Positions 1 to 63,771 of a DNA stretch of 63,771 bases are shown here, piece after piece. The position numbers and the translations under genes were made by a program. The notes below the pieces were generated by a model. The model saw only the letters and a program-made list of their open reading frames with translations. It made no database searches and was not told the DNA's origin. How positions within the stretch are numbered: the first letter of the stretch is position 1; every line of letters begins with the position of its first letter. The stretch lies in contig JARFYF010000022.1 of the NCBI GenBank assembly GCA_030265395.1, positions 49,880,835 to 49,944,605 of the forward strand, written 5' to 3'. The stretch is from Rhina ancylostomus (Eukaryota).

Positions 1-330
1 ATTCTGCAGTCAATGTGCAGGAAGCGGAAGTGTGTTGATGGGCTCTTCCCCGAAATCCAGCGACGCTGGAGAAGATTGACTGTGCGGCGCCCTCTGCGAG
101 AGGAGAAACGCACGGGGGTCTCTTCCGGCACACTCAAAACTGCTGCTGCGTCCTCGGAAATTCGTGCCGAGCATTTTTTTGCAAATGTTATCCAGGAATT
201 CGGTGCTGAAATAGGAGGGGGACCGTGAGGCTGGTGAACGAATGAGGGGAATGGACGCGAGTCTGCGCTTGACAAAATCTGATGTTTTATTCAATAACTT
301 TATCTCTATGCACCAAAGCGGGCATCTGTG

Positions 331-421
331 GGCTCTGTAGCGCAATGGATAGCGTGTTGGACTTCTAATAATGTGTGGCCAAGTAATTCAAAGGTTGTGG
401 GTTCGAGTCCCACCAGAGTCG
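331..421 (+). tRNA. tRNA-Arg(TCT) with 18-nt intron (368-385)
   Basis: GGCTCTGTAGCGCAATGGATAGCG...CTTCTA|intron|ATTCAAAGGTTGTGGGTTCGAGTCCCACCAGAGTCG matches vertebrate Arg-TCT. All four stems pair (with G-U), and TTTT follows at 425-428. Confidence 0.92.
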
Positions 422-910
422 GCATTTTCTCCGAGCTCGTTACAGCGAAGTCAGAATTCGAGCGGGATATGACGTCACGTGACGTTAGAAAATCTGGAAA
501 TTCAGGTCATGGTTTGAAATAATCGACGCTTTCACTTAAACACGGAAAGGAGGTGCTTATTTTCTCGTCGAGAATCCGAGTCTGTGAAACTGTGGGGGAA
601 AATTGTTGTGGGTACTGAGTCTGATTATTTCAAAAGTGTGGGAAATAAATACCTGAAAAAATTTACGGCACTGTCTGGAATGCAGAAGTAAACAGTCTGA
701 TTACCCGTGGCCTCATTAAATGATAGAGCATCTGGGTGCTCTTCTGTCATTCCGATGAGAACCGATGTTTTTATGTGGGTAGATGTTTGAAAGATTTGGT
801 TGACTTCAGCTGACGCACATTCTTCAACTACATTAATGCTGCAATTTTTACAACCCCCTTGCATTCTGTCCGTTGTAATTTAAACATGTCCTGAAGAATA
901 ATCGACAAAA

Positions 911-1127
911 TCGACGGAGGATTTACTGGTCGTTATTTTTGATCTTATTTTGAGACAAATTCCAATTGTTCACAACTTTCTTTTTGTGAGGTCTATCCCT
1001 TTGAGTAATTTCCACGCCATCCTGCTTCACGCCGTCACGGACTGTTGTGTCTAGTTCACCGTCACGTTCACCTTTGACCTATCTGTTGCCATTTGTTGCC
1101 AAAAGCTGAAATCTCGGTATTCTGCCG
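911..1127 (+). pseudogene. GPR139-like GPCR fragment (TM2-TM3-ICL2), cut by gap
   Basis: Translates to TEDLLVVIFDLILRQIPIVH...HAILLHAVTDCCV*FTVTFTFDLSVAICCQKLKSRYS, homologous to the other copies in the window, with an in-frame TAG. Confidence 0.85.
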
Positions 1128-1227
1128 NNNNNNNNNNNNNNNNNNNNNNNNNNNNNNNNNNNNNNNNNNNNNNNNNNNNNNNNNNNNNNNNNNNNNNNNN
1201 NNNNNNNNNNNNNNNNNNNNNNNNNNN

Positions 1228-2210
1228 TGAAGGACATGCATCTGCAACTTTGCCTGACATGGAAATGCTGTTTCGGTCCTTGGATGTTGGTAACGGAGGT
1301 GGTGCAGGGACAAAGGTTGCTCCTCCTTGGATTGGAGGGTAAAATGCTAGTGGAAGGGAATTATCGGTTGGGGAGAGACTGACGATCTTGCCAAATCAGG
1401 AAAGGTTGAAGAGGAGAAGATATGACTGATGGTGCGATGCCGCTGAACAGTTGGAAATGAAGGTAGATGCTGGGGCTGGTAGGGTGAAAGAGAGGAACAA
1501 GGTAGGTATATTTCTCTTCTGCCTAGTGGGAGCTGGGGTGCGTGAAGTGAGCGTGAAACAGAGGAAATACGGGTCAGCAACCTGTCAGCCGTAGGAGAGG
1601 AGAAACCACTTTTACTGATTCCTGAGGGCTTTTGAGATGTCGTCGAACGGAAAGTGTCATCTTGATATGTGGCGACGGTGAATTTCCAGGGTACAAGATG
1701 GGAGGACGTGTATTCCAGGCAGCTGTGGGAGTCCGTGCGTTTGTTGTAATCTTCAGTGGATAGTTGCGCTCCTGAGAAGGAGAAAACCGAAAGGGGAGAG
1801 AGGTGTTAGTGTGGTACAAATGAATTTGATGGCGGGTGTATGTCAGCAGTGGTTGATAAAATTGACAAATTCCGCACCGGTGGAGGAGGCAGCACCAATG
1901 CGGTCGTGGAGGGAACGGGGGAAGGCTCGGAGAATGGAGCCGGAGAAGGTTGGGAATATGGACTGTCTCACGGACCCAAGGCAAGCGCAACTCGGGCCCC
2001 TGCCAGTGTCCATGGCTGCACTTGTGAATTGTCGGATGTGTAGGGCATCAGAAAGGAAGCTGTTCAGGTAAGAACAAGTTCTGACAGGCGTGTGGGAATA
2101 TTCGAGGTGAGGAAATGGTTAGATACATGTTCTAGAAGGAGGCAAACGACCCTTAGTCTTTGCTTATGTGGAGTAGAGGTGTTCATGGTGAACATAAGGC
2201 GGCAGAGCCG
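1228..2210 (-). mobile_element. Penelope-like retroelement, decayed RT region
   Basis: Reverse-complement homolog of 44495-45500, with decayed RT and KPTDSHS-like motifs and many frameshifts. Confidence 0.75.
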
Positions 2211-2239
2211 GGGAATTCCAAGTTATTAAAATTAGATAA

Positions 2240-2500
2240 GATTTCTTTATGCGTCACATGTACATCGAAACACATCTGCGGGGAGACTTCTAGGGCAAGT
2301 GTCACCACGCTTCGCGCGAACAGAGCACGTCCATAACTTCCGAAAGCGTTCGTCTTTAGAATGTGAGAGGAACCTGGAGCACCCGGAGTAAACTCATGCA
2401 GACATGGGGAGAACGTACAAACTCCTTCCGGACAGTGGCGAGAGTTGAACCCGGGTCGCTGGAACTGGAACAGCATGACGCGAACCTGCGCACGACCGTA
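2240..2500 (-). mobile_element. tRNA-derived V-type SINE (elasmobranch HE1-like)
   Basis: Minus strand has a tRNA-like head (CCCGGGTTCAACTC), a V-domain-like core (TCCGGGTGCTCCAGGTTCCTCTCACATTCTAAAGAC) and a GATGTACATGTGAC tail. Paralog of 44208-44480. Confidence 0.75.
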
Positions 2501-3506
2501 CCTTTTAAAAGTACATGTAATATTTTAGCAGTCACCAAGGTCAACACCATTTCAAGCTCTTTCCTCTGATGGAATGGTGGACTCCTGTTTCGGCGCCCGC
2601 ACAAGTGTAGAATGTCGAGGGAGGGAGGACCGGATTGAAATCTTTACCTGGGGAACCGTGAGGTCAGTGGTCTGGTTACTCTGGCGCTGCAATTACACGA
2701 TCCATATACACATCGATCCTGAGAGTAACTGCGAGCTTGTGCGATCCAAGTCAGGAACAAGGCAGTACCAGAATGTGTGCTGAATATACTTCAAGTGATT
2801 GATTGTTCTCATGTTTGTGTGCCTTCGAATAGTGCACACCTGATTGCAAACTCTGCAATGCCACGTGGCCTGCTGATACTTCACTATCTGTCTGTCAGAC
2901 TGTGTCTGTGAGAAGTCCGTGCTGACCCATTCGGATGTTGTGGGAAAGATTTGTAATTACGAAGGAGTGCGTTTAATTTATTGGACAGGAAGGGGGAGCG
3001 GTGAGCTATTGTGGTTTTCCAGTCCCTAACCAGGTGAGAGGTGAAGGGTGGGACAGAAATGTCAATGTTATTTTTCTTGGTGCCGCGCCACTTTTTAAAG
3101 AGATTCCACTTTTATTATTTTCAATTATAATGTTTAATTATTTAGTAGCACGAAGAAACGACGATGTTCTCCAAGAAAACTAATCAAACACTGCCCTCAG
3201 TAGTGCACAGATACATNNNNNNNNNNNNNNNNNNNNNNNNNNNNNNNNNNNNNNNNNNNNNNNNNNNNNNNNNNNNNNNNNNNNNNNNNNNNNNNNNNNN
3301 NNNNNNNNNNNNNNNNNNNNNNNNNNNNNNNNNNNNNNNNNNNNNNNNNNNNNNNNNNNNNNNNNNNNNNNNNNNNNNNNNNACATAAGTTGTCAATTTT
3401 TAAATAGATTTGACAGAAATACTGTGAACCTGCACCACAGATTTCCGTGGAGACTGGGGCGGAGAGAAATTGGAAGTAAATTTTGCTACTGGGGAGAGTT
3501 CACTTC

Positions 3507-4404
3507 TCAAATGTGTTTAATTAATTTTGCAGTTATACGAAACGGATATGTCACCACAGTTCTCAATTGCTCCCTGAACTTAGTCTGTGTCACAGCATAA
3601 ATGCACGTGTCTGAGCAACAACTCAGAAGCTGGAGTATGAAACCTATTTCAGTTACAAAGCCGCCGGGGAGATAAATAATATCATACCCCAACTTCCACA
3701 ACCTGTTCCATGTACAATGCACCGTAAACACAGACCATAACAGGATGAAATTTCCCGACATGACCAACAGCAGTATTATGGATTTCCTTCTGCTCTCCAT
3801 CTGTCTCTCGGAATCTCCCCACTATTATGACCCCGGAGTCTCCTGCGGGATCTGCTCGCCATTAAAATGTGTCTGACTGTTAAAGCGTTGAAGAGCAGAA
3901 TCAAAACAAACGGGACACACGGGGTGAGGATATAATGAAGACACTCAACTGTTGCAGAGGACCTTGACAGCATTACATGAACATCCATCAAACAAAACCA
4001 CGGAGTATTCACCAACTCGTACCAAGGTGTGTACATAAAATACCAGAACATATTCTTTATACTGCTAAGTCCAGTCACTGTTCCCAGAACCGTAGCTGCC
4101 GTCTTCTCGTTGGAAAAGCGAGCTTTCAGCTTTTGGCAACATATGACTACAAATGGATCAAAGGTGAACATGACGGTGAACCAGACCGAACTGTCCGTGA
4201 CGGCGTGAAGTAGGACGGCGTGGATATTACACGCGCGGAGGAACTTCAGAAAAACCATGTGATGAGCAATCGGAATCTGTCTCAATATTACATTAAAGAG
4301 AACGACCAGTAGATCCGCCGTCGACATGGCCACCAGGTGGAGCGTGACACATCTGGAGAGACCCCAGTTTCCCATAGACAGGACCGAAGTAGTCAACAGG
4401 TTAA
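3507..4404 (-). pseudogene. GPR139-like GPCR copy A, exon 2 (frameshifted)
   Basis: Acceptor ttcacag at 4405-4411, then (V)NLLTTSVLS... with 7TM homology across ORFs 3776-4396 and 3507-3800. A 4-nt deletion near 3800 shifts the frame, and DRY reads DPF. Exon 1 is not seen before the gap. Confidence 0.9.
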
Positions 4405-5324
4405 CTGTGAACAGAACGAGGGAGAAGATAGATTAACAGGTCAGAAGGTGTGCAGTGTCAGCATTCCTGGAATAAAGATCTTGAAGAAACAAACATCCCT
4501 TTGAGAAAATTAAATTGCAGTGCTGACCCGCAACAACGCTAAGAAGATATCATGCTCGCCCTTGTTCAATCGAACATTATATTACCTGCTCTCAAATCGA
4601 AAGCAAAACCAAAGGTTAACCCGTCCGTGGCTGTGCAATTAAAGTTTCTGCANNNNNNNNNNNNNNNNNNNNNNNNNNNNNNNNNNNNNNNNNNNNNNNN
4701 NNNNNNNNNNNNNNNNNNNNNNNNNNNNNNNNNNNNNNNNNNNNNNNNNNNNAGAGGGAATCACTCGGATTGAAATCTTTAACTGGGGACCGTGAGGTCA
4801 GTGATCTGGTCACTCTTGCTCCGAAATTACATGCCCCATTTAAACGTTGATCTTGAGAGTAACTGCGAGCTTATGTTAGGACAAAGGGCAGCACCAGAAT
4901 ATGTGCATAATATACTTCAAGTGATTGGGTGCTCTTATTTTGCGTGCCTTCTACTCGTGCACAACTGATTACAAACCCTGAAATGCCGCGTGGCCTGCTG
5001 ATACTTCATTATATGTCTGTCAGACTGTGTCTGCGAGAAGTCCATGCTGACCCACTCGGATGTTGGAAAGAACTGTAATTATGAAGGAGAGCGTGTAATT
5101 TATTGGACAGGAAGGGGGAGCGGTTAGCAATGGTGGTTGTGCAATCCCTAACGAGGTGAGAAGTGAAGGGTGGGACAGAAAAGTCAATGCTTCGTTTTTC
5201 ATGTTCTGTTCCACACTTAAAGAGATTCAACTTTATTATGTTTAATTAAATTGTTTAATTACTTAGTAGAACGAAGAAACGACTCTGTTCTCCAAGAAAA
5301 CTGTTCAAACCCTGCCCTCCGTGT

Positions 5325-5430
5325 TACACACAAACACACACACACACACAGACAAACAGAAATACAAACAGACACATGCTAACAAACATACACACACGGG
5401 CGCGCGCGCACACACACACGCACATACACG
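5325..5430. repeat. Imperfect (CA)n microsatellite
   Basis: Run of CA/ACAA/CG dinucleotides. Confidence 0.85.
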
Positions 5431-5563
5431 GCGAAATTAGAAAGTACAACAGTTTGTTATGTTTTAAATAGATACGGTGAACCTGCATCACAGCTTTCCG
5501 TGGAGACTGGTGCGGAGAGAATGTGGAAATATTGTTTTTTTTCTGCTGGCGAGAGTTCACTTC

Positions 5564-7826
5564 TTAAATGTGTTTAATAAATTTTGCAGTTCTACGAAGC
5601 GGATATGTCACCACAGTCTTCAACTGCTCCCTGAACTTAGTCTGTGACACAGCATAAATGCACGTGTTTGTTCAGCAACTCAGAAGCTGGACCATGAAAC
5701 CTATTTCAGATACAAAGCCTGGGAGATAAATAATATCATATCCCAACTTCCACAACCTGTTCCATGTACAATACACTGTAAATACGGACCACAACAGGAT
5801 GAAATTTCCCGAGATGACAAACAGCAGTATTATGGATTTCCTTCTGCTCTCCATCTCTCGGTCTCTCAGAGTCTCCCCGCTATTCTGACCCCGGAGTCTC
5901 CTGCGGGATCTGCTTGTCATCAAAATGTGTCTGACTGTTAAAGCGTTGAAGAGCAGATTCAAAACAAACGGGACACACGGGGTGAGAATATAATGAAGAA
6001 TCTCAACTGTTGCCAAGGTCATTGACATCATTACACGAACATCCATATAACAAAACCAAGGAGTATTCACTAACCTGTACCAAGGTGTGTACATAAAATA
6101 CCAAAAACATTCTTTACACTGATCAGCACAGTCACTGTTCCCAGAACCGTAGCTACCGTTTTCTCAGTGGAGCAGCGAGATTTCAGCTTTTGGCAACATA
6201 TCGATCAAAGGTGAACGTGACGGTGAACCAGACGTAACTGTCCGTGACGGTGTGAAGCAGGACGGCGTGGATATTACACGCGCGAATGTACTTCAGAAAA
6301 ACCATGTGATGAGCAATCGGAATCTGTCTCAATATTACATCAAAGAGAACCACCTGCAGATCCGCCATCGTCATGGCCACCAGGTAGAGGGTGACACATC
6401 TGGAGAGACCGCACTTTCCCCCAGACAGGAGAAAATCGTCACCGCGTTCACTGTGAACAGAACAAGCGAGAACACAAATTAACAGGTCAGAAGGTGTGCA
6501 GTGTCAGCATTCCTGGAATAAAGATCTTGAAGAAACAAACCTCCCTGTGAGAAAATTAAAGTACAGTGCTGACCCGCAACAGCGTGAAGAAGATATCATG
6601 CTCGCCCTTATCCAATCGAATATTATATTACCTGCTCTCAAATCGAAAGCAAAACCAAAGGTTAACCCGTCCGTGGCTGTGCAATTAAAGTTTCTGCAGT
6701 TGCGGTCTTAAGACTTGAACCGAACGGGATGGGAGTTTTTGGGGATTTCTTGTGTCAACCACAAGCCTGACGTTAGTCTGAACCAAGTCACATTGGCCCT
6801 TGCTTTGAACCGGGGAAAATAGCACTCGCATACACTCAAGTTACCGTTGGTGACCGTTGATTCCAAAGATAATGTCAGTTTTTTGGGTACGAACATAATT
6901 TCCGACGACTGTTGAAGACGTTATTGTGCCTTCGTAAGGACAAGCAGATATCACCTCCGTTGGTTAGGATAACTCTGATTGGACGTCTGACCCAATTGAC
7001 ATTGTGCTCTCTGACAGTGGAAATGAGATCAGGCAGCCATGAGATGAAGCATGCTCGTATGAAAAAAGCGATGCAAGAGTTGAATAACGACAAAAACACC
7101 AAATTTCATTCGATGGAGCTGAGGTTGGAATGGAGCCGTTTGCTGTTTCACAATAAATCATTTCCCAGCTGTGCCCAGTCGGACTTGCAGCATGATCTCT
7201 TCTAAAATGCAATTGGAACACAATCCAGGAAACAATAAAGAGAAAGGCAAATGAAAAGAATCTGTAATGAGAACTGAAATCCGATGTTAACTGCACTGGA
7301 CATCAGCTGCTTCAGAGCAGGAGACATCTTTTCTACTGGTGCAAGTTGTGACTGGTACTGGATCAGGATGACCGTTTTCAGTCACCCACTTACTTTCTGA
7401 ACTGGTCCACGCAGTCCACTTTCCTGTCCATTTCACGTTCAGTGATCCAGTGCACACACAAACACAGCAGTAAAATCCGAAAAACACGTATCCACGCAAA
7501 CATGCAGCCTGCCCCAACAATGGCTCATATCCGTCACATCACATGGCAATGAGAACAGAGTATCGTGTCATTTTTTTCTGGTCATATACTCGATCAGAGC
7601 AAGAAGCTGCGGCGCGTTAACAGGCCTGGACCGGGAATAGGTATTGGATGAATCGAATCTCCGTGTTGTGGGACCAACTGGATATTGCAGACGCACAGCT
7701 GAAGGTAATTTATAGCATAAACAGACGATTTACAAACTTACTTGGGATCCCGACGGCAGCCAGGATTGGATAGTATATCTTCTCGATATCATAAATGACA
7801 TCAATGATGTGCACATAAAGGGACAT
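5564..7826 (-). pseudogene. GPR139-like GPCR copy B (exon 1 7826-7742, exon 2 6450-5564)
   Basis: Exon 1 reads MSLYVHIIDVIYDIEKIYYPILAAVGIP+A then gtaagt (85 nt, phase 1); acceptor ttcacag at 6451-6457. Frameshifts near 6432, 6200 and 6108, and a premature TGA at 5672-5674. Confidence 0.9.
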
Positions 7827-8659
7827 CCAGCTTTCGTGGCGATAATTGTCGTCAATATCAGAGGTAATTCTCTAGAGGAACATGGAAAGGATTCCCATAT
7901 TAATAGGAAAGGGGAACCTCAACAGTGGGACAGTTGGAACTCATTAACCTGGTGTCGTTCACAGGTTAATTTGAACAAACATGTTCGAATTAATCCCTTT
8001 AAGCACGAAATATTTATGGCACAATCTGAAGTGACACCAGTGAACCGCCCTCTGGCTTTAATAACATTGAGGACATCATATGGTCGAGTAATAATGTTCA
8101 TCCCAACGTCTGTCTTCACCGCCTGTCATCTGGATTACCTCAAACTGCCGAACTCAATTGGCCTTTCCGTTAGTATCTCGCTGCCAAATGCACGAAATTG
8201 ATCACTAATCTGACATAAATTTCTGCTCAGACAACTTCCTTGTCAATCCACTGAAATTTCACCCGAAGTCCCAGACATCATCGGTGTTTCAAATGGGCCA
8301 ACCAACGCATGAAGCATTTCACTCTTAGTTAATGCTTTAACTATTTCTTTGATATTCATCTGGAAGATTCCCTTTTGCATGGGCAATGAGGAGAAGTATT
8401 CCTTCGTTCATGTTTCACTGTTTAAAATATTATCATTAAAGTGTACAAGAATGATACGATACCACCTCACCGACTGTCGAGATTCTGTCTGCTTCAAGTT
8501 AGAACCCTTGAATGGATCCACAGTAGACACATTCGCTATGCCGTCAATGATAGGCAGAATGACCCAAAGTGGCACCGACCATGCTCTCAGTCAGTAGTTG
8601 CCCTGCGCCTCCTCCCTCAACATAATCCAGGGCCCTCTACAGTTATGACATGTGACGCA

Positions 8660-9370
8660 GATATGCATCGGCGACACCAAGCGCAGACCTAGCGGCCGGC
8701 TTGCCAAGCACCTGCACTCCCTCCGCCATGGCCGATTGGAGCTGCCCACTGACTCCCCGTTACCAATATGCGTGTCCTGGGCCTCTTGTACTGCCAAGGG
8801 GAGGCTAAATGCAAACTCTCGGAACACTGTCCAGTCTCAGGTACCTGCTCTACCTTTTCCTCCATTCTCTCTCCTCCAGATCTACGCAGTTCCTCCCACA
8901 CCCAACCCAGTCCCGATCATCCATTCTTTCCTCTCCTTCCCCATTCCATCTGTTCATCACCTGCGCACTAATTGACTGGCTCGCTTCCGCCTATAGTTCA
9001 CATTTGTCCTTTCTACCTCTCTTATTTGTTTCCGATTCCCTAACTTCCTCTCTTATCAGATTCCGTCATCTGTAGCCCTTTGTTTCCTCCACCTATCACA
9101 TCTCAGCCTCTTTCACTACCCCCACCCTTCCCTCCTTCATCTGTCTATCACCCTTCTCACCTGGATCCACCCATCGCTTGTCGGCCTTATACCACACCTT
9201 CCCCTCACCTTGTTATACTGGCTACCTCCCAGAGATTTCTCAGTCCAGATGAAAGGTCTCAACCAGATTCGCCAATTGTCCATTTCCCTCCACACATGCA
9301 GCCTGACCCGCCAAGTCTTACCAGAAATGTGTTTGTATTTTGCTCTAGATTCCAACATCTACCGGTTTCC
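8660..9370 (+). mobile_element. Penelope-like element 3' fragment (GIY-YIG end plus 3' region)
   Basis: ICIGDTKRRPSGRLAKHLHS resembles the YIG-ET-R-L--RF-EH motif, followed by a pyrimidine-rich tract and a CCAGATGAAAGGTCTC...CATCT tail. Confidence 0.7.
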
Positions 9371-9809
9371 TGTACCTTATTTCTAGATGACCGGCCCCGT
9401 GTCCTTAGATTATATCTGCTCGTTGGCAGCATTCTCAAAGAAAAAAAAACGTCCAGCCTGTCACGTCTCCTAAGTTTCTAATACGTTTCCGTAAACTCAA
9501 CCCAAGTCTTGTAAATTCCGAAGATCACGACCAGATTTATTTATCCTCTCTCCATAGGACAACACAGACAGAACGAGACGAAGGAAAGAAGAAAGGAAGA
9601 TGATACCGATTGTCACCCTATCGTCTGTCAACGTTCGTTCCACTCCCAATCCACCAAAACTGGGGACAAATTCTTGTTGTCAACTTTTACTTTCATGAAG
9701 CACATACCATACCGGGGCTTGTGCGACGGTGGAAAAAAAAGATCTCTCAAACTTCCTTCAGAAAAACGTTCAATTATGCTGAAAATCGTAAGTCGAACCC
9801 AGCATTCCA

Positions 9810-9859
9810 AGATGGGGATGGGAATCCAACCCAGTCCTGCAACGGACATTGGATTCGAC
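9810..9859 (-). pseudogene. tRNA-Ser(GCT)-derived relic, 5' half deleted
   Basis: Minus strand AATCCAATGTCCGTTGCAGGACTGGGTTGGATTCCCATCCCCATC resembles the Ser-GCT 3' half and lies at the same position in the duplicated block as 18168-18222. Confidence 0.55.
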
Positions 9860-11211
9860 TCGTTTATGACGGGCATTTAGTTAGTTTAGAGCTGGTACCA
9901 TCTGATTTCACTTTTCAACCGTTTTTCTTTTAATTTTGAGTCTGCCTCTCCATTATTCTTCATCATGGGCTGATACATGTCGAATATTCAATCACTGACC
10001 AATGGGCCTACATGTGGTCAGTAACACCGGGTTTTGTCACAGTAGCATTAATATGGGAGCTCAGACTGAGTGTCTGACTCAGTTAATTTTGTTAATTTGG
10101 ATCTTCCACCCGTCTATGTCCAACTTGGCCAATAGTGTCATGGTTCTCAGCTCCCTCTTCTGAGGAGCTGCTGATCTACACCGCCTCCCCTGAGCTACAC
10201 CTTACACAGACGTCGAATCATCATCTGAAAAATTACATATTGAGTCACTTCATCTCTTCCGATCAGCGATATCCCCTTATGCAGCCCAACATTTCCCTTC
10301 GTTTTCTCTCAAAAACGTGGAGGAAAGAACTGTTACTTTAAAGACTCCCCATCAACCAGCCGAAGCATTCAGTCGCTCCAGCCCGGCGCGCCGTGGCTTC
10401 AGTGAGGGTCATTCAGTCACCTGTGCCACTGCGGCGACAGCTTCGGGGATGTCGGAATATTCCATGGATTTGCAGTTCACAAATACTCGATGCTCCGGTG
10501 TTCCGACGGGAGAATCAAGATCCAAACACACGAAAATTGTCAACAATGGTGACGTCAAGTCCAATATTTGCCCTTCTGGTCACAGCTCGTTTATTTTATC
10601 ACCATTATATTACTGAACATAAATGTGCGAACATTGTTCTGTATCTCTTGCAAGTCTCCATTTGGGCCCACAGCCCAAATTTGGTTTTCCTGGTTTTACC
10701 ACTGAATGAATAGAGTCCAAAGAAAACAACAAGTGTTCCTCCAGAGGAAATATTTTCCGTCTTCAACGCGGTGAGTGGTATTATTGCTGTAAATGCCTCA
10801 GAGAAACGTCCTCGGACTTTAAATGGAAATACAAAGTCAACTTCCTTGAACGTAATGGCTTAATTTGTCGTTGCCTCAGGAGTCCGTTCAGGACCTGTGT
10901 GTTATCCAACATATCAGTCCGAATGTACGTTAGTCAGTGTTCCACGCTGTTCGATTAGCTCTTCTTTCTCTGAATTACGGACTCGATTCTAGAAATATTC
11001 AATGACATTTGCAGTCATTCTGATAGTTTATGTACCTTCTTGTTCTTGTATCTCCTGCTTTCCTCCAAATTTCTCAAGCTTCAATTAGAATATCCATTTT
11101 CTGGTGAAACATCCTTGAATACAAAGTAAAATTCTTCATATTTTCCTCTGCCTGCGTTGTGTATTTCATTTCCACCTTGAAATGTGATGTCAATTGGAGC
11201 TCTCTGTCGAA

Positions 11212-11293
11212 GCTGCGCTAACCGAATGGTTAAGGCACAGGATTCAAGATCCAGTGGCCTTTCCTCGCGCTTGTTCGCACCCAGCTCGCAGCA
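11212..11293 (+). pseudogene. tRNA-Ser(CGA/TGA)-derived pseudogene, anticodon now CAA
   Basis: 82 nt, GCTGCGCTAACCGAATGGTTAAGGC...GGATTCAAGATCC...GTTCGCACCCAGCTCGCAGCA, colinear with vertebrate Ser-CGA but with many mismatches. Confidence 0.7.
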
Positions 11294-12408
11294 GGCTTAC
11301 GGTTAAAGTAAATTTTCGCACTGAAGAGATCAGCTGAAAATCTTCACCTTTCATTGTTAAGCAGAGTGCCTTCCGCTGCTGTACTGACGCGTTATGGATT
11401 TCATCACAAGGAACATGACCTTCGGGACGACAATGTGTAGATGTTCAGCAGGTCAAGCAACATCCATGGAGATGAATCGGGAGTGAACGTGTCTGATCAG
11501 TGAGCTTCCCGCGAGCAATGAAGGGCTGTTGGGAATGAAAACGGGTAAAAGTTACTTTAACAACGTTCTCAGATGTTCTTTGGCGCAAAGCATGCAATTG
11601 TATTGCTGTAATTGCCCAGACAGGTTATGGATCCGGGTTCAATGAACGAGCAGCTGATTGATTTACTCAGTCCCAGGTGAATTTGCACTGCTTGAGCTGT
11701 CCGCAGATGGATTGAAGACATTGTCATGGCCCATTTATATGTTGTTACTGTTCTTTGTTGTCTTTCCCAGGGCACATTACTTTGCATTTGGGGTACTGCT
11801 TCAGATCAGATGGTCTTTGATTAAGATGTCACATTAGCAGGTAATGTATAAACATTAAATATCATGGTATTGGAGGTCATGTACTGACAGGGTTTGAATA
11901 AAAACGTTTGAGAGAGAGGAAATGGGCTGCAGGTATAAATAGGTATCAACACTTAGGTTGGAGTAATAGATAGTCGAAGGATGAAACAATGCAATAGTTG
12001 AATGTCTTGCCGACACCGCAACACTGTGAAATGTGAGAAAGACTCACGCGGTGCTTCGGGCGATTTGTCCAAGTTGACTGAGTTGGGAAATGGGGCGATG
12101 TGTCTGCGTTTAAGATGAGGAATGACGAAAATAAGCAGAAGTGAATCCGAGCAATACAAATACATCTTCACAGAGAGAAGAACAACGGAAGAATTGGTCC
12201 TGCTTCCATAACCAGGTCCAAGAGCAGCAAACTAGCAGATACGCCCATAAACTATGTATAAATCAAGAAGCCAGAAGAATCCCCATCCACATCTGCCGGG
12301 TCGAATTCCGAATCAATCATTGCAGAGTTCTTACTGGAATTCTACCTGACTAAAGATGGGGAGGAGGGAGTCCCTAAATATTTTAAAATTGCCGCCCTGA
12401 AATAGAAT

Positions 12409-13727
12409 GTCTGTCATCTGGGCACCAACGACATAGGCAGAAAAAGAGAAGAGGTCCTTAAGGAGGAATACAAAGAACTATACAGGAAGTTGAGAAGAAG
12501 GACCTCAAAGGTTGTAAACTCAGGAATACTACCTGTACCACGCGAAAATGGCAGAAAGATCAGAGGTTTAGCAGTTAAATGCTTAGCTGAATGACTGGTG
12601 TAGGGGGCAGGGTTTCATATTCCTCGACCATTGGGATCTCTTTTGGGTGAGGCATGAACTATTCTCTAAGGATGGGTTACACCTAAACTCCAGGGGGTCC
12701 AATGTCCTGTCGGGGATGTTTAACGTAGCTGTTGGGGAGGGTTTAAACTAATCTGGCAGGGGGATGGAAACCTAGATGTCAGGTTACAGGATCTTAAGGA
12801 ATGGAATGACGTTCATAGAGAAGAGACCAAATTAGTATACAGTGAGGATGACAGGAAAGACAGGCAAGCGAGGAGTCAGGATAACTTACCAAACATAAGC
12901 ACAACAAATCAGGATGTTAGAATGCAGGATGTTAGGATAGGTAGTGATAATGGTAGGACAGGCAGGTGCAAAGTCAAAAAGAATTGTCAAGTAGAAGAGC
13001 AAAAACAATCAATGGCTGATTCTAGAAGAAACGTGTAGTATCTAAATGCACATAGCATCAGAAATAAAGTAGACGAGTTAGTGGCACAACTACACATTAA
13101 GAAATACGACATTATGACAATCACCGAGTCGTGGCTTTACGACGGATGTGATTGGGAACTAAACGTCCAGGGGTACACAGTGTACAGGAAGGATGGGCGG
13201 GAAGGCAGAGGTGGTGGTGTCGCCATTATGGTTAGCAATAATATAAAATCATTAGAAAGGGAAGACATTGGATCAGAGGAGGTGGAATCCTTATGGGTGG
13301 AGCTAAGAATTAGCAAAAGTAAAAGAACAATAGTAGGAGTTTTATATAGGCCCCCAAACTGCAGTCAGGAAACAGAATACAAACTACAGTTTGAGATAGA
13401 AAAAGTGTGTCAAAGTGACAATATTAAGATAATTATGGGAGATTTCAACATGAAGGTGGACTGGGAAACTCAGCACAGTAGCACATCTCAGGAGAGTGAG
13501 TATGTTGAGTGTTTACAGGACGGCTTTGTGGAGCAACTCGTTGATGAGCCCACCAGGGGATTGGCTGTTTTAGATTAGGTGTTATGTAATGAACCGGAGG
13601 TGATTAGAGAATTAGAGGTAAAAGAGAAATTAGGAACTAGCGACCATAAGATGATTGAATTTAGCTGCACATTTGAGAAAGAAAAGCTGACAACTGATGT
13701 ATCGATACATCAATGGAATAGAGGAAA
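12409..13727 (+). mobile_element. CR1-clade LINE 5' part: ORF1 SGNH esterase end and ORF2 APE endonuclease
   Basis: ORF1 remnant VCHLGTNDIGRKR...SGILPVPR...FSKDGLHLN ends at TAA 12749-12751. ORF2 remnant YLNAHSIRNK...ITESWL...GGGVA...YRPP...IMGDFN...SDHKMI contains stops and is cut by a gap. Confidence 0.92.
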
Positions 13728-14047
13728 NNNNNNNNNNNNNNNNNNNNNNNNNNNNNNNNNNNNNNNNNNNNNNNNNNNNNNNNNNNNNNNNNNNNNNNNN
13801 NNNNNNNNNNNNNNNNNNNNNNNNNNNTGTGTATTGTTATCTAATCAGTCCAGCATGGAATCCATGTGCTGGACAACAAGGCATTAATGGAGCCAAATTG
13901 AGGGACAGAACTCAGAAACTTGACAGAAAGTTGTCAATTTTTAAATAGATTTGACAGAAATACTGTGAGCCTGCACCAAAGATTTCCGTGGAGACTGGGG
14001 CGGAGAGAAAGTGGAAATAAAATTTCCTGCTGGGGAGAGTTCACTTC

Positions 14048-16114
14048 TCAAATGTGTTTGATAAATTTTGCAGTTATACGAAACGGATATGTCACCACAG
14101 TTCTCAATTGCTCCCTGAACATAGTCTGTGTCACAGCATAAATGCACGTGTCTGAGCAGCAACTCAGAAGCTGGAGTATGAAACCTATTTCAGTTACAAA
14201 GCCGGGGAGATAAATAATATCATACCACAACTTCCACAACCTGTTCCATGTACAATGCACCGTAAACACGGACCATAACAGGATGAAATTTCCCGAGATG
14301 ACAAACAGCAGTATTATGGATTTCCTTCTGCTCTCCATCTGTCTCTCGGAATCTCCCCACTATTCTGACCCCGGAGTCTCCTGCGGGATCTGCTCGCCAT
14401 TAAAATGTGTCTGACTGTTAAAGTATTGAAAAACAGAATCAAAACAAACGGAACACACGGGGTGAGAATATAATGAAGAAACTCAACTGTTGCCCAGGAC
14501 ACTGACATCATTACACGATCATCTATATAACAAAACCACGGACTATTCACCAACCCGTACCAAGGTGTGTACATAAAGTACCAGAACATATCCTTTATAC
14601 TGCTCAGTCCAGTCACTGTTCCCAGAACCGTAGCTGCCGTTTTCTCGTTGGAACAGCGAGATTTCAGCTTTTGGATACAAATCGATCAAAGGTGAACATG
14701 ACGGTGAACCACACCGAACTGTCCGTGACGGCGTGAAGTTGGACGGCGTGGATATTACACGCGCGGATGAACTTCAGAAAAACCATGTGATGAGCAATCA
14801 GAATCCGTCTCAATATTACATTAAAGAGAACGACCAGTAGATCCGCCGTCGACATGGCCACCAGGTGGAGGGTGACACATCTGGAGAGACCCCAGGTTCC
14901 CCTGGACAGGACCGAAATCGTCAACAGGTTAACTGTGAACAGAACGAGGGAGAAGACAGATTAATAGGTCAGAAGGTGTCCAGTGTCAGCATTCCTGGAA
15001 TAAAGATCTTGAAGAAACAAACATCCCTTTGAGAAAATTAAATTGCAGTGGTGACCAGCAACAGCGTTAAGAAGATATCATGCTCGCCCTCGTCCAATCA
15101 CACATTATATTGGCTGTGCAGTTGTAGGTTCTGCAGTTGCGGTCTGAAGACTTGAACCGAACGGGATGGGAAATTTTTGGGGATTTCTTTTGTCAACCAC
15201 GAGCCTGACGTTGGTCTGAACCAAGTCACGTTGACACCTGATTTTAACTGGGGAAACGAGCACACGCATACACACAAGTTACCGTTGGTGACTGTTGATT
15301 GAAAAGATGATGTCAGTCTTTTGGGTACGACCATAATTTCCGACAACTGTTGGAGATGTTTCGAATGCAAGTTTCAAAGGCACCAAAATTGCACGGCGAT
15401 GGAGCTGAGGTTTGAATGTAGCCGTTTGCTGTTTCGCAATAAATCATTCCCCATCTGTGCCGAGTCGGCCAGGCAGCCTGATATCTTCTAAAATACAATT
15501 GGAAAGCAATCCAGGAAACAATAAAGAGAAAGGCAAGTCGAAAGCATCTGTAATGAGAACTGAAATCCGGTGTTAACTGCACAGGACATCAGCTGCTTCA
15601 GAGCAGGAGATATATGTTTTACTGGTGCAAAGTGTGACTGGTACTAGATCAGAGTGACCATTTCCAATCACGAACTTCCCTTCTGAACCAGTCCACGCAG
15701 TCCACTTCCCTGTTCATGTCACGTTCATGTTCCTGTCCAGTGCACACAAACACACCAGTCAAATCCGAGAAACAGGTCTCCACGCAAACATGTAGCCCGC
15801 CCCAACAATGGCTGATATCCGTCACATAATCTGGCAATGGGAACAGAATATCGTGTCATTTTTTCCTGTCAATTTGCCCGATCAGGGCAAGAACCTGCGG
15901 TGTGTTAACAGACCTGTACCAAGAGCAAGTACTGGATGAATCGAATCTCCGTATTGTGGGACCAACGGGATATTAGAGACGCAGAGTTGAAGGTAATTTA
16001 TAGAACAGACTGCTGATTTACTAACTTACTTGGGATACCGAGGACATCCAGGATTGGATAGTATATCTTCTCGATGTCATAAGTGACATCAATGATCTCC
16101 ACATAAAGGGACAT
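14048..16114 (-). pseudogene. GPR139-like GPCR copy C (exon 1 16114-16030, exon 2 14932-14048)
   Basis: Exon 1 MSLYVEIIDVTYDIEKIYYPILDVLGIP+A then gtaagt; acceptor ttcacag. A 10-nt deletion after FDRF (about 14672) and a 4-nt deletion near 14340 break the frame. Confidence 0.9.
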
Positions 16115-17004
16115 CTTCCAGCTTTCGTGGAAATAATTGCTGTCAATGTCGGAGGTAATTCTGTAGCGGAACAAGGAAAGGTTTGGATATTTATTGGAAA
16201 GGGGACCCTCAGAAGTGGGACACTTGGAACTCAGTAATCTGACGTCGTTCACGGTCACTGAACAAACAATTTCAAATTAATCCCTTTCAGCACGGAATAC
16301 TTTTGAAACAACCTAAAGTGACACCGGTAAACTGCCCTCTGACTTGAATAACATTGAGGGCATCACATGGTCGAGTAATAATGTTCACGTCAACGTCTGT
16401 CTTCACCGCCTGTCATCTGGATTAACTCAATTGACATCTCCGTTAGTACCTCACTGCCAAATGCACGAAATTCTTGACGAATCTGACACAAATTTCTGTT
16501 CAGAAAACGTCCTTGTCAATCCACTGAAATTTCACCCGAAGTCCCAGACAGCATCGGCGTTTCAAATGGGTCAAACAACGTATGAAGCAATTATCCTTTC
16601 ATTTTGCTCTCACTTAATCTTTCAACTGCTTCTTTGATATTCATCTGCAAAACTCCCTTTAACGTGGACAATGAGGAGAAGAATTTCTTCGTTCATGTTT
16701 CGTTAAAGATTAACGTTAAATTGTACATGAATGGGACGGAACCACCTCACCGACTGACAAGATTCTGCCTACTTCGACCTCTAACCCTTGTGTGGTCCAC
16801 AGTACGAACATTCGCTCTGCCGTCAAGGATACGAAGAGTGACCCAAAGTGTCACCGACCTTCCTGTCAGTCAGTCGTTGCCCTGCGCCTCCTCCCTCAAC
16901 ATAATCCATGGCACTGTACAATTATGACAGATGGCGCAGGTATGAACATTCATCTCCTCCGACTTAGCGTATGACGCTAGTATTCTCGATGTGGTCTCTT
17001 CTGC

Positions 17005-17730
17005 ATCGGAAAGACCAAGCGCAGACCAGGCGACCGGCTTGGCGAGCACATGCACTCCCTCCGCCATGGCCGACTGGAACTCCCCATTGATTCCCCTTTC
17101 CCACTCCGATATGCGTGTCCTGAGCCTCATGTACTGCCAAGGGGAGGCGAAATGCAAACTCGAGGAACATTTCATATTCTGCGCAGGTAGTCCATAACCT
17201 ATTGCATCAACACTGGATTGTCCAGTCTCAGGTAACCTGTTTTCCCTTTGCCCCCTTTCCCTCTCCTCAGTTCCTCCCACACCCAACCCAGTCCCGATCA
17301 TCCATTCTTTCCTCTCCTACCCCCACTCCATCTTCCATCACCCATGCACTCATTTGATTTGTTCGCCTCAGCCTATAGTTCACATTTCTCCCTTATTTGC
17401 TTCCGATTCTCCAATTTCCTCTTCAATCAAATGCCGTCATCTGCAGCCCTTTGTTTCCTCCACCTATCACATCTCAGCCTCTTCCGCTACTTCCACCGTT
17501 CCCTCCTCCATCTGTCCATCACCCCTTCACCTGGATCCACCTATCACTTTCCCGCCCTGACACCACCCCTTCCCCTCGTTATACTGACTCCACGAGATTT
17601 CCAGTCCAGATGAACGGTCTCAACCAGAATCGCCAACTGTCCATTTCCCTCCACACATACAGCCTGACCCGCCAAGTCTTTCCAGAAATTTGTTTGTTTT
17701 TTTTGCTCCAGATTCCACCATCTACCGTCT
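17005..17730 (+). mobile_element. Penelope-like 3' fragment, paralog of 8660-9370
   Basis: CIGKTKRRPGDRLGEH-like motif, CKLEEHFIF and the same tail, at the same position upstream of the GPCR as in copy B. Confidence 0.7.
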
Positions 17731-18167
17731 CTGGCACCTCATTTCTAGATGACCGATCCCGTGTCTTTCGATTATATCTGCTCGTTGGAGGCACTCTCAC
17801 AGAGAAACCATCTACCTTGTCACATCTCCTGTTTCTCACACGTTTCTGTAAAATCAACCCTCTTCTTGTAAATTCCGAAGATCATGACCAGATTTATTTA
17901 TCTTCTCTTTATAGGACAACACATACATAACGAGGCGAAGGAAAGAAGAAAGAGGAAGAAGATTCCGATCGTCCCACATCGTCTGTCGACGTTCGTTCCA
18001 TTCCCACTCCACCAAAACTGGTGACAAATCCTTGTTGTCAGCTTGTGCTCTCACAAAGCGCAAACCGGACCGGGGCTTGTGCTACGGTGAGAATAGTTGA
18101 TCTCTCAAACGTCTTTCAGAAAAACGTTCAATTATGCTGAAAATAGTAAGTCGAACCCATCAGCACA

Positions 18168-18222
18168 CGATGGGGATGGGTTTCAAGCCCCCGCCTGCAA
18201 CGCACCACTCGGCGACGTCGTC
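18168..18222 (-). pseudogene. tRNA-Ser(GCT) pseudogene lacking anticodon arm
   Basis: Minus strand GACGACGTCGCCGAGTGGT joined directly to GCGTTGCAGGCGGGGGCTTGAAACCCATCCCCATCG. Confidence 0.65.
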
Positions 18223-20296
18223 TCGTTTGTGACGGTCTTTTAGTTAGTTTCCAGCTCCTGCCGTCTGCTTTCACGTTTCACACGTTTTGTTTCGATTTTG
18301 TGTTCCGTCCTTGCTTTCCTCTGGTAGTTTTTTTGGACATCTCTTGCGGATTCCGTGCACTCTCTTAATCTCTGGGATTTCAGTTCACTTTTTCAACATA
18401 ATGAGCCTTTTCAATCAATTTAATATGGCAATCGTTCACTTCTGATATGATTTGAAGCAATTGTGACGGTGGAAAATTTACGTATTTTAAATTAATATTG
18501 AAATTCGATTCGGCACCTGACAGTTGTCATGTATTTGAATATAACTTCCCAATATACCAGTCCCTCATTCGTCGTTTCCTTTGTCAGATTGATTTTTCAA
18601 GTTTCAGGCTAAACCGTATCATATCCACTTCAGATAAGCTTCGTCATTCGTTGCTGGAGAACATTTTTCAAACGGGGTATTTAATAACATTTTCCTGTTT
18701 AAACAGCGTGTTGTGGAGGTTGTTCCTCACAAACTGATCTGGAATACATCCCAGGAAGTCATTCTCTGCATGATTGGTACTAATTTATTTCACCCAGATA
18801 CCATGTCCGTATGACCGTCAGGAAGAAAATGCGGAAATCAACTGATTGAACGTTCGATCCAAAGCACACACAGAAAACTGAGTCTTCACCCGCCTTCCTG
18901 TACTTTTCTGAATGCAGAGAGGCAATGACCATCCATTCAATCTACGTTCATTTTCCTTCCGTTAAATCGGAAGTGTTTCCTTTCATAGGACAGTTGATAC
19001 TGGAATAAAATAATGCAGGTTTTTTTAATTAGTTGCAAGGAAAAATAATCTTGTTCACAACCCATACGAGGAAGAAACGACTGGCACCGAATCTCCTGTA
19101 TTCCAATTGGACTGGGTCAAGAGAGAGACTTTGTTCCCTTCTCTTACTTGAAAAGGTGAGATTCAGCAACCTCAACCTTCTTTTTTTCCTTTCAATGAAT
19201 CTTTCAGTTACGAGGAGGTTCCGATCCCAAGTTCCAGATAAATCTTGAGGATGGAGATGAAAGGGACGGGTTGTGTTATTTCTTCTCCGCTTTCTGGGCA
19301 CTTGGACCGAAAGGTCTTTCGGTGCATTTTTCTAGGGTGCGTCATACTTCCGAGGCATAGAAATTGTCGCGTTGCAAACAGAGCTCTAGTATATGGAACA
19401 GTACGGCACAGGAACAGGAACTTCGGCCCAGAATGTTGTGCTGCACTAATTAAAATAGTCATAAAATGCCCGACTGATTTTAGCTCTTCTGCTCACACAA
19501 TATCCATCTCCTTCCATACCCAGCACATTTCTGTGCTCAGCTGCGAGCTCCTGAACTTCTTAACGTCTGTCGCATTTAACTGCACCATCACCCTTGGCAA
19601 CTCATTTCAGACTTCCATCGCTCTCTAAGAAACTTGCGCCGCAAATGTACNNNNNNNNNNNNNNNNNNNNNNNNNNNNNNNNNNNNNNNNNNNNNNNNNN
19701 NNNNNNNNNNNNNNNNNNNNNNNNNNNNNNNNNNNNNNNNNNNNNNNNNNTCAACCAGAATCGCCAACTGTCCATTTCCCTCCACACCTACAGCCTGACC
19801 CGCCAAGTCTTTCCACAAATTTGTTTGGTTTTTGCTCCAGATTCCTCCATCTACCGTCTCTGGAACCTCATTTCTAGATGATCGACCCCGTGTCTTTCGA
19901 TTATATTTGCTCGTTGGAGGCACTCTCACAGAGAAACCATCTACCCTGTTATATCTCCTGTTTCTCACACGTTTCTGTAAAATCAACCCTCTTCTTGTAA
20001 ATTACGAAGATCATGACCAGATTTATTTATCTTCTCTTTATGGGACAACACATACATAACGAGGCGAAGGAAGGAAGAGAGAGGAAGAAGATCCCGATCG
20101 TCCCACATCGTCTGTCGACGTTCGTTCCATTCCCACTCCAGCAGAACTGGTGACAAATCCTTGTTGTCAGCTTGTGCTCTCACAAAGCGCAAACCGGACC
20201 GGAGCTTGCGCTACGGTGAGAAGAGTTGATCTCTCAAACTTCCTTCAGAAAATCGTTCAATTATGCTGAAAATCGTAAGTCGAACGCCTCAGCCCA

Positions 20297-20351
20297 CGAT
20301 GGGGATGGGATTCCAGCCCCCGCCTGCAACGCACCACTCGGCGACGTCGTC
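20297..20351 (-). pseudogene. tRNA-Ser(GCT) pseudogene lacking anticodon arm (duplicate)
   Basis: Same structure as 18168-18222 within the duplicated block. Confidence 0.65.
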
Positions 20352-22438
20352 TCGTTTGTGACGGCCTTTTAATTAGTTTCCAGCTCCTGCCGTCTGCTTT
20401 CACGTTTCACACGTTTTGTTTTGATTTTGTGTTCCGTCCTTGCTTTCCTCTGGCAGTTTTTTTGGACATCTCTTGCGGATTCCGTGCACTCTCCTAATCC
20501 CGGGGATTGCAGTTCAGTTTTTCAGAATAATAAGCCTTTTCAATCAATTTAATATGGCAATCGTTCACTTCTGATAGTCATGATTTGAATCAATTGTGAC
20601 GGTGGAAAATGTATATATTTTAAATTAATATTGAAATTCGATTCGGCACCTGACAGTTGTCATGTATTTGAATATAACTTCCTAATATACCACAGAGATG
20701 CCAGTCCCTCATTCGTCGTTTCCTTTGTCAGATTGATTTTCCTAGTTTCAGGCTAAACCACTTCATATCCACTTCAGACAACCTTCGTCATTCGTTCCTG
20801 GAGAACATTTTGCAAACGGGGTATTTATTAACATTTTCCTGTTTAAACAGCGTGTTGTGGAGGTTTGTCATCACAAACTGATCTGGAATACATCCCAGGA
20901 AGTCATTCTCTGCATGATTGGTACTCATTTATTTCACCTATATATCATAATTGCATGACCGTCAGGAAGAAAATGCGGGAAATCAACTGATTGAACGTTC
21001 GCTCCAAAGCACACACAGAAAACTGAGTCTTCACCCTCCTTTCTGTACTTTTCTGAATGCATAGAGGCAATAACCATCCATTTACACAGAAAACTGAGTC
21101 TTCACCCTCCTTTCTGTACTTTTCTGAATGCATAGAGGCAATAACCATCCATTCAATGTACGTTCATTTTCCTTCCGTTAAATCGGAAGTGTTTCTTTTA
21201 ATAGGACAGTTGATACTGGAATAAAATAATGCAGGCTTTTTAATCAGTTGCAAGGAAAAATAATCTTGTTCACAACACAAAAGAGGAAGAAACGACTGGC
21301 ACCGAATCTCCTGTGTTCCAATTGGACTGGGTCAAGAGAGCGACTTTGTTCCCTTCTCTTACTTGAAAAGGTGAGATTCAGCAACCTCAACCTTCTTTCT
21401 TCCTTTCAATGAATCTTTCAGTCAGGAGGAGGTCCGATCCCAGTTTCCAGATAAATCTTGAGGACGGAGGTGAAAGGTACGGGTTGTGTTATTTCTTCTC
21501 CGCTTTCTGAGCACTTCGACCGAAAGGTCTTCCGGTGCATTTTTCTCGGGTGCGTCATACTTCCGAGGCATAGAAATTACCCAAGGGAGGTCGCGTTGCA
21601 TACAGAGCTCTAGTATATGGAACAGTACGGCACAGGAAAAGGAATTTCGGCCCAGAATGTTGTGCTGCCCTAATTAAAATGGTCATCAAATGCCCGACTG
21701 ATTTTAGCTCTTCTCTTCACACAATATCCATCTGCTTCCATATCCCGAACATTCCTGTGATCAGCTGTGAACTTCTGAACGTCCCTGTCGTATTTAACTG
21801 CACCATCACCCTTGGCAACTCATTTCAGACTTCCATCGCTCTCTAAGAAACTTGCGCCGCAAATGTACNNNNNNNNNNNNNNNNNNNNNNNNNNNNNNNN
21901 NNNNNNNNNNNNNNNNNNNNNNNNNNNNNNNNNNNNNNNNNNNNNNNNNNNNNNNNNNNNNNNNNNNNTATCGTACCCCCAGCATCCTGCCTCTGCTTTT
22001 CGATACCAGCGCAGTCTAATTTTCATTTATTTGTCTTTTCCTGAGAGTGTAACGGTGAATTAAATTTCATCATTTGCTGTCAGTCTGCGCGCTTTCTCTT
22101 CTGCAACAGTGTAAAGTTTAAATCAAAGCTCACAACGAACTATTTGTTCCCAGCCTTGACAGTACAATCCACCTTCATTACAGAGTATCCAAACTTGAGG
22201 ATGATGAAAATCGAAACCTCGCTAACAAGGTAACCGGTTCCACCGGCACACTTGAAATTAGAGACCCTCTCAGTGACGTTTCAGTCAGGAAATTTTGTTG
22301 AGCCCAATGGTCCACTGAGGAGTCTCATTATCAGATGCGTCAACCCACAAACTGCGCTCAAATTCTCAAAGCCGACTATTCATTTCGCTTCACATATGTG
22401 CCTGACACGCTTAGTTCCTCCGGCATTTTATATGTCTT

Positions 22439-22441
<3 letters not shown>

Positions 22442-22521
<80 letters not shown>
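22442..22521. repeat. (CT)n(GT)n compound microsatellite
   Basis: Perfect CT run followed by a short GT run. Confidence 0.97.
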
Positions 22522-22890
22522 CAACCCCACTCAACATCCTCAAATCAACCAGAGTTGGTTCGGAGTAAAACGCAGAGAGATCAGGAGCGTTTTCAACAGT
22601 CAGTCAAAGGTCCATGCTGCAGAAGTCGGTGACATTTGTGAGCAACTCAGTTTGCCAGAGCGCAAGATAAAGGTGAGAACAAACGTTTAGATCGGCAAAT
22701 GAAGGGACAGACTGGTTAAATATTTTTTAAAAGATACACAGTTGGGTAATAAATGGACGTAAGATAGCTAGAAGTCATTGGGAAAACAAGACAAGCAGAA
22801 GGTACAACATTAGATGTGTGTGTGTGCGTGTGTGTGTGTGAGAGAGAGAGAGATTCATCCAGGTTCATTCAGCATGTACCAACTTATTAT

Positions 22891-23056
22891 ACTGTGTGAG
22901 TCTGGGGTTCATTCTGTGCCTGTCAGGCTCTGGTACAATGTGAGAATGTGGGTTCATTCTGTACCTGTAATTTTCTGGTAGAGTGTGTGAGTGTGGGGTT
23001 CATTTTGTATCTGTCAGTCTCTGGTACGGTGCAAGAGTGTGGAGTTAGTTCTATTT
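22891..23056. repeat. Degenerate minisatellite, about 44-45 bp unit, about 4 copies
   Basis: Recurring GTGTGAGTGTGGGGTTCATTCTGTACCTGTCAGTCTCTGGTAC-like unit. Confidence 0.75.
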
Positions 23057-23136
23057 CTTGCTTTTTGCTCCATAATTCTGGAATTTACTCAGTACATATC
23101 ATTATCTAAGTTTATTGCTCGAATTATATTTAGAAC

Positions 23137-23636
23137 TGAGAAAGTAAAGGGTGAAAAATGCAACCATACCTAGAGCTGATAGAAAAAAACCTTGCAAGCT
23201 GCCGACTCAGTGGATAAGGTGTTAATTTTACATTACCTGGTACCTTGGTCAGTCCCATTATGCTGGACAATAGGAGTACTGGGAGCAATAGACAACGAGA
23301 AGGAAGCTTGTCCAAAACAATGAGGGGTGATACCTGTCTTTGAATTCCTTGATTATAACTCAATTACGCTAACCAATAGGTGCGATGCCTGTCTCGGGAT
23401 CTCTGTAGCTTGACCGAAACTCGCGGCGCCGCAGGCATTAAGTGTGCGTGACAATATCTGTATAAATTTCTGTCTGCTCCTTTGGACGAAGAGACCTCGG
23501 GAAGCGACTCTTAACGAGTGATGAAGATACCTCTCCTTAACGGTGCACTGCTAATAAACGCATTTTACCGAATCGACCTCGTAGCACTGTGTTACTTTAC
23601 AGCGGACAGAAGTGAGAACTTAATTTCGAGACGACA
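23137..23636 (+). promoter_or_regulatory. ERV 5' LTR
   Basis: CCAAT at about 23373, TATAAA at 23461 and AATAAA at 23553. Ends in CA (23635-23636), 3 nt before the PBS. Start position uncertain. Confidence 0.7.
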
Positions 23637-23639
23637 ATT

Positions 23640-23657
23640 TGGCGAGCCAGCCAGGAA
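23640..23657 (+). promoter_or_regulatory. Primer binding site complementary to tRNA-Arg(ACG)
   Basis: TGGCGAGCCAGCCAGGAA versus TGGCGAGCCAGCCAGGAG, the reverse complement of the vertebrate Arg-ACG 3' end plus CCA. Confidence 0.9.
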
Positions 23658-24194
23658 TCGAAGACGAGGTTTCGGAAGCGGCGTGAGCGATCGACGGGAA
23701 TAACGGCTACCTGAGACGGAAGGGCCCACTCATTACTATTCACCTTGATTCCTCTCAGAGAATCGGACACCTGATCGATTCCTTCGCTTGTCGAATATCC
23801 TCTGACGGACTCCTTGCAAACCAGTCCGTGTGCAACCGATAAGAGAAGTTCGAGTCCCCAGATAAGTTGACTTCGTGTTCGGGGTTTGAGTCCCCAGTTA
23901 AGGTAATTTTATGTTTGGGGTTCGAGTCCCCAGTTTCGTTAGTTTCCCATTTGGGGTTCGAGAATCTAATTTCGGGTTTGGGGTTCGATTCCCAAGCTTT
24001 GCGTTTTAAGTTTCTGAATTTCAAGGTTTTGAGCTCTGAAATCCGTTCTCCGTGATTATCACCCTGCTTCACACCGGTTCTTAATAGGGGAAATACCCCA
24101 CGGGAGGGTCAGGAACCTGAAGTGGGTGAAGGAGAGAGACCGATCTTACAGACAATGGGGGAGATTTTTACCTTACAATCGGGAAGAAAACAAA

Positions 24195-26121
24195 ATGGGA
24201 CAAACTTTCGATTAGTCTGGGTCCAATACCCCACTAACTAAATTATGAAAAGCCGATCCGAAGAATGAGAGTAACTTCCTTAAATTATCGGCATGGCTCA
24301 AAAAAAATTGGGAAATAAAATATGGCCATTGGGGGGGACGTGGGATGTGGATGTGCAAAAAGGCAGAAAGGGCGATTGGGAGCGCATTTGGGAGGGAAAA
24401 TTGAAAAATATTAATGTCTACTTGGAGAAAAATTGATGAAGACCTAACAAATAAATCCGAACAGAATAGTTGGGAACATAATGCGCGCAGAAGGGGGATT
24501 AGTGTGTGTGATGAAAAGGGAAATCCTAAGAGCTGGGAAGTCTTGAAGTCTCAGTGCGGAGACCACGATGCTGAGAGGATCAGAATGGAAAGACAAGGGG
24601 TAGATCAGGCAAATACGGGAAAACGAAAGAATAAAAATAAACGAAATAAGGACAAAGTGGAGATACCTCCCGACATGTCTGGCGTGCTCCTGTTGTTCCA
24701 AAGTAATGATAGGACTAAAATGAGGAGGATTAGGGGATGGTCCGAACCACATTCTCTACCTACCACCCCACCCCCGTTTCACTGCCGCCCCCATAAAATA
24801 CGATTAGTCTGCAAACCGTTCCGCTCTTACCACCAATGACTACTAGCCAAGTCCCGTCCCAAAGACAATTCCATAGCCCTTTTGCGTGCCGAACCAGAGA
24901 TCAGCTTAGACGGAGAGAAAGCCCACATACTAACGGCTCTAAGGCCACAGACAAGCGAGGGAACTTTTTGGTAAGGGACAGACTTTTACTAGATTCTCAG
25001 ACCGACACCGATTATGAATCGGATTCTACCCCTGATTAAGACGACACTAAAAATCCCGGCCGACCTCCTATATTGAATAAGGTAAAGGGAGCCAATGCTA
25101 AAAGACAATTCCCCAACAAGAGTGTTCCCAATCCCCATCCAACACAAGCGATCGCGAATCTTACGATTCAAATCTTCACTGCTTGGAAGCCTCGGGAGAT
25201 GTGCCTAATCATGAGTCAGGCGCCCAACTGTAAAACCAACCCAGACAATGTCACAGATTATATGATCGCAACAATTCAGATGTACCAAGCCACTACCCAA
25301 GACCTTTTCAGTCTTTGTTGCATGGCCCTTACAACTCATGAGGCGGGAAAATAGAAAGAACACCTGGGAAACTATACGGACTGGACAGCCTTTTAGGCGG
25401 CCGTCCGGCCTCAGGACCAGGTAACAACCATTAGAACTGCCCTTTGCAAAGCCCTCCAACAGCCTATTGACAGAACCAAGGTTTTAGAATGCCGACAGAA
25501 ACAAGTTGAGGACGGCCCAGATTTTGGGAAACGTTTCTGTTCACTTTTCGATACCTATGCGGAGGCCAATGCCTGCAACAGAGGCGATGCCTCCCCCCAG
25601 TTTAACGCCCTCCTATTACAATGTATTTCTGAGGGAGTGGCGTCAGCTATCACACTAATAACAAGAATTGGCCGGACCATACACGATAAGCCATGAGGAG
25701 GCCCTTGTTCACGCCTGGAGTAACGGGCGTGATTCAAAAGCCACAAGGGTAAAACAGGAAATGGTCCAGAGACCCCCTGGACCCCGACCTCCCTCCTCCG
25801 ATAATACGGGATAAGAAATGGAACGGCGGTTTTGCATTCCAGGAGGGGTCGACCGGCCTGGTAACGAATATCCACTGGACCCCAACGACGCAAGAGCCCC
25901 AGCGTACGGGCCCGCTTGTGAGCTACCACTACCCTCTTGTAATTACCCAGGACCGAGGGGACACCAACAACCCCCACCGTCGAACGTCAGCTCGACCGGA
26001 TGCTACCATTGTGGGGCACCTGACCATTATCGGCGGGACGGCCCCCACTACCTCCATCGACAGACGCGACCCCCCCGGTTGACGACAACTTTTTTCAACA
26101 AACAACCCCTTTTCTGCCTGA
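24195..26121 (+). pseudogene. gag: ERV gag (decayed)
   Basis: MGQ start, matrix-like WPLGGTWD, MHR-like CRQKQVEDGPDFGKRF and a single zinc knuckle CYHCGAPDHYRRDG (last Cys lost). Multiple stops and frameshifts. Confidence 0.85.
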
Positions 26122-27311
26122 CGAGCTGTGGGTAGTAGCGATTCCATGTACCCTGCCCTTATCAATAAACCAGACGATGAACCATCGTCAATTTCTTAGT
26201 TGCGGGAAAGCCGATCCCCTTTATGATAGACACTCGAAGCTTCTTTTATCGCCCAGCATGATTTTGAACTGTCCACTGCCTCAGTTCCATTAAGCAGGCT
26301 GGAGGGACAGGAAAGATCCTACACCTTTACAAGTGAAATTTCGAGATCGGTATTTCTGATCGAATTCGCAGTAACCCCAGGCCTAGGGGTTAACCTCGCC
26401 GGGAAGGACCTGCTCTGCACCCTCCGACTCAAAGTACAATACCTCAATGAAGGAATTACCATCACTTAAATCCCATAGGATACTCTGGATTCACCAGCCT
26501 CCTCAGTGGTGGACTGTGGACTTAAAGAATGGAGATTTTGACCCACACTTGAAAACCCATGACCCACATTTGACGCTAGTTTATGACCCCATAGGGGTCT
26601 CATATGCCAAGCATGGTGACTGTCAATATTTTAGAAGTCGAAGGTAAGGAGGGGACAGTACTTTTAGTTCAAGTGCCCGATGAATTGTGGAATCAGGCTT
26701 GATGTCCTCTCATATTGTCCTGTCAGTTAATGAGGGTCATAAACCGAAGGAGCTAGGATTCCTAGCACACCGACTTGAGGCACAGGCAGACACAGGCCTT
26801 TACGGGGTTCCCCTGACTCTGATAGAAGGGACCCGATATTACCTCACCCCTTTCTCGGTGACAGGCTGTTTACGCCACCATCAGTCCCACCGACTCCCTT
26901 CGGATGAGCCAACCTCCGATTTATGGCCACATCGAAAGCTGAAGTAGGATTCACCCCAGTTACCCCAGTCCAAATCCGTGTAAAACCGGGAGCACAACTG
27001 CCTTCCGTCCAACAGTACCCACTTCGGAGAGAGGCAGTTGATGGAATAACCTATTTAATAGATTCATTCTCCAAACTGACCATTCGGGTTCCCTGCAAAT
27101 CACCTTGCAACCCCCCCCCCCCTATTTTACCCGTCCCCAAACCCGGACGGACGGAATGGCGCCTTGTACAAGACCTGCATAAGGTCAATGAGACAGGAGA
27201 GCTACTGCATCCCTTGTTCCCAAACCCAGCCACCATTCTCAGCAGCATTCCTGCCGACTCCTGTATTTTTACTATTGTGGACCTCCAGCATGCATTTTTA
27301 GCAATTCCTCT
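26122..27311 (+). pseudogene. pol: ERV pro-pol (protease, putative 2H-phosphoesterase, RT N-terminal half)
   Basis: Protease-like FLVAGKPIPFMIDT and NLAGKDLLCTL. RT motifs QQYPL, SPCN-PILPVPKP, WRLVQDL, PNPATILS and FTIVDLQHAF. Confidence 0.92.
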
Positions 27312-27439
27312 NNNNNNNNNNNNNNNNNNNNNNNNNNNNNNNNNNNNNNNNNNNNNNNNNNNNNNNNNNNNNNNNNNNNNNNNNNNNNNNNNNNNNNNNN
27401 NNNNNNNNNNNATGTTTCCCACAGATTTCACAACTCAGC

Positions 27440-27630
27440 TTCACACTGGGATCCACTTACAATGGCCAAGTAAATTGTCAAATCTCACTCTTTTGGGATG
27501 TGGGAGGAACTCGGAGAACCCCGGGGAAACGCACTCGATCAGAGGGAGAACGTGAAACCTCCGCACAGTCAGCAGCCGAGGTCACGATTGAACCGGATGT
27601 GAAAAGTCTGGACTCTGTACTGCAAAGGAC
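27440..27630 (-). mobile_element. V-type SINE fragment
   Basis: TTTTGGGATGTGGGAGGAACTCGGAGAACCCCGGGGAAAC...GATTGAACC is the antisense of a V-domain plus tRNA-like head. Confidence 0.65.
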
Positions 27631-27769
27631 AACGCTTTGGACTTCCGTGGGTGTTTCCTTTCCTCGGAACCGTACTCTTATCCTTGGAATGAACGTTGAA
27701 TTGCAAATAAATTGCATGGTGATTTCGGGGAAGTTTTGTGTTGTCGAAAGATTAGCGTGGTTCATGAAC

Positions 27770-29540
27770 AAAGTTCCTGCACTGGATGAAGGTCAGTTTC
27801 ACTGTTATTATCATTACGTACAAGAGAAGCTTGGGAACCGCTTTTTTGAATGAATATACATCCAACAAATGGGCGTCATTGTAAAAGTGAAATAGTGAAA
27901 GTTCAGTACCAACGTGTTCCTGTAGGACTTAAATGTAAGGAGGTCTTGTGACCTGGGCTATATAGGAACGTCGAGAGTTCGATTAAAAAAACATAAAAAG
28001 ACACATGACCGGTATGGGGAACGGAAAACAGCTGAGGAATTTTTGGCAGATGGAATCTGTACAGGAGGTGAGGGGTGAAGGTGTAAAAACCGGACAGCAA
28101 AAGAGGTGGCAAGAAGTATCCCTGGCAGAAAAGATTAAAGGAAATCCCAGGACAGTGTATTTGCATATTCTAGAAATGTGGTAAACCAGGCAAAGTGTCG
28201 GTCGCATCAATGACCGAAATGGGAAATCTGTTCGTTTGACCGAAATGTTGGGTCAGGTTGTAAATGAATATTTTTTCTATTTAGTGCGGAGACGAACATT
28301 ACAGTTGTAAATTTCAGGAACGGGTGCAATGGCATTCTGGAGCGGGTTAACATTAAACAAAGAGAATGTATTAGATGTCCCAGCAAGCAGAGAGTTGAAA
28401 TTTTCCCCAAGATCTGATGAAGTGGGCTGCTTTGGGNNNNNNNNNNNNNNNNNNNNNNNNNNNNNNNNNNNNNNNNNNNNNNNNNNNNNNNNNNNNNNNN
28501 NNNNNNNNNNNNNNNNNNNNNNNNNNNNNNNNNNNNCGTAAACAGAGTTCCTGCTCTGGATGAAGGTCCGTTTCACTGTCATTAGCAGTACGTGACAGAA
28601 GATTGGGAACTGCTACGTTGAATGAATCTGCATCTAACAAATGGGAGTCATTGTAAAAGTGAAAGAGTGAAAGCTCAGGACTAACATGTTCGTGTCGCAC
28701 TGAAATGTAAGGAGGTCTTGGAACCTGGGATATCAAGGAACCATGAATAAAGGCAATGGAAAATAGTTTCGGCATTTTTGGCAGACAGAATCTGTACAGG
28801 CGGGGAGGGGTGAATGGGGAAAAACGGACAGCTAAGAGGTGTTAAGAAGTAGCCCTGGCAGAGAAGATTAAAGGCAATCTCGGCACAGTTTATTTTCATA
28901 TTCCAGCAATGTGGTGAACCAGGCAAAGAGTCGGTCGCATCAAGGACCGAATGGGAAATCTGTGCGTGTGTTCCAAGTGTTGTGTCAGGTCGTAAATGAA
29001 TAATATTTTATTTTGTGTTCTGTGAGGAGACAAATATTGTGGTTGAAGATTTCAGGATGAGGTGCAATGGCATTCTGGAGCTGGTTAACATTAAACAAAG
29101 AGAATGTATCAGATGTGCCAGCAAGCAGAAAGTTGAAATTTTCCCCAAGAACTGATGATGTGTATCACAGGCTGCTTGGCGAGGCAATGTGGAAGGTTGT
29201 TGGGGCCACAAGAGACACATCTATTAAAAAATCTTCACTGGCTACAGGTGCGGTGCCGGATGACTGGAGTTTAGGAGATGTTCTGTCTCCATTGCAGAAG
29301 GGCAGCATGGATAAGTCAGCAGTCACCTGCCAGGCTTCGCCAGCAATGACAGACTAAATTTCATGACAGTGAAGTTAATGGGGAAGAAAACCGAGGGACA
29401 CCAATGATATGCACTTCGACAGTGAGGGATTGTTCAGGGAAAAGTCAGCATGGATTTGCTGGTGGGAGTTCCTGTCTGAATGAAGTAGTTCAGCTTCTTG
29501 AAGAAGTAATGAACTGGATTGAGGAGGGAACTGCTGGTGA
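27770..29540 (+). mobile_element. Old CR1 ORF2 fragments, duplicated across the gap (about 27770-28436 and 28545-29165)
   Basis: AKRWQEVSLAEKIKGNPRTVYLHI-like tether, SSLATGAVPDDW and SQHGFAGGSSCL motifs. The two flanks of the gap are colinear homologs. Confidence 0.75.
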
Positions 29541-29674
29541 CAGGCTGTTCCCCTTCCGTTGCCGAGGAATAGAACATCAGAGCATGGAAGTCGTGGGACA
29601 AGAAGTGGAACTAAATATCCTTGTAGATTAAATAAAACTAAGGGTCAGTTGGTATTTATTTTCCGTTAAATGAT

Positions 29675-29880
29675 GAAATGGACTCTTGACCGGACGTTAT
29701 TGTCTCCCTGCATTCTACTGTCTTTGTAATTGTCGCACTTCATTCTTCACTGCGTCATCGTTCTGCCTTGCACTACCTCAATGCACAGCTGTGATGATTT
29801 CTGATGCGTGAACAGGATGTTAGACACATTTTTCACTGTACCTCGGTACATGCGAGAATAATAAACCAATTACCAATTTT
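29675..29880 (+). mobile_element. 3' tail of a Rex1/Babar-like non-LTR element
   Basis: TTTTTCACTGTACCTCGGTACATGCGAGAATAATAAACCAATT tail, recognised by resemblance only. Confidence 0.5.
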
Positions 29881-30384
29881 ATCAGTATGTTATTCAGGGA
29901 AAGAGTCGGGGCGCACCGACAAAGAGCTGGAAGAACACTGCAGATCATGGAGGGAAACGGACAGTCGACATTTGAGGTCGGGATTTTCCATATGGACTCG
30001 GAAGAGTAGAGCCCGTCAAGGACGAAAGGGGAAATCTATGCACTGATCCTAAGAACTGCCAATGCACCATAATAGTGCCGGTAATGCCAAGGACGCAATG
30101 AGATGTATCCCAGGTTACTGTGGGATGCAGTGTCACATCAGAAAGTAATTTTTAAATCTTCGCTGGCCAATGCTGAGGTGCCAGATATCTGTGGTTCAGG
30201 AAAATATTAGGCCTTTATTAAAGAAGGGCAACTGGGAAAAGCCAGGCAATTACAGAGGTCTCAGTTTGAGGTGAGAGATAAGGANNNNNNNNNNNNNNNN
30301 NNNNNNNNNNNNNNNNNNNNNNNNNNNNNNNNNNNNNNNNNNNNNNNNNNNNNNNNNNNNNNNNNNNNNNNNNNNNNNNNNNNN

Positions 30385-30510
30385 CCTTCTCTCCAATGAG
30401 AACAGCCCGAGCTACTTTAGTCTCTCCTCATATACCTTACTCTCTGATCCAGGCAGCATCTTGGTAAATCTCCTCTGCACCCTCTCCAACTCTTCCACAT
30501 CCTTCCTATA
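30385..30510 (-). mobile_element. CR1 RT C-terminal fragment
   Basis: Antisense of VQRRFTKMLPG...LGLFSLE. Confidence 0.8.
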
Positions 30511-31744
30511 GCTTTCCCATAGCTTTCTTTGATCTGCAAGGAAATTTAGTGCCACCTCTTGTACAATAAGTTCTATGTTCTTTTTATTCTACGTCTTCTG
30601 TGGGCAAACACTATAAAATTTAATTTGAGAAGTCTCCGTGGACCCCGTGTGCCTTCCGCTTTTGGATCAAACTAACAATGCTTCACTGAAATCGACATGT
30701 TCATCACCCCACTTCCTATCCTCATCGATAGTTCTCTTCACCCACTCAATCATACACAGTTACCTCTGTAATACATGAGCTCCCCTGCAGAAATCCACGT
30801 TGTCTGCCTCGCATAAGTCTATAACTTCCCAGCTGTGTGTCGACCCTATCCCGTAGAACCTTCTGCAATACTTTCCCTGCCACAGATGGAAGGCTCGCCG
30901 GCCTGCAATTTCCTGGATTCCCGGTTGCCTTATTTTAACAAAGGAAAATCACCGAACATTCCCCTATATTATGGGACGTCCAAAGTGCAAAAATATCTGC
31001 CAAGGACTCAGAAACTTCATTTGCTTCTTTGAACAACCATTATACCCTGGGGATTCAGCCACTGTAATATTCGATGACAGTGTGTTTGTCGTTGGGGAAT
31101 ACAGCATGTACATTCCAGGCGTATCAGAATCTGAGCAATTTCATAGCAGAGATCTGCATAGGTGGCACATCTGTCTGCAGTTACGGTCATCCTCAGCAAC
31201 AGAGAATAAATACCGAACGCCTTTGACCGGACTGTTCATCGACGCTGCATGAGACGCGCCGCTGGAAATATCGCAGGTTATATTTCTGTCCGGAGGATTC
31301 TCCACAGGAACATTCACGTTCACATGAACGTTCTCCGTTCTCGCAACCGGTAACGTCACCGTTGACAGACACGTCACAGACACTTTCCATTAAACTTACC
31401 GCTACAGTGGTCAAGACAGAGAAATCTTTCGCTGAGACCAGCACATCTCGCCGTTGGCACGCGGCTGGAAACGCAGTCCATAGACGCGTGAATTCACGAC
31501 GATAAAACAAATGACCAGAGGATGGCGGCCGAAATTGTTGGTGGCGAACAGAAAGGTGAAGTCAGCAATTCTCTTTACCATAATCAATGTTTTATTGTGC
31601 TGAAGCGAACCCGGGCATATTTTCAACCCCCATTTTTGTGAAAACAATAAATATTTCCATTCACACTGTCGTATAGTTTTTTTTCCGATCACTTGCTGTG
31701 AACGAAAACACAACATTGCAATTTCATGTCAATCAGTGTGGCGA

Positions 31745-32030
31745 CATCCAGCATGAAGGACCCTCTCCATCTGGGACACGCCCTCTTCACTTTATTTCCA
31801 TTGGGCGGGAGGTACAGGAGGCCGAAGACCCACACTCAAAGATTCAGGAACAACTTATTTTCCTCTGCCATCAGATTCCTGAGCGATCCATGACCCCTGA
31901 ATATAAAGTCGCTGTTCCTCTTCCGCACTATTTACTCAATTTTGCAGCTGAAAGTATTTTTTATGTGTTGCGCTGCACAGCTGCTGAAAAAATAATATAT
32001 GTTCCAACAGGTCACTGATTCTGATTCTGA
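31745..32030 (+). mobile_element. Rex1/Babar-like LINE 3' end
   Basis: KDPLHLGHALFTLFPLGGRYRRPKTHTQRFRNNLF-SAIRFL-like C-terminus with a (CTGATT)n tail. Confidence 0.7.
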
Positions 32031-32163
32031 AAACACGGCTTTCAAATGCACTTGTGTGTCGGTTGATGATTCAGTTCCGTGACCAACCGGACTCTCAGCA
32101 GTTAACGTCTCAGGTGTAAAGGGAGATGAAAAGCTGCTCGATGTAATGCCCTGAATTCCAACA

Positions 32164-33074
32164 TTATTTTCTTTCTTTAACACATTTCAATAATATTCCC
32201 ATCAGATATTCCATCCCTTTCATAATCTCCTGTCTGAATTTAGACTGAGTCACTGCATAAATACAAGTGTTTGTGCAGCAGCTCAAAAGAAGGAGCATGT
32301 AGCTGGTTTCATCTGCGATATACATCGGGTCGCTGAAACTGGCTGCATAATAACGCTTAGTAATTTGCACCCAGAGAAAAAGTACAAAATACGTCATCCA
32401 AAGCAGTATGAAATTGCCGGATATCGCAAAGAGTAAGATGATGGACTTCCTTCTGTTTTCCATCGCGGCATCATTGCGATTCGCATCATTCTTGTTGCTT
32501 CTTAGATTCCTACGGACTCTGCTGGCCGCTAAAATATGTCCCACGGTCAGAGCATTGAGCAGAGATATGAAGAACATTGGGAAGAGAGGGGTAAAACAGC
32601 GGTGAATCCAACTGAAAGCTATCCACGTGGTTTCAATGTAGACAGCTAACTTTCCAGAGCAGCCCCACTGCACATTGCCTTTGATAGCAAAGGGTTCAAA
32701 TACAAAGTACCACGGGATGTTTTTACAAACGAACAGTGCACATACAGTGGCTATCACCCTGGCTGCAGTTCTCTCTGTGCAATATCTGGTCCGCAACTTG
32801 GGACAACAAATCATAACATATCGATCAAATGTGAAAGACAGTGTCAACCACACGGAAATGTCTGTGGCTGCATGATTTAAGGCCTTATGGGCTGAACACG
32901 CTTGGGTAATATAAAGGAATCTTGTTATGACATATAAATCATTAATACGGAACAGGATCACGTCAATGACCACGACCAACAGATCTGCCGCCGCCATGGC
33001 TACGAGGTAGCGAGAAACACACCTGGAGAGGCCGCACTTTCCCCGGGACACGATCACAATCGCCAGCACATTCG
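32164..33074 (-). CDS. GPR139/GPR142-like class A GPCR copy E, intact major coding exon
   Basis: Acceptor atcacag at 33075-33081, phase 1, then an uninterrupted frame of about 303 codons: NVLAIVIVSRGKCGLS, AADLL, FDRY, FTPLFP, CCTNTCIY and helix 8 KFRQE. Exon 1 was not located. Confidence 0.88.
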
Positions 33075-33334
33075 CTGTGATAGGGGAAAAATCAGAAACA
33101 AAGATTCACCTTTCAGCACACATTTCCATAGCCAGTGACGCCGGGCCAATCCACGGCTGCCCTCTCAGATCAACAAAGATCAACAATCAGAGACAAAGAT
33201 TTACCCGTCAGCCTACATTTCCAGAGCCGGTGACTCCGTGCCAATCCACGGCTGCACCCTCAGGTCAGAACTGAACATTGACACGAGCAGGGACAGGAAA
33301 GGGTTTTACCCCTGGGGCGACGGAGGGTGAGAAC

Positions 33335-33700
33335 TGACATTGCAGAGGTATATGAAGTCATGAGGGGCATGGATAAAGTGAATTGCCACACGCTTTTCCC
33401 CGGGGTAGGGGGACCTAAAACTGGAGTGCAAAAGTCCAGACTGAGAGGGAAAAGATTTCAAGTAGACCCGAGGGCCAACTTTCTCACGCACAGGCCGGTG
33501 GGTTCCTGGAATGAATTGCCAGAGGAGGTGATAGAAGCGGATACAACCACAATGATTAAAGGACACTCAGGCATTTAAATGGAAAAGAGAGGCTTCGTTA
33601 GATAAGTGGCAGATGCAGGCAAAGTGGGTCGGGATCTGGTGGGAAAATTGGTCAGCATGAGAAATTTGGGTACAAAAATTTCCTTGGCGTTTAACTCTCT
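33335..33700 (+). mobile_element. CR1 3' end
   Basis: DIAEVYEVMRGMDKV...FLTHRPVGSWNELPEEV followed by a 3' UTR. Confidence 0.8.
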
Positions 33701-35382
33701 GAATCAGCGATTTTCCCGCTGTGGAGCTTCTTACTGAAGCACCTACATTTACTTAAAGATGCTACATTGAAAAGTAAAGCATTGCGAAATGACTATATTG
33801 AGGATTTTCTCTGGTACTTCATTGCTGGGTTGACACAGAAAATTGCAGCTCAAAAATACTCCTGGTTTTACACATATCTGTAACGTCATGAATCAACGGA
33901 AACTCAAAATTTATATTCGGAAACAATACTTAGAAGTAAAGAGCGGAATTTCCAGTATAATGATTTGCTCGTTCTGAAGATCAGATTTATCAGAAACAGA
34001 TAGACATGAAGTAACCGCAAATTTTCCTGTTTTTTTTCCAGTTTCTGCTGATGTTAGAGATCTTCAGAATAATCTGCCGAGGAACGGAGCTTTGCGTCTA
34101 TTTGCCAAACTTCTCCAGAAATTAACCTGGCAGGGTTTCATTGTGCTGATGTGTTGCAGCTCATAAAAAGTAAATTCGTTTAAATCACGAGTGGTCAAGG
34201 TCAATGACTGATGGCGTGAGGGTGAGGATACTCGGACGCCACATAGTGGACTCCAGGGCACGAACCTCGGCTCCATGCACTATCGTAACATTGAAGTCTT
34301 CCAATTTTCCCTTCTCAAGTGATACCATAAAACGATTGATGTATGTGAGAAATGGAACCGTTGTTCATGACGATGTGTTGAGACCTTCGGGAACGTTATA
34401 TTGGTGGGATTTACCTCGCCGATGGATGAACGACTGAAATCAGTAATGAAGTAAATTTTAATAAGCACGGGGAGTGTGGGTTGAGAAAAGGTAAATTGGA
34501 TGATCTGTCCACAATCGAGGCTGACTGACCAACTAATTAGTTTCAAGATAAGGGATTCTGACAAACGATATGCATTGGACGTGGTCTAGTGTTTTTGATG
34601 CCAACTGCTTGATTGGTACACACATCATTGTTTTGGCAAAGTGGGAAAAATGGATTGAATGATACAGTGAAGTATTGATACCAGGTTGGACAATGCAGAC
34701 GAGGTGGTGTGTCGCGTAGCTGGAGAAGTTTTCCTGGGAGTGGAGGGGGAAATGCCCCAGGAAGCAGATCTTCCCACAATATATTTTCCACACATGATAC
34801 TATTTCGGAGTTGGTGCGCATTTGTGAAGTATAACGTTCTGTGGATGGCAGAGAATTATTGTTGTGGTCCACCCCGAGGAAACAAAGACACCAGAGACAG
34901 TGTAAAAATGGCAAAGAAATGGCGGATAAAATGTCAACGGAACTGAACTGAGCAGATAAAACAGATTAAATGAGGGAGCGTTAAGTTTGNNNNNNNNNNN
35001 NNNNNNNNNNNNNNNNNNNNNNNNNNNNNNNNNNNNNNNNNNNNNNNNNNNNNNNNNNNNNNNNNNNNNNNNNNNNNNNNNNNNNNNNNGAACCGTGTCA
35101 ACCAATTACCGCTGCTGCGTGGCAAACCAAGTTTTCCATATCTGTCTCACGATTCTTCTGCAATCTCATCATTCCCCCCTAACAAGAGGCAATCACTCCT
35201 TCATTCCGCCACCCATTGTATTGTGAGGTTAGTCAGAAACATTTACTGAGCCAATTGACTGTTGTCGTTTCGAAGATCACACTCTTTTTGAGGAAACTCT
35301 CCCAGCTATTTGCACGTAGTTGCTTTTTCAGTCACCCTTCAAGGGGTTTCTACATTTTCCCCTTCCGACTCTGCTTCCTGTC

Positions 35383-36052
35383 AGAACATAGGACATAGAA
35401 CAATACAGCACAATACAAGCCCTTCGGCCCACCATGTTATGCTGTACATCAAACCACCGAGCACTATCTAACCCCTTCCTCCCGCATATTCCTCCATCCC
35501 ACATTCCTCCATATGCCGATCCAACGATTATTTGAACCTGTCCAACCATCTGAGTCCTCCACCACCACAAGCAGCGCGTTCCACGCACCAACCACTCTCT
35601 GGGTGAAAAACCTCCATCTGACATCTCCCCTGAACTTCCCACCAGTAACCTTAAGACCATGCCCTCTTGTCTTGAGCATTGGTGCCTTGGGAATGAGGCG
35701 TTGGCTTTCTACTCTATCTATTCCTCTCAATATTTTATCAACCGCCATCATGTCTCCCCTCATCCTCCCCCTCTCCAGTGACTAAAGCCCCAGAAATTTC
35801 AGCCTCTCCTCATATTCCATACTCTCTAATCCAAGCAGCATCCTGGTGAATCTCCTCTGCACCCTTTCCCACACCTCCACATCCTTCCGTTAATGCGGCG
35901 ACCAGAACTGAACACAGTACACTAAATGTTGTATAACCAGAGTTTTGCAAAGCTGCATCATCACTTCGCGGCCCTTAAACTCGACCCCACGACTTGGGAA
36001 AGCTAACATCCCATAGGCCTTCTTAACTACCCTATCCACCTGTGAGGCAATC
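35383..36052 (-). mobile_element. CR1 3' end, relatively young
   Basis: QVDRVVKKAYGMLAF...YCVQFWSPH...FFTQRVVGAWNAL, with a CATAGAACAATACAGCAC tail. Confidence 0.92.
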
Positions 36053-36727
36053 CACCCTTGTCTCCATGAGAAAGAAGAACAATCAGTCCACCGGTCGGCG
36101 GGAAGTGAACACGTGACACGAATACAGCTGCAGAAAGTTGCATTCAGACATCTGACCCATTCCTGTGCTCCTTCAAAGGGTTTAATAGTCTTCAACCATC
36201 TCTGGCAGGGCCTGATTTAATCTCCCATCAATATCCGGAGCAGTTCTCGTTCAGGGTTACATTCAGATATTCCTTCCATATCTGGATAATTTGGGTCGTC
36301 TGGACTTCAACTGTTGATTGGGCGCTGCTATGTTTTCTCTCCTTGACCCGACACGGATATTCAGCTGTGGTGAAAGTGAATCCATCCTGTTTCTCCCAGG
36401 AAACATCCCGCAGCGATCTACTGCTATTTCCCAGCCAGATCCTTATACTACTCCGCTTTAACGCCGAACGTGTCTCTGTCTGCACTACTCACACGGACCA
36501 TGCATTTCAGTCCGAAACAGCCGGTCGGAGGAACAAGCATCTTCTGTCACCTTCTGGAACGCTGTCGCACGGAAAGCTAACCCTCCAAATTCTGCTGTTC
36601 CGTGAAATCCGTCCTCCAACTTTTACTGAAATAAACGTTCACTTTAATCTTTACTTGAAGTGAAACCTGCTTTCATGATATTAAAATCCGTTTGGTTACC
36701 CCGAAATGCTTCGGTTTACCCTGTGGA

Positions 36728-36821
36728 GCTCTATTGGCGCAATCGGTTAGCGCGCGGTACTTATACCGCAGTACGCAGTGGAGAAATGCCGAGGCTTTGA
36801 ATTCGAGCCTCACCGAGAGCA
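36728..36821 (+). tRNA. tRNA-Ile(TAT) with 20-nt intron (36766-36785), probably pseudogenised
   Basis: GCTCTATTGGCGCAATCGGTTAGCGCGCGGTACTTATA|intron|ATGCCGAGG...TTCGAGCCTCACCGAGAGCA, with mismatches in the acceptor and T stems. Confidence 0.85.
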
Positions 36822-37760
36822 CTTGAGGTTTTGGTGGTTGCTTCCGGTGTGACTGAGAGAATCTCAAACTCACCATCAAACAGAGACGTTCTGTTTCCTA
36901 TTGTTCTTGTTGGAAATGCTGTTGATTGCTTGTATTCAACTGAGAAACGCTGCAGCGGTCCACTGTATGAGCAAGAGAGCGTGAGTTCACACGTGAGCTA
37001 AAGAGACCCTTCCTTCATCACGTGTAAGAATTGTTTCCGACAAAGTATCACTTAGGCTGGCAGAAGGAACGGAGTTCATGAGATTATCTCAAATCCCTCG
37101 AACTCCGGTGGGTGCAGACACAGTCCGCTTTATCTCTGCTCATTCGACCACCTCGCTATTTCGGGAATCATTTTGACCTACCGCGATAACGATTCGAACT
37201 TTGAAGTTCCGCCTCACAACCGCCCCTCTATCTGAAGGTCTGAAACCTGTCCGCAACTTTGTAATTCATCTTGTTCAGCGATATTCCCTGCATTGTTCTT
37301 TCGATCAACCCGCTTCGGGTCACTTCTTGTCGCTTTAACATGCTCTTTCTTCTCACTGTTGATTGTCTGTTGATCCAATTAAATCAGCTCTTTTCTTTCC
37401 CTTCCACCGTCTTCACCGCAATCCAATTAACGAAAATGTTCAGCTGAAATCCAACCTTTCCTTAAACCTTGTTTCAGAAATTGCAGACGCAATCTAATTC
37501 CACGTCACCATCGCTTCATCGGCCCTGGTGCTTACGATCATTCCATCAATGGATGCGGCCATTAAGCACAACATTTATTTCCTGTGTGGAAGAACAACTG
37601 CGAAGCACCGTGACAGCTTGCGCCAGCAATGTGTTTAAGGCACAACAGAATTTACAGAGAAATGAAACCCAGACTTCACAATCGTAAATGACACAAACAG
37701 CCTAATAATGCCGTAGCCGCCTTTTTCATTTTCTCATGAGTGAGCTCTCATTCTCTCACA

Positions 37761-37762
<2 letters not shown>

Positions 37763-37840
<78 letters not shown>
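37763..37840. repeat. (CA)n microsatellite
   Basis: Perfect CA run. Confidence 0.97.
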
Positions 37841-37844
<4 letters not shown>

Positions 37845-38290
37845 CACTCCTGCAACCGTCTAACACCGTTCTCTATTTGTTTCGTGAACGCAACTTCCAA
37901 GCATTATGTGGAAAGTGTAGACTCGGAAGGCAAGGTATTGGAGACCACGTTTTAAACTGGCCAGTGGTAGTGTGGCCGAGTGAAGAGATTGTCGGACACT
38001 GGCGACGAGCGATGCCGTGGAGTGAAAGCTCAGAGACACTGATGAGTTTTCAGAGAAGTCGTGAGGGTGATCCTGAAGGGACTGATGGAAGCCAGATTGA
38101 GAGAGGTGTATTTCCCTGCGTTAATTATACAGTTCAGAGCACATTCCCCGACTGAAAGAGGAGAGGAATGATGGGCCAGACTTTGTGTTTGTTGCTTGCG
38201 GCAGAAAAGGCTGTAATTCACGGGGATACAATAGACTCTGTCACTGCACAGCAACATGGAAAATAAATACGGTGTTGGACGCTTTCCGTT

Positions 38291-38352
38291 GCTTCTGTGG
38301 TGTCATGGTCATTACATTCGCCTTACACACCAGTTCAATCAGGGCGGGAACA
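38291..38352 (+). pseudogene. tRNA-Val pseudogene with internal deletion
   Basis: GCTTCTGTGGTGTCATGGTCATTACATTCGCCTTACACAC then CAGTTCAATCAGGGCGGGAACA; about 11 nt are missing. Confidence 0.7.
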
Positions 38353-38495
38353 CTGTTGATTTGTTTTGTGCACCAGGAGTTCCGAAGCACGTGACACTAG
38401 ACAGTCACATGAGGATTTACAAAAAAACTGTCTAAATCTTTTGCTGCACATGTGAAGAAAGACAGACGGGATGCACACAGTGGAGGTCAGTAAAA

Positions 38496-38584
38496 CGGCC
38501 ATGACAGGACTCTAACCTGCAAACCTCTACTGCTATCACGTGAAACACCAAAGATAGACGCTTTATCCATTGGGCCACAAAGTC
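38496..38584 (-). pseudogene. Intron-containing tRNA-Arg(TCG)-type gene, anticodon now TTG
   Basis: 89 nt = 73 + 16. GACTTTGTGGCCCAATGGATAAAGCGTCTATCTTTGG|tgtttcacgtgatagc|AGTAGAGGTTTGCAGGTTAGAGTCCTGTCATGGCCG followed by TTTT. Confidence 0.75.
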
Positions 38585-38967
38585 CATCCTTCTCAGTAAC
38601 CGAGAAAAAAAATCATCAATGATGCTGGGTCCGGGGTTTGTCAGAAAGTGAGAAAAAGGTGTGGTCCCTTTTTCCAGCACACAGAATACAACCTTGTTTG
38701 AAGTGTTCCGACTCGTAGAATTGTTCCGTGAAGGAACCAATAGAATTTTCAGATGGAGCGGAGTGTTTATCGCGGCAGAGAAGTTGGAAGGATCATGTAG
38801 TTTGTCTTGTCCATTCTCACTGACAGATACAATGAGTTCATGCTGGCTCGGTGAGGTGCCTGGAATGAACTGTTTCAGGGTCGAAACTAAATGTAAGTGG
38901 ACCGGACCAGTTGAGGCAGACATCACTTTCCCTTCTCCGTGGGTAGTCAGAAGTACCACTGGCTTTC

Positions 38968-39131
38968 TCTCATTTATGTCACCATTGTTATGACGATGAT
39001 GGACTCAGGGCTTAGGTTCCCAACACTCTGAGAAATAACACATTGCATGTCTCATTTATGTCACCATTATCATGACGATGATGGACTCAGGGCTTAGGTT
39101 CCCATCACTCTGAGAAAGAACACATTGCATG
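38968..39131. repeat. 82-bp tandem duplication (2 copies)
   Basis: TCTCATTTATGTCACCATT...CACATTGCATG repeated at 38968 and 39050 with a few substitutions. Confidence 0.92.
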
Positions 39132-40636
39132 TGGCCGGGACTCGATAATTAACTCGTTATTGCTGCCCACATTTTTTCATCACCACTCTGGAATCCTCAT
39201 TCGGAATCGCGCACCGCTGCACTTCCACCACACAAGATATACAGTGTCTGAAAACTGCAATAAATGAGAACGGCGAATCTTTGGAATTCTCTGTCCCCAG
39301 GAGACGGGACCATTGGATATTGAAAGTGCCTCAAAACAGTTCGTCCGGTGTTCTGATCGCTTCCTGCGTGTGTTACTCGACTTGGGCGAGCCCTTTTCCT
39401 GACGCAACTTCTGTTTTTAATTTCAAATCTCCACCTCATTCACACGAGTTTTGCTCACTTATTATCGGAGGGCATACTCACGTGGCCTACTTATTCATAT
39501 GGAATCTGAACTACAGATCGTCCTCCGTCAGTCACACGGAGGGAGTCATCGGTTCCATCGACCACTTGGATATTCTTGCAACACATGTGCCTCCAGAAGC
39601 CGCATCCGTGCATAAAGCTTGATGCAGGAGTCACGGGTAAAGCTGGCAATTTTCCCCGAAATAGTCACATACAAACGGCAGACCTGAATCCAAAAAACAA
39701 GTCATTTGACGACTGTCCCAAGTCATTTGATGTGAACGACGGAGAACAGCGATAAGATAAGAAGCGGTGAGCTGGAATCCATTCGGTTCTCCGGCTCCAA
39801 CTGTCATGGCTGGTACTTCACCCCATCCATTCCCTGCTTCCGGTGGTTAACAACTGACTGATGGCAAGTTCTGTGACATTTTGGGTCTCTCTGCGTATCA
39901 CTGACGGCAGAACAAGTGTTTCTACGATGAATCACTCAAGGTTTAGAGGTTGAAAGTGAAAGAATCACGTCAGGCGGTGAGGTGGTGCCATGCACTTCAT
40001 AATCGCCTCAGCGATGATCTTTAAAGCAGCAAAACACGAAGGAAGAAAAACTTCTCCTCATTGTCCATGTCAAGTGATATATAGTTTTCCGGGTAGGTGA
40101 ATATCGAAGAAGTTGAAAGATTGTGGAATAACGATATAAAAGAACAATTGCTTCTTGCGTTCGTTAGCCCGTTTGAAACACCGATGTTGCCTCAGATGTG
40201 GGGCGAACTTTCAGTGGACTGAGAAGGACGTGTTTTGAGCAGAATTTTTTTTGAGAGTCGTGATACATTTCGTGTAACTGGCAGCGAGATACTAACGGAG
40301 TTTCCAACTGTGTTGGACAGTTTGATGTAATCCAGATAGCCGTCAGTGAAGGCAGGTGTCGGGGTGAACATTGCTACTCGACCACGTGGTGATCTCAGTG
40401 TTTTTATATCAGAGGGCGGTTCACTGATTACACAATAGATTGCGTGATTAATATTCCCGGCTCAAAGGGAATAATTAAAACTTGTTTGTTCAGTGACCGT
40501 GAACGACATCAGGTTAATGAGTTCCAGATGTCCCAGTGGCGACGTTTCCCTTTTCTATTAATATACGAATCTTTCCATGTTCCGCTACCGAATTACCTCC
40601 GACATTGACAGCAATTATCTCCACGAAAGCTGTAAG

Positions 40637-42198
40637 ATGTCCCTTTATTTCGAGATCATCGATTCTTTCGTGATATCGAGAAGATATACTGTCCGATACT
40701 GACTGGTCCTGGGATCCCGAGTAAGTTAGTAAATCAGCCGTTTGAGCAATAAATTACCTTGAACTGTGCGACTGTAATATCCAGTTGGTCCTAAAATACG
40801 GAGATCCGATCCATCCAGTACCTAGTCTCAGCGTCGGGCTGTTGACACGCCGCAGGCGTTTGCTCTGATCGGTATATTCACACTCTCGTTGGCCAGGTGC
40901 AAATGAATAGAAACTGACCCGTTATTCTTTTTTCACTGCCATGAGATTTGAGGGACATCAGCTATTGTTGGGGTGAACTGCATGTTTGCGCTGAGTTATT
41001 TTTTCCGATTAGACTGGAGTGTTTGTGTGTGCGCTGTATCACTGACCGTGACCAGGAACAGGTATTTGGACTGCGTGGATTACTTCAGAATGGAAATGAT
41101 GATTGACAATGGTCACCCTGATCCAGTACCAGTTATCCAGTGCGCCAATGGACCAACTGTCCAGGTTCTGAAGCAGCTGATATCCTGTGCGGTTAAAACA
41201 GGACTGCAGATCTCATTCCAGATGTGTTTACGCCTTTCTTTTTATTGTTTTCCGGATTGTTTTGCAATTTCATTTTGGAAGAGAACAATCTGCCAGGGAG
41301 ACTCGGCACAGCTGGGTGTCTTCCAGCTCCATCTCCATCGTCGTACAATTGGGGGTCTTTGCTGTTATTCGAATATATTGAATCCTCCATCACTTTATTG
41401 ATGCAAACATTCTTCCATTCATGGATATCTGGTCCAATTTTAAATGTAACCACATGTTAATTGGGTCAGGCGTCCAGAGTTGTCATCCAAGTTTGGGGAG
41501 ACCTATATGTACATACAAAGGCTCAATGAAATCTCCACCAGTTGTCGGAAATTATTTTCGTACCCAAATAACTGGGATCATCTTTAGAATGAATAGTCAA
41601 CAAAGTTAACTTGAGAGTATGCATGTGCTAATCTCTTTCTTCAAAGCAGGTATCAACATTACTTGGTTCAGACTAATTTTACGAGCGTGGTTGACACAAT
41701 ACATCCAAAACACCTCATATCTCGTTTGCTTCAAGTCGTCATAACTCAACTCTGGAATATACAATTGCACAGCCAAGGACGGAGACACGTTTGGTTTTGC
41801 ATTGGATTTGAAAGAAGTAATATGATGTGTGATTGGACATGGGGAGCATGACTTCCCGTTAACCATGTTGCTGGTCAACACCAGAATTTAATTTTATCAC
41901 GGGGAGCTTTGTTTCCTCAAGATCTTTATTCCAGGAATTCTGACACTGCACCCATTATGTCCCGTCCTTTTGTCTTCTCGTTCGGTTTGCTCACAGCTAA
42001 CCTGGTGACGATGTTGGTCCTGTCTCGGGGAAACTGCCGTCTCTCCAGATGTGTCACCCGCTATCTGGTGGCCATGGAAGCGGCGGATCGGCTGATCGTT
42101 TGCTCTGATCTAATATTGAGGCAGACTCTGATTGCTCATCACATGCTTTTCGTGTGGTCTATCCGCGCGTGTCATATCCACGTCGTCCTGCTTCACGC
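40637..42198 (+). pseudogene. GPR139-like GPCR copy D (exon 1 40637-40720, exon 2 from 41997, cut by gap)
   Basis: Exon 1 ATGTCCCTTTAT...GGGATCCCGA then gtaagt is 84 nt, one short of the paralogs. Acceptor ctcacag, then NLVTMLVLSRGNCRLSRCVTRYLVAMEAADRL. Intron and upstream flank are homologous to copies B and C. Confidence 0.85.
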
Positions 42199-42358
42199 NN
42201 NNNNNNNNNNNNNNNNNNNNNNNNNNNNNNNNNNNNNNNNNNNNNNNNNNNNNNNNNNNNNNNNNNNNNNNNNNNNNNNNNNNNNNNNNNNNNNNNNNGT
42301 GTCTTGATTTGTGTCCCTGCGCCATTGTAGTGTCTCTCGATGGGCATCAGCATCAGCT

Positions 42359-42432
42359 GTCTCTGTGGCGCAATCGGCCTGCGCATTCTGCTGTTAACCG
42401 AAATGTTGCTGGTTCGAGCCCACCCAAGGACA
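42359..42432 (+). tRNA. tRNA-Asn(GTT), degenerate
   Basis: GTCTCTGTGGCGCAATCGG...CTGTTAACCGAAATGTTGCTGGTTCGAGCCCACCCAAGGAC, with stem mismatches. Confidence 0.85.
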
Positions 42433-43547
42433 GTGAGCTCAGGTTTTCTTCAGAAGAGGACATTCAACTCCTCTGAAGCAGCAAATCACCATTTCGTCGG
42501 AGGTGAGAACTTTAAATAGTGTCGACCGTGGCGACTGATAAAAGACTGCACACATTTTAAAACGCAATTTCCATGGTTTCATGTAATCAAAAAAATGAAA
42601 TGGAACAAAACGAAGATACATTGCTGCTTCCTGACGCCGAAAGGAAATCATGGAATGTCGGATTGCCCTATTGGTCAAAGACCAAGGTTTTCCAAGTGTC
42701 GATGACCACTGATCGTTCTGAAACTTTAATTTCCTCCATTTCCACATGTCACATTTCCCTTTCTACTTTTATTTCATCATAAATACACAGTTGATGAGGA
42801 GTATATCTACTGCAGTCTATTTTCAAAACTTTCAACATTAGCATAAAGCATTGTAATGGGAATTGGTCAAGAATTGTGATTTCTGTCATTGTTGTACTGA
42901 TGATGATGGTTCATTGTTCATTGTTCAATGCGTCCTCACCGTTTTTCCGAAATATTCTCCCAGCGACTGCGATGTTGACAAAGCAAAATGCGATGCAGCG
43001 ACATCATTCACCCTGGTTTGGTTTACAGCAGAAAGTCATGGAGTCACAGAGAATGGAGCACGGCAACAGGCCTTTCGGCCCACTGAGTCCGCGAAAACAT
43101 TGATCACCCATCCACATCAATCTTCATTAACTCTTANNNNNNNNNNNNNNNNNNNNNNNNNNNNNNNNNNNNNNNNNNNNNNNNNNNNNNNNNNNNNNNN
43201 NNNNNNNNNNNNNNNNNNNNNNNNNNNNNNNNNNNNGAACGGCAATAACCGCTGTCCCTGCTGCTGATAACTACAGTCAGAGACTGAGAGAAAACGGGGA
43301 GGTCTGGAGATGTGATGGCTGGGTGAGGAAGCCCGGAGTTCAGGGTGAAAGGTCATCGACCTGAAACGTTAACTGTGTTTCTCCACAGACATTGCCTGAC
43401 CTGTTGAATGTTTCCAGCAGTTTCTGTTTGTAGCTCAGGATCGGTCCTGCTTCTCTGACTCCGGGATCAGTGCCGTCCCCGTCTGTCCCGGAACACACTG
43501 ATCCCAGTACATGACCAATGTTCTGGATGCCGGCTGTGGGGAGTGCG

Positions 43548-43628
43548 GTCGTCGTGGCCGAGTGGTTAAGATGATGGACTAGAAATCCATTGGGGTTTTC
43601 CGCGCAGTTTCGAATCCTGCCGACTACG
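43548..43628 (+). tRNA. tRNA-Ser(AGA), degenerate
   Basis: GTCGTCGTGGCCGAGTGGTTAAGATGATGGACTAGAAATCCATTGGGG...TTCGAATCCTGCCGACTACG, with D-stem, acceptor and B-box changes. Confidence 0.88.
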
Positions 43629-44000
43629 GTAGCACCGGGTCCGGCCGGAGTAACCGGTCTAACCTTGAGGGGCTGTTGATTGTTTGGTCCCGGACTGAAA
43701 ATTCCATGGAATAAATGGTACTGTTTTTACAGAGGTTCAATACTTCCGTTATCAATTTGGGACGTTGACCTGGAAATTCTCCCCGGTGCAGTGGTCCTGG
43801 TCACTCCTGACTTTGTATCCGACCAGAAACGTTACCTCTGTTTCTCTCTCCACAGATGTTGCTCGACGTACTGAATGTTTCTGCCGTTTTGTCTTTCATA
43901 TTGTCCGTGAGTCCCTGATCCAAAACAATGATGCAGATGATGAAAAGCCAGGTCCAGCACCGTCCGGGAAGGGCCCATTGTTTCCCGCTTCGTTAAGGGT

Positions 44001-44074
44001 GTCTCTGCGGTGCAATCGGTCAGCGCATTCGGCTGTTAACCGAAATGTCGGTGGTTCGAGACCACCCAGGGACG
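44001..44074 (+). tRNA. tRNA-Asn(GTT), near-intact
   Basis: All stems pair, but position 8 is C instead of T and no T-run follows immediately. Confidence 0.88.
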
Positions 44075-44207
44075 TTGAGCTACGGTCCCCCCTGTCATTC
44101 AACAATTGTGGGGGCACAGAAACAGGAATGCACCATTCCCTCAGAGGTGAGAACTTGAAATGGTGTTGAAGTTGGTGACTGCTAAAACTTTACATGTACT
44201 TTAAAAT

Positions 44208-44480
44208 GGTACGTCGTGCAGTGGTTCGCGTAACGCTATGACTCTGCCAGCGACCCGGGTTCAACACTCGCCGCTGTCTGGAAGGACTTTGTTCGTTTTC
44301 CCCGTGTCTGTATGAGTTTCCTCCGGGTGCTCCGGGTTCCTCTCACATTCTAAAGACGAACGCTTTCGGGAGTTATGGGCGTGCTATGTTCACGCCGGAA
44401 ACGTGGCGACACTTGCTCCTAGAACACTCTCAGCAAATTGTGGGTTTCGATGTACATTTGACTGATAAAGAAATATTCTC
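44208..44480 (+). mobile_element. tRNA-derived V-type SINE
   Basis: A-box-like GCAGTGGTT, B-box-like GGGTTCAACAC, core TTTCCTCCGGGTGCTCCGGGTTCCTCTCACATTCTAAAGAC and tail GATGTACATTTGACTGATAAAG. Confidence 0.8.
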
Positions 44481-44494
44481 TTATTTTGATTTGG

Positions 44495-45800
44495 AATTCC
44501 GCATCTCTACCGCTTTTTTTCCAACATGAACACCTCTATTCCCCATCAGCAAATACGAAGGGTCACCTGCCTCCTCCTGGAATATATATCTAACTATTTC
44601 CTCACTTCAAACACTCCCACCCGCCTGGCAGAGCTTGTTCTTACCTGAACAGCTTCTCTTTTCATTCCCTTCACATACTACAGATCACAGGCGCAGCCCT
44701 GGGCACTTGCGGGGTCCCGAGCTACCCCTTCCTTGGCTCCGTGAGACTGTCGATGTTCCCAGCTTTCTCCGGTACCATTCCCCGAGCCTCTCTCCGCTCT
44801 CTTCACGACCGGTGCTGCCTTCTCCACCAGTGCGGAACGCGTCAATTTTATCAACTTCGCTGCTGACATACACCAGCCATCAAATTTATTTGTAAAATAT
44901 CCAATACCTCTCTCCCCTTTAGCTTCTCTCCTTGTCAGGAGCCCAACTATCCACCGACGATTACAGCAAACCCACTGACTCCCACAGCTGCCTGGAATAC
45001 ACCTCTTCTCATCTTATCCCCTGGAAATACGCCGTCGAAATCTCTCAGTTTCTCTGTTTCCGCTACGTATCGAGATGAGACTTTCCGTTCCACGACATCT
45101 GAAAAGCTCTCAGAAATCAGTAAAAGTGGTTTCTCCTGTCCTATGGCTGACAGATTGCTGACCTGTATCTGCTCTATTTCCCGCTCTGTGCCCGCACACC
45201 AGCTCCCACTAGGCAGTGGAGGAAAATAACTCCCTTGTTCATCACTTGCACACTACCAGTCCCGGCATGTACCACATCACCTCCACCATTTCCGGCTGGT
45301 AAAGAGGCATCGCATCATGACTCATATCTTCAACCCTTCCTGCTTTGGAAAGATCGCCCATCTCTCCCCAACCGATACTCCCCGTCCACGAGGACTTCAC
45401 CCTCCAATCGTAGAAGGCACAACCTTTGTCTCTTCACCACCTCCCTCACCGAGACGGAAACAGCATTTCCAGGTCAAGAAAGGTTTCAGGTGCCTATCCT
45501 TCAACTTCGCCGACTCTCTACTGTGCTCCCGAGGTGGGATGCTCTACTGCTGGAAGTCCACGCTGAGACCAGTCGACCGATTTTTGACACCTCCTCTCTG
45601 TCCAGAATGAAAATACTGAGATTCCTGGTGCATGCCATTTCAAGTGTCCTCTCCATACCCACACTAACCCCTCTGCTCTCGGCCTTCTCCACTGCCAGGG
45701 AAATTACAAATATGCACTAAAAGAATCAGGACCGCAGACTCCGCCTGTGCAGTCCACATCTTCATGCCATGAACAACGAATTCCCCAATTGCAGGTGAAC
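44495..45800 (+). mobile_element. Penelope-like retroelement (RT C-terminal half plus GIY-YIG), decayed
   Basis: Decayed G-ALGT--GPSY and FLRY RT motifs, YSKPTDSHSCLEYTSSH, and FQV---F-C preceding a remnant GIY-YIG segment. Confidence 0.8.
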
Positions 45801-46740
45801 CGCACTGCCCGTTTTCACTTTTCCCTCCTTCTGATCCATACAGATTCCCTCAAACCCCCTTCTTTCAAACCCCGCTCAGATCTCGCGTTAACCAGTTTCT
45901 TCGCTCTTCTCCAGATCCCCTCTGTGTATCACACGCTCACTTTAACGACTGTGATTCCTGTTCCCTTCCCTACTGCTCCGACCTGCCCATTTTCTCTCCC
46001 GTGTCTGATTCCACTGAATATTAAAAACACCGACTCCGAAGGCACTTAACGGAGCAGTGTCTGGTGCCTTGCATATTTTGCTGATTGTTGAGAAGGCAAC
46101 TGCGAGTAAACGTTAATGAATCATGAAGTTTTCATAAAATGTGTCTACACCAGTATTGAACGTTTGTTCACAATCTGTTGGCGCACTTTGGAACCGTTGT
46201 GAATATCCCAGAGACGGTTGAGCAGAGGTTTTCGATGATCGGACCTAATGTCAGTGTTTTATTTGGAATGTTGGGCTGAGGAAGCTAGGACGTTTTCATC
46301 TGAATGAAGTACATTGAAGGGACATTTTTTGGACCTCTTGCTATACAGGTACAAATTTCGCTGAATGTGGCAACACAGATACATAAGGTGATAAGTTCAC
46401 ACTTTGCATCCGTTGGAAATTTGTTAGTTGATCCCCACAGGCCCATGTCGAATCTGAGATTATTCATGAAATTTAGCATCCCTGCACTGGCGTCTGGAAA
46501 AACCCAGTGGTCACCACCTTGCACTCTGAAGTAACAACCCTTTACCACTGCTCTCCCCTGTCTGTTTTGAAGAAATATTGGGTGGGTTGGGAAAAGTGAT
46601 AACGCATCAATCCTCAAACACAGGGATCTGGAGGAAAGAGTTTCAAAACCTCCACGATTAACATGCTCAACCGATCCGCGCAATTGTGTAAAGAATGAAA
46701 AGGGGAAAACACATGGAACCCGCCTTCATCACATGGAACG

Positions 46741-46814
46741 AGGCTCTGCTGAGAGTTGAACCCAGGATCTCCTGTGTACTGGACAGGGTCTTTCACCATT
46801 TAAACCACGAACTC
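46741..46814 (-). pseudogene. tRNA-Thr(AGT) pseudogene
   Basis: GAGTTCGTGGTTTAAATGGTGAAAGACCCTGTCCAGTACACAGGAGATCCTGGGTTCAACTCTCAGCAGAGCCT, 74 nt, with T33 changed to C. Confidence 0.8.
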
Positions 46815-48249
46815 CATCGCACCGCCCTCCAGCTGTTGTAATGAGATGCAACTTGCATTAAATGTTCCTCTTCGTCTACTGGCGAGGGAATTGCTTCGTA
46901 TTCTACTTATTTCTTCAGATGCACCTCTCCACCCACTTCCGACCATTGTATCACCGGATCCAGGAACAGATTTACCGCTGTACCAATTCTGCCTCATTTA
47001 CAACATTTCCTCGCCTTCACTTGCACCTCCCTCAATCGCTCCCCCGCTACCTCACCACTCGAATCAGCTCTTTATGTCTGATCTCAACACAGCTTCAGAA
47101 TAAGTCCTGATATGTCAAATAAAATGAACAAACTAGTCAATGTGCGGTGATTTTTCAACCGCCTCAAATGGGAAGTACTTTGAAACCAACGTTTCATTTT
47201 ACTGTTGATGAGATAAGAACAGGGCGTACCGGGACACAACCGTCAAGACATCGCTTCCATCGAGGGGTGTGGCTGATTGTTCGAATTTGTTTCCATTCGG
47301 GAACACATTTCTCCGCGAATACGACAGTCAAGCATTCTGTATTCTGACCTCTGGCCCTCAAGCCTGTCCGTCTCTCAACCCTTCCGTCTCTGCACCGTTG
47401 CCAGAACGGGAGAGTTGAATTCCAGCGTTCATTAGTAGCACTCTGACCGGACTGGGCTTGAACACTGAGACTTCTACCTCGTCTGACGCTTTGAATTGAG
47501 TGAAATCATGTAACTTTCCCCGGAACAGAGGGCCCGCTCCACTTGGTGAATGTGATGAGTACAAGCTGTCGCCGCCACTCACATCCCATCCGCAATTTAA
47601 ACTGGACCGGGTTTAAAATTTACCTCAATTTCTTTCTGATATCGGATCTTATCAATTAGTGTGTAAATTATTCCGCACTAACGGCATAGGCCTCTTTTAG
47701 TAAATTGAAAACATTTCAGTGTGCGAATTGTTTTGTCAGAATCAGTTTCTCCGGAACTGTCTGGTCATCCTCAAATAACACACAGTGTGGCAGCAAAGAG
47801 CTGCATTCATATTGTTGTTACCCCTCTGTGGGAGAAACGAGAGACGGAAATACGAAGATCCTCAATTGTGATACAGTTTGCATTTCTCAATGTTCTTTGG
47901 TTTTGCCACAGGGTTGTACAATAATAATAATTCAGTTTCAGTTTGATATGCTCTTCTTCTATCTTCTCTGGTTACTTCTCTTATTGCAATAAAGAAAGGG
48001 GTTTCTAATTCTACTGTTCCTGCTGATGCTGGCTGATGATAGCCAGCATTGAATATACTTCCTCCTCTTCTCTCTTTCCATGTTCAGCTCAGTCGGATGC
48101 CGCCCAACATATGGAGATTGCAATCATTATGGCAACACGGTAGGGAGGACAACTTCACGTCCAACAAACACGGAAACCTAAGGTTTGAAATTCCATAAAG
48201 GTTTTCTGTAGATCTCCTGGAGTCCACCTTCTATGAACCATATTCAACA

Positions 48250-48510
48250 GCTTTGCATGATCTCCCTGTGGCCACAAGGATTTCTGCTGGATGTTCCGTC
48301 TTCCTCCCACATCCCAATGATGTGTAGCTTGTAGGCTGATTGGCCACGGTACAATGTTGCGTGTGCAGATCAGTTTACGAATCTGGGGTAACCCTTGGGA
48401 ATGTAGCGAGGATAAATTGATGTGCGTAGCATCTGTAAAGTTGGATAATTGATAAACGATGCGCACTCGCTGGGAGCAGTGAACAGAGTCTGGACTGTTT
48501 GATTCAATTG
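48250..48510 (+). mobile_element. Old V-type SINE fragment
   Basis: TTTGCATGATCTCCCTGTG...TTCCTCCCACATCCCAATGATGTG...GATTGGCCA core. Confidence 0.6.
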
Positions 48511-48859
48511 CATGGAACTTAATCGTCAACTCTGACACTTCCTAACTTCACAACAGCTGTCTGACGTGAGTGTTTGTATGTTGGTCATTATTAAGACCAC
48601 ATATGGATGCTGAATAAAGTGATACTGCTTCTGCCATGTATTTTCCCACTCCCGTGCCTTGTCCAAATCGCCCTACAGTTTTCTTGCTTCGTCTTTCGAA
48701 CCCACAGTTCCTCTCATCTTCCTGCTGGAGACATATTGAGCAATCATGCATTTGGTATCTTAACACAAATCATTGTGGAGCACAAACACTGTGAACCTGT
48801 GGGAAATATTAATTTGGTCAGTTAATGTCCAACAACGTTATTCTATCTGCTGATTTCCA

Positions 48860-49630
48860 CAGAACCATAGAACAATACAGCACAATACAGGCCCTTCGGC
48901 CCACCATGATGTGCCGCTCATTAAACCACCCCTCAGACTATCTAAGCATTTCCTCCCGCATCTCTCTCCCACGTTCCTCCATTTGCCTATCCAACAATTT
49001 CTTGAACCAGTCTAATGTATCTGCCTCCACCGCCACCCAGGCAGCGTATTCCAGGCACCAACCACTCTCTGGGTGAAAAACATCCCTCTAACATCTCCCC
49101 TGAACTTCCTCCCACCCATTAGTTTAAAGACATGTCCTCTTGTCTTGAACATTGGTGTCCTGGGAAAGAGGTGCTGTCTGCCTACTCTATCTATCCCTCT
49201 CAATATTTTATACACCTCTATGATGTTTCCCCGCATCCTCTTCCTCTCCAGTGAGAAAAGCCCTAGCACATTAAGCCTCTCCTCATATTCCACACACTCT
49301 AATCTAGGCAGCATCCTGGTAAATCTCCTCTGCACCATCTCCAACATCCTTCCTATAATGCGGCGACCAGAACAGAACACAGTACTCTGTGTGGTCTAAC
49401 TAGAGTTTTGTAAAGCAGCATCATCACTTCGCGGCTCTGAAACTAAATCCCACGATTTATGAAAGCTAGCATCCCATACGCCTTTTTTACTGCCCTCTCC
49501 ACCTGCGTGGCAACTTTCTTTGAACTGTGAATATGTACCCCCAGATCCCTCTGCTCCTCTACACTGCCAAGTATCTTGCTATTTACCTCATACTCTGCCC
49601 TGGAGTTTGTCCTTTCGAAGTGAACCACCT
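48860..49630 (-). mobile_element. CR1 3' end
   Basis: EQRDLGVHIH...KAYGMLAFINRGI, LEMVQRRFTRMLP and FFTQRVVGAWN, with a CCATAGAAC tail. Confidence 0.92.
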
Positions 49631-50018
49631 CGCCATCCAACTCAACTTTAATTAATTCTGATGATACAGCTTCTACCGCTGGCTGGGACATGGAATTGCA
49701 GTAATTCCCTGTCCTGTGCCTGAAGAAAATTATTGGGAACCTCAGTTTCAATGTCCAAGCTTTCATCTTAGTGTTCTGTCCCCTTGTTTTACACTATTCC
49801 GTTCTTAGAACAAGATAATATTCCGACGTCTGCCCTGTAAAGCTCCTGAATATCTTATTTTCTGAACAAGGTCACCGCTCATGGTTCTAAACTCTAAGAG
49901 ATAACGGGCCAACATAGATCGACAGCAACAGCTAGAATCCGCAACAGAAATGACAGTGGGCGAAAGAACTAAACTTAAACTGTTTCATTGTGTAATTGTA
50001 ACGCAGTAGTGGAATGTG

Positions 50019-50093
50019 GGCTCGTTGGTCTTGTGGTATGATTCGCGCTTCGATTGCTGCGAAAGATACCCGGTTCAGATCCAGGACGAGTCC
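50019..50093 (+). pseudogene. tRNA-Pro pseudogene
   Basis: GGCTCGTTGGTCTTGTGGTATGATTCGCGCTTCG...GGTTCAGATCCAGGACGAGTCC, with a small insertion in the anticodon loop. Confidence 0.8.
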
Positions 50094-50207
50094 ATTTATT
50101 CACCAACTCATGTACACTTTTTACACGGAGGAAACGTTCCGCCATCTGCCTGTTTTCACGCCAGCGTTCTGTGAAAGACCTTGTTGTTAACGCGAAAGTA
50201 TTCAGGG

Positions 50208-50280
50208 CTTGCTGTAGTGTGGCAGTTATCACATTCGCCTCACATGAGAATACCTCCCGATCTGAACCATTGCAGAAACA
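50208..50280 (+). pseudogene. tRNA-Val(CAC) pseudogene
   Basis: CTTGCTGTAGTGTGGCAGTTATCACATTCGCCTCACATGAGAA...GCAGAAACA, 73 nt, with a decayed T arm. Confidence 0.7.
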
Positions 50281-51271
50281 GTCACAAAACTCTTTCTCTG
50301 CAAATCGAGTGACGTGAATGGGATACACCAGACATTTATTCAGCTGAATGCAGATGATGCCCCGTCGGCAAACCGACGACCTTAGAGACTCATACAGCAC
50401 GGAAACAGGCCCATCGGGTCCTTTGGACCGTGTAGACTAAAGTGCCGATATCAGAATTTGCCTGCGTTTGGCCAATATCCTGAACTTTCCCATTCATGAA
50501 CGTTATTGCACCACCCTTTGCCAAATAAAAACTAGTTGTCCTCATTGTATCTTGCAGCAGTTCGGAATTTCCAACTGCATAACACTGCTTACGTTTCATA
50601 AAGGCCAAATTCTTCAGTGTCTTCCTCCATGTTACTGGACGCACACTGCAGCTTTGCCGTGTCCCTCATTGTACTGAACTTGGGAAAGCCGTTTTGTTTG
50701 CTCTGCCGATAATGGAAAATGTGACCTGATGCACTTCAGCACAACGCAGAAGGGGAGACGATATGAACTGCACGGCACAGTTCTTGGACCCGACGTCTAA
50801 ATTTTTTCAACATCCAGCTTCAACCTGGCATAGGATTCCCATCTGGATTGAAGGTTTCATTCGCAAGGAGAAAGAAGGTTGTAGCTGACTCTCACAGCAA
50901 GTGTGGCAAAGGAAAACATGCTGGAAACAGTGGCAGTTTGTCTGGGAAAGGTTGGGAAACTGCATGGAATCTCATGAAAATGGACAAGTCGCGGTACAGA
51001 TTTGAATATATAACGCATGAATGGCGAAGCACAAAAGCACTGGAAATGCAATTATGCCAGGACTGATTGGGGATATTATAGATTAGACAAAATAGATAAA
51101 AATCGATTATCTGGAAAAATCGCTGAACCTTTGGGATTCAGAGCAGATTAAAGTTCTGATAAAGACGACCAAGCAATGTAAATTGTAACAAAATATAGAA
51201 CGTGAAAGTTCATGTGTGGGACATGGAGAAGATTGTATGAGTTGCAAAACAATGGCCGATTATTCGGAACA

Positions 51272-51342
51272 GACGAGGTGGCCGAGAGGTTAAGGCAATC
51301 CATTGTGCTTTGCACGCATGGGTTCGAATCCCATCCTCGTCG
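51272..51342 (+). pseudogene. tRNA-Ser(GCT) with 11-nt deletion removing the anticodon
   Basis: GACGAGGTGGCCGAGAGGTTAAGGC[GATGGACTGCT missing]AATCCATTGTGCTTTGCACGCATGGGTTCGAATCCCATCCTCGTCG. Confidence 0.9.
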
Positions 51343-54277
51343 TGAGCTGGTGGTTTGTGTAACGAGCTTTCAACGCGTTCACTTAAACACTTCGCAGACT
51401 CCAAATTTTTCCACCATCACATGAACCATTATGGTCTGTGAGCCATGATAGGACAAGCCCGCAGTAAGGATTTTTCAAGAAATTTGGTGGAATGAGAAAG
51501 GAATAAAAAGTCGGGATGAAATGGGGTGACGACCGGTCCCGCTCTCCACTTTTCTTCCTCAGTCTGTTCGCAGAGGTGAACACCGAATGGATGTAATCTG
51601 GGGAGACATCTGAAGAGGGAACAGAACACACATTTTGGGCAGTGGTTGCAATTGAAACCTTCCTGCATGCAGAGGGGGCGTGAGGAACGATTGAGTACAG
51701 AACGGTGTAGCTGAATGTCCGAGGCCACCGATTTTGGACCGAAGACAGATCGATCCGGGAATGGTCCGGATCATGGTGTACAGAGGACTGCGGAAGAGCG
51801 GGATGTGTTCGGACTGAAGAGCAGGAATCGGCAAACTCTGCCAGACACTGTCCACATTATAATGGAAAAATGCTATGTGATAAAATGTTCCGCACGACTT
51901 CAGGAGTGCTGTGTGCAAGACTGGTGAAAATGCCAATTTTCTTGCATCTGTTCCTTAACTTCCGACAACCAGCATTCAGTTTATTTTTCCTTTTCGATTG
52001 TTCTGTTATTTCAGGTTACATTTCTGCTGATGTGGTTGCACCTTCATGGTCAGATATTTTACAATTCTTGATGGCAGTTCCAGATGGTAACCTGTCACTG
52101 ATAGTTATACGGAGGAAAGGTCATCAAAATATTGCAAAAGATATTCCTGGTTGTCCAGATGAGGAAAACAAAATCTCAACAGGATTTTATTAAGGCCGTG
52201 GAAGCAAAAGCGTAACAGTGGGGCTCATTTGGACAGAAGCAACACTCTGTGCGTTGAGCCTGGAGATGCAGGTAAGGTAATAAATGGCATGTTTTCTCTG
52301 CAGTAACGATGCAGAAGAACATTATAGTTGCAGAATGAGTGGAGGAACAACACAATTGTCGAACACACACGGATTGGAAAGGATGAGGGATTACACAGCA
52401 GATAGGTTGCAGCGGATAAATCCCCACGGTCTGATTCACTCAGACTCTTGATGTCTTCGTGCAGATATCACCATTATTGCTTCGCAATTCTTGCTTTGCA
52501 TGAACGCACGGTAAGTTCGGAAAACTTGCAAACCTTGCACTGAAACAAAACGATATCCATAAAAAAATAAATGGCCCAAGTTCTCTCTCCAGATATCGTG
52601 CGATCGCCCATCCTCCAGTCTCTAAACCAACCCTGACCCAATAGACATGCCCTTCAACACGTATATTCTCCATGCAGCAGCACTGGACCATTTCGTTCCA
52701 CTCCACTCAAACCTGTGTGGACACTTCCAGCGCTGTCAACAACTTACCATGTGATGCTCAGATTTTTCCTCAGTTTAGTTTTTTTCTCTTTCTCGAGAAA
52801 ATGTTTCATTAAGGTTTGAGCAGTTCATCGCTTTCGACTGTCCGTCAATAAATCAAAAATTGCGTGAGGAGCAGAACTGAGCTTTCACTTTTCCTCTGGT
52901 TGTTGCTTGGCCCAGGAAGGCGATGATGACATCTGTGAATATTAACAGCCGACTGCTTCCAAAGTGAATAACATTGACATCTGTACAGCAGTGTCTCATC
53001 CTAACCGAGGAGCGCAAGGAGGACGGCGGAAGTTTTGCAATGACACCAGGTGTCTTGCTGTTCATTTGGACATCAATATTGTAAAAATAACAAAGTATAT
53101 TTATACAGTGAGGTGAGTGCAAATCACTCAAGGTAATTCATTGAGCATTTCTCATAAAAACTTACGAAATGTTTCATGTCACATGTGACAAACATAACCT
53201 TCCTCCGACATCTTAATCTCCTTCAATATGTAAAACGCTGGAGCATCTCAGCTGGTGACGCAGCATCTATGGAGGGGAATGTCCGGAGCAGTTTACAAAA
53301 CGCTGGGCGAACATGTTCCTCCACAGTTGCTGCCTGGCCAGCTCAGTTCCATCAGCTGTTATGTGTGCTGCTCCAGATTCCAGCATCTGCAGTCTCATTT
53401 ATCTCCATGGTAATCTCATTTCCCTGCTCCCAATTTGTGGGACTGTTGGCGATGTGACTCTGCACTTACTTCCAATGAGGAGCTGCTGTCCCACGACGAA
53501 ACTTTCATGGTGCGAATCCAAGATCTCACGGATCTCTGGATCATAAGATGGGGCAGTCAATTGCAGAGTTTCACTGTTCTAATTTCCTGTAATTTTAAAA
53601 CGATATTTCAGATCCGGTGAAAGTGTAACTGCAGATAACTAAAGACAATGACACTTAGTTACTGACACATTGCTCAAACTTCTGTATGGCGCACTTCTCA
53701 ACTCAACACGCCTCCACATAGATGTCGAGGAAAGATGATGATAACGTACTTTTCCTCAGTTACTACCATCTAATGATGAGAACAATAAAATGCTAATTAT
53801 GGAGCGGCGAAAGCAGCCCAGCTCATGCAATGTGTCCTTTTTCATAAGGTTGGGAACCTGTACATTATCGTCACAACACTGGTGATGTGAATGAGGGAAC
53901 CCGTGTGGTGCCTCAGATGACCCGCAGAGAATGGAACGTCTGGATGCCTCAAGTAGTGTTCTTCATTGATAATTGGTTACGACACTGAAACAGCTCGCCC
54001 CTCACATAGCACAGAGCCAACGTGTAAACTTTACATCCATCAGCGGAAAGGGGTAAAACAGAGAAAGCTAACTCCCTAAATTTCGAGAGGAATGAAAACT
54101 CCGCCTCTTCTACGTGTTCTCTCGGTTCCGTCAAGGAATCATTCGACGTTTCTAAACACTTCACACCTGCTAATTGTCCGTGTGCTTGTAAAATTCGCCC
54201 TTCCTTCTCACTTTCTAACAGACCGCCGGCCCCAGCATCATTCTCAATTGTTTCTTCAGAATACTGGAGCAGGAAGG

Positions 54278-54370
54278 GACCGTGTGGCCTCATGTAATGG
54301 CGAAGGCGTCTGACATCAGGGTTTGATGTGATGTCATCAGAAGATGGCGGTTCGATTTCTGCCACGGTCG
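54278..54370 (+). pseudogene. Intron-containing tRNA-Arg(TCG)-type gene, anticodon now TCA
   Basis: GACCGTGTGGCCT...TAATGGCGAAGGCGTCTGACATCAG|ggtttgatgtgatgtc|ATCAGAAGATGGCGGTTCGATTTCTGCCACGGTCG followed by TTTT. Confidence 0.78.
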
Positions 54371-54672
54371 TTTTACCGACATTAGGGTTTTGTTTCAATT
54401 CCGTCGCTCACATCTCCACCACGTCTCTCCGATCTGTTCCAAATACACCCTTTCGAAACGCGCCCGTTTCGACCACAGTTTCCTGCGCCGCGTTTGCTCC
54501 AATCACTCACCCTCATAGACAACAGACCGTTATATCGCCCCATCATCGCTCGCAACCTGTCATTGTATGTGCCTTGCTTTCAATGTATTTCCAAAAGCAC
54601 TTTCATAACTGTCGAGACACAAGATATTTTGCAGATGTTTGGATCTGTAGCGACACAGACAAAATGCTGGGG

Positions 54673-54950
54673 TGTAGCGGCTGCGACTGCGATGCAAGAA
54701 TAAAGAATCAAGACTGAAAGCTGTGGAAAGAGACTGATTTATATATCTGCCTTGCGCGAGCCTTTTAAGCAGCGCGGTCCCCGCCTTCCGAAAACGGAAA
54801 TACCGTACGTGCTTCGTCATCGAAATCTTTTCGCGCGCGTTCTCCCCCGCCGCTCTGGGAATATGAAGGTCTAGCGCCATCTTGGGCTCCGACGACACGC
54901 GCCCCGACCGCCGATCCGGTTCGCCTGCTCGGGCGGTGAGTCGGCACACA
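54673..54950 (-). repeat. Gypsy 3' LTR (polypurine tract at 54951-54970)
   Basis: TGTAGCGG...CACA on the plus strand, homologous to 58133-58413. The adjacent C-rich tract is a G-rich PPT on the minus strand. Confidence 0.85.
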
Positions 54951-57900
54951 ACCTACCCCCACCCACCCCCAGAACCGACGATACGGTCTCCAAAGTTCGC
55001 GGGCTGTGCAAGCCGTTGCTCGGGTGGTCGACCTCTGCGTCGCGGTGTTTGGACTTCGACCGACTCTTGTGGGTCTAAATGGGCCAGTTTGAGGTAGTCA
55101 GTCGTGAAGACATATTCCTTGCCCCCATGCCCAAAATAAAGGTGGACCCATTATTTCTGACGTCATGCAACCGACCCTCGTATGGTCGTTACAACGGTTC
55201 CCGGGGTGTGCCCCTGTGAACGACCAGTTTCTTCGTTCCTTGGGCTCACAGGATGTGAACTGGCCTCGTCACGAAGTGAGAATAGGTGCCAAGCTGCCGA
55301 TCCTCACGCGCAGTCCTTGCAAGGCTGCTGTGGTTTGTTCCTCTTTCCCCCTAAGGGCGGGTATGAACTCCCCTGGGATGACCAGGGTTGCACCGCACAC
55401 GAGTTCAGCTGATGAAGCGTGGAGATCCTCCTTGGGGACAATGCGTATCCCAAGCAAGGCCTAGGAAGTTCGTCGACCCAGTTAGGACCTTTCAGGTGAG
55501 ACATCAGGGCTAATTTCAGATGCAGGTGGACACGTTTCACTTGAGGGTTGTAGGCCGTGGTGGTATGCAGCTGCGTTCCTAGCATGTTCGCTAATGCAGA
55601 CCATAGGCTGGAGGTAATTTGAGCGCCTCTGTCAGAAGTAATGTGGGCTGGAACACCAAAGTTCGAGGCCCAAGTTATGAGCAGCGCCCGGGCACAGGAA
55701 TCGGTCGTGATGTCTGAGAGAGGGTTTGCATCTGGCCACGTCATGAATCTGTCCAAAATGTTAAGGAGGTACAGCGGTCATCTGGAAACAGGCAGGGAAC
55801 CAACGAGGTCAACGTGAATATGGTCGAACTTCCGACGTGTAGGCTTGAACTGCAGTGGCGGGATATTGGTTTGTCGTTGGATATTTGATGTCTGGCAGTG
55901 CGGACATGTCTTGGCCCACTCACTTACCTGTTTGCGCAGGCCGTGCCAGACGAACTTGCTGGCAACTAATAGGACAGTTGATCAGATGGACGGGTACGCC
56001 AACCCGTGTACCGAGTCGAAAATGCGTTTCCGCCAAGCTGCAGGAACAATAGGGCGGGGCTGACCTGTTGAGACGTCGCAAAGGAGGGTCTGTTGACCTG
56101 GGCTAATTACGAAATGTGAGAGCTGCAGGCCTGAGACTGCGGTTCTATTGCTGGGCAGTTCGCCGTGGGCTTGCTGTACGTCAGCCAGGGCCGCCTAGTC
56201 TAAACCCAGGGACAGGCTTTGGATAGTCGGTCTGGAGAGCGCGTCCGCAAAGACATTGTCCTTCCAGGAGAGATGCTGAATATTCGTTGTGACTTCGGAA
56301 ATGTTGGACAAATATCGCTGCTGGCTGGCTGTCCAGCGATCGGAGAGGACGAAAGACAATGGCTTGTGGTCAGTGAAAGTGGGGAGAGGTCTGCCATCTA
56401 AATAGTACCGGAAATGCTGGATCGTCAGTTACAACGCCTGAAGTTCATGGTCGAAAGAGCTGGACTGCAGTTCGCGTGATCTAAGGTGCCTACTGACAAA
56501 CACTAAGGGTTGCTAACGGCCTTCGATTGGTTGTTCCAGTACCCCACTGACAGCGGTGTCGGATGGGTCCACCTTCAGAGCGGTTGGGACGTCTGTCCTG
56601 GGATGTACCAGCATCGCGGCGTTCGCTCGGGTTACTTTGGCCTGAACAAAGGCAGCCGCGGCCTTGTCGTCCCAGACAATGTCCTTGACCTTGCCCGATC
56701 AGCGAGAACAAAGCGCGCATGATACGGGCTGCTGCAGGGATGAAACGATGGTAGAAATTGACCATTCCCAGGAATTTCTGCAGGCTTTTGACAGTGTTGT
56801 GACCGGAAAAATGGCGGATGGCGTCTGCCTTGCGGGGTGGGTGTCGCTCCTTTGCTGATGATTCCGTGGCCAAGGAAATGGATAGAGTCGAGTCCGATTG
56901 ACACTTGGCCTGGTTGATATTGAGGCTGAAATCACTGAGGAGGGAGTAGAGTTGGCGGAGGTGGGAAAGGTGTTCTTGGCGGTTACGGCTAGCAATGAGG
57001 ATATCATATAAATAAATGAACATGAAGTTTAGGTCGTGGCCCAGCGCGTCCATCAGCCGCTGGAATGTCTGCGCGGCGTTCTTCAGGCCGAACGACATTC
57101 GTTGGAAGTCGAAGAGGCCGAACGGAGTGATGAGCGCGGTTTTGGGGACGTCGTCAGGGTGGACCAGGATTTGGTTGTATCGCCGGACGGGGTCCACCTT
57201 GGAGATGATGTGGGGCTCGTGGAGGTTTGCCGCGTAGTCCTAGATATGGGGGGACGGGGTAGCGGTCTGGGGTGATGGAGTCGTTTAGCCTGTGGTATTC
57301 GCCGTAGGTTCTCCACCATCCGGTGGCTTTGAGGGCGGGTTCCTGTTGCCTTCTGCGAGTGTCGCGACTGGTCGGGGGCAAAACACTGACGTCTGCTCCA
57401 ATATCAACGAGGAAACGACACCAGGACTGCCTGTCCCAAACGAATAGGAGGCTGTGTTGGTGGTCAGCAGCCGTATCCATCAGCGGAGGCTGGCCCTGGC
57501 GTTTCCCTGAAACTTGCAGGGTGGCCGGCATCGAAGGGCCTCGGCGCCCCACCTGTGATTCTAGAAACACAGCTGGTCGTCTGTGTCGTCGGCTGTCTTC
57601 CTGCCGTATGGTCACTCGGCCGCTGGGACTGGTCTAGGTGGGCGTTGGGCATGCGGCCTGGCAATCTGGCCTTCCACAGGACATCTGCCTGGGCGGCTAC
57701 CTCACGCAGGTTGCTGAAGTCGGAGTCGGTCAACGGCAGGTGAATATCGTCTGGCAGCTGTTCGAGGAAGGCCTTTTCAAATATCAGGCAGGGTTTGTGT
57801 CCCTTCGCCAGGGCCGGCATCTTGTTCATCAGGGCCGATGGGGCCTGTCCGTCAGGCCGTCCAGATGAAGCAGTCAGGCGGCGCCGTCCCGACGGGAGAG

Positions 57901-58118
57901 GCAGAAGATCCGAATGAGAAAGCTGTCTCCTGGTTCAGGGACCTGACCACGTGGTAGTACTTTGTGGAGTCGGAAGTGATATGTCGAAGTTGGAATTGGG
58001 TTTCGGCCTGGTGGAAACACACGCGGGGCCGAAGTGCCCAAAATGTGGGCAGCTTGAGTGCCACTGCGTTGGCTGCTGCGTTGTTGGTCATTCTGTGAGT
58101 CCAAAATCCCTTTGGACA

Positions 58119-58131
58119 GTCGGGGTCAACA
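58119..58131 (-). promoter_or_regulatory. Gypsy primer binding site, tRNA-Trp
   Basis: TGTTGACCCCGAC versus TGGTGACCCCGAC, the complement of the vertebrate tRNA-Trp 3' end; it lies 1 nt after the LTR. Confidence 0.8.
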
Positions 58132-58132
58132 A

Positions 58133-58413
58133 TGTAGCGGCTGCTACCGCGATGCGATGCAGACACGAATCTGTCAGTTGTCGAACGAGACTGGTTTATT
58201 TTTGCGCCCTGCGCGGGTCTTTTAAGAGGCGAGGTTCCCGCCGTCAGAAATCGGAACTGACATGCGCGCTACGTCAACAGCTTTTCGCGCGCGCAGGTTC
58301 TCTCCGTCGCTCGAGGAAGACGAAGGTCCGGCGCAATGTTGGGCCCCGTCGTTCCGACGACGCGGGCCCCGACCGCCGAGTCGGTTCTCTTGCTCGGACT
58401 GAGAGTTGCTATA
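58133..58413 (-). repeat. Gypsy 5' LTR
   Basis: TGTAGCGG...GCTATA, colinear with 54673-54950. Confidence 0.85.
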
Positions 58414-58904
58414 ATATCAGCACCGACATCAGCTTTCACCAGTCATACTTTACAGATTAGGGCAAGTTAAGTAATAATGGGGAATAATGGAATGGAGAAA
58501 TTATATCAAATAAGTGAAACACGCTGGAGATAGTGACTCTATCCGAACCCTAACCCCTTATTACTCTGTCACGCTTCATGACCAACAATTACAAAACAAG
58601 GGGATCAAATAAGCATAAAATAAAGAGAGGGAGATCAATTTGGGGGGCGAAATGTGGGGGATAAACCATCCTAGCAGGCGAAAGCTTAGCCGTAGTTTTG
58701 ATTTTTTTCAGGAAGAATTCGTGTTGGAAGCAACACGGGCGGATGAGATGTTAAATCACAAATGTTTACCAACGTATCTGGTTCTCAGTTAATTCCGACC
58801 GATATCAGAACCGCCTGCGATTCCGAACACAGAAAAGCTGCTGCCTGGAAACAGGCTGCAGTGTGTCGACAACCAGAGAGCAGATAATGCGACCACGTCA
58901 ATTT

Positions 58905-59680
58905 GGATAAGGAAGAAGTGCTGCATTTTGGAAACTCAAACCATGTTAAGCCTCAGAGCCAGACTTTCCGGAGTGTTTTGGAACACAGCTACCGAGGAGT
59001 ACAAGTAGATAAGTTATTGAAAGCGGCGGCACATAAAGGCAGGGAGGTTGGGAAAGCACTTGGAACGCTGGCCTTCCTCGGGTCGGGCATTATGTACAGA
59101 GATAGGGATGTTATGTTGCAGTTCTACAAGACGTTGGTGAAACCACACTTGGAGTATTACGGACAGTTTTGGTCGCCCTGATATGGGAACTACATAATTA
59201 TATTGGAAGGATTGCAGAGAAGACTTAGCAGGATAGTTCCAGGACTCCGGGGTCTGCGTCATTGGGATTGTTTGGGCAAACATGGGCGTTGTTCTTTGGA
59301 ACGTCTGAGTTTGAGGAATTACCTTACAGATGTGTATACCATCTGTAGATATAGCGATATAGATGGACTGAATGCCTCCCAAAGGGAGGGGTAGTATAAA
59401 CGGGAGGGCATAGCTTTACAGTGAGCGGAGAAAGGTTTAAAAGGGAACTGAGGTGCACCCTTTTCACACTGATGGTGGTGGATATGTGGAATGAGGTTCC
59501 AGAGGAAGTGAATGAGACAGGTACAATAACAACATGAAAAATACATTTGAAAAACTGCAATTATCGGAAAGGTTAAGAGGAATATGAATCAAACACGGGG
59601 AAATGGTACTAGCTTCGTTCATGGTTGGTATGGACGAGTTGGGCTGAAGGGCCGGTTTGCATTCTATTGTAATCTAGGAC
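58905..59680 (+). mobile_element. Old CR1 3' end
   Basis: EVLHFG...MLQFYKTLVKPHLEYYGQFWSP followed by a 3' UTR. Confidence 0.85.
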
Positions 59681-60679
59681 TCCAAGCATTGGAACTTGAT
59701 CTTGAAAGGATTTCGCATTAATTTCGCATCCATGATCGATGGTACATTATTTTGCTTCTATTTTGAAATCATTTATCTATCTTCATTACCTTCAGCAGAA
59801 TTTTATAAGTTTGTTCTGTCTGAAATCCTCCAACCTCCTTTTCCGTTCAAAAATACTTCAACATGAGGCATAATCTCCCCTATCCCCAACAACTCCACCA
59901 CAAGATGCAACCAATACCATATTCTTATGCCAATGTACTTCTCTCAACAAACAGCATCGGGCATACATTAACATATTTTCCCCTTTTTTGCTCATTTTAC
60001 AGTTTCTCATTACATTATTGTGTCAGCTAAATGAACGTTTTGAAGTATTGTCAATCACAGACACACAAAATGTAAATGATGATGACGATGATGGATTTTG
60101 CTTGTACTCTTTCGGGAATACCAGGCTTCATTTACCGCCTCCATTTAACTATTCCCTTGATTTTCCACGTGACGATCCCACAAGGTCAATCTCCTGTCAC
60201 CTCTCCTCTGACGTGAAATGTAGGGCATTTTACCACAACATTTCCCTCTCAGGTTACAATTAATTCCTGATCCGAAGTGCATTGTGCATTTGTATTATAT
60301 TGGAATGAACCTTGTGCCTCATTTATCGGCTTCCTGTGCATCTTCCTTTCATCCAGTCCGCAACGGTTCTTGCATCCATTGGGCAATCCGTATTGATCCT
60401 GAAATCAGTCCTGGGGTTATTGGAGATGTCACCATTGATACCAAGTGTTCATTTGTGAGGACTTCCAGATTAGGGAAGGAGAGATGATATTGGAAATAGT
60501 ACGATTAAGAAGAGAAACATTATAGAAACAGTGTGACGACATTCTCGACTTTATCTGGATGACAGTTTTAACTATTTTACCCCTGTATGTACTTTGGGAG
60601 GTATACATAATCATCTGCTCTTCAGTCCGAACGCTCTGTGCAGATTTCCTCACTCATTCGTAATGTCAATCTGTGAGTT

Positions 60680-61090
60680 GAAGGGCGAGGTTGGCCAGGC
60701 TCGGTCTTTATTCCTATAGATGTGGGAGAATGAATGGCGTCCTTATATTTGAAAATTATGAATGGCAAATTATAAAGTGGACGGTAACAATCTTTTTAAT
60801 CGGACAGGGGAGTCCAAAAATAGGGAACCTAGATTCAGGGTGAGAGAGGAAAGGTAAAAAGGAACTGAAGTAAAAAGTTTACATGCAGAGGGCTGTGAGT
60901 ATATGAAACGAGCTACTAGAGGAAGTGTTTGAGGCAGGTACAATATTGTAATTTAAGGGTCACTTGGATATGTATATGGAAGGGCGAGGCTTGGAAGGAC
61001 ATGGTTAAACTCAGGAATTATGACTAACTTCGTAGATAACGTACATAAGACATAAGGTCCTTTGGCCGAAGGGCCGGTATACATGCTATA
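60680..61090 (+). mobile_element. Old CR1 3' end fragment
   Basis: Remnants of the RT C-terminus and a GGCCGAAGGGCC...ATGACTCT tail. Confidence 0.7.
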
Positions 61091-61134
61091 TTTTTCCATG
61101 ACTCTGTGGCTTCCTCTTGTGTTTCACGTTGCCT

Positions 61135-61815
61135 ACACTGAAAGTTGCCTCACTGGTGGATAGGGTGGTGAAGAAAGCCAGTGGGATGTTAGCTTTCATA
61201 AGTCCTGGGATCGAATTTAAGAGCCGGGAAGCAACGATGCAGCTCTACAAAATTCTGGTTCGACCACACTGTGTCCAATTCTGGTCGCCTCATTATTGGG
61301 AGGATGTCAAAGCGTTGGAAATGGTGCAGAGGAGATTTACTAGTATGCTCTCTGGTTTGGAGAGATTGGATTATGATGAGATACTAAGGGATCTAGGGCT
61401 TTATTTTTTGGAGAGAAGCTGGTTGAGGGGAGACATGGTGGAGGTATACAAAATATTAAGAGGAATAAATAGAGTTGACAGACAACGCCTCTTTCCGGGG
61501 CATCAATGCTCAATACAAGATGGAATGGTTTAAAAGTAATGGGTGGGAAGTTCAAGGGAGAGAAAAGAGGGAGGTTTCTTTTTTACCCAGTATGTGGTTA
61601 GGGCATGGAATGCGCTGCCTGGGGTGGTGGTGAAGGCAGGTACATTAGTCAAATTCAAGAGATTGTTCGACAAGCATATGGAGGAATTTAAAATAGGTGA
61701 ATATGTGTGAGGAAGGGGTTAGATGGCGTTAGGCGAGGTTTAAAGTTTGGCACAACATTGTAGGCAGAAGGGCCTGTATTGTGCTGTACTGTTCTATGTC
61801 TCTATGGTTCTATGG
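61135..61815 (+). mobile_element. CR1 3' end
   Basis: LKVASLVDRVVKKASGMLAFI...VQFWSPHY...VQRRFTSML, with a (TTCTATG)n tail. Confidence 0.92.
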
Positions 61816-62079
61816 AGGTATAAAGAATGGGCATGTCCTTCGATGCAGTTCGTACATGCTGACCAGAGCCCCGAACCAATCATGTCCCATTTTACTGCAT
61901 TTAAGGTCCAATAAGTAAGAATCGCTGGGATGCAAGAGAAGTCGTCAAACTGATTTCAAAATCAGCTTGGTAATAGGAGGTGAAGGTAGAAGATTGTTTG
62001 TAGAAGAAGGTAGAAGCCTGTGACCAGCATTTTACCACAGGTTTCGTCCTGGGAATTGTTGTAAAATATGGTGACAAGT

Positions 62080-62720
62080 ATATGGCGCACTTGTACACAG
62101 GGGAACAAGAACACAGATCACTGAAAGGGGCGACACACATAGACATGTTGGTGACGTAGGCATGCGGTGTGCTTGCCTTTTTCTGCCAGGGCATTAAGTG
62201 CACGAGTATTGACGTCAGGTTACAGCTGGTCAAGCCGATTGTGAGGACACACCTCGGATATTAGTTGTTCGGATCTGATCACCCAAACATCAGAAGGATG
62301 TGATTAAGCTCGAGGTGGTTCAGGAAAGATTCACAAGGATGTCTCCGCCACTGGGCGGCTTGAGTTCTAAGGAGAGACTGGATGCCTGATGTTGTTTCTC
62401 GGAGAGAAGGAGACTAACCTGATGGAGGCCTTTTATATCATGATAAGATGGGCCATAAAAATTTGTTTCCAAGTGTAAGGGAATCTACAATTGGAGGGAA
62501 GAGGTTCAAAGTAAGAGTGGAAATAATTAAAAGGTACCGGGGGCAAAAATTGTGAGGGAGAGGGTGAGTGGTACAGGGAAATAGCTGCCAGATGAACTTG
62601 TATTCCCAGGTAGTGCAACTTTAAAGACTTGCGCAAGTACAGGAATGGTGAAGAACGATATGGGACAGATGCAGGTAAATAAGACGAGCTTGCGAAGACA
62701 CCTTGTTGAGCCGTGCTGCA
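62080..62720 (+). mobile_element. Old CR1 3' fragment
   Basis: Decayed KKDVIKLE-VQ-RFTRM-like segment. Confidence 0.65.
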
Positions 62721-62874
62721 TTTCTCGATGATTTTATGGCCGCATTTCAGTCGCCGCTCCTCTTCCGTGGCTCCACACATAAATAACCACATTGATCCAT
62801 TAGGCGACATATTTTGTCCCTAGTTACCGTATTGCTCTCAATAGACTGACAGAAACACGGAGGATTGTAAAACT

Positions 62875-63660
62875 AGAGAACCATAGAACAATACAGCACA
62901 ATACAGGCCCTTCGGCCCACCATGTTGTTCCGCCTTTCAAACCACACCTAAGACTATTTAACACCTTCCTCCCCCATATCTGTCTATCTTCATATGCCGA
63001 TATGTTCCTCCATATGCCTATCCAACAATCGCTTGAACTTGACCAACTTGACCTCCACCACCACCCCAGGCAGCGCATTCTATGCCCCAACCACGCTGGG
63101 TGAAACACCTCACTCTGCCATCTCCCTTGAACTATCCACCTATTAATTTAAAGCTATGTCCTCTCGTTTTGAGCATTTGTACCCTGGGAAAGAGGAGCTG
63201 GTTGTCCACTCTACCTGTTCCCCTTAATATCTTTAACACCTCTATCATTCCTCCCCTCCTTTTACTTGTCTCCAATGAGTAAACCGCTAGCACCTTTAGT
63301 TTCTCCTCATAACCCATACTAGCTAATCCAGGCAGCATCCCGGTAAATCTCCTACGCAGCCTGTCCAACGCCTGTGCATCCTTCCTATAATGAGGCGACC
63401 AGAACGCTAAACAGAACTCCACGCGTGGCCTAACCAGAGTTGTTTAAAGCTGCATCTTTGATTTCCGGCTCTTAAACTCAGTCCCAGGACTTATGAAAGC
63501 CAACATCCCATAAACTGTCATAACTACCCTATCTACCTGTGAGGCGACATTCAGTGGTCTGTGGATATCAACCCCAAGATCACTCAGCTCCTCTACACTG
63601 CCCAGAATCCTGCCATTTACCTTATACTCCGCCTTGGAGTTTGTCCTTCCAAAGTGTTCC
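62875..63660 (-). mobile_element. CR1 3' end
   Basis: HFGRTN...DLGVDIH...FWSPHYRKD...RRFTGMLPGL, with a CCATAGAAC tail. Confidence 0.92.
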
Positions 63661-63771
63661 AACTCACATTGTCACAATGTTAATCCGGAGCAATCTCACA
63701 GAGAACCCAAATGCGGCACACTGATGCAAGACTGGAGTCAGGATACTTCCTCAGGACAAACACAGGCAGTA

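Follow-up and report, generated by a model that had tools for sequence, protein, structure and literature searches.

A birth-and-death family of class A receptors in Rhina ancylostomus and its putative role in chemical sensing

Six receptor copies in the window

Receptor genes with two exons are represented in the window, a stretch of 63,771 nucleotides from the genome of Rhina ancylostomus, by five dead copies and a single main exon that is open. Exactly six second-exon copies were found on both strands by tblastn with the open exon of copy 5 as the query (E from 1e-9 to 0). Lesions were called by alignment to an open relative used as the reference.

905..1127, + strand: copy 1, second-exon fragment (TM2-TM3), pseudogene (tblastn)
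3510..4404, - strand: copy 2, second exon (tblastn)
5567..6450, - strand: copy 3, second exon (tblastn)
7742..7826, - strand: copy 3, first exon, 85 nt, from the ATG to ...YYPILAAVGIP, GTAAGT donor, phase 1, intron of 1291 nt
14051..14932, - strand: copy 4, second exon (tblastn)
16030..16114, - strand: copy 4, first exon, 85 nt, from the ATG to GTAAGT, intron of 1097 nt
32164..33074, - strand: copy 5, second exon, open, 303 codons (tblastn, Pfam 7tm_1)
40637..40720, + strand: copy 6, first exon, 84 nt, one base short and thus frameshifted, intron of 1276 nt
41997..42198, + strand: copy 6, start of the second exon (tblastn)

Copy 1 is truncated at the 5' end, has an in-frame TAG at 1052 and runs into a stretch of Ns. 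The second exon of copy 2 contains a -4 frameshift near 3806, and that of copy 3 contains frameshifts at 6431, 6201 and 6103 and a TGA at 5674. In copy 4 there are two frameshifts, a loss of 10 nt near 14675 and a -4 shift near 14344; one of them is common to copy 2 and the other lies close to one in copy 3. The second exon of copy 6 is interrupted by Ns at 42199. The open exon of copy 5 spans the second half of TM1 through helix 8 and belongs to a subfamily different from that of copies 1-4 and 6.

First exons were seen for three of the six copies (copies 3, 4 and 6). The initial annotation, made from the same stretch, had reported six copies on both strands and a phase-1 intron within TM1, and both observations are confirmed, the intron at the acceptors of copies 2-6. 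It had also described an 85-nt first exon ending in YYPILAAVGIP. The length is right for copies 3 and 4 but not for copy 6, and the exact ending occurs in copy 3 only, that of copy 4 being YYPILDVLGIP. For copy 2 the search gave no separate first exon in the window; the nearest one belongs to copy 3. Five copies are indeed broken, as annotated; however, the sixth can be called intact only in its second exon, because neither protein nor DNA searches found a first exon of copy 5 in the window. A VPLTFYP stretch near 34930 was considered as a candidate and has no matching continuation. This exon may be hidden under the run of Ns at 34990-35089.

Size, turnover and lineage of the family

The six copies are part of a birth-and-death multigene family, as had been proposed, and its size far exceeds what the window showed. 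The genome contains at least 355 copies by counts of degenerate motif matches: three exact degenerate motifs gave 256, 355 and 243 matches, against 0, 0 and 4 for the reversed patterns. The first 62 listed of the 355 matches are all family copies, 29 open, 23 broken and 10 with Ns, so that 23 of 52 assessable matches are broken. Extrapolation gives a total of 800-1,300 copies, roughly 400-500 of them with an open main exon. Among 2,063 database matches, the best 120 all come from 13 sharks and rays. The relatives are labelled "probable GPR139"; matches in the ESM Atlas, where taxa are given at the phylum level, fall only into "probable GPR139" and FMRFamide-receptor-like clusters. No description of this receptor family was found in the literature, and the Squalomix survey of tandem clusters (10.1101/2025.06.08.657570; Table S4, Fig. 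S3) may list its clusters.

Many clusters lie near scaffold ends, a 257-kb region of the assembly contains 28% N, and some of the five dead copies of the window have lesions in common. This would fit passive proliferation through segmental duplication close to chromosome ends, or copy numbers inflated by artefacts of the assembly, with most copies functionless. We consider such an origin highly improbable. Pairwise identities among 128 distinct open exons range from 37 to 94%, and no pair exceeds 95%. An origin of these open copies as allelic duplicates is likewise rejected. The subfamilies are common to sharks and this ray. Above all, the open copies are under purifying selection and do not evolve neutrally, which largely refutes passive proliferation: dN/dS over 18 close pairs of open copies is 0.36 (0.30-0.43), with 0.25 in the intracellular half, 0.47 in the pocket and 0.51 at other extracellular sites. 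The value for the own branch of copy 5 is poorly fixed (0.32-0.68).

By phylogeny, the family is a lineage of its own, separate from GPR139 and GPR142. In a tree of sequences other than OR, TAAR, V1R and V2R, it has support 100/100 and falls within a wider GPR139/142-related chordate group (100/99). It is joined by two conserved paralogues (98/97), and the grouping with paralogue A alone has support 82/88. A constraint uniting the family, GPR139 and GPR142 in one clade is rejected by the AU test (p=0.019), and the true orthologues of GPR139 and GPR142 sit elsewhere in the same genome; GPR139 orthology of the family is therefore rejected. Thus the initial label of GPR139/142-like is correct at the level of the wider group but not for GPR139 and GPR142 proper. 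The phase-1 acceptor before the TM1 Asn, common to GPR139, GPR142, both single-copy paralogues and the family in this genome, is likewise a feature of the whole wider group. GPR139 and GPR142 (PDB 7VUG, 9M42), class A orphans activated by L-Trp/L-Phe, also have W6.48 in common with 126 of 128 family copies. However, median identity to them is just 21-22%, and they lack C3.25, which is present in the family.

The nearest relatives in the tree are the two paralogues, which are GPR210-like. Median identity to the family is 29%, C3.25 is present in both, and paralogue A has the same arrangement of a short first exon, ending in FYPLLAVIGIP, and a phase-1 intron. On the other hand, each paralogue is present in this genome as one copy while the family has hundreds of copies, and the pocket of paralogue A is near-invariant across jawed vertebrates while that of the family is variable. 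In this analysis the GPR210-like paralogues are represented by the cluster of coelacanth XP_005988539.1, catshark XP_038675532.1 and bichir XP_028654722.2. Rinne et al. (2019, PMC6504862) placed sets from coelacanth, gar and other fishes next to GPR139/142 and distinguished three subtypes, two of which they named GPR210A and GPR210B. From the taxa, rather than from matched accessions, we infer that the two paralogues are GPR210A/B. The third gar and coelacanth set could be a bony-fish orthologue of the family.

The family is not a member of the known olfactory repertoires (OR, TAAR, V1R/ORA, V2R/OlfC) by sequence. Copy 5 matches 7tm_1 as its only Pfam domain (E 6.7e-19) and no OR-, TAAR-, V1R- or V2R-specific profile, and as matches the OR52c and TAAR chains rank behind NTSR1 and GPR139. 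The family has a coding TM1 intron and descends from a neuropeptide-receptor-like lineage. What it has in common with these repertoires is gene dynamics, namely clusters, birth and death, a variable extracellular side and a conserved signalling side, and also promoters with O/E and homeodomain-like motifs.

Fold, ligand pocket and site-specific selection

The 7tm_1 domain, the seven-helix fold and the scaffold residues identify the family as class A (rhodopsin) GPCRs. The open exons retain D2.50 (128/128), C3.25 (125/128), R3.50 (126/128), F6.44 (127/128) and W6.48. The AlphaFold2 model of copy 5 (pLDDT 84.9) has TM-scores of about 0.7 to NTSR1, GPR139 and opioid receptors, and CXCR2, C3aR and GPR1 score similarly to the neuropeptide receptors.

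The Trp/Phe pocket is formed by E108, F109, H187, W241, R244 and N271 (PMC7318219). These residues are kept in 1, 26, 56, 126, 1 and 15 of 128 open copies, respectively, and no copy has more than three of the six. E108 and R244 never occur together. Amino-acid sensing, which the initial annotation had suggested as one possibility, is therefore not transferable from GPR139/142, and Trp/Phe sensing by the GPR139 mode is rejected. The pocket is variable: its entropy is 2.28 bits, compared to 1.06 for the intracellular side, and 115 different 12-residue pocket signatures are found in the 128 open exons.

One possibility is that this diversity is an identity code of receptors for endogenous peptides or for cell recognition in the brain, gonad or embryo, not directed at outside chemicals. 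Indeed, the family retains C3.25, the TM3-ECL2 cysteine of peptide receptors, and GPR139, which responds to peptides, is expressed in the brain (PMC7318219). However, the death of about half or more of the copies and the copy-by-copy differences in the pocket speak against co-evolution with a small number of host ligands, and this explanation seems improbable.

The pocket, as defined a priori, evolves no faster than other extracellular sites, and its pooled dN/dS is below 1. The M8 versus M8a test, run with our own implementation on scaled branch lengths and without a recombination check, is significant in four of six clades and gives no positive selection in the other two. The evolution of open copies is thus non-neutral, as had been expected. 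Of 32 flagged columns, 29 are extracellular or in the pocket, and 24 are in loops. Since the selected sites are loop-heavy, they are also compatible with a repertoire of immune receptors on leukocytes such as B cells or granulocytes, recognizing microbial peptides or metabolites in the manner of the expanded FPR, MRGPR and chemokine-receptor families. Fast turnover and the presence of CXCR2, C3aR and GPR1 among the fold neighbours agree with this, as does the lack of the MAS1-related family in cartilaginous fishes (PMC8455134). On the other hand, the closest relatives of the family are neural or enteroendocrine orphan receptors (tree; PMC7318219), and the promoters described below also speak against leukocyte expression; we regard it as unlikely.

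Promoter module and proposed role

The regions upstream of 88 genes were scanned with O/E, homeodomain and other consensuses; positions refer to start codons chosen by a heuristic, not to mapped transcription starts. In part of the promoters, a candidate O/E-like site is placed some 110 bp ahead of the start codon and immediately precedes a TATA box. In the window it is seen in degenerate form.

7921..7930, - strand: promoter of copy 3, degenerate O/E-like site (3 mismatches) at the usual position of the family, followed by TATTAAT (sequence)
40531..40540, + strand: promoter of copy 6, O/E-like site TCCCAGTGGC (2 mismatches) at -106, followed by TATTAAT (sequence)

The strict O/E motif occurs in 21 of 88 promoters (-400..0), compared to a mean of 2.9 and a maximum of 5 in shuffles. 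With at most one mismatch, the site is found in 25 of 88 promoters at -220..-60, compared to 2, 2 and 3 in control windows, and 63 promoters are without it. Since the promoters are paralogous, these counts are not independent; among 54 unalignable promoter groups the site is found in 13, compared to 2. It stands just upstream of 14 of 41 TATA boxes and of none of 201 control TATA-like sites. Its presence is unrelated to whether a copy is intact: it occurs in 3 of 12 broken and 22 of 76 open copies. No O/E-like site was observed within 450 bp of the single-copy paralogue A. Homeodomain-like and forkhead-like (TGTTT[GA]TT, 18/88 promoters) motifs both peak at -200..-100.

EBF1 is a B-cell factor, which would suit the immune explanation. 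However, the O/E-like, homeodomain-like and TATA peaks are sharp, whereas ETS and NF-kB motifs have no positional peak in the 88 promoters and the octamer motif forms a small bump at -300 (5/88). EBF factors are also active in neurons other than olfactory ones, and, together with homeodomain factors, act in many neurons, which would allow receptors of endogenous ligands.

Homeodomain-like and forkhead-like motifs, the O/E-like site and the TATA box together form a module whose spacing to the start codon is fixed. The module resembles the promoters of odorant receptors: O/E and homeodomain sites are present in the majority of mouse OR promoters (PMC5404925). The motifs thereby lend indirect support to a chemosensory use of the family. 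On balance, with confidence somewhat better than even, we propose that the window copies belong to a lineage-specific putative chemical-sensor repertoire, most likely operating in olfactory neurons. The broader proposal, which we hold a little below even confidence, is that sharks and rays may have a further olfactory family with several hundred functional members, some ten times the known count of OR, TAAR, V1R and V2R genes together. It would have been recruited independently from the GPR139-related peptide-receptor lineage and have come under a promoter of the O/E-homeodomain type that odorant receptors have.

In such a scheme, a single-copy GPR210-like ancestor would have duplicated before the split of sharks and rays. 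Local duplication would keep adding copies, about half or more of which would die, and the survivors would diverge in pocket and loops and might therefore bind different waterborne ligands. Given the fold of peptide receptors, the best guess for these ligands is peptides or polar metabolites, not Trp/Phe bound in the GPR139 mode. Expression would be sparse, under the control of EBF-family and homeodomain factors, and would take place in sensory neurons, which in sharks are microvillous Go/TRPC2 cells.

The sensors may also be used outside the nose, in taste papillae, in solitary chemosensory cells of the skin or gill, or in enteroendocrine cells of the gut. Pocket diversity fits this equally well, the forkhead-like peak is in line with it, and GPR142 is an amino-acid sensor of gut and islet. 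Known taste receptor genes in cartilaginous fishes number just 2-5 (PMC10869828). However, hundreds of receptors exceed the known taste and gut repertoires of most vertebrates (PMC10869828), and the pairing of O/E and homeodomain sites is documented for olfactory promoters (PMC5404925). We find a non-nasal site rather unlikely.

As for olfactory neurons, those of the catshark are all microvillous and robustly express V2Rs and not ORs (PMC10116579), which we counted against the olfactory reading. A catshark brain and olfactory library has no GPCR among its top 50 specific genes (PMC11979771); a large family would be diluted there. No RNA record is listed for copy 5. Raw reads from three RNA runs and one set of contigs, of unstated tissues, were compared with positions 31500-35000 at 85% likeness. 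They cover the exon of copy 5 at low depth and in both orientations, with unspliced contigs and no read at 99% or above, and were therefore set aside as evidence.

Cartilaginous fishes are credited with 20-62 complete olfactory receptor genes, fewer than any other vertebrate group, despite many olfactory neurons (PMC10869828). If the family is olfactory, this puzzle of a small repertoire would be resolved, and vertebrate smell receptors would have another independent origin. Whatever the tissue, the several hundred receptors that are open and diversifying but labelled "probable GPR139" contradict the relative paucity of GPCRs noted for cartilaginous fishes (PMC8455134).

Number and distribution of the receptor copies

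A distance of 13 kb separates the window from the end of its 49.96-Mb scaffold, in a genome of 2.2 Gb. A tblastn search with one long receptor ORF as a query identified six second-exon copies between positions 905 and 42198, on both strands, as in the initial annotation. Five copies are broken, whereas the second exon of copy 5 (32164-33074, minus strand) is open over 303 codons. Thus the earlier count of five disrupted copies and one with an intact exon holds for the second exons, but no first exon of copy 5 was found in the window. Introns in the relatives of copy 5 are 0.2-4.7 kb long, often 2.1-2.6 kb, which points to a first-exon position near the N stretch 34990-35089; therefore copy 5 is considered open for its second exon only. 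First exons are visible for copies 3 and 4 (85 nt each) and for copy 6, each followed by a phase-1 GTAAGT donor. A common 85-nt first exon, as initially described, is thus retained for copies 3 and 4, but not for copy 6, where it is shifted and has 84 nt. Copies 2-4 are 89-95% identical at the DNA level. Copy 4 has one lesion in common with copy 2 and a 10-nt loss near that of copy 3, and these matching or adjoining lesions suggest that the genes were duplicated, or exchanged sequence, when already dead. Copy 5 is a member of a different subfamily, with about 42-55% protein identity to the other window copies (tblastn).

In the genome-wide protein search, 130 of 3,580 candidates were scored, every one with at least 47% identity. 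Three exact degenerate motifs have 256, 355, and 243 matches in the genome (0, 0, and 4 for the reversed controls). The first 62 listed of the 355 matches are all family copies: 29 open, one of which shifts frame close to its end, 23 broken, and 10 with N. The multigene family proposed earlier is thus seen genome-wide, the direct floor being at least 355 motif matches and 128 distinct open exons with mutual identity of 37-94%. In a sample of 154 full-length gap-free copies, picked by similarity and skewed to open copies (one row turned out to be a conserved paralogue), 47, 53, and 46 contain the respective motifs. Division of the matches by these rates, done by hand, extrapolates to about 840, 1,030, and 800 copies, and to up to about 1,300 when the reduced motif frequency among broken copies is allowed for; extrapolated open main exons number roughly 400-500.

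The protein database contains 2,063 matches, of which the best 120 all come from 13 sharks and rays and nearly all are named "probable GPR139". In trees, shark proteins nest within ray subfamilies, which indicates that the expansion is older than the shark-ray split. Clusters were observed on scaffolds C12, C22, C50, C53-C56, C58, C62, C65, and C68, mostly in the last 0.1-5 Mb; they may truly be subterminal, or repetitive contigs may have been placed at the scaffold ends. Full-text searches of PMC and bioRxiv listed no description of the family. In their main text, the paper on the catshark sensory genome (PMC11979771) and that on the whale shark (PMC8455134) do not mention GPR139, and "139" is absent from the available text of the Squalomix tandem-duplication preprint (10.1101/2025.06.08.657570). 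Complete olfactory receptor genes number 20-62 in ten cartilaginous fishes (PMC10869828).

Relation to GPR139, GPR142, and two conserved paralogues

By its Pfam match (7tm_1), copy 5 is a class A GPCR, and its model (pLDDT 84.9) matches the fold of peptide receptors, among them NTSR1 and GPR139. Most first exons code for 22-23 residues, yielding receptors with a short N-terminus. Internal peptide signalling seems a quite improbable role of the family. True GPR139 (L031, 99% identical to a Hypanus sabinus protein) and true GPR142 (L063) are present separately in the genome, and family members have only 22-34% identity to GPR139. GPR139 of Rhina ancylostomus was also used as a query in a profile-free search of 50% representatives, which provided the outgroups and exposed two further conserved genes.

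Conserved single-copy paralogues of the family in the Rhina ancylostomus genome
C53, 27240612-27241580: paralogue A, conserved orphan GPCR, GPR210-like (L194, L206)
C2, 82060805-82061689: paralogue B (L190), grouping with bichir proteins at 100/100

Paralogue A occurs in coelacanth, sturgeon, teleosts, amphibians, reptiles, and sharks, and is single-copy here (L194); its orthologues from sharks to reptiles are wrongly labelled GPR139 or GPR142 in databases. Its first exon is short and ends with FYPLLAVIGIP. The polar pocket is near-invariant (R3.28, D3.29, Y3.33, Q5.43, R6.51, Q6.55), and this gene is a good deorphanisation target. Paralogue B is found in bichirs and has the same TM1 acceptor phase; indeed, the phase-1 acceptor before the TM1 Asn is common to all five lineages (the family, GPR139, GPR142, and both paralogues). 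The two are probably GPR210A/B, names given to coelacanth, gar, and fish sets that, in the part of the publication available, include no cartilaginous fish (Rinne et al., PMC6504862).

The careful tree of 31 rows, including 8 family rows and 9 of 54 unnamed outgroup rows, supports the family at 100/100, the family with A at 82/88, the addition of B at 98/97, of two amphioxus proteins at 89/84, and of GPR139/142 at 100/99. A quick 63-row tree agrees. The grouping with GPR139/GPR142 made in the initial annotation does not hold in the strict sense: the family joins A and B, and a single group with GPR139 and GPR142, named before any tree was built, was rejected by an AU test run after the trees were seen (p=0.019). 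Identity with GPR139/GPR142 is ruled out by this placement, the AU test, and the separate orthologues. Copy 5 has a Pfam match to 7tm_1 only, and by sequence the family does not belong to OR, TAAR, V1R, or V2R.

Pocket diversity and selection

The GPR139 agonist site comprises E108, F109, H187, W241, R244, and N271 (reported in PMC7318219). All six are invariant in 15 GPR139 and 7 GPR142 rows, and are retained in 1, 26, 56, 126, 1, and 15 of 128 family copies, respectively. Scaffold residues are near invariant, but entropy at pocket positions is as high as 2.4-3.4 bits; on average it amounts to 2.28 in the pocket, 2.23 at other extracellular positions, and 1.06 at intracellular ones. The 128 copies have 115 distinct pocket signatures.

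Synonymous divergence was below 0.35 in 18 of the 40 sister pairs, and dN/dS was computed from these. It is 0.36 overall, 0.25 at intracellular positions, and 0.51 at extracellular ones outside the pocket; for the pocket, the comparison suggested initially, it is 0.47. Neutral evolution of open copies, raised earlier as a possible refutation, is thus not borne out, and passive proliferation of the family is very improbable. Our own implementation of M8 versus M8a was applied to six clades without shared members, which together contain 109 of the 128 sequences. Four clades gave a significant result (2dL 13.8-99), the other two did not. Most of the 32 flagged columns are extracellular but outside the pocket (24); 5 lie in the pocket, 2 on the intracellular side, and 1 in the C-tail. 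Because branch lengths were merely scaled and gene conversion was unscreened, this result is supportive of positive selection, but not final.

Promoters and the proposed role

First exons were located for 107 of 189 sampled copies, and 88 promoters were kept after removal of duplicates and of short or gapped upstream DNA. In the 400 bp upstream of the inferred ATG, 21 of 88 promoters contain a strict O/E consensus pattern (shuffle mean 2.9; 2/83 introns; 2/67 far-upstream windows), which most promoters therefore lack. Sites with at most one mismatch to TCCCNNGGGA were found at -220..-60 in 25/88 promoters (2, 2, and 3 in equal upstream windows), 22 of such sites being between -125 and -76; they occur in 13 of 54 promoter groups without a blastn link (control 2). 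The rate is similar in broken (3/12) and open (22/76) copies. TATA-like boxes were observed in this region in 41 promoters, 14 with an O/E-like site directly upstream, versus 0/201 control TATA-like sites. At the same position, a more degenerate site starting with TCCCA precedes copies 3, 4, and 6 of the window. No O/E-like site was found upstream of paralogue A.

A peak at -200..-100 is seen for both homeodomain-like and forkhead-like motifs. In this interval, forkhead-like TGTTT[GA]TT occurs on the sense strand beside the O/E-like site in 18/88 promoters; in the window, the upstream DNA of copies 3, 4, and 6 contains it as well. No positional peak was observed for ETS or NF-kB motifs in family promoters, and an immune receptor repertoire is unlikely. 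Most mouse OR promoters are reported to be marked by O/E and homeodomain sites (PMC5404925). Against an olfactory parallel stand the absence of a strict site from most promoters and the similar site rates in broken and open copies. EBF factors, moreover, do not act in the nose alone. Use of the family in other chemosensory tissue is rather doubtful.

The family is large, old, and still turning over, with a constrained signalling face, a diversified outer face, and often an O/E-TATA module. Its genetics work like those of a chemoreceptor repertoire, and each working gene would bind a different external ligand and be active in only some of the sensory neurons. Olfactory use has, on these sequence data, about an even chance. 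Catshark olfactory neurons are described as microvillous and Go/TRPC2-positive, expressing V2Rs and not ORs (PMC10116579), which is compatible with a class A family there and lends no support for one.

Sequences surrounding the copies

In the 257-kb stretch around the window (28% N), five further second exons are present, as well as two first exons that stand alone.

Lone family first exons (upstream DNA 81% conserved over 0.8 kb)
C22, 49843509-49843637, minus strand: first exon
C22, 49850412-49850585, minus strand: first exon

No second exon was found near them in the gappy assembly. Within the window, near-tandem duplicates flank 100-N stretches (17620-19650 and 19751-21868, 92-93%; 27767-28424 and 28541-29162, 79%), being either true segmental duplications or redundant assembly. 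Broken ORF fragments lie at 26908-27309 (plus strand) and 25558-25986; the former resemble a retroviral-type reverse transcriptase by eye, and no Pfam match at E 0.001 was found for the fragments of the region 24400-27560. Four copies of one repeat, 74-81% identical (35383-36050, 48860-49630, 61136-61810, 62874-63665), look like a LINE 3' end. A LINE endonuclease fragment (Pfam Exo_endo_phos) was observed at 13039-13578 (plus strand), and a decayed LTR-retroelement with matches to DUF7041 (gag-like), RVT_1, and rve at 55300-58300 (minus strand).
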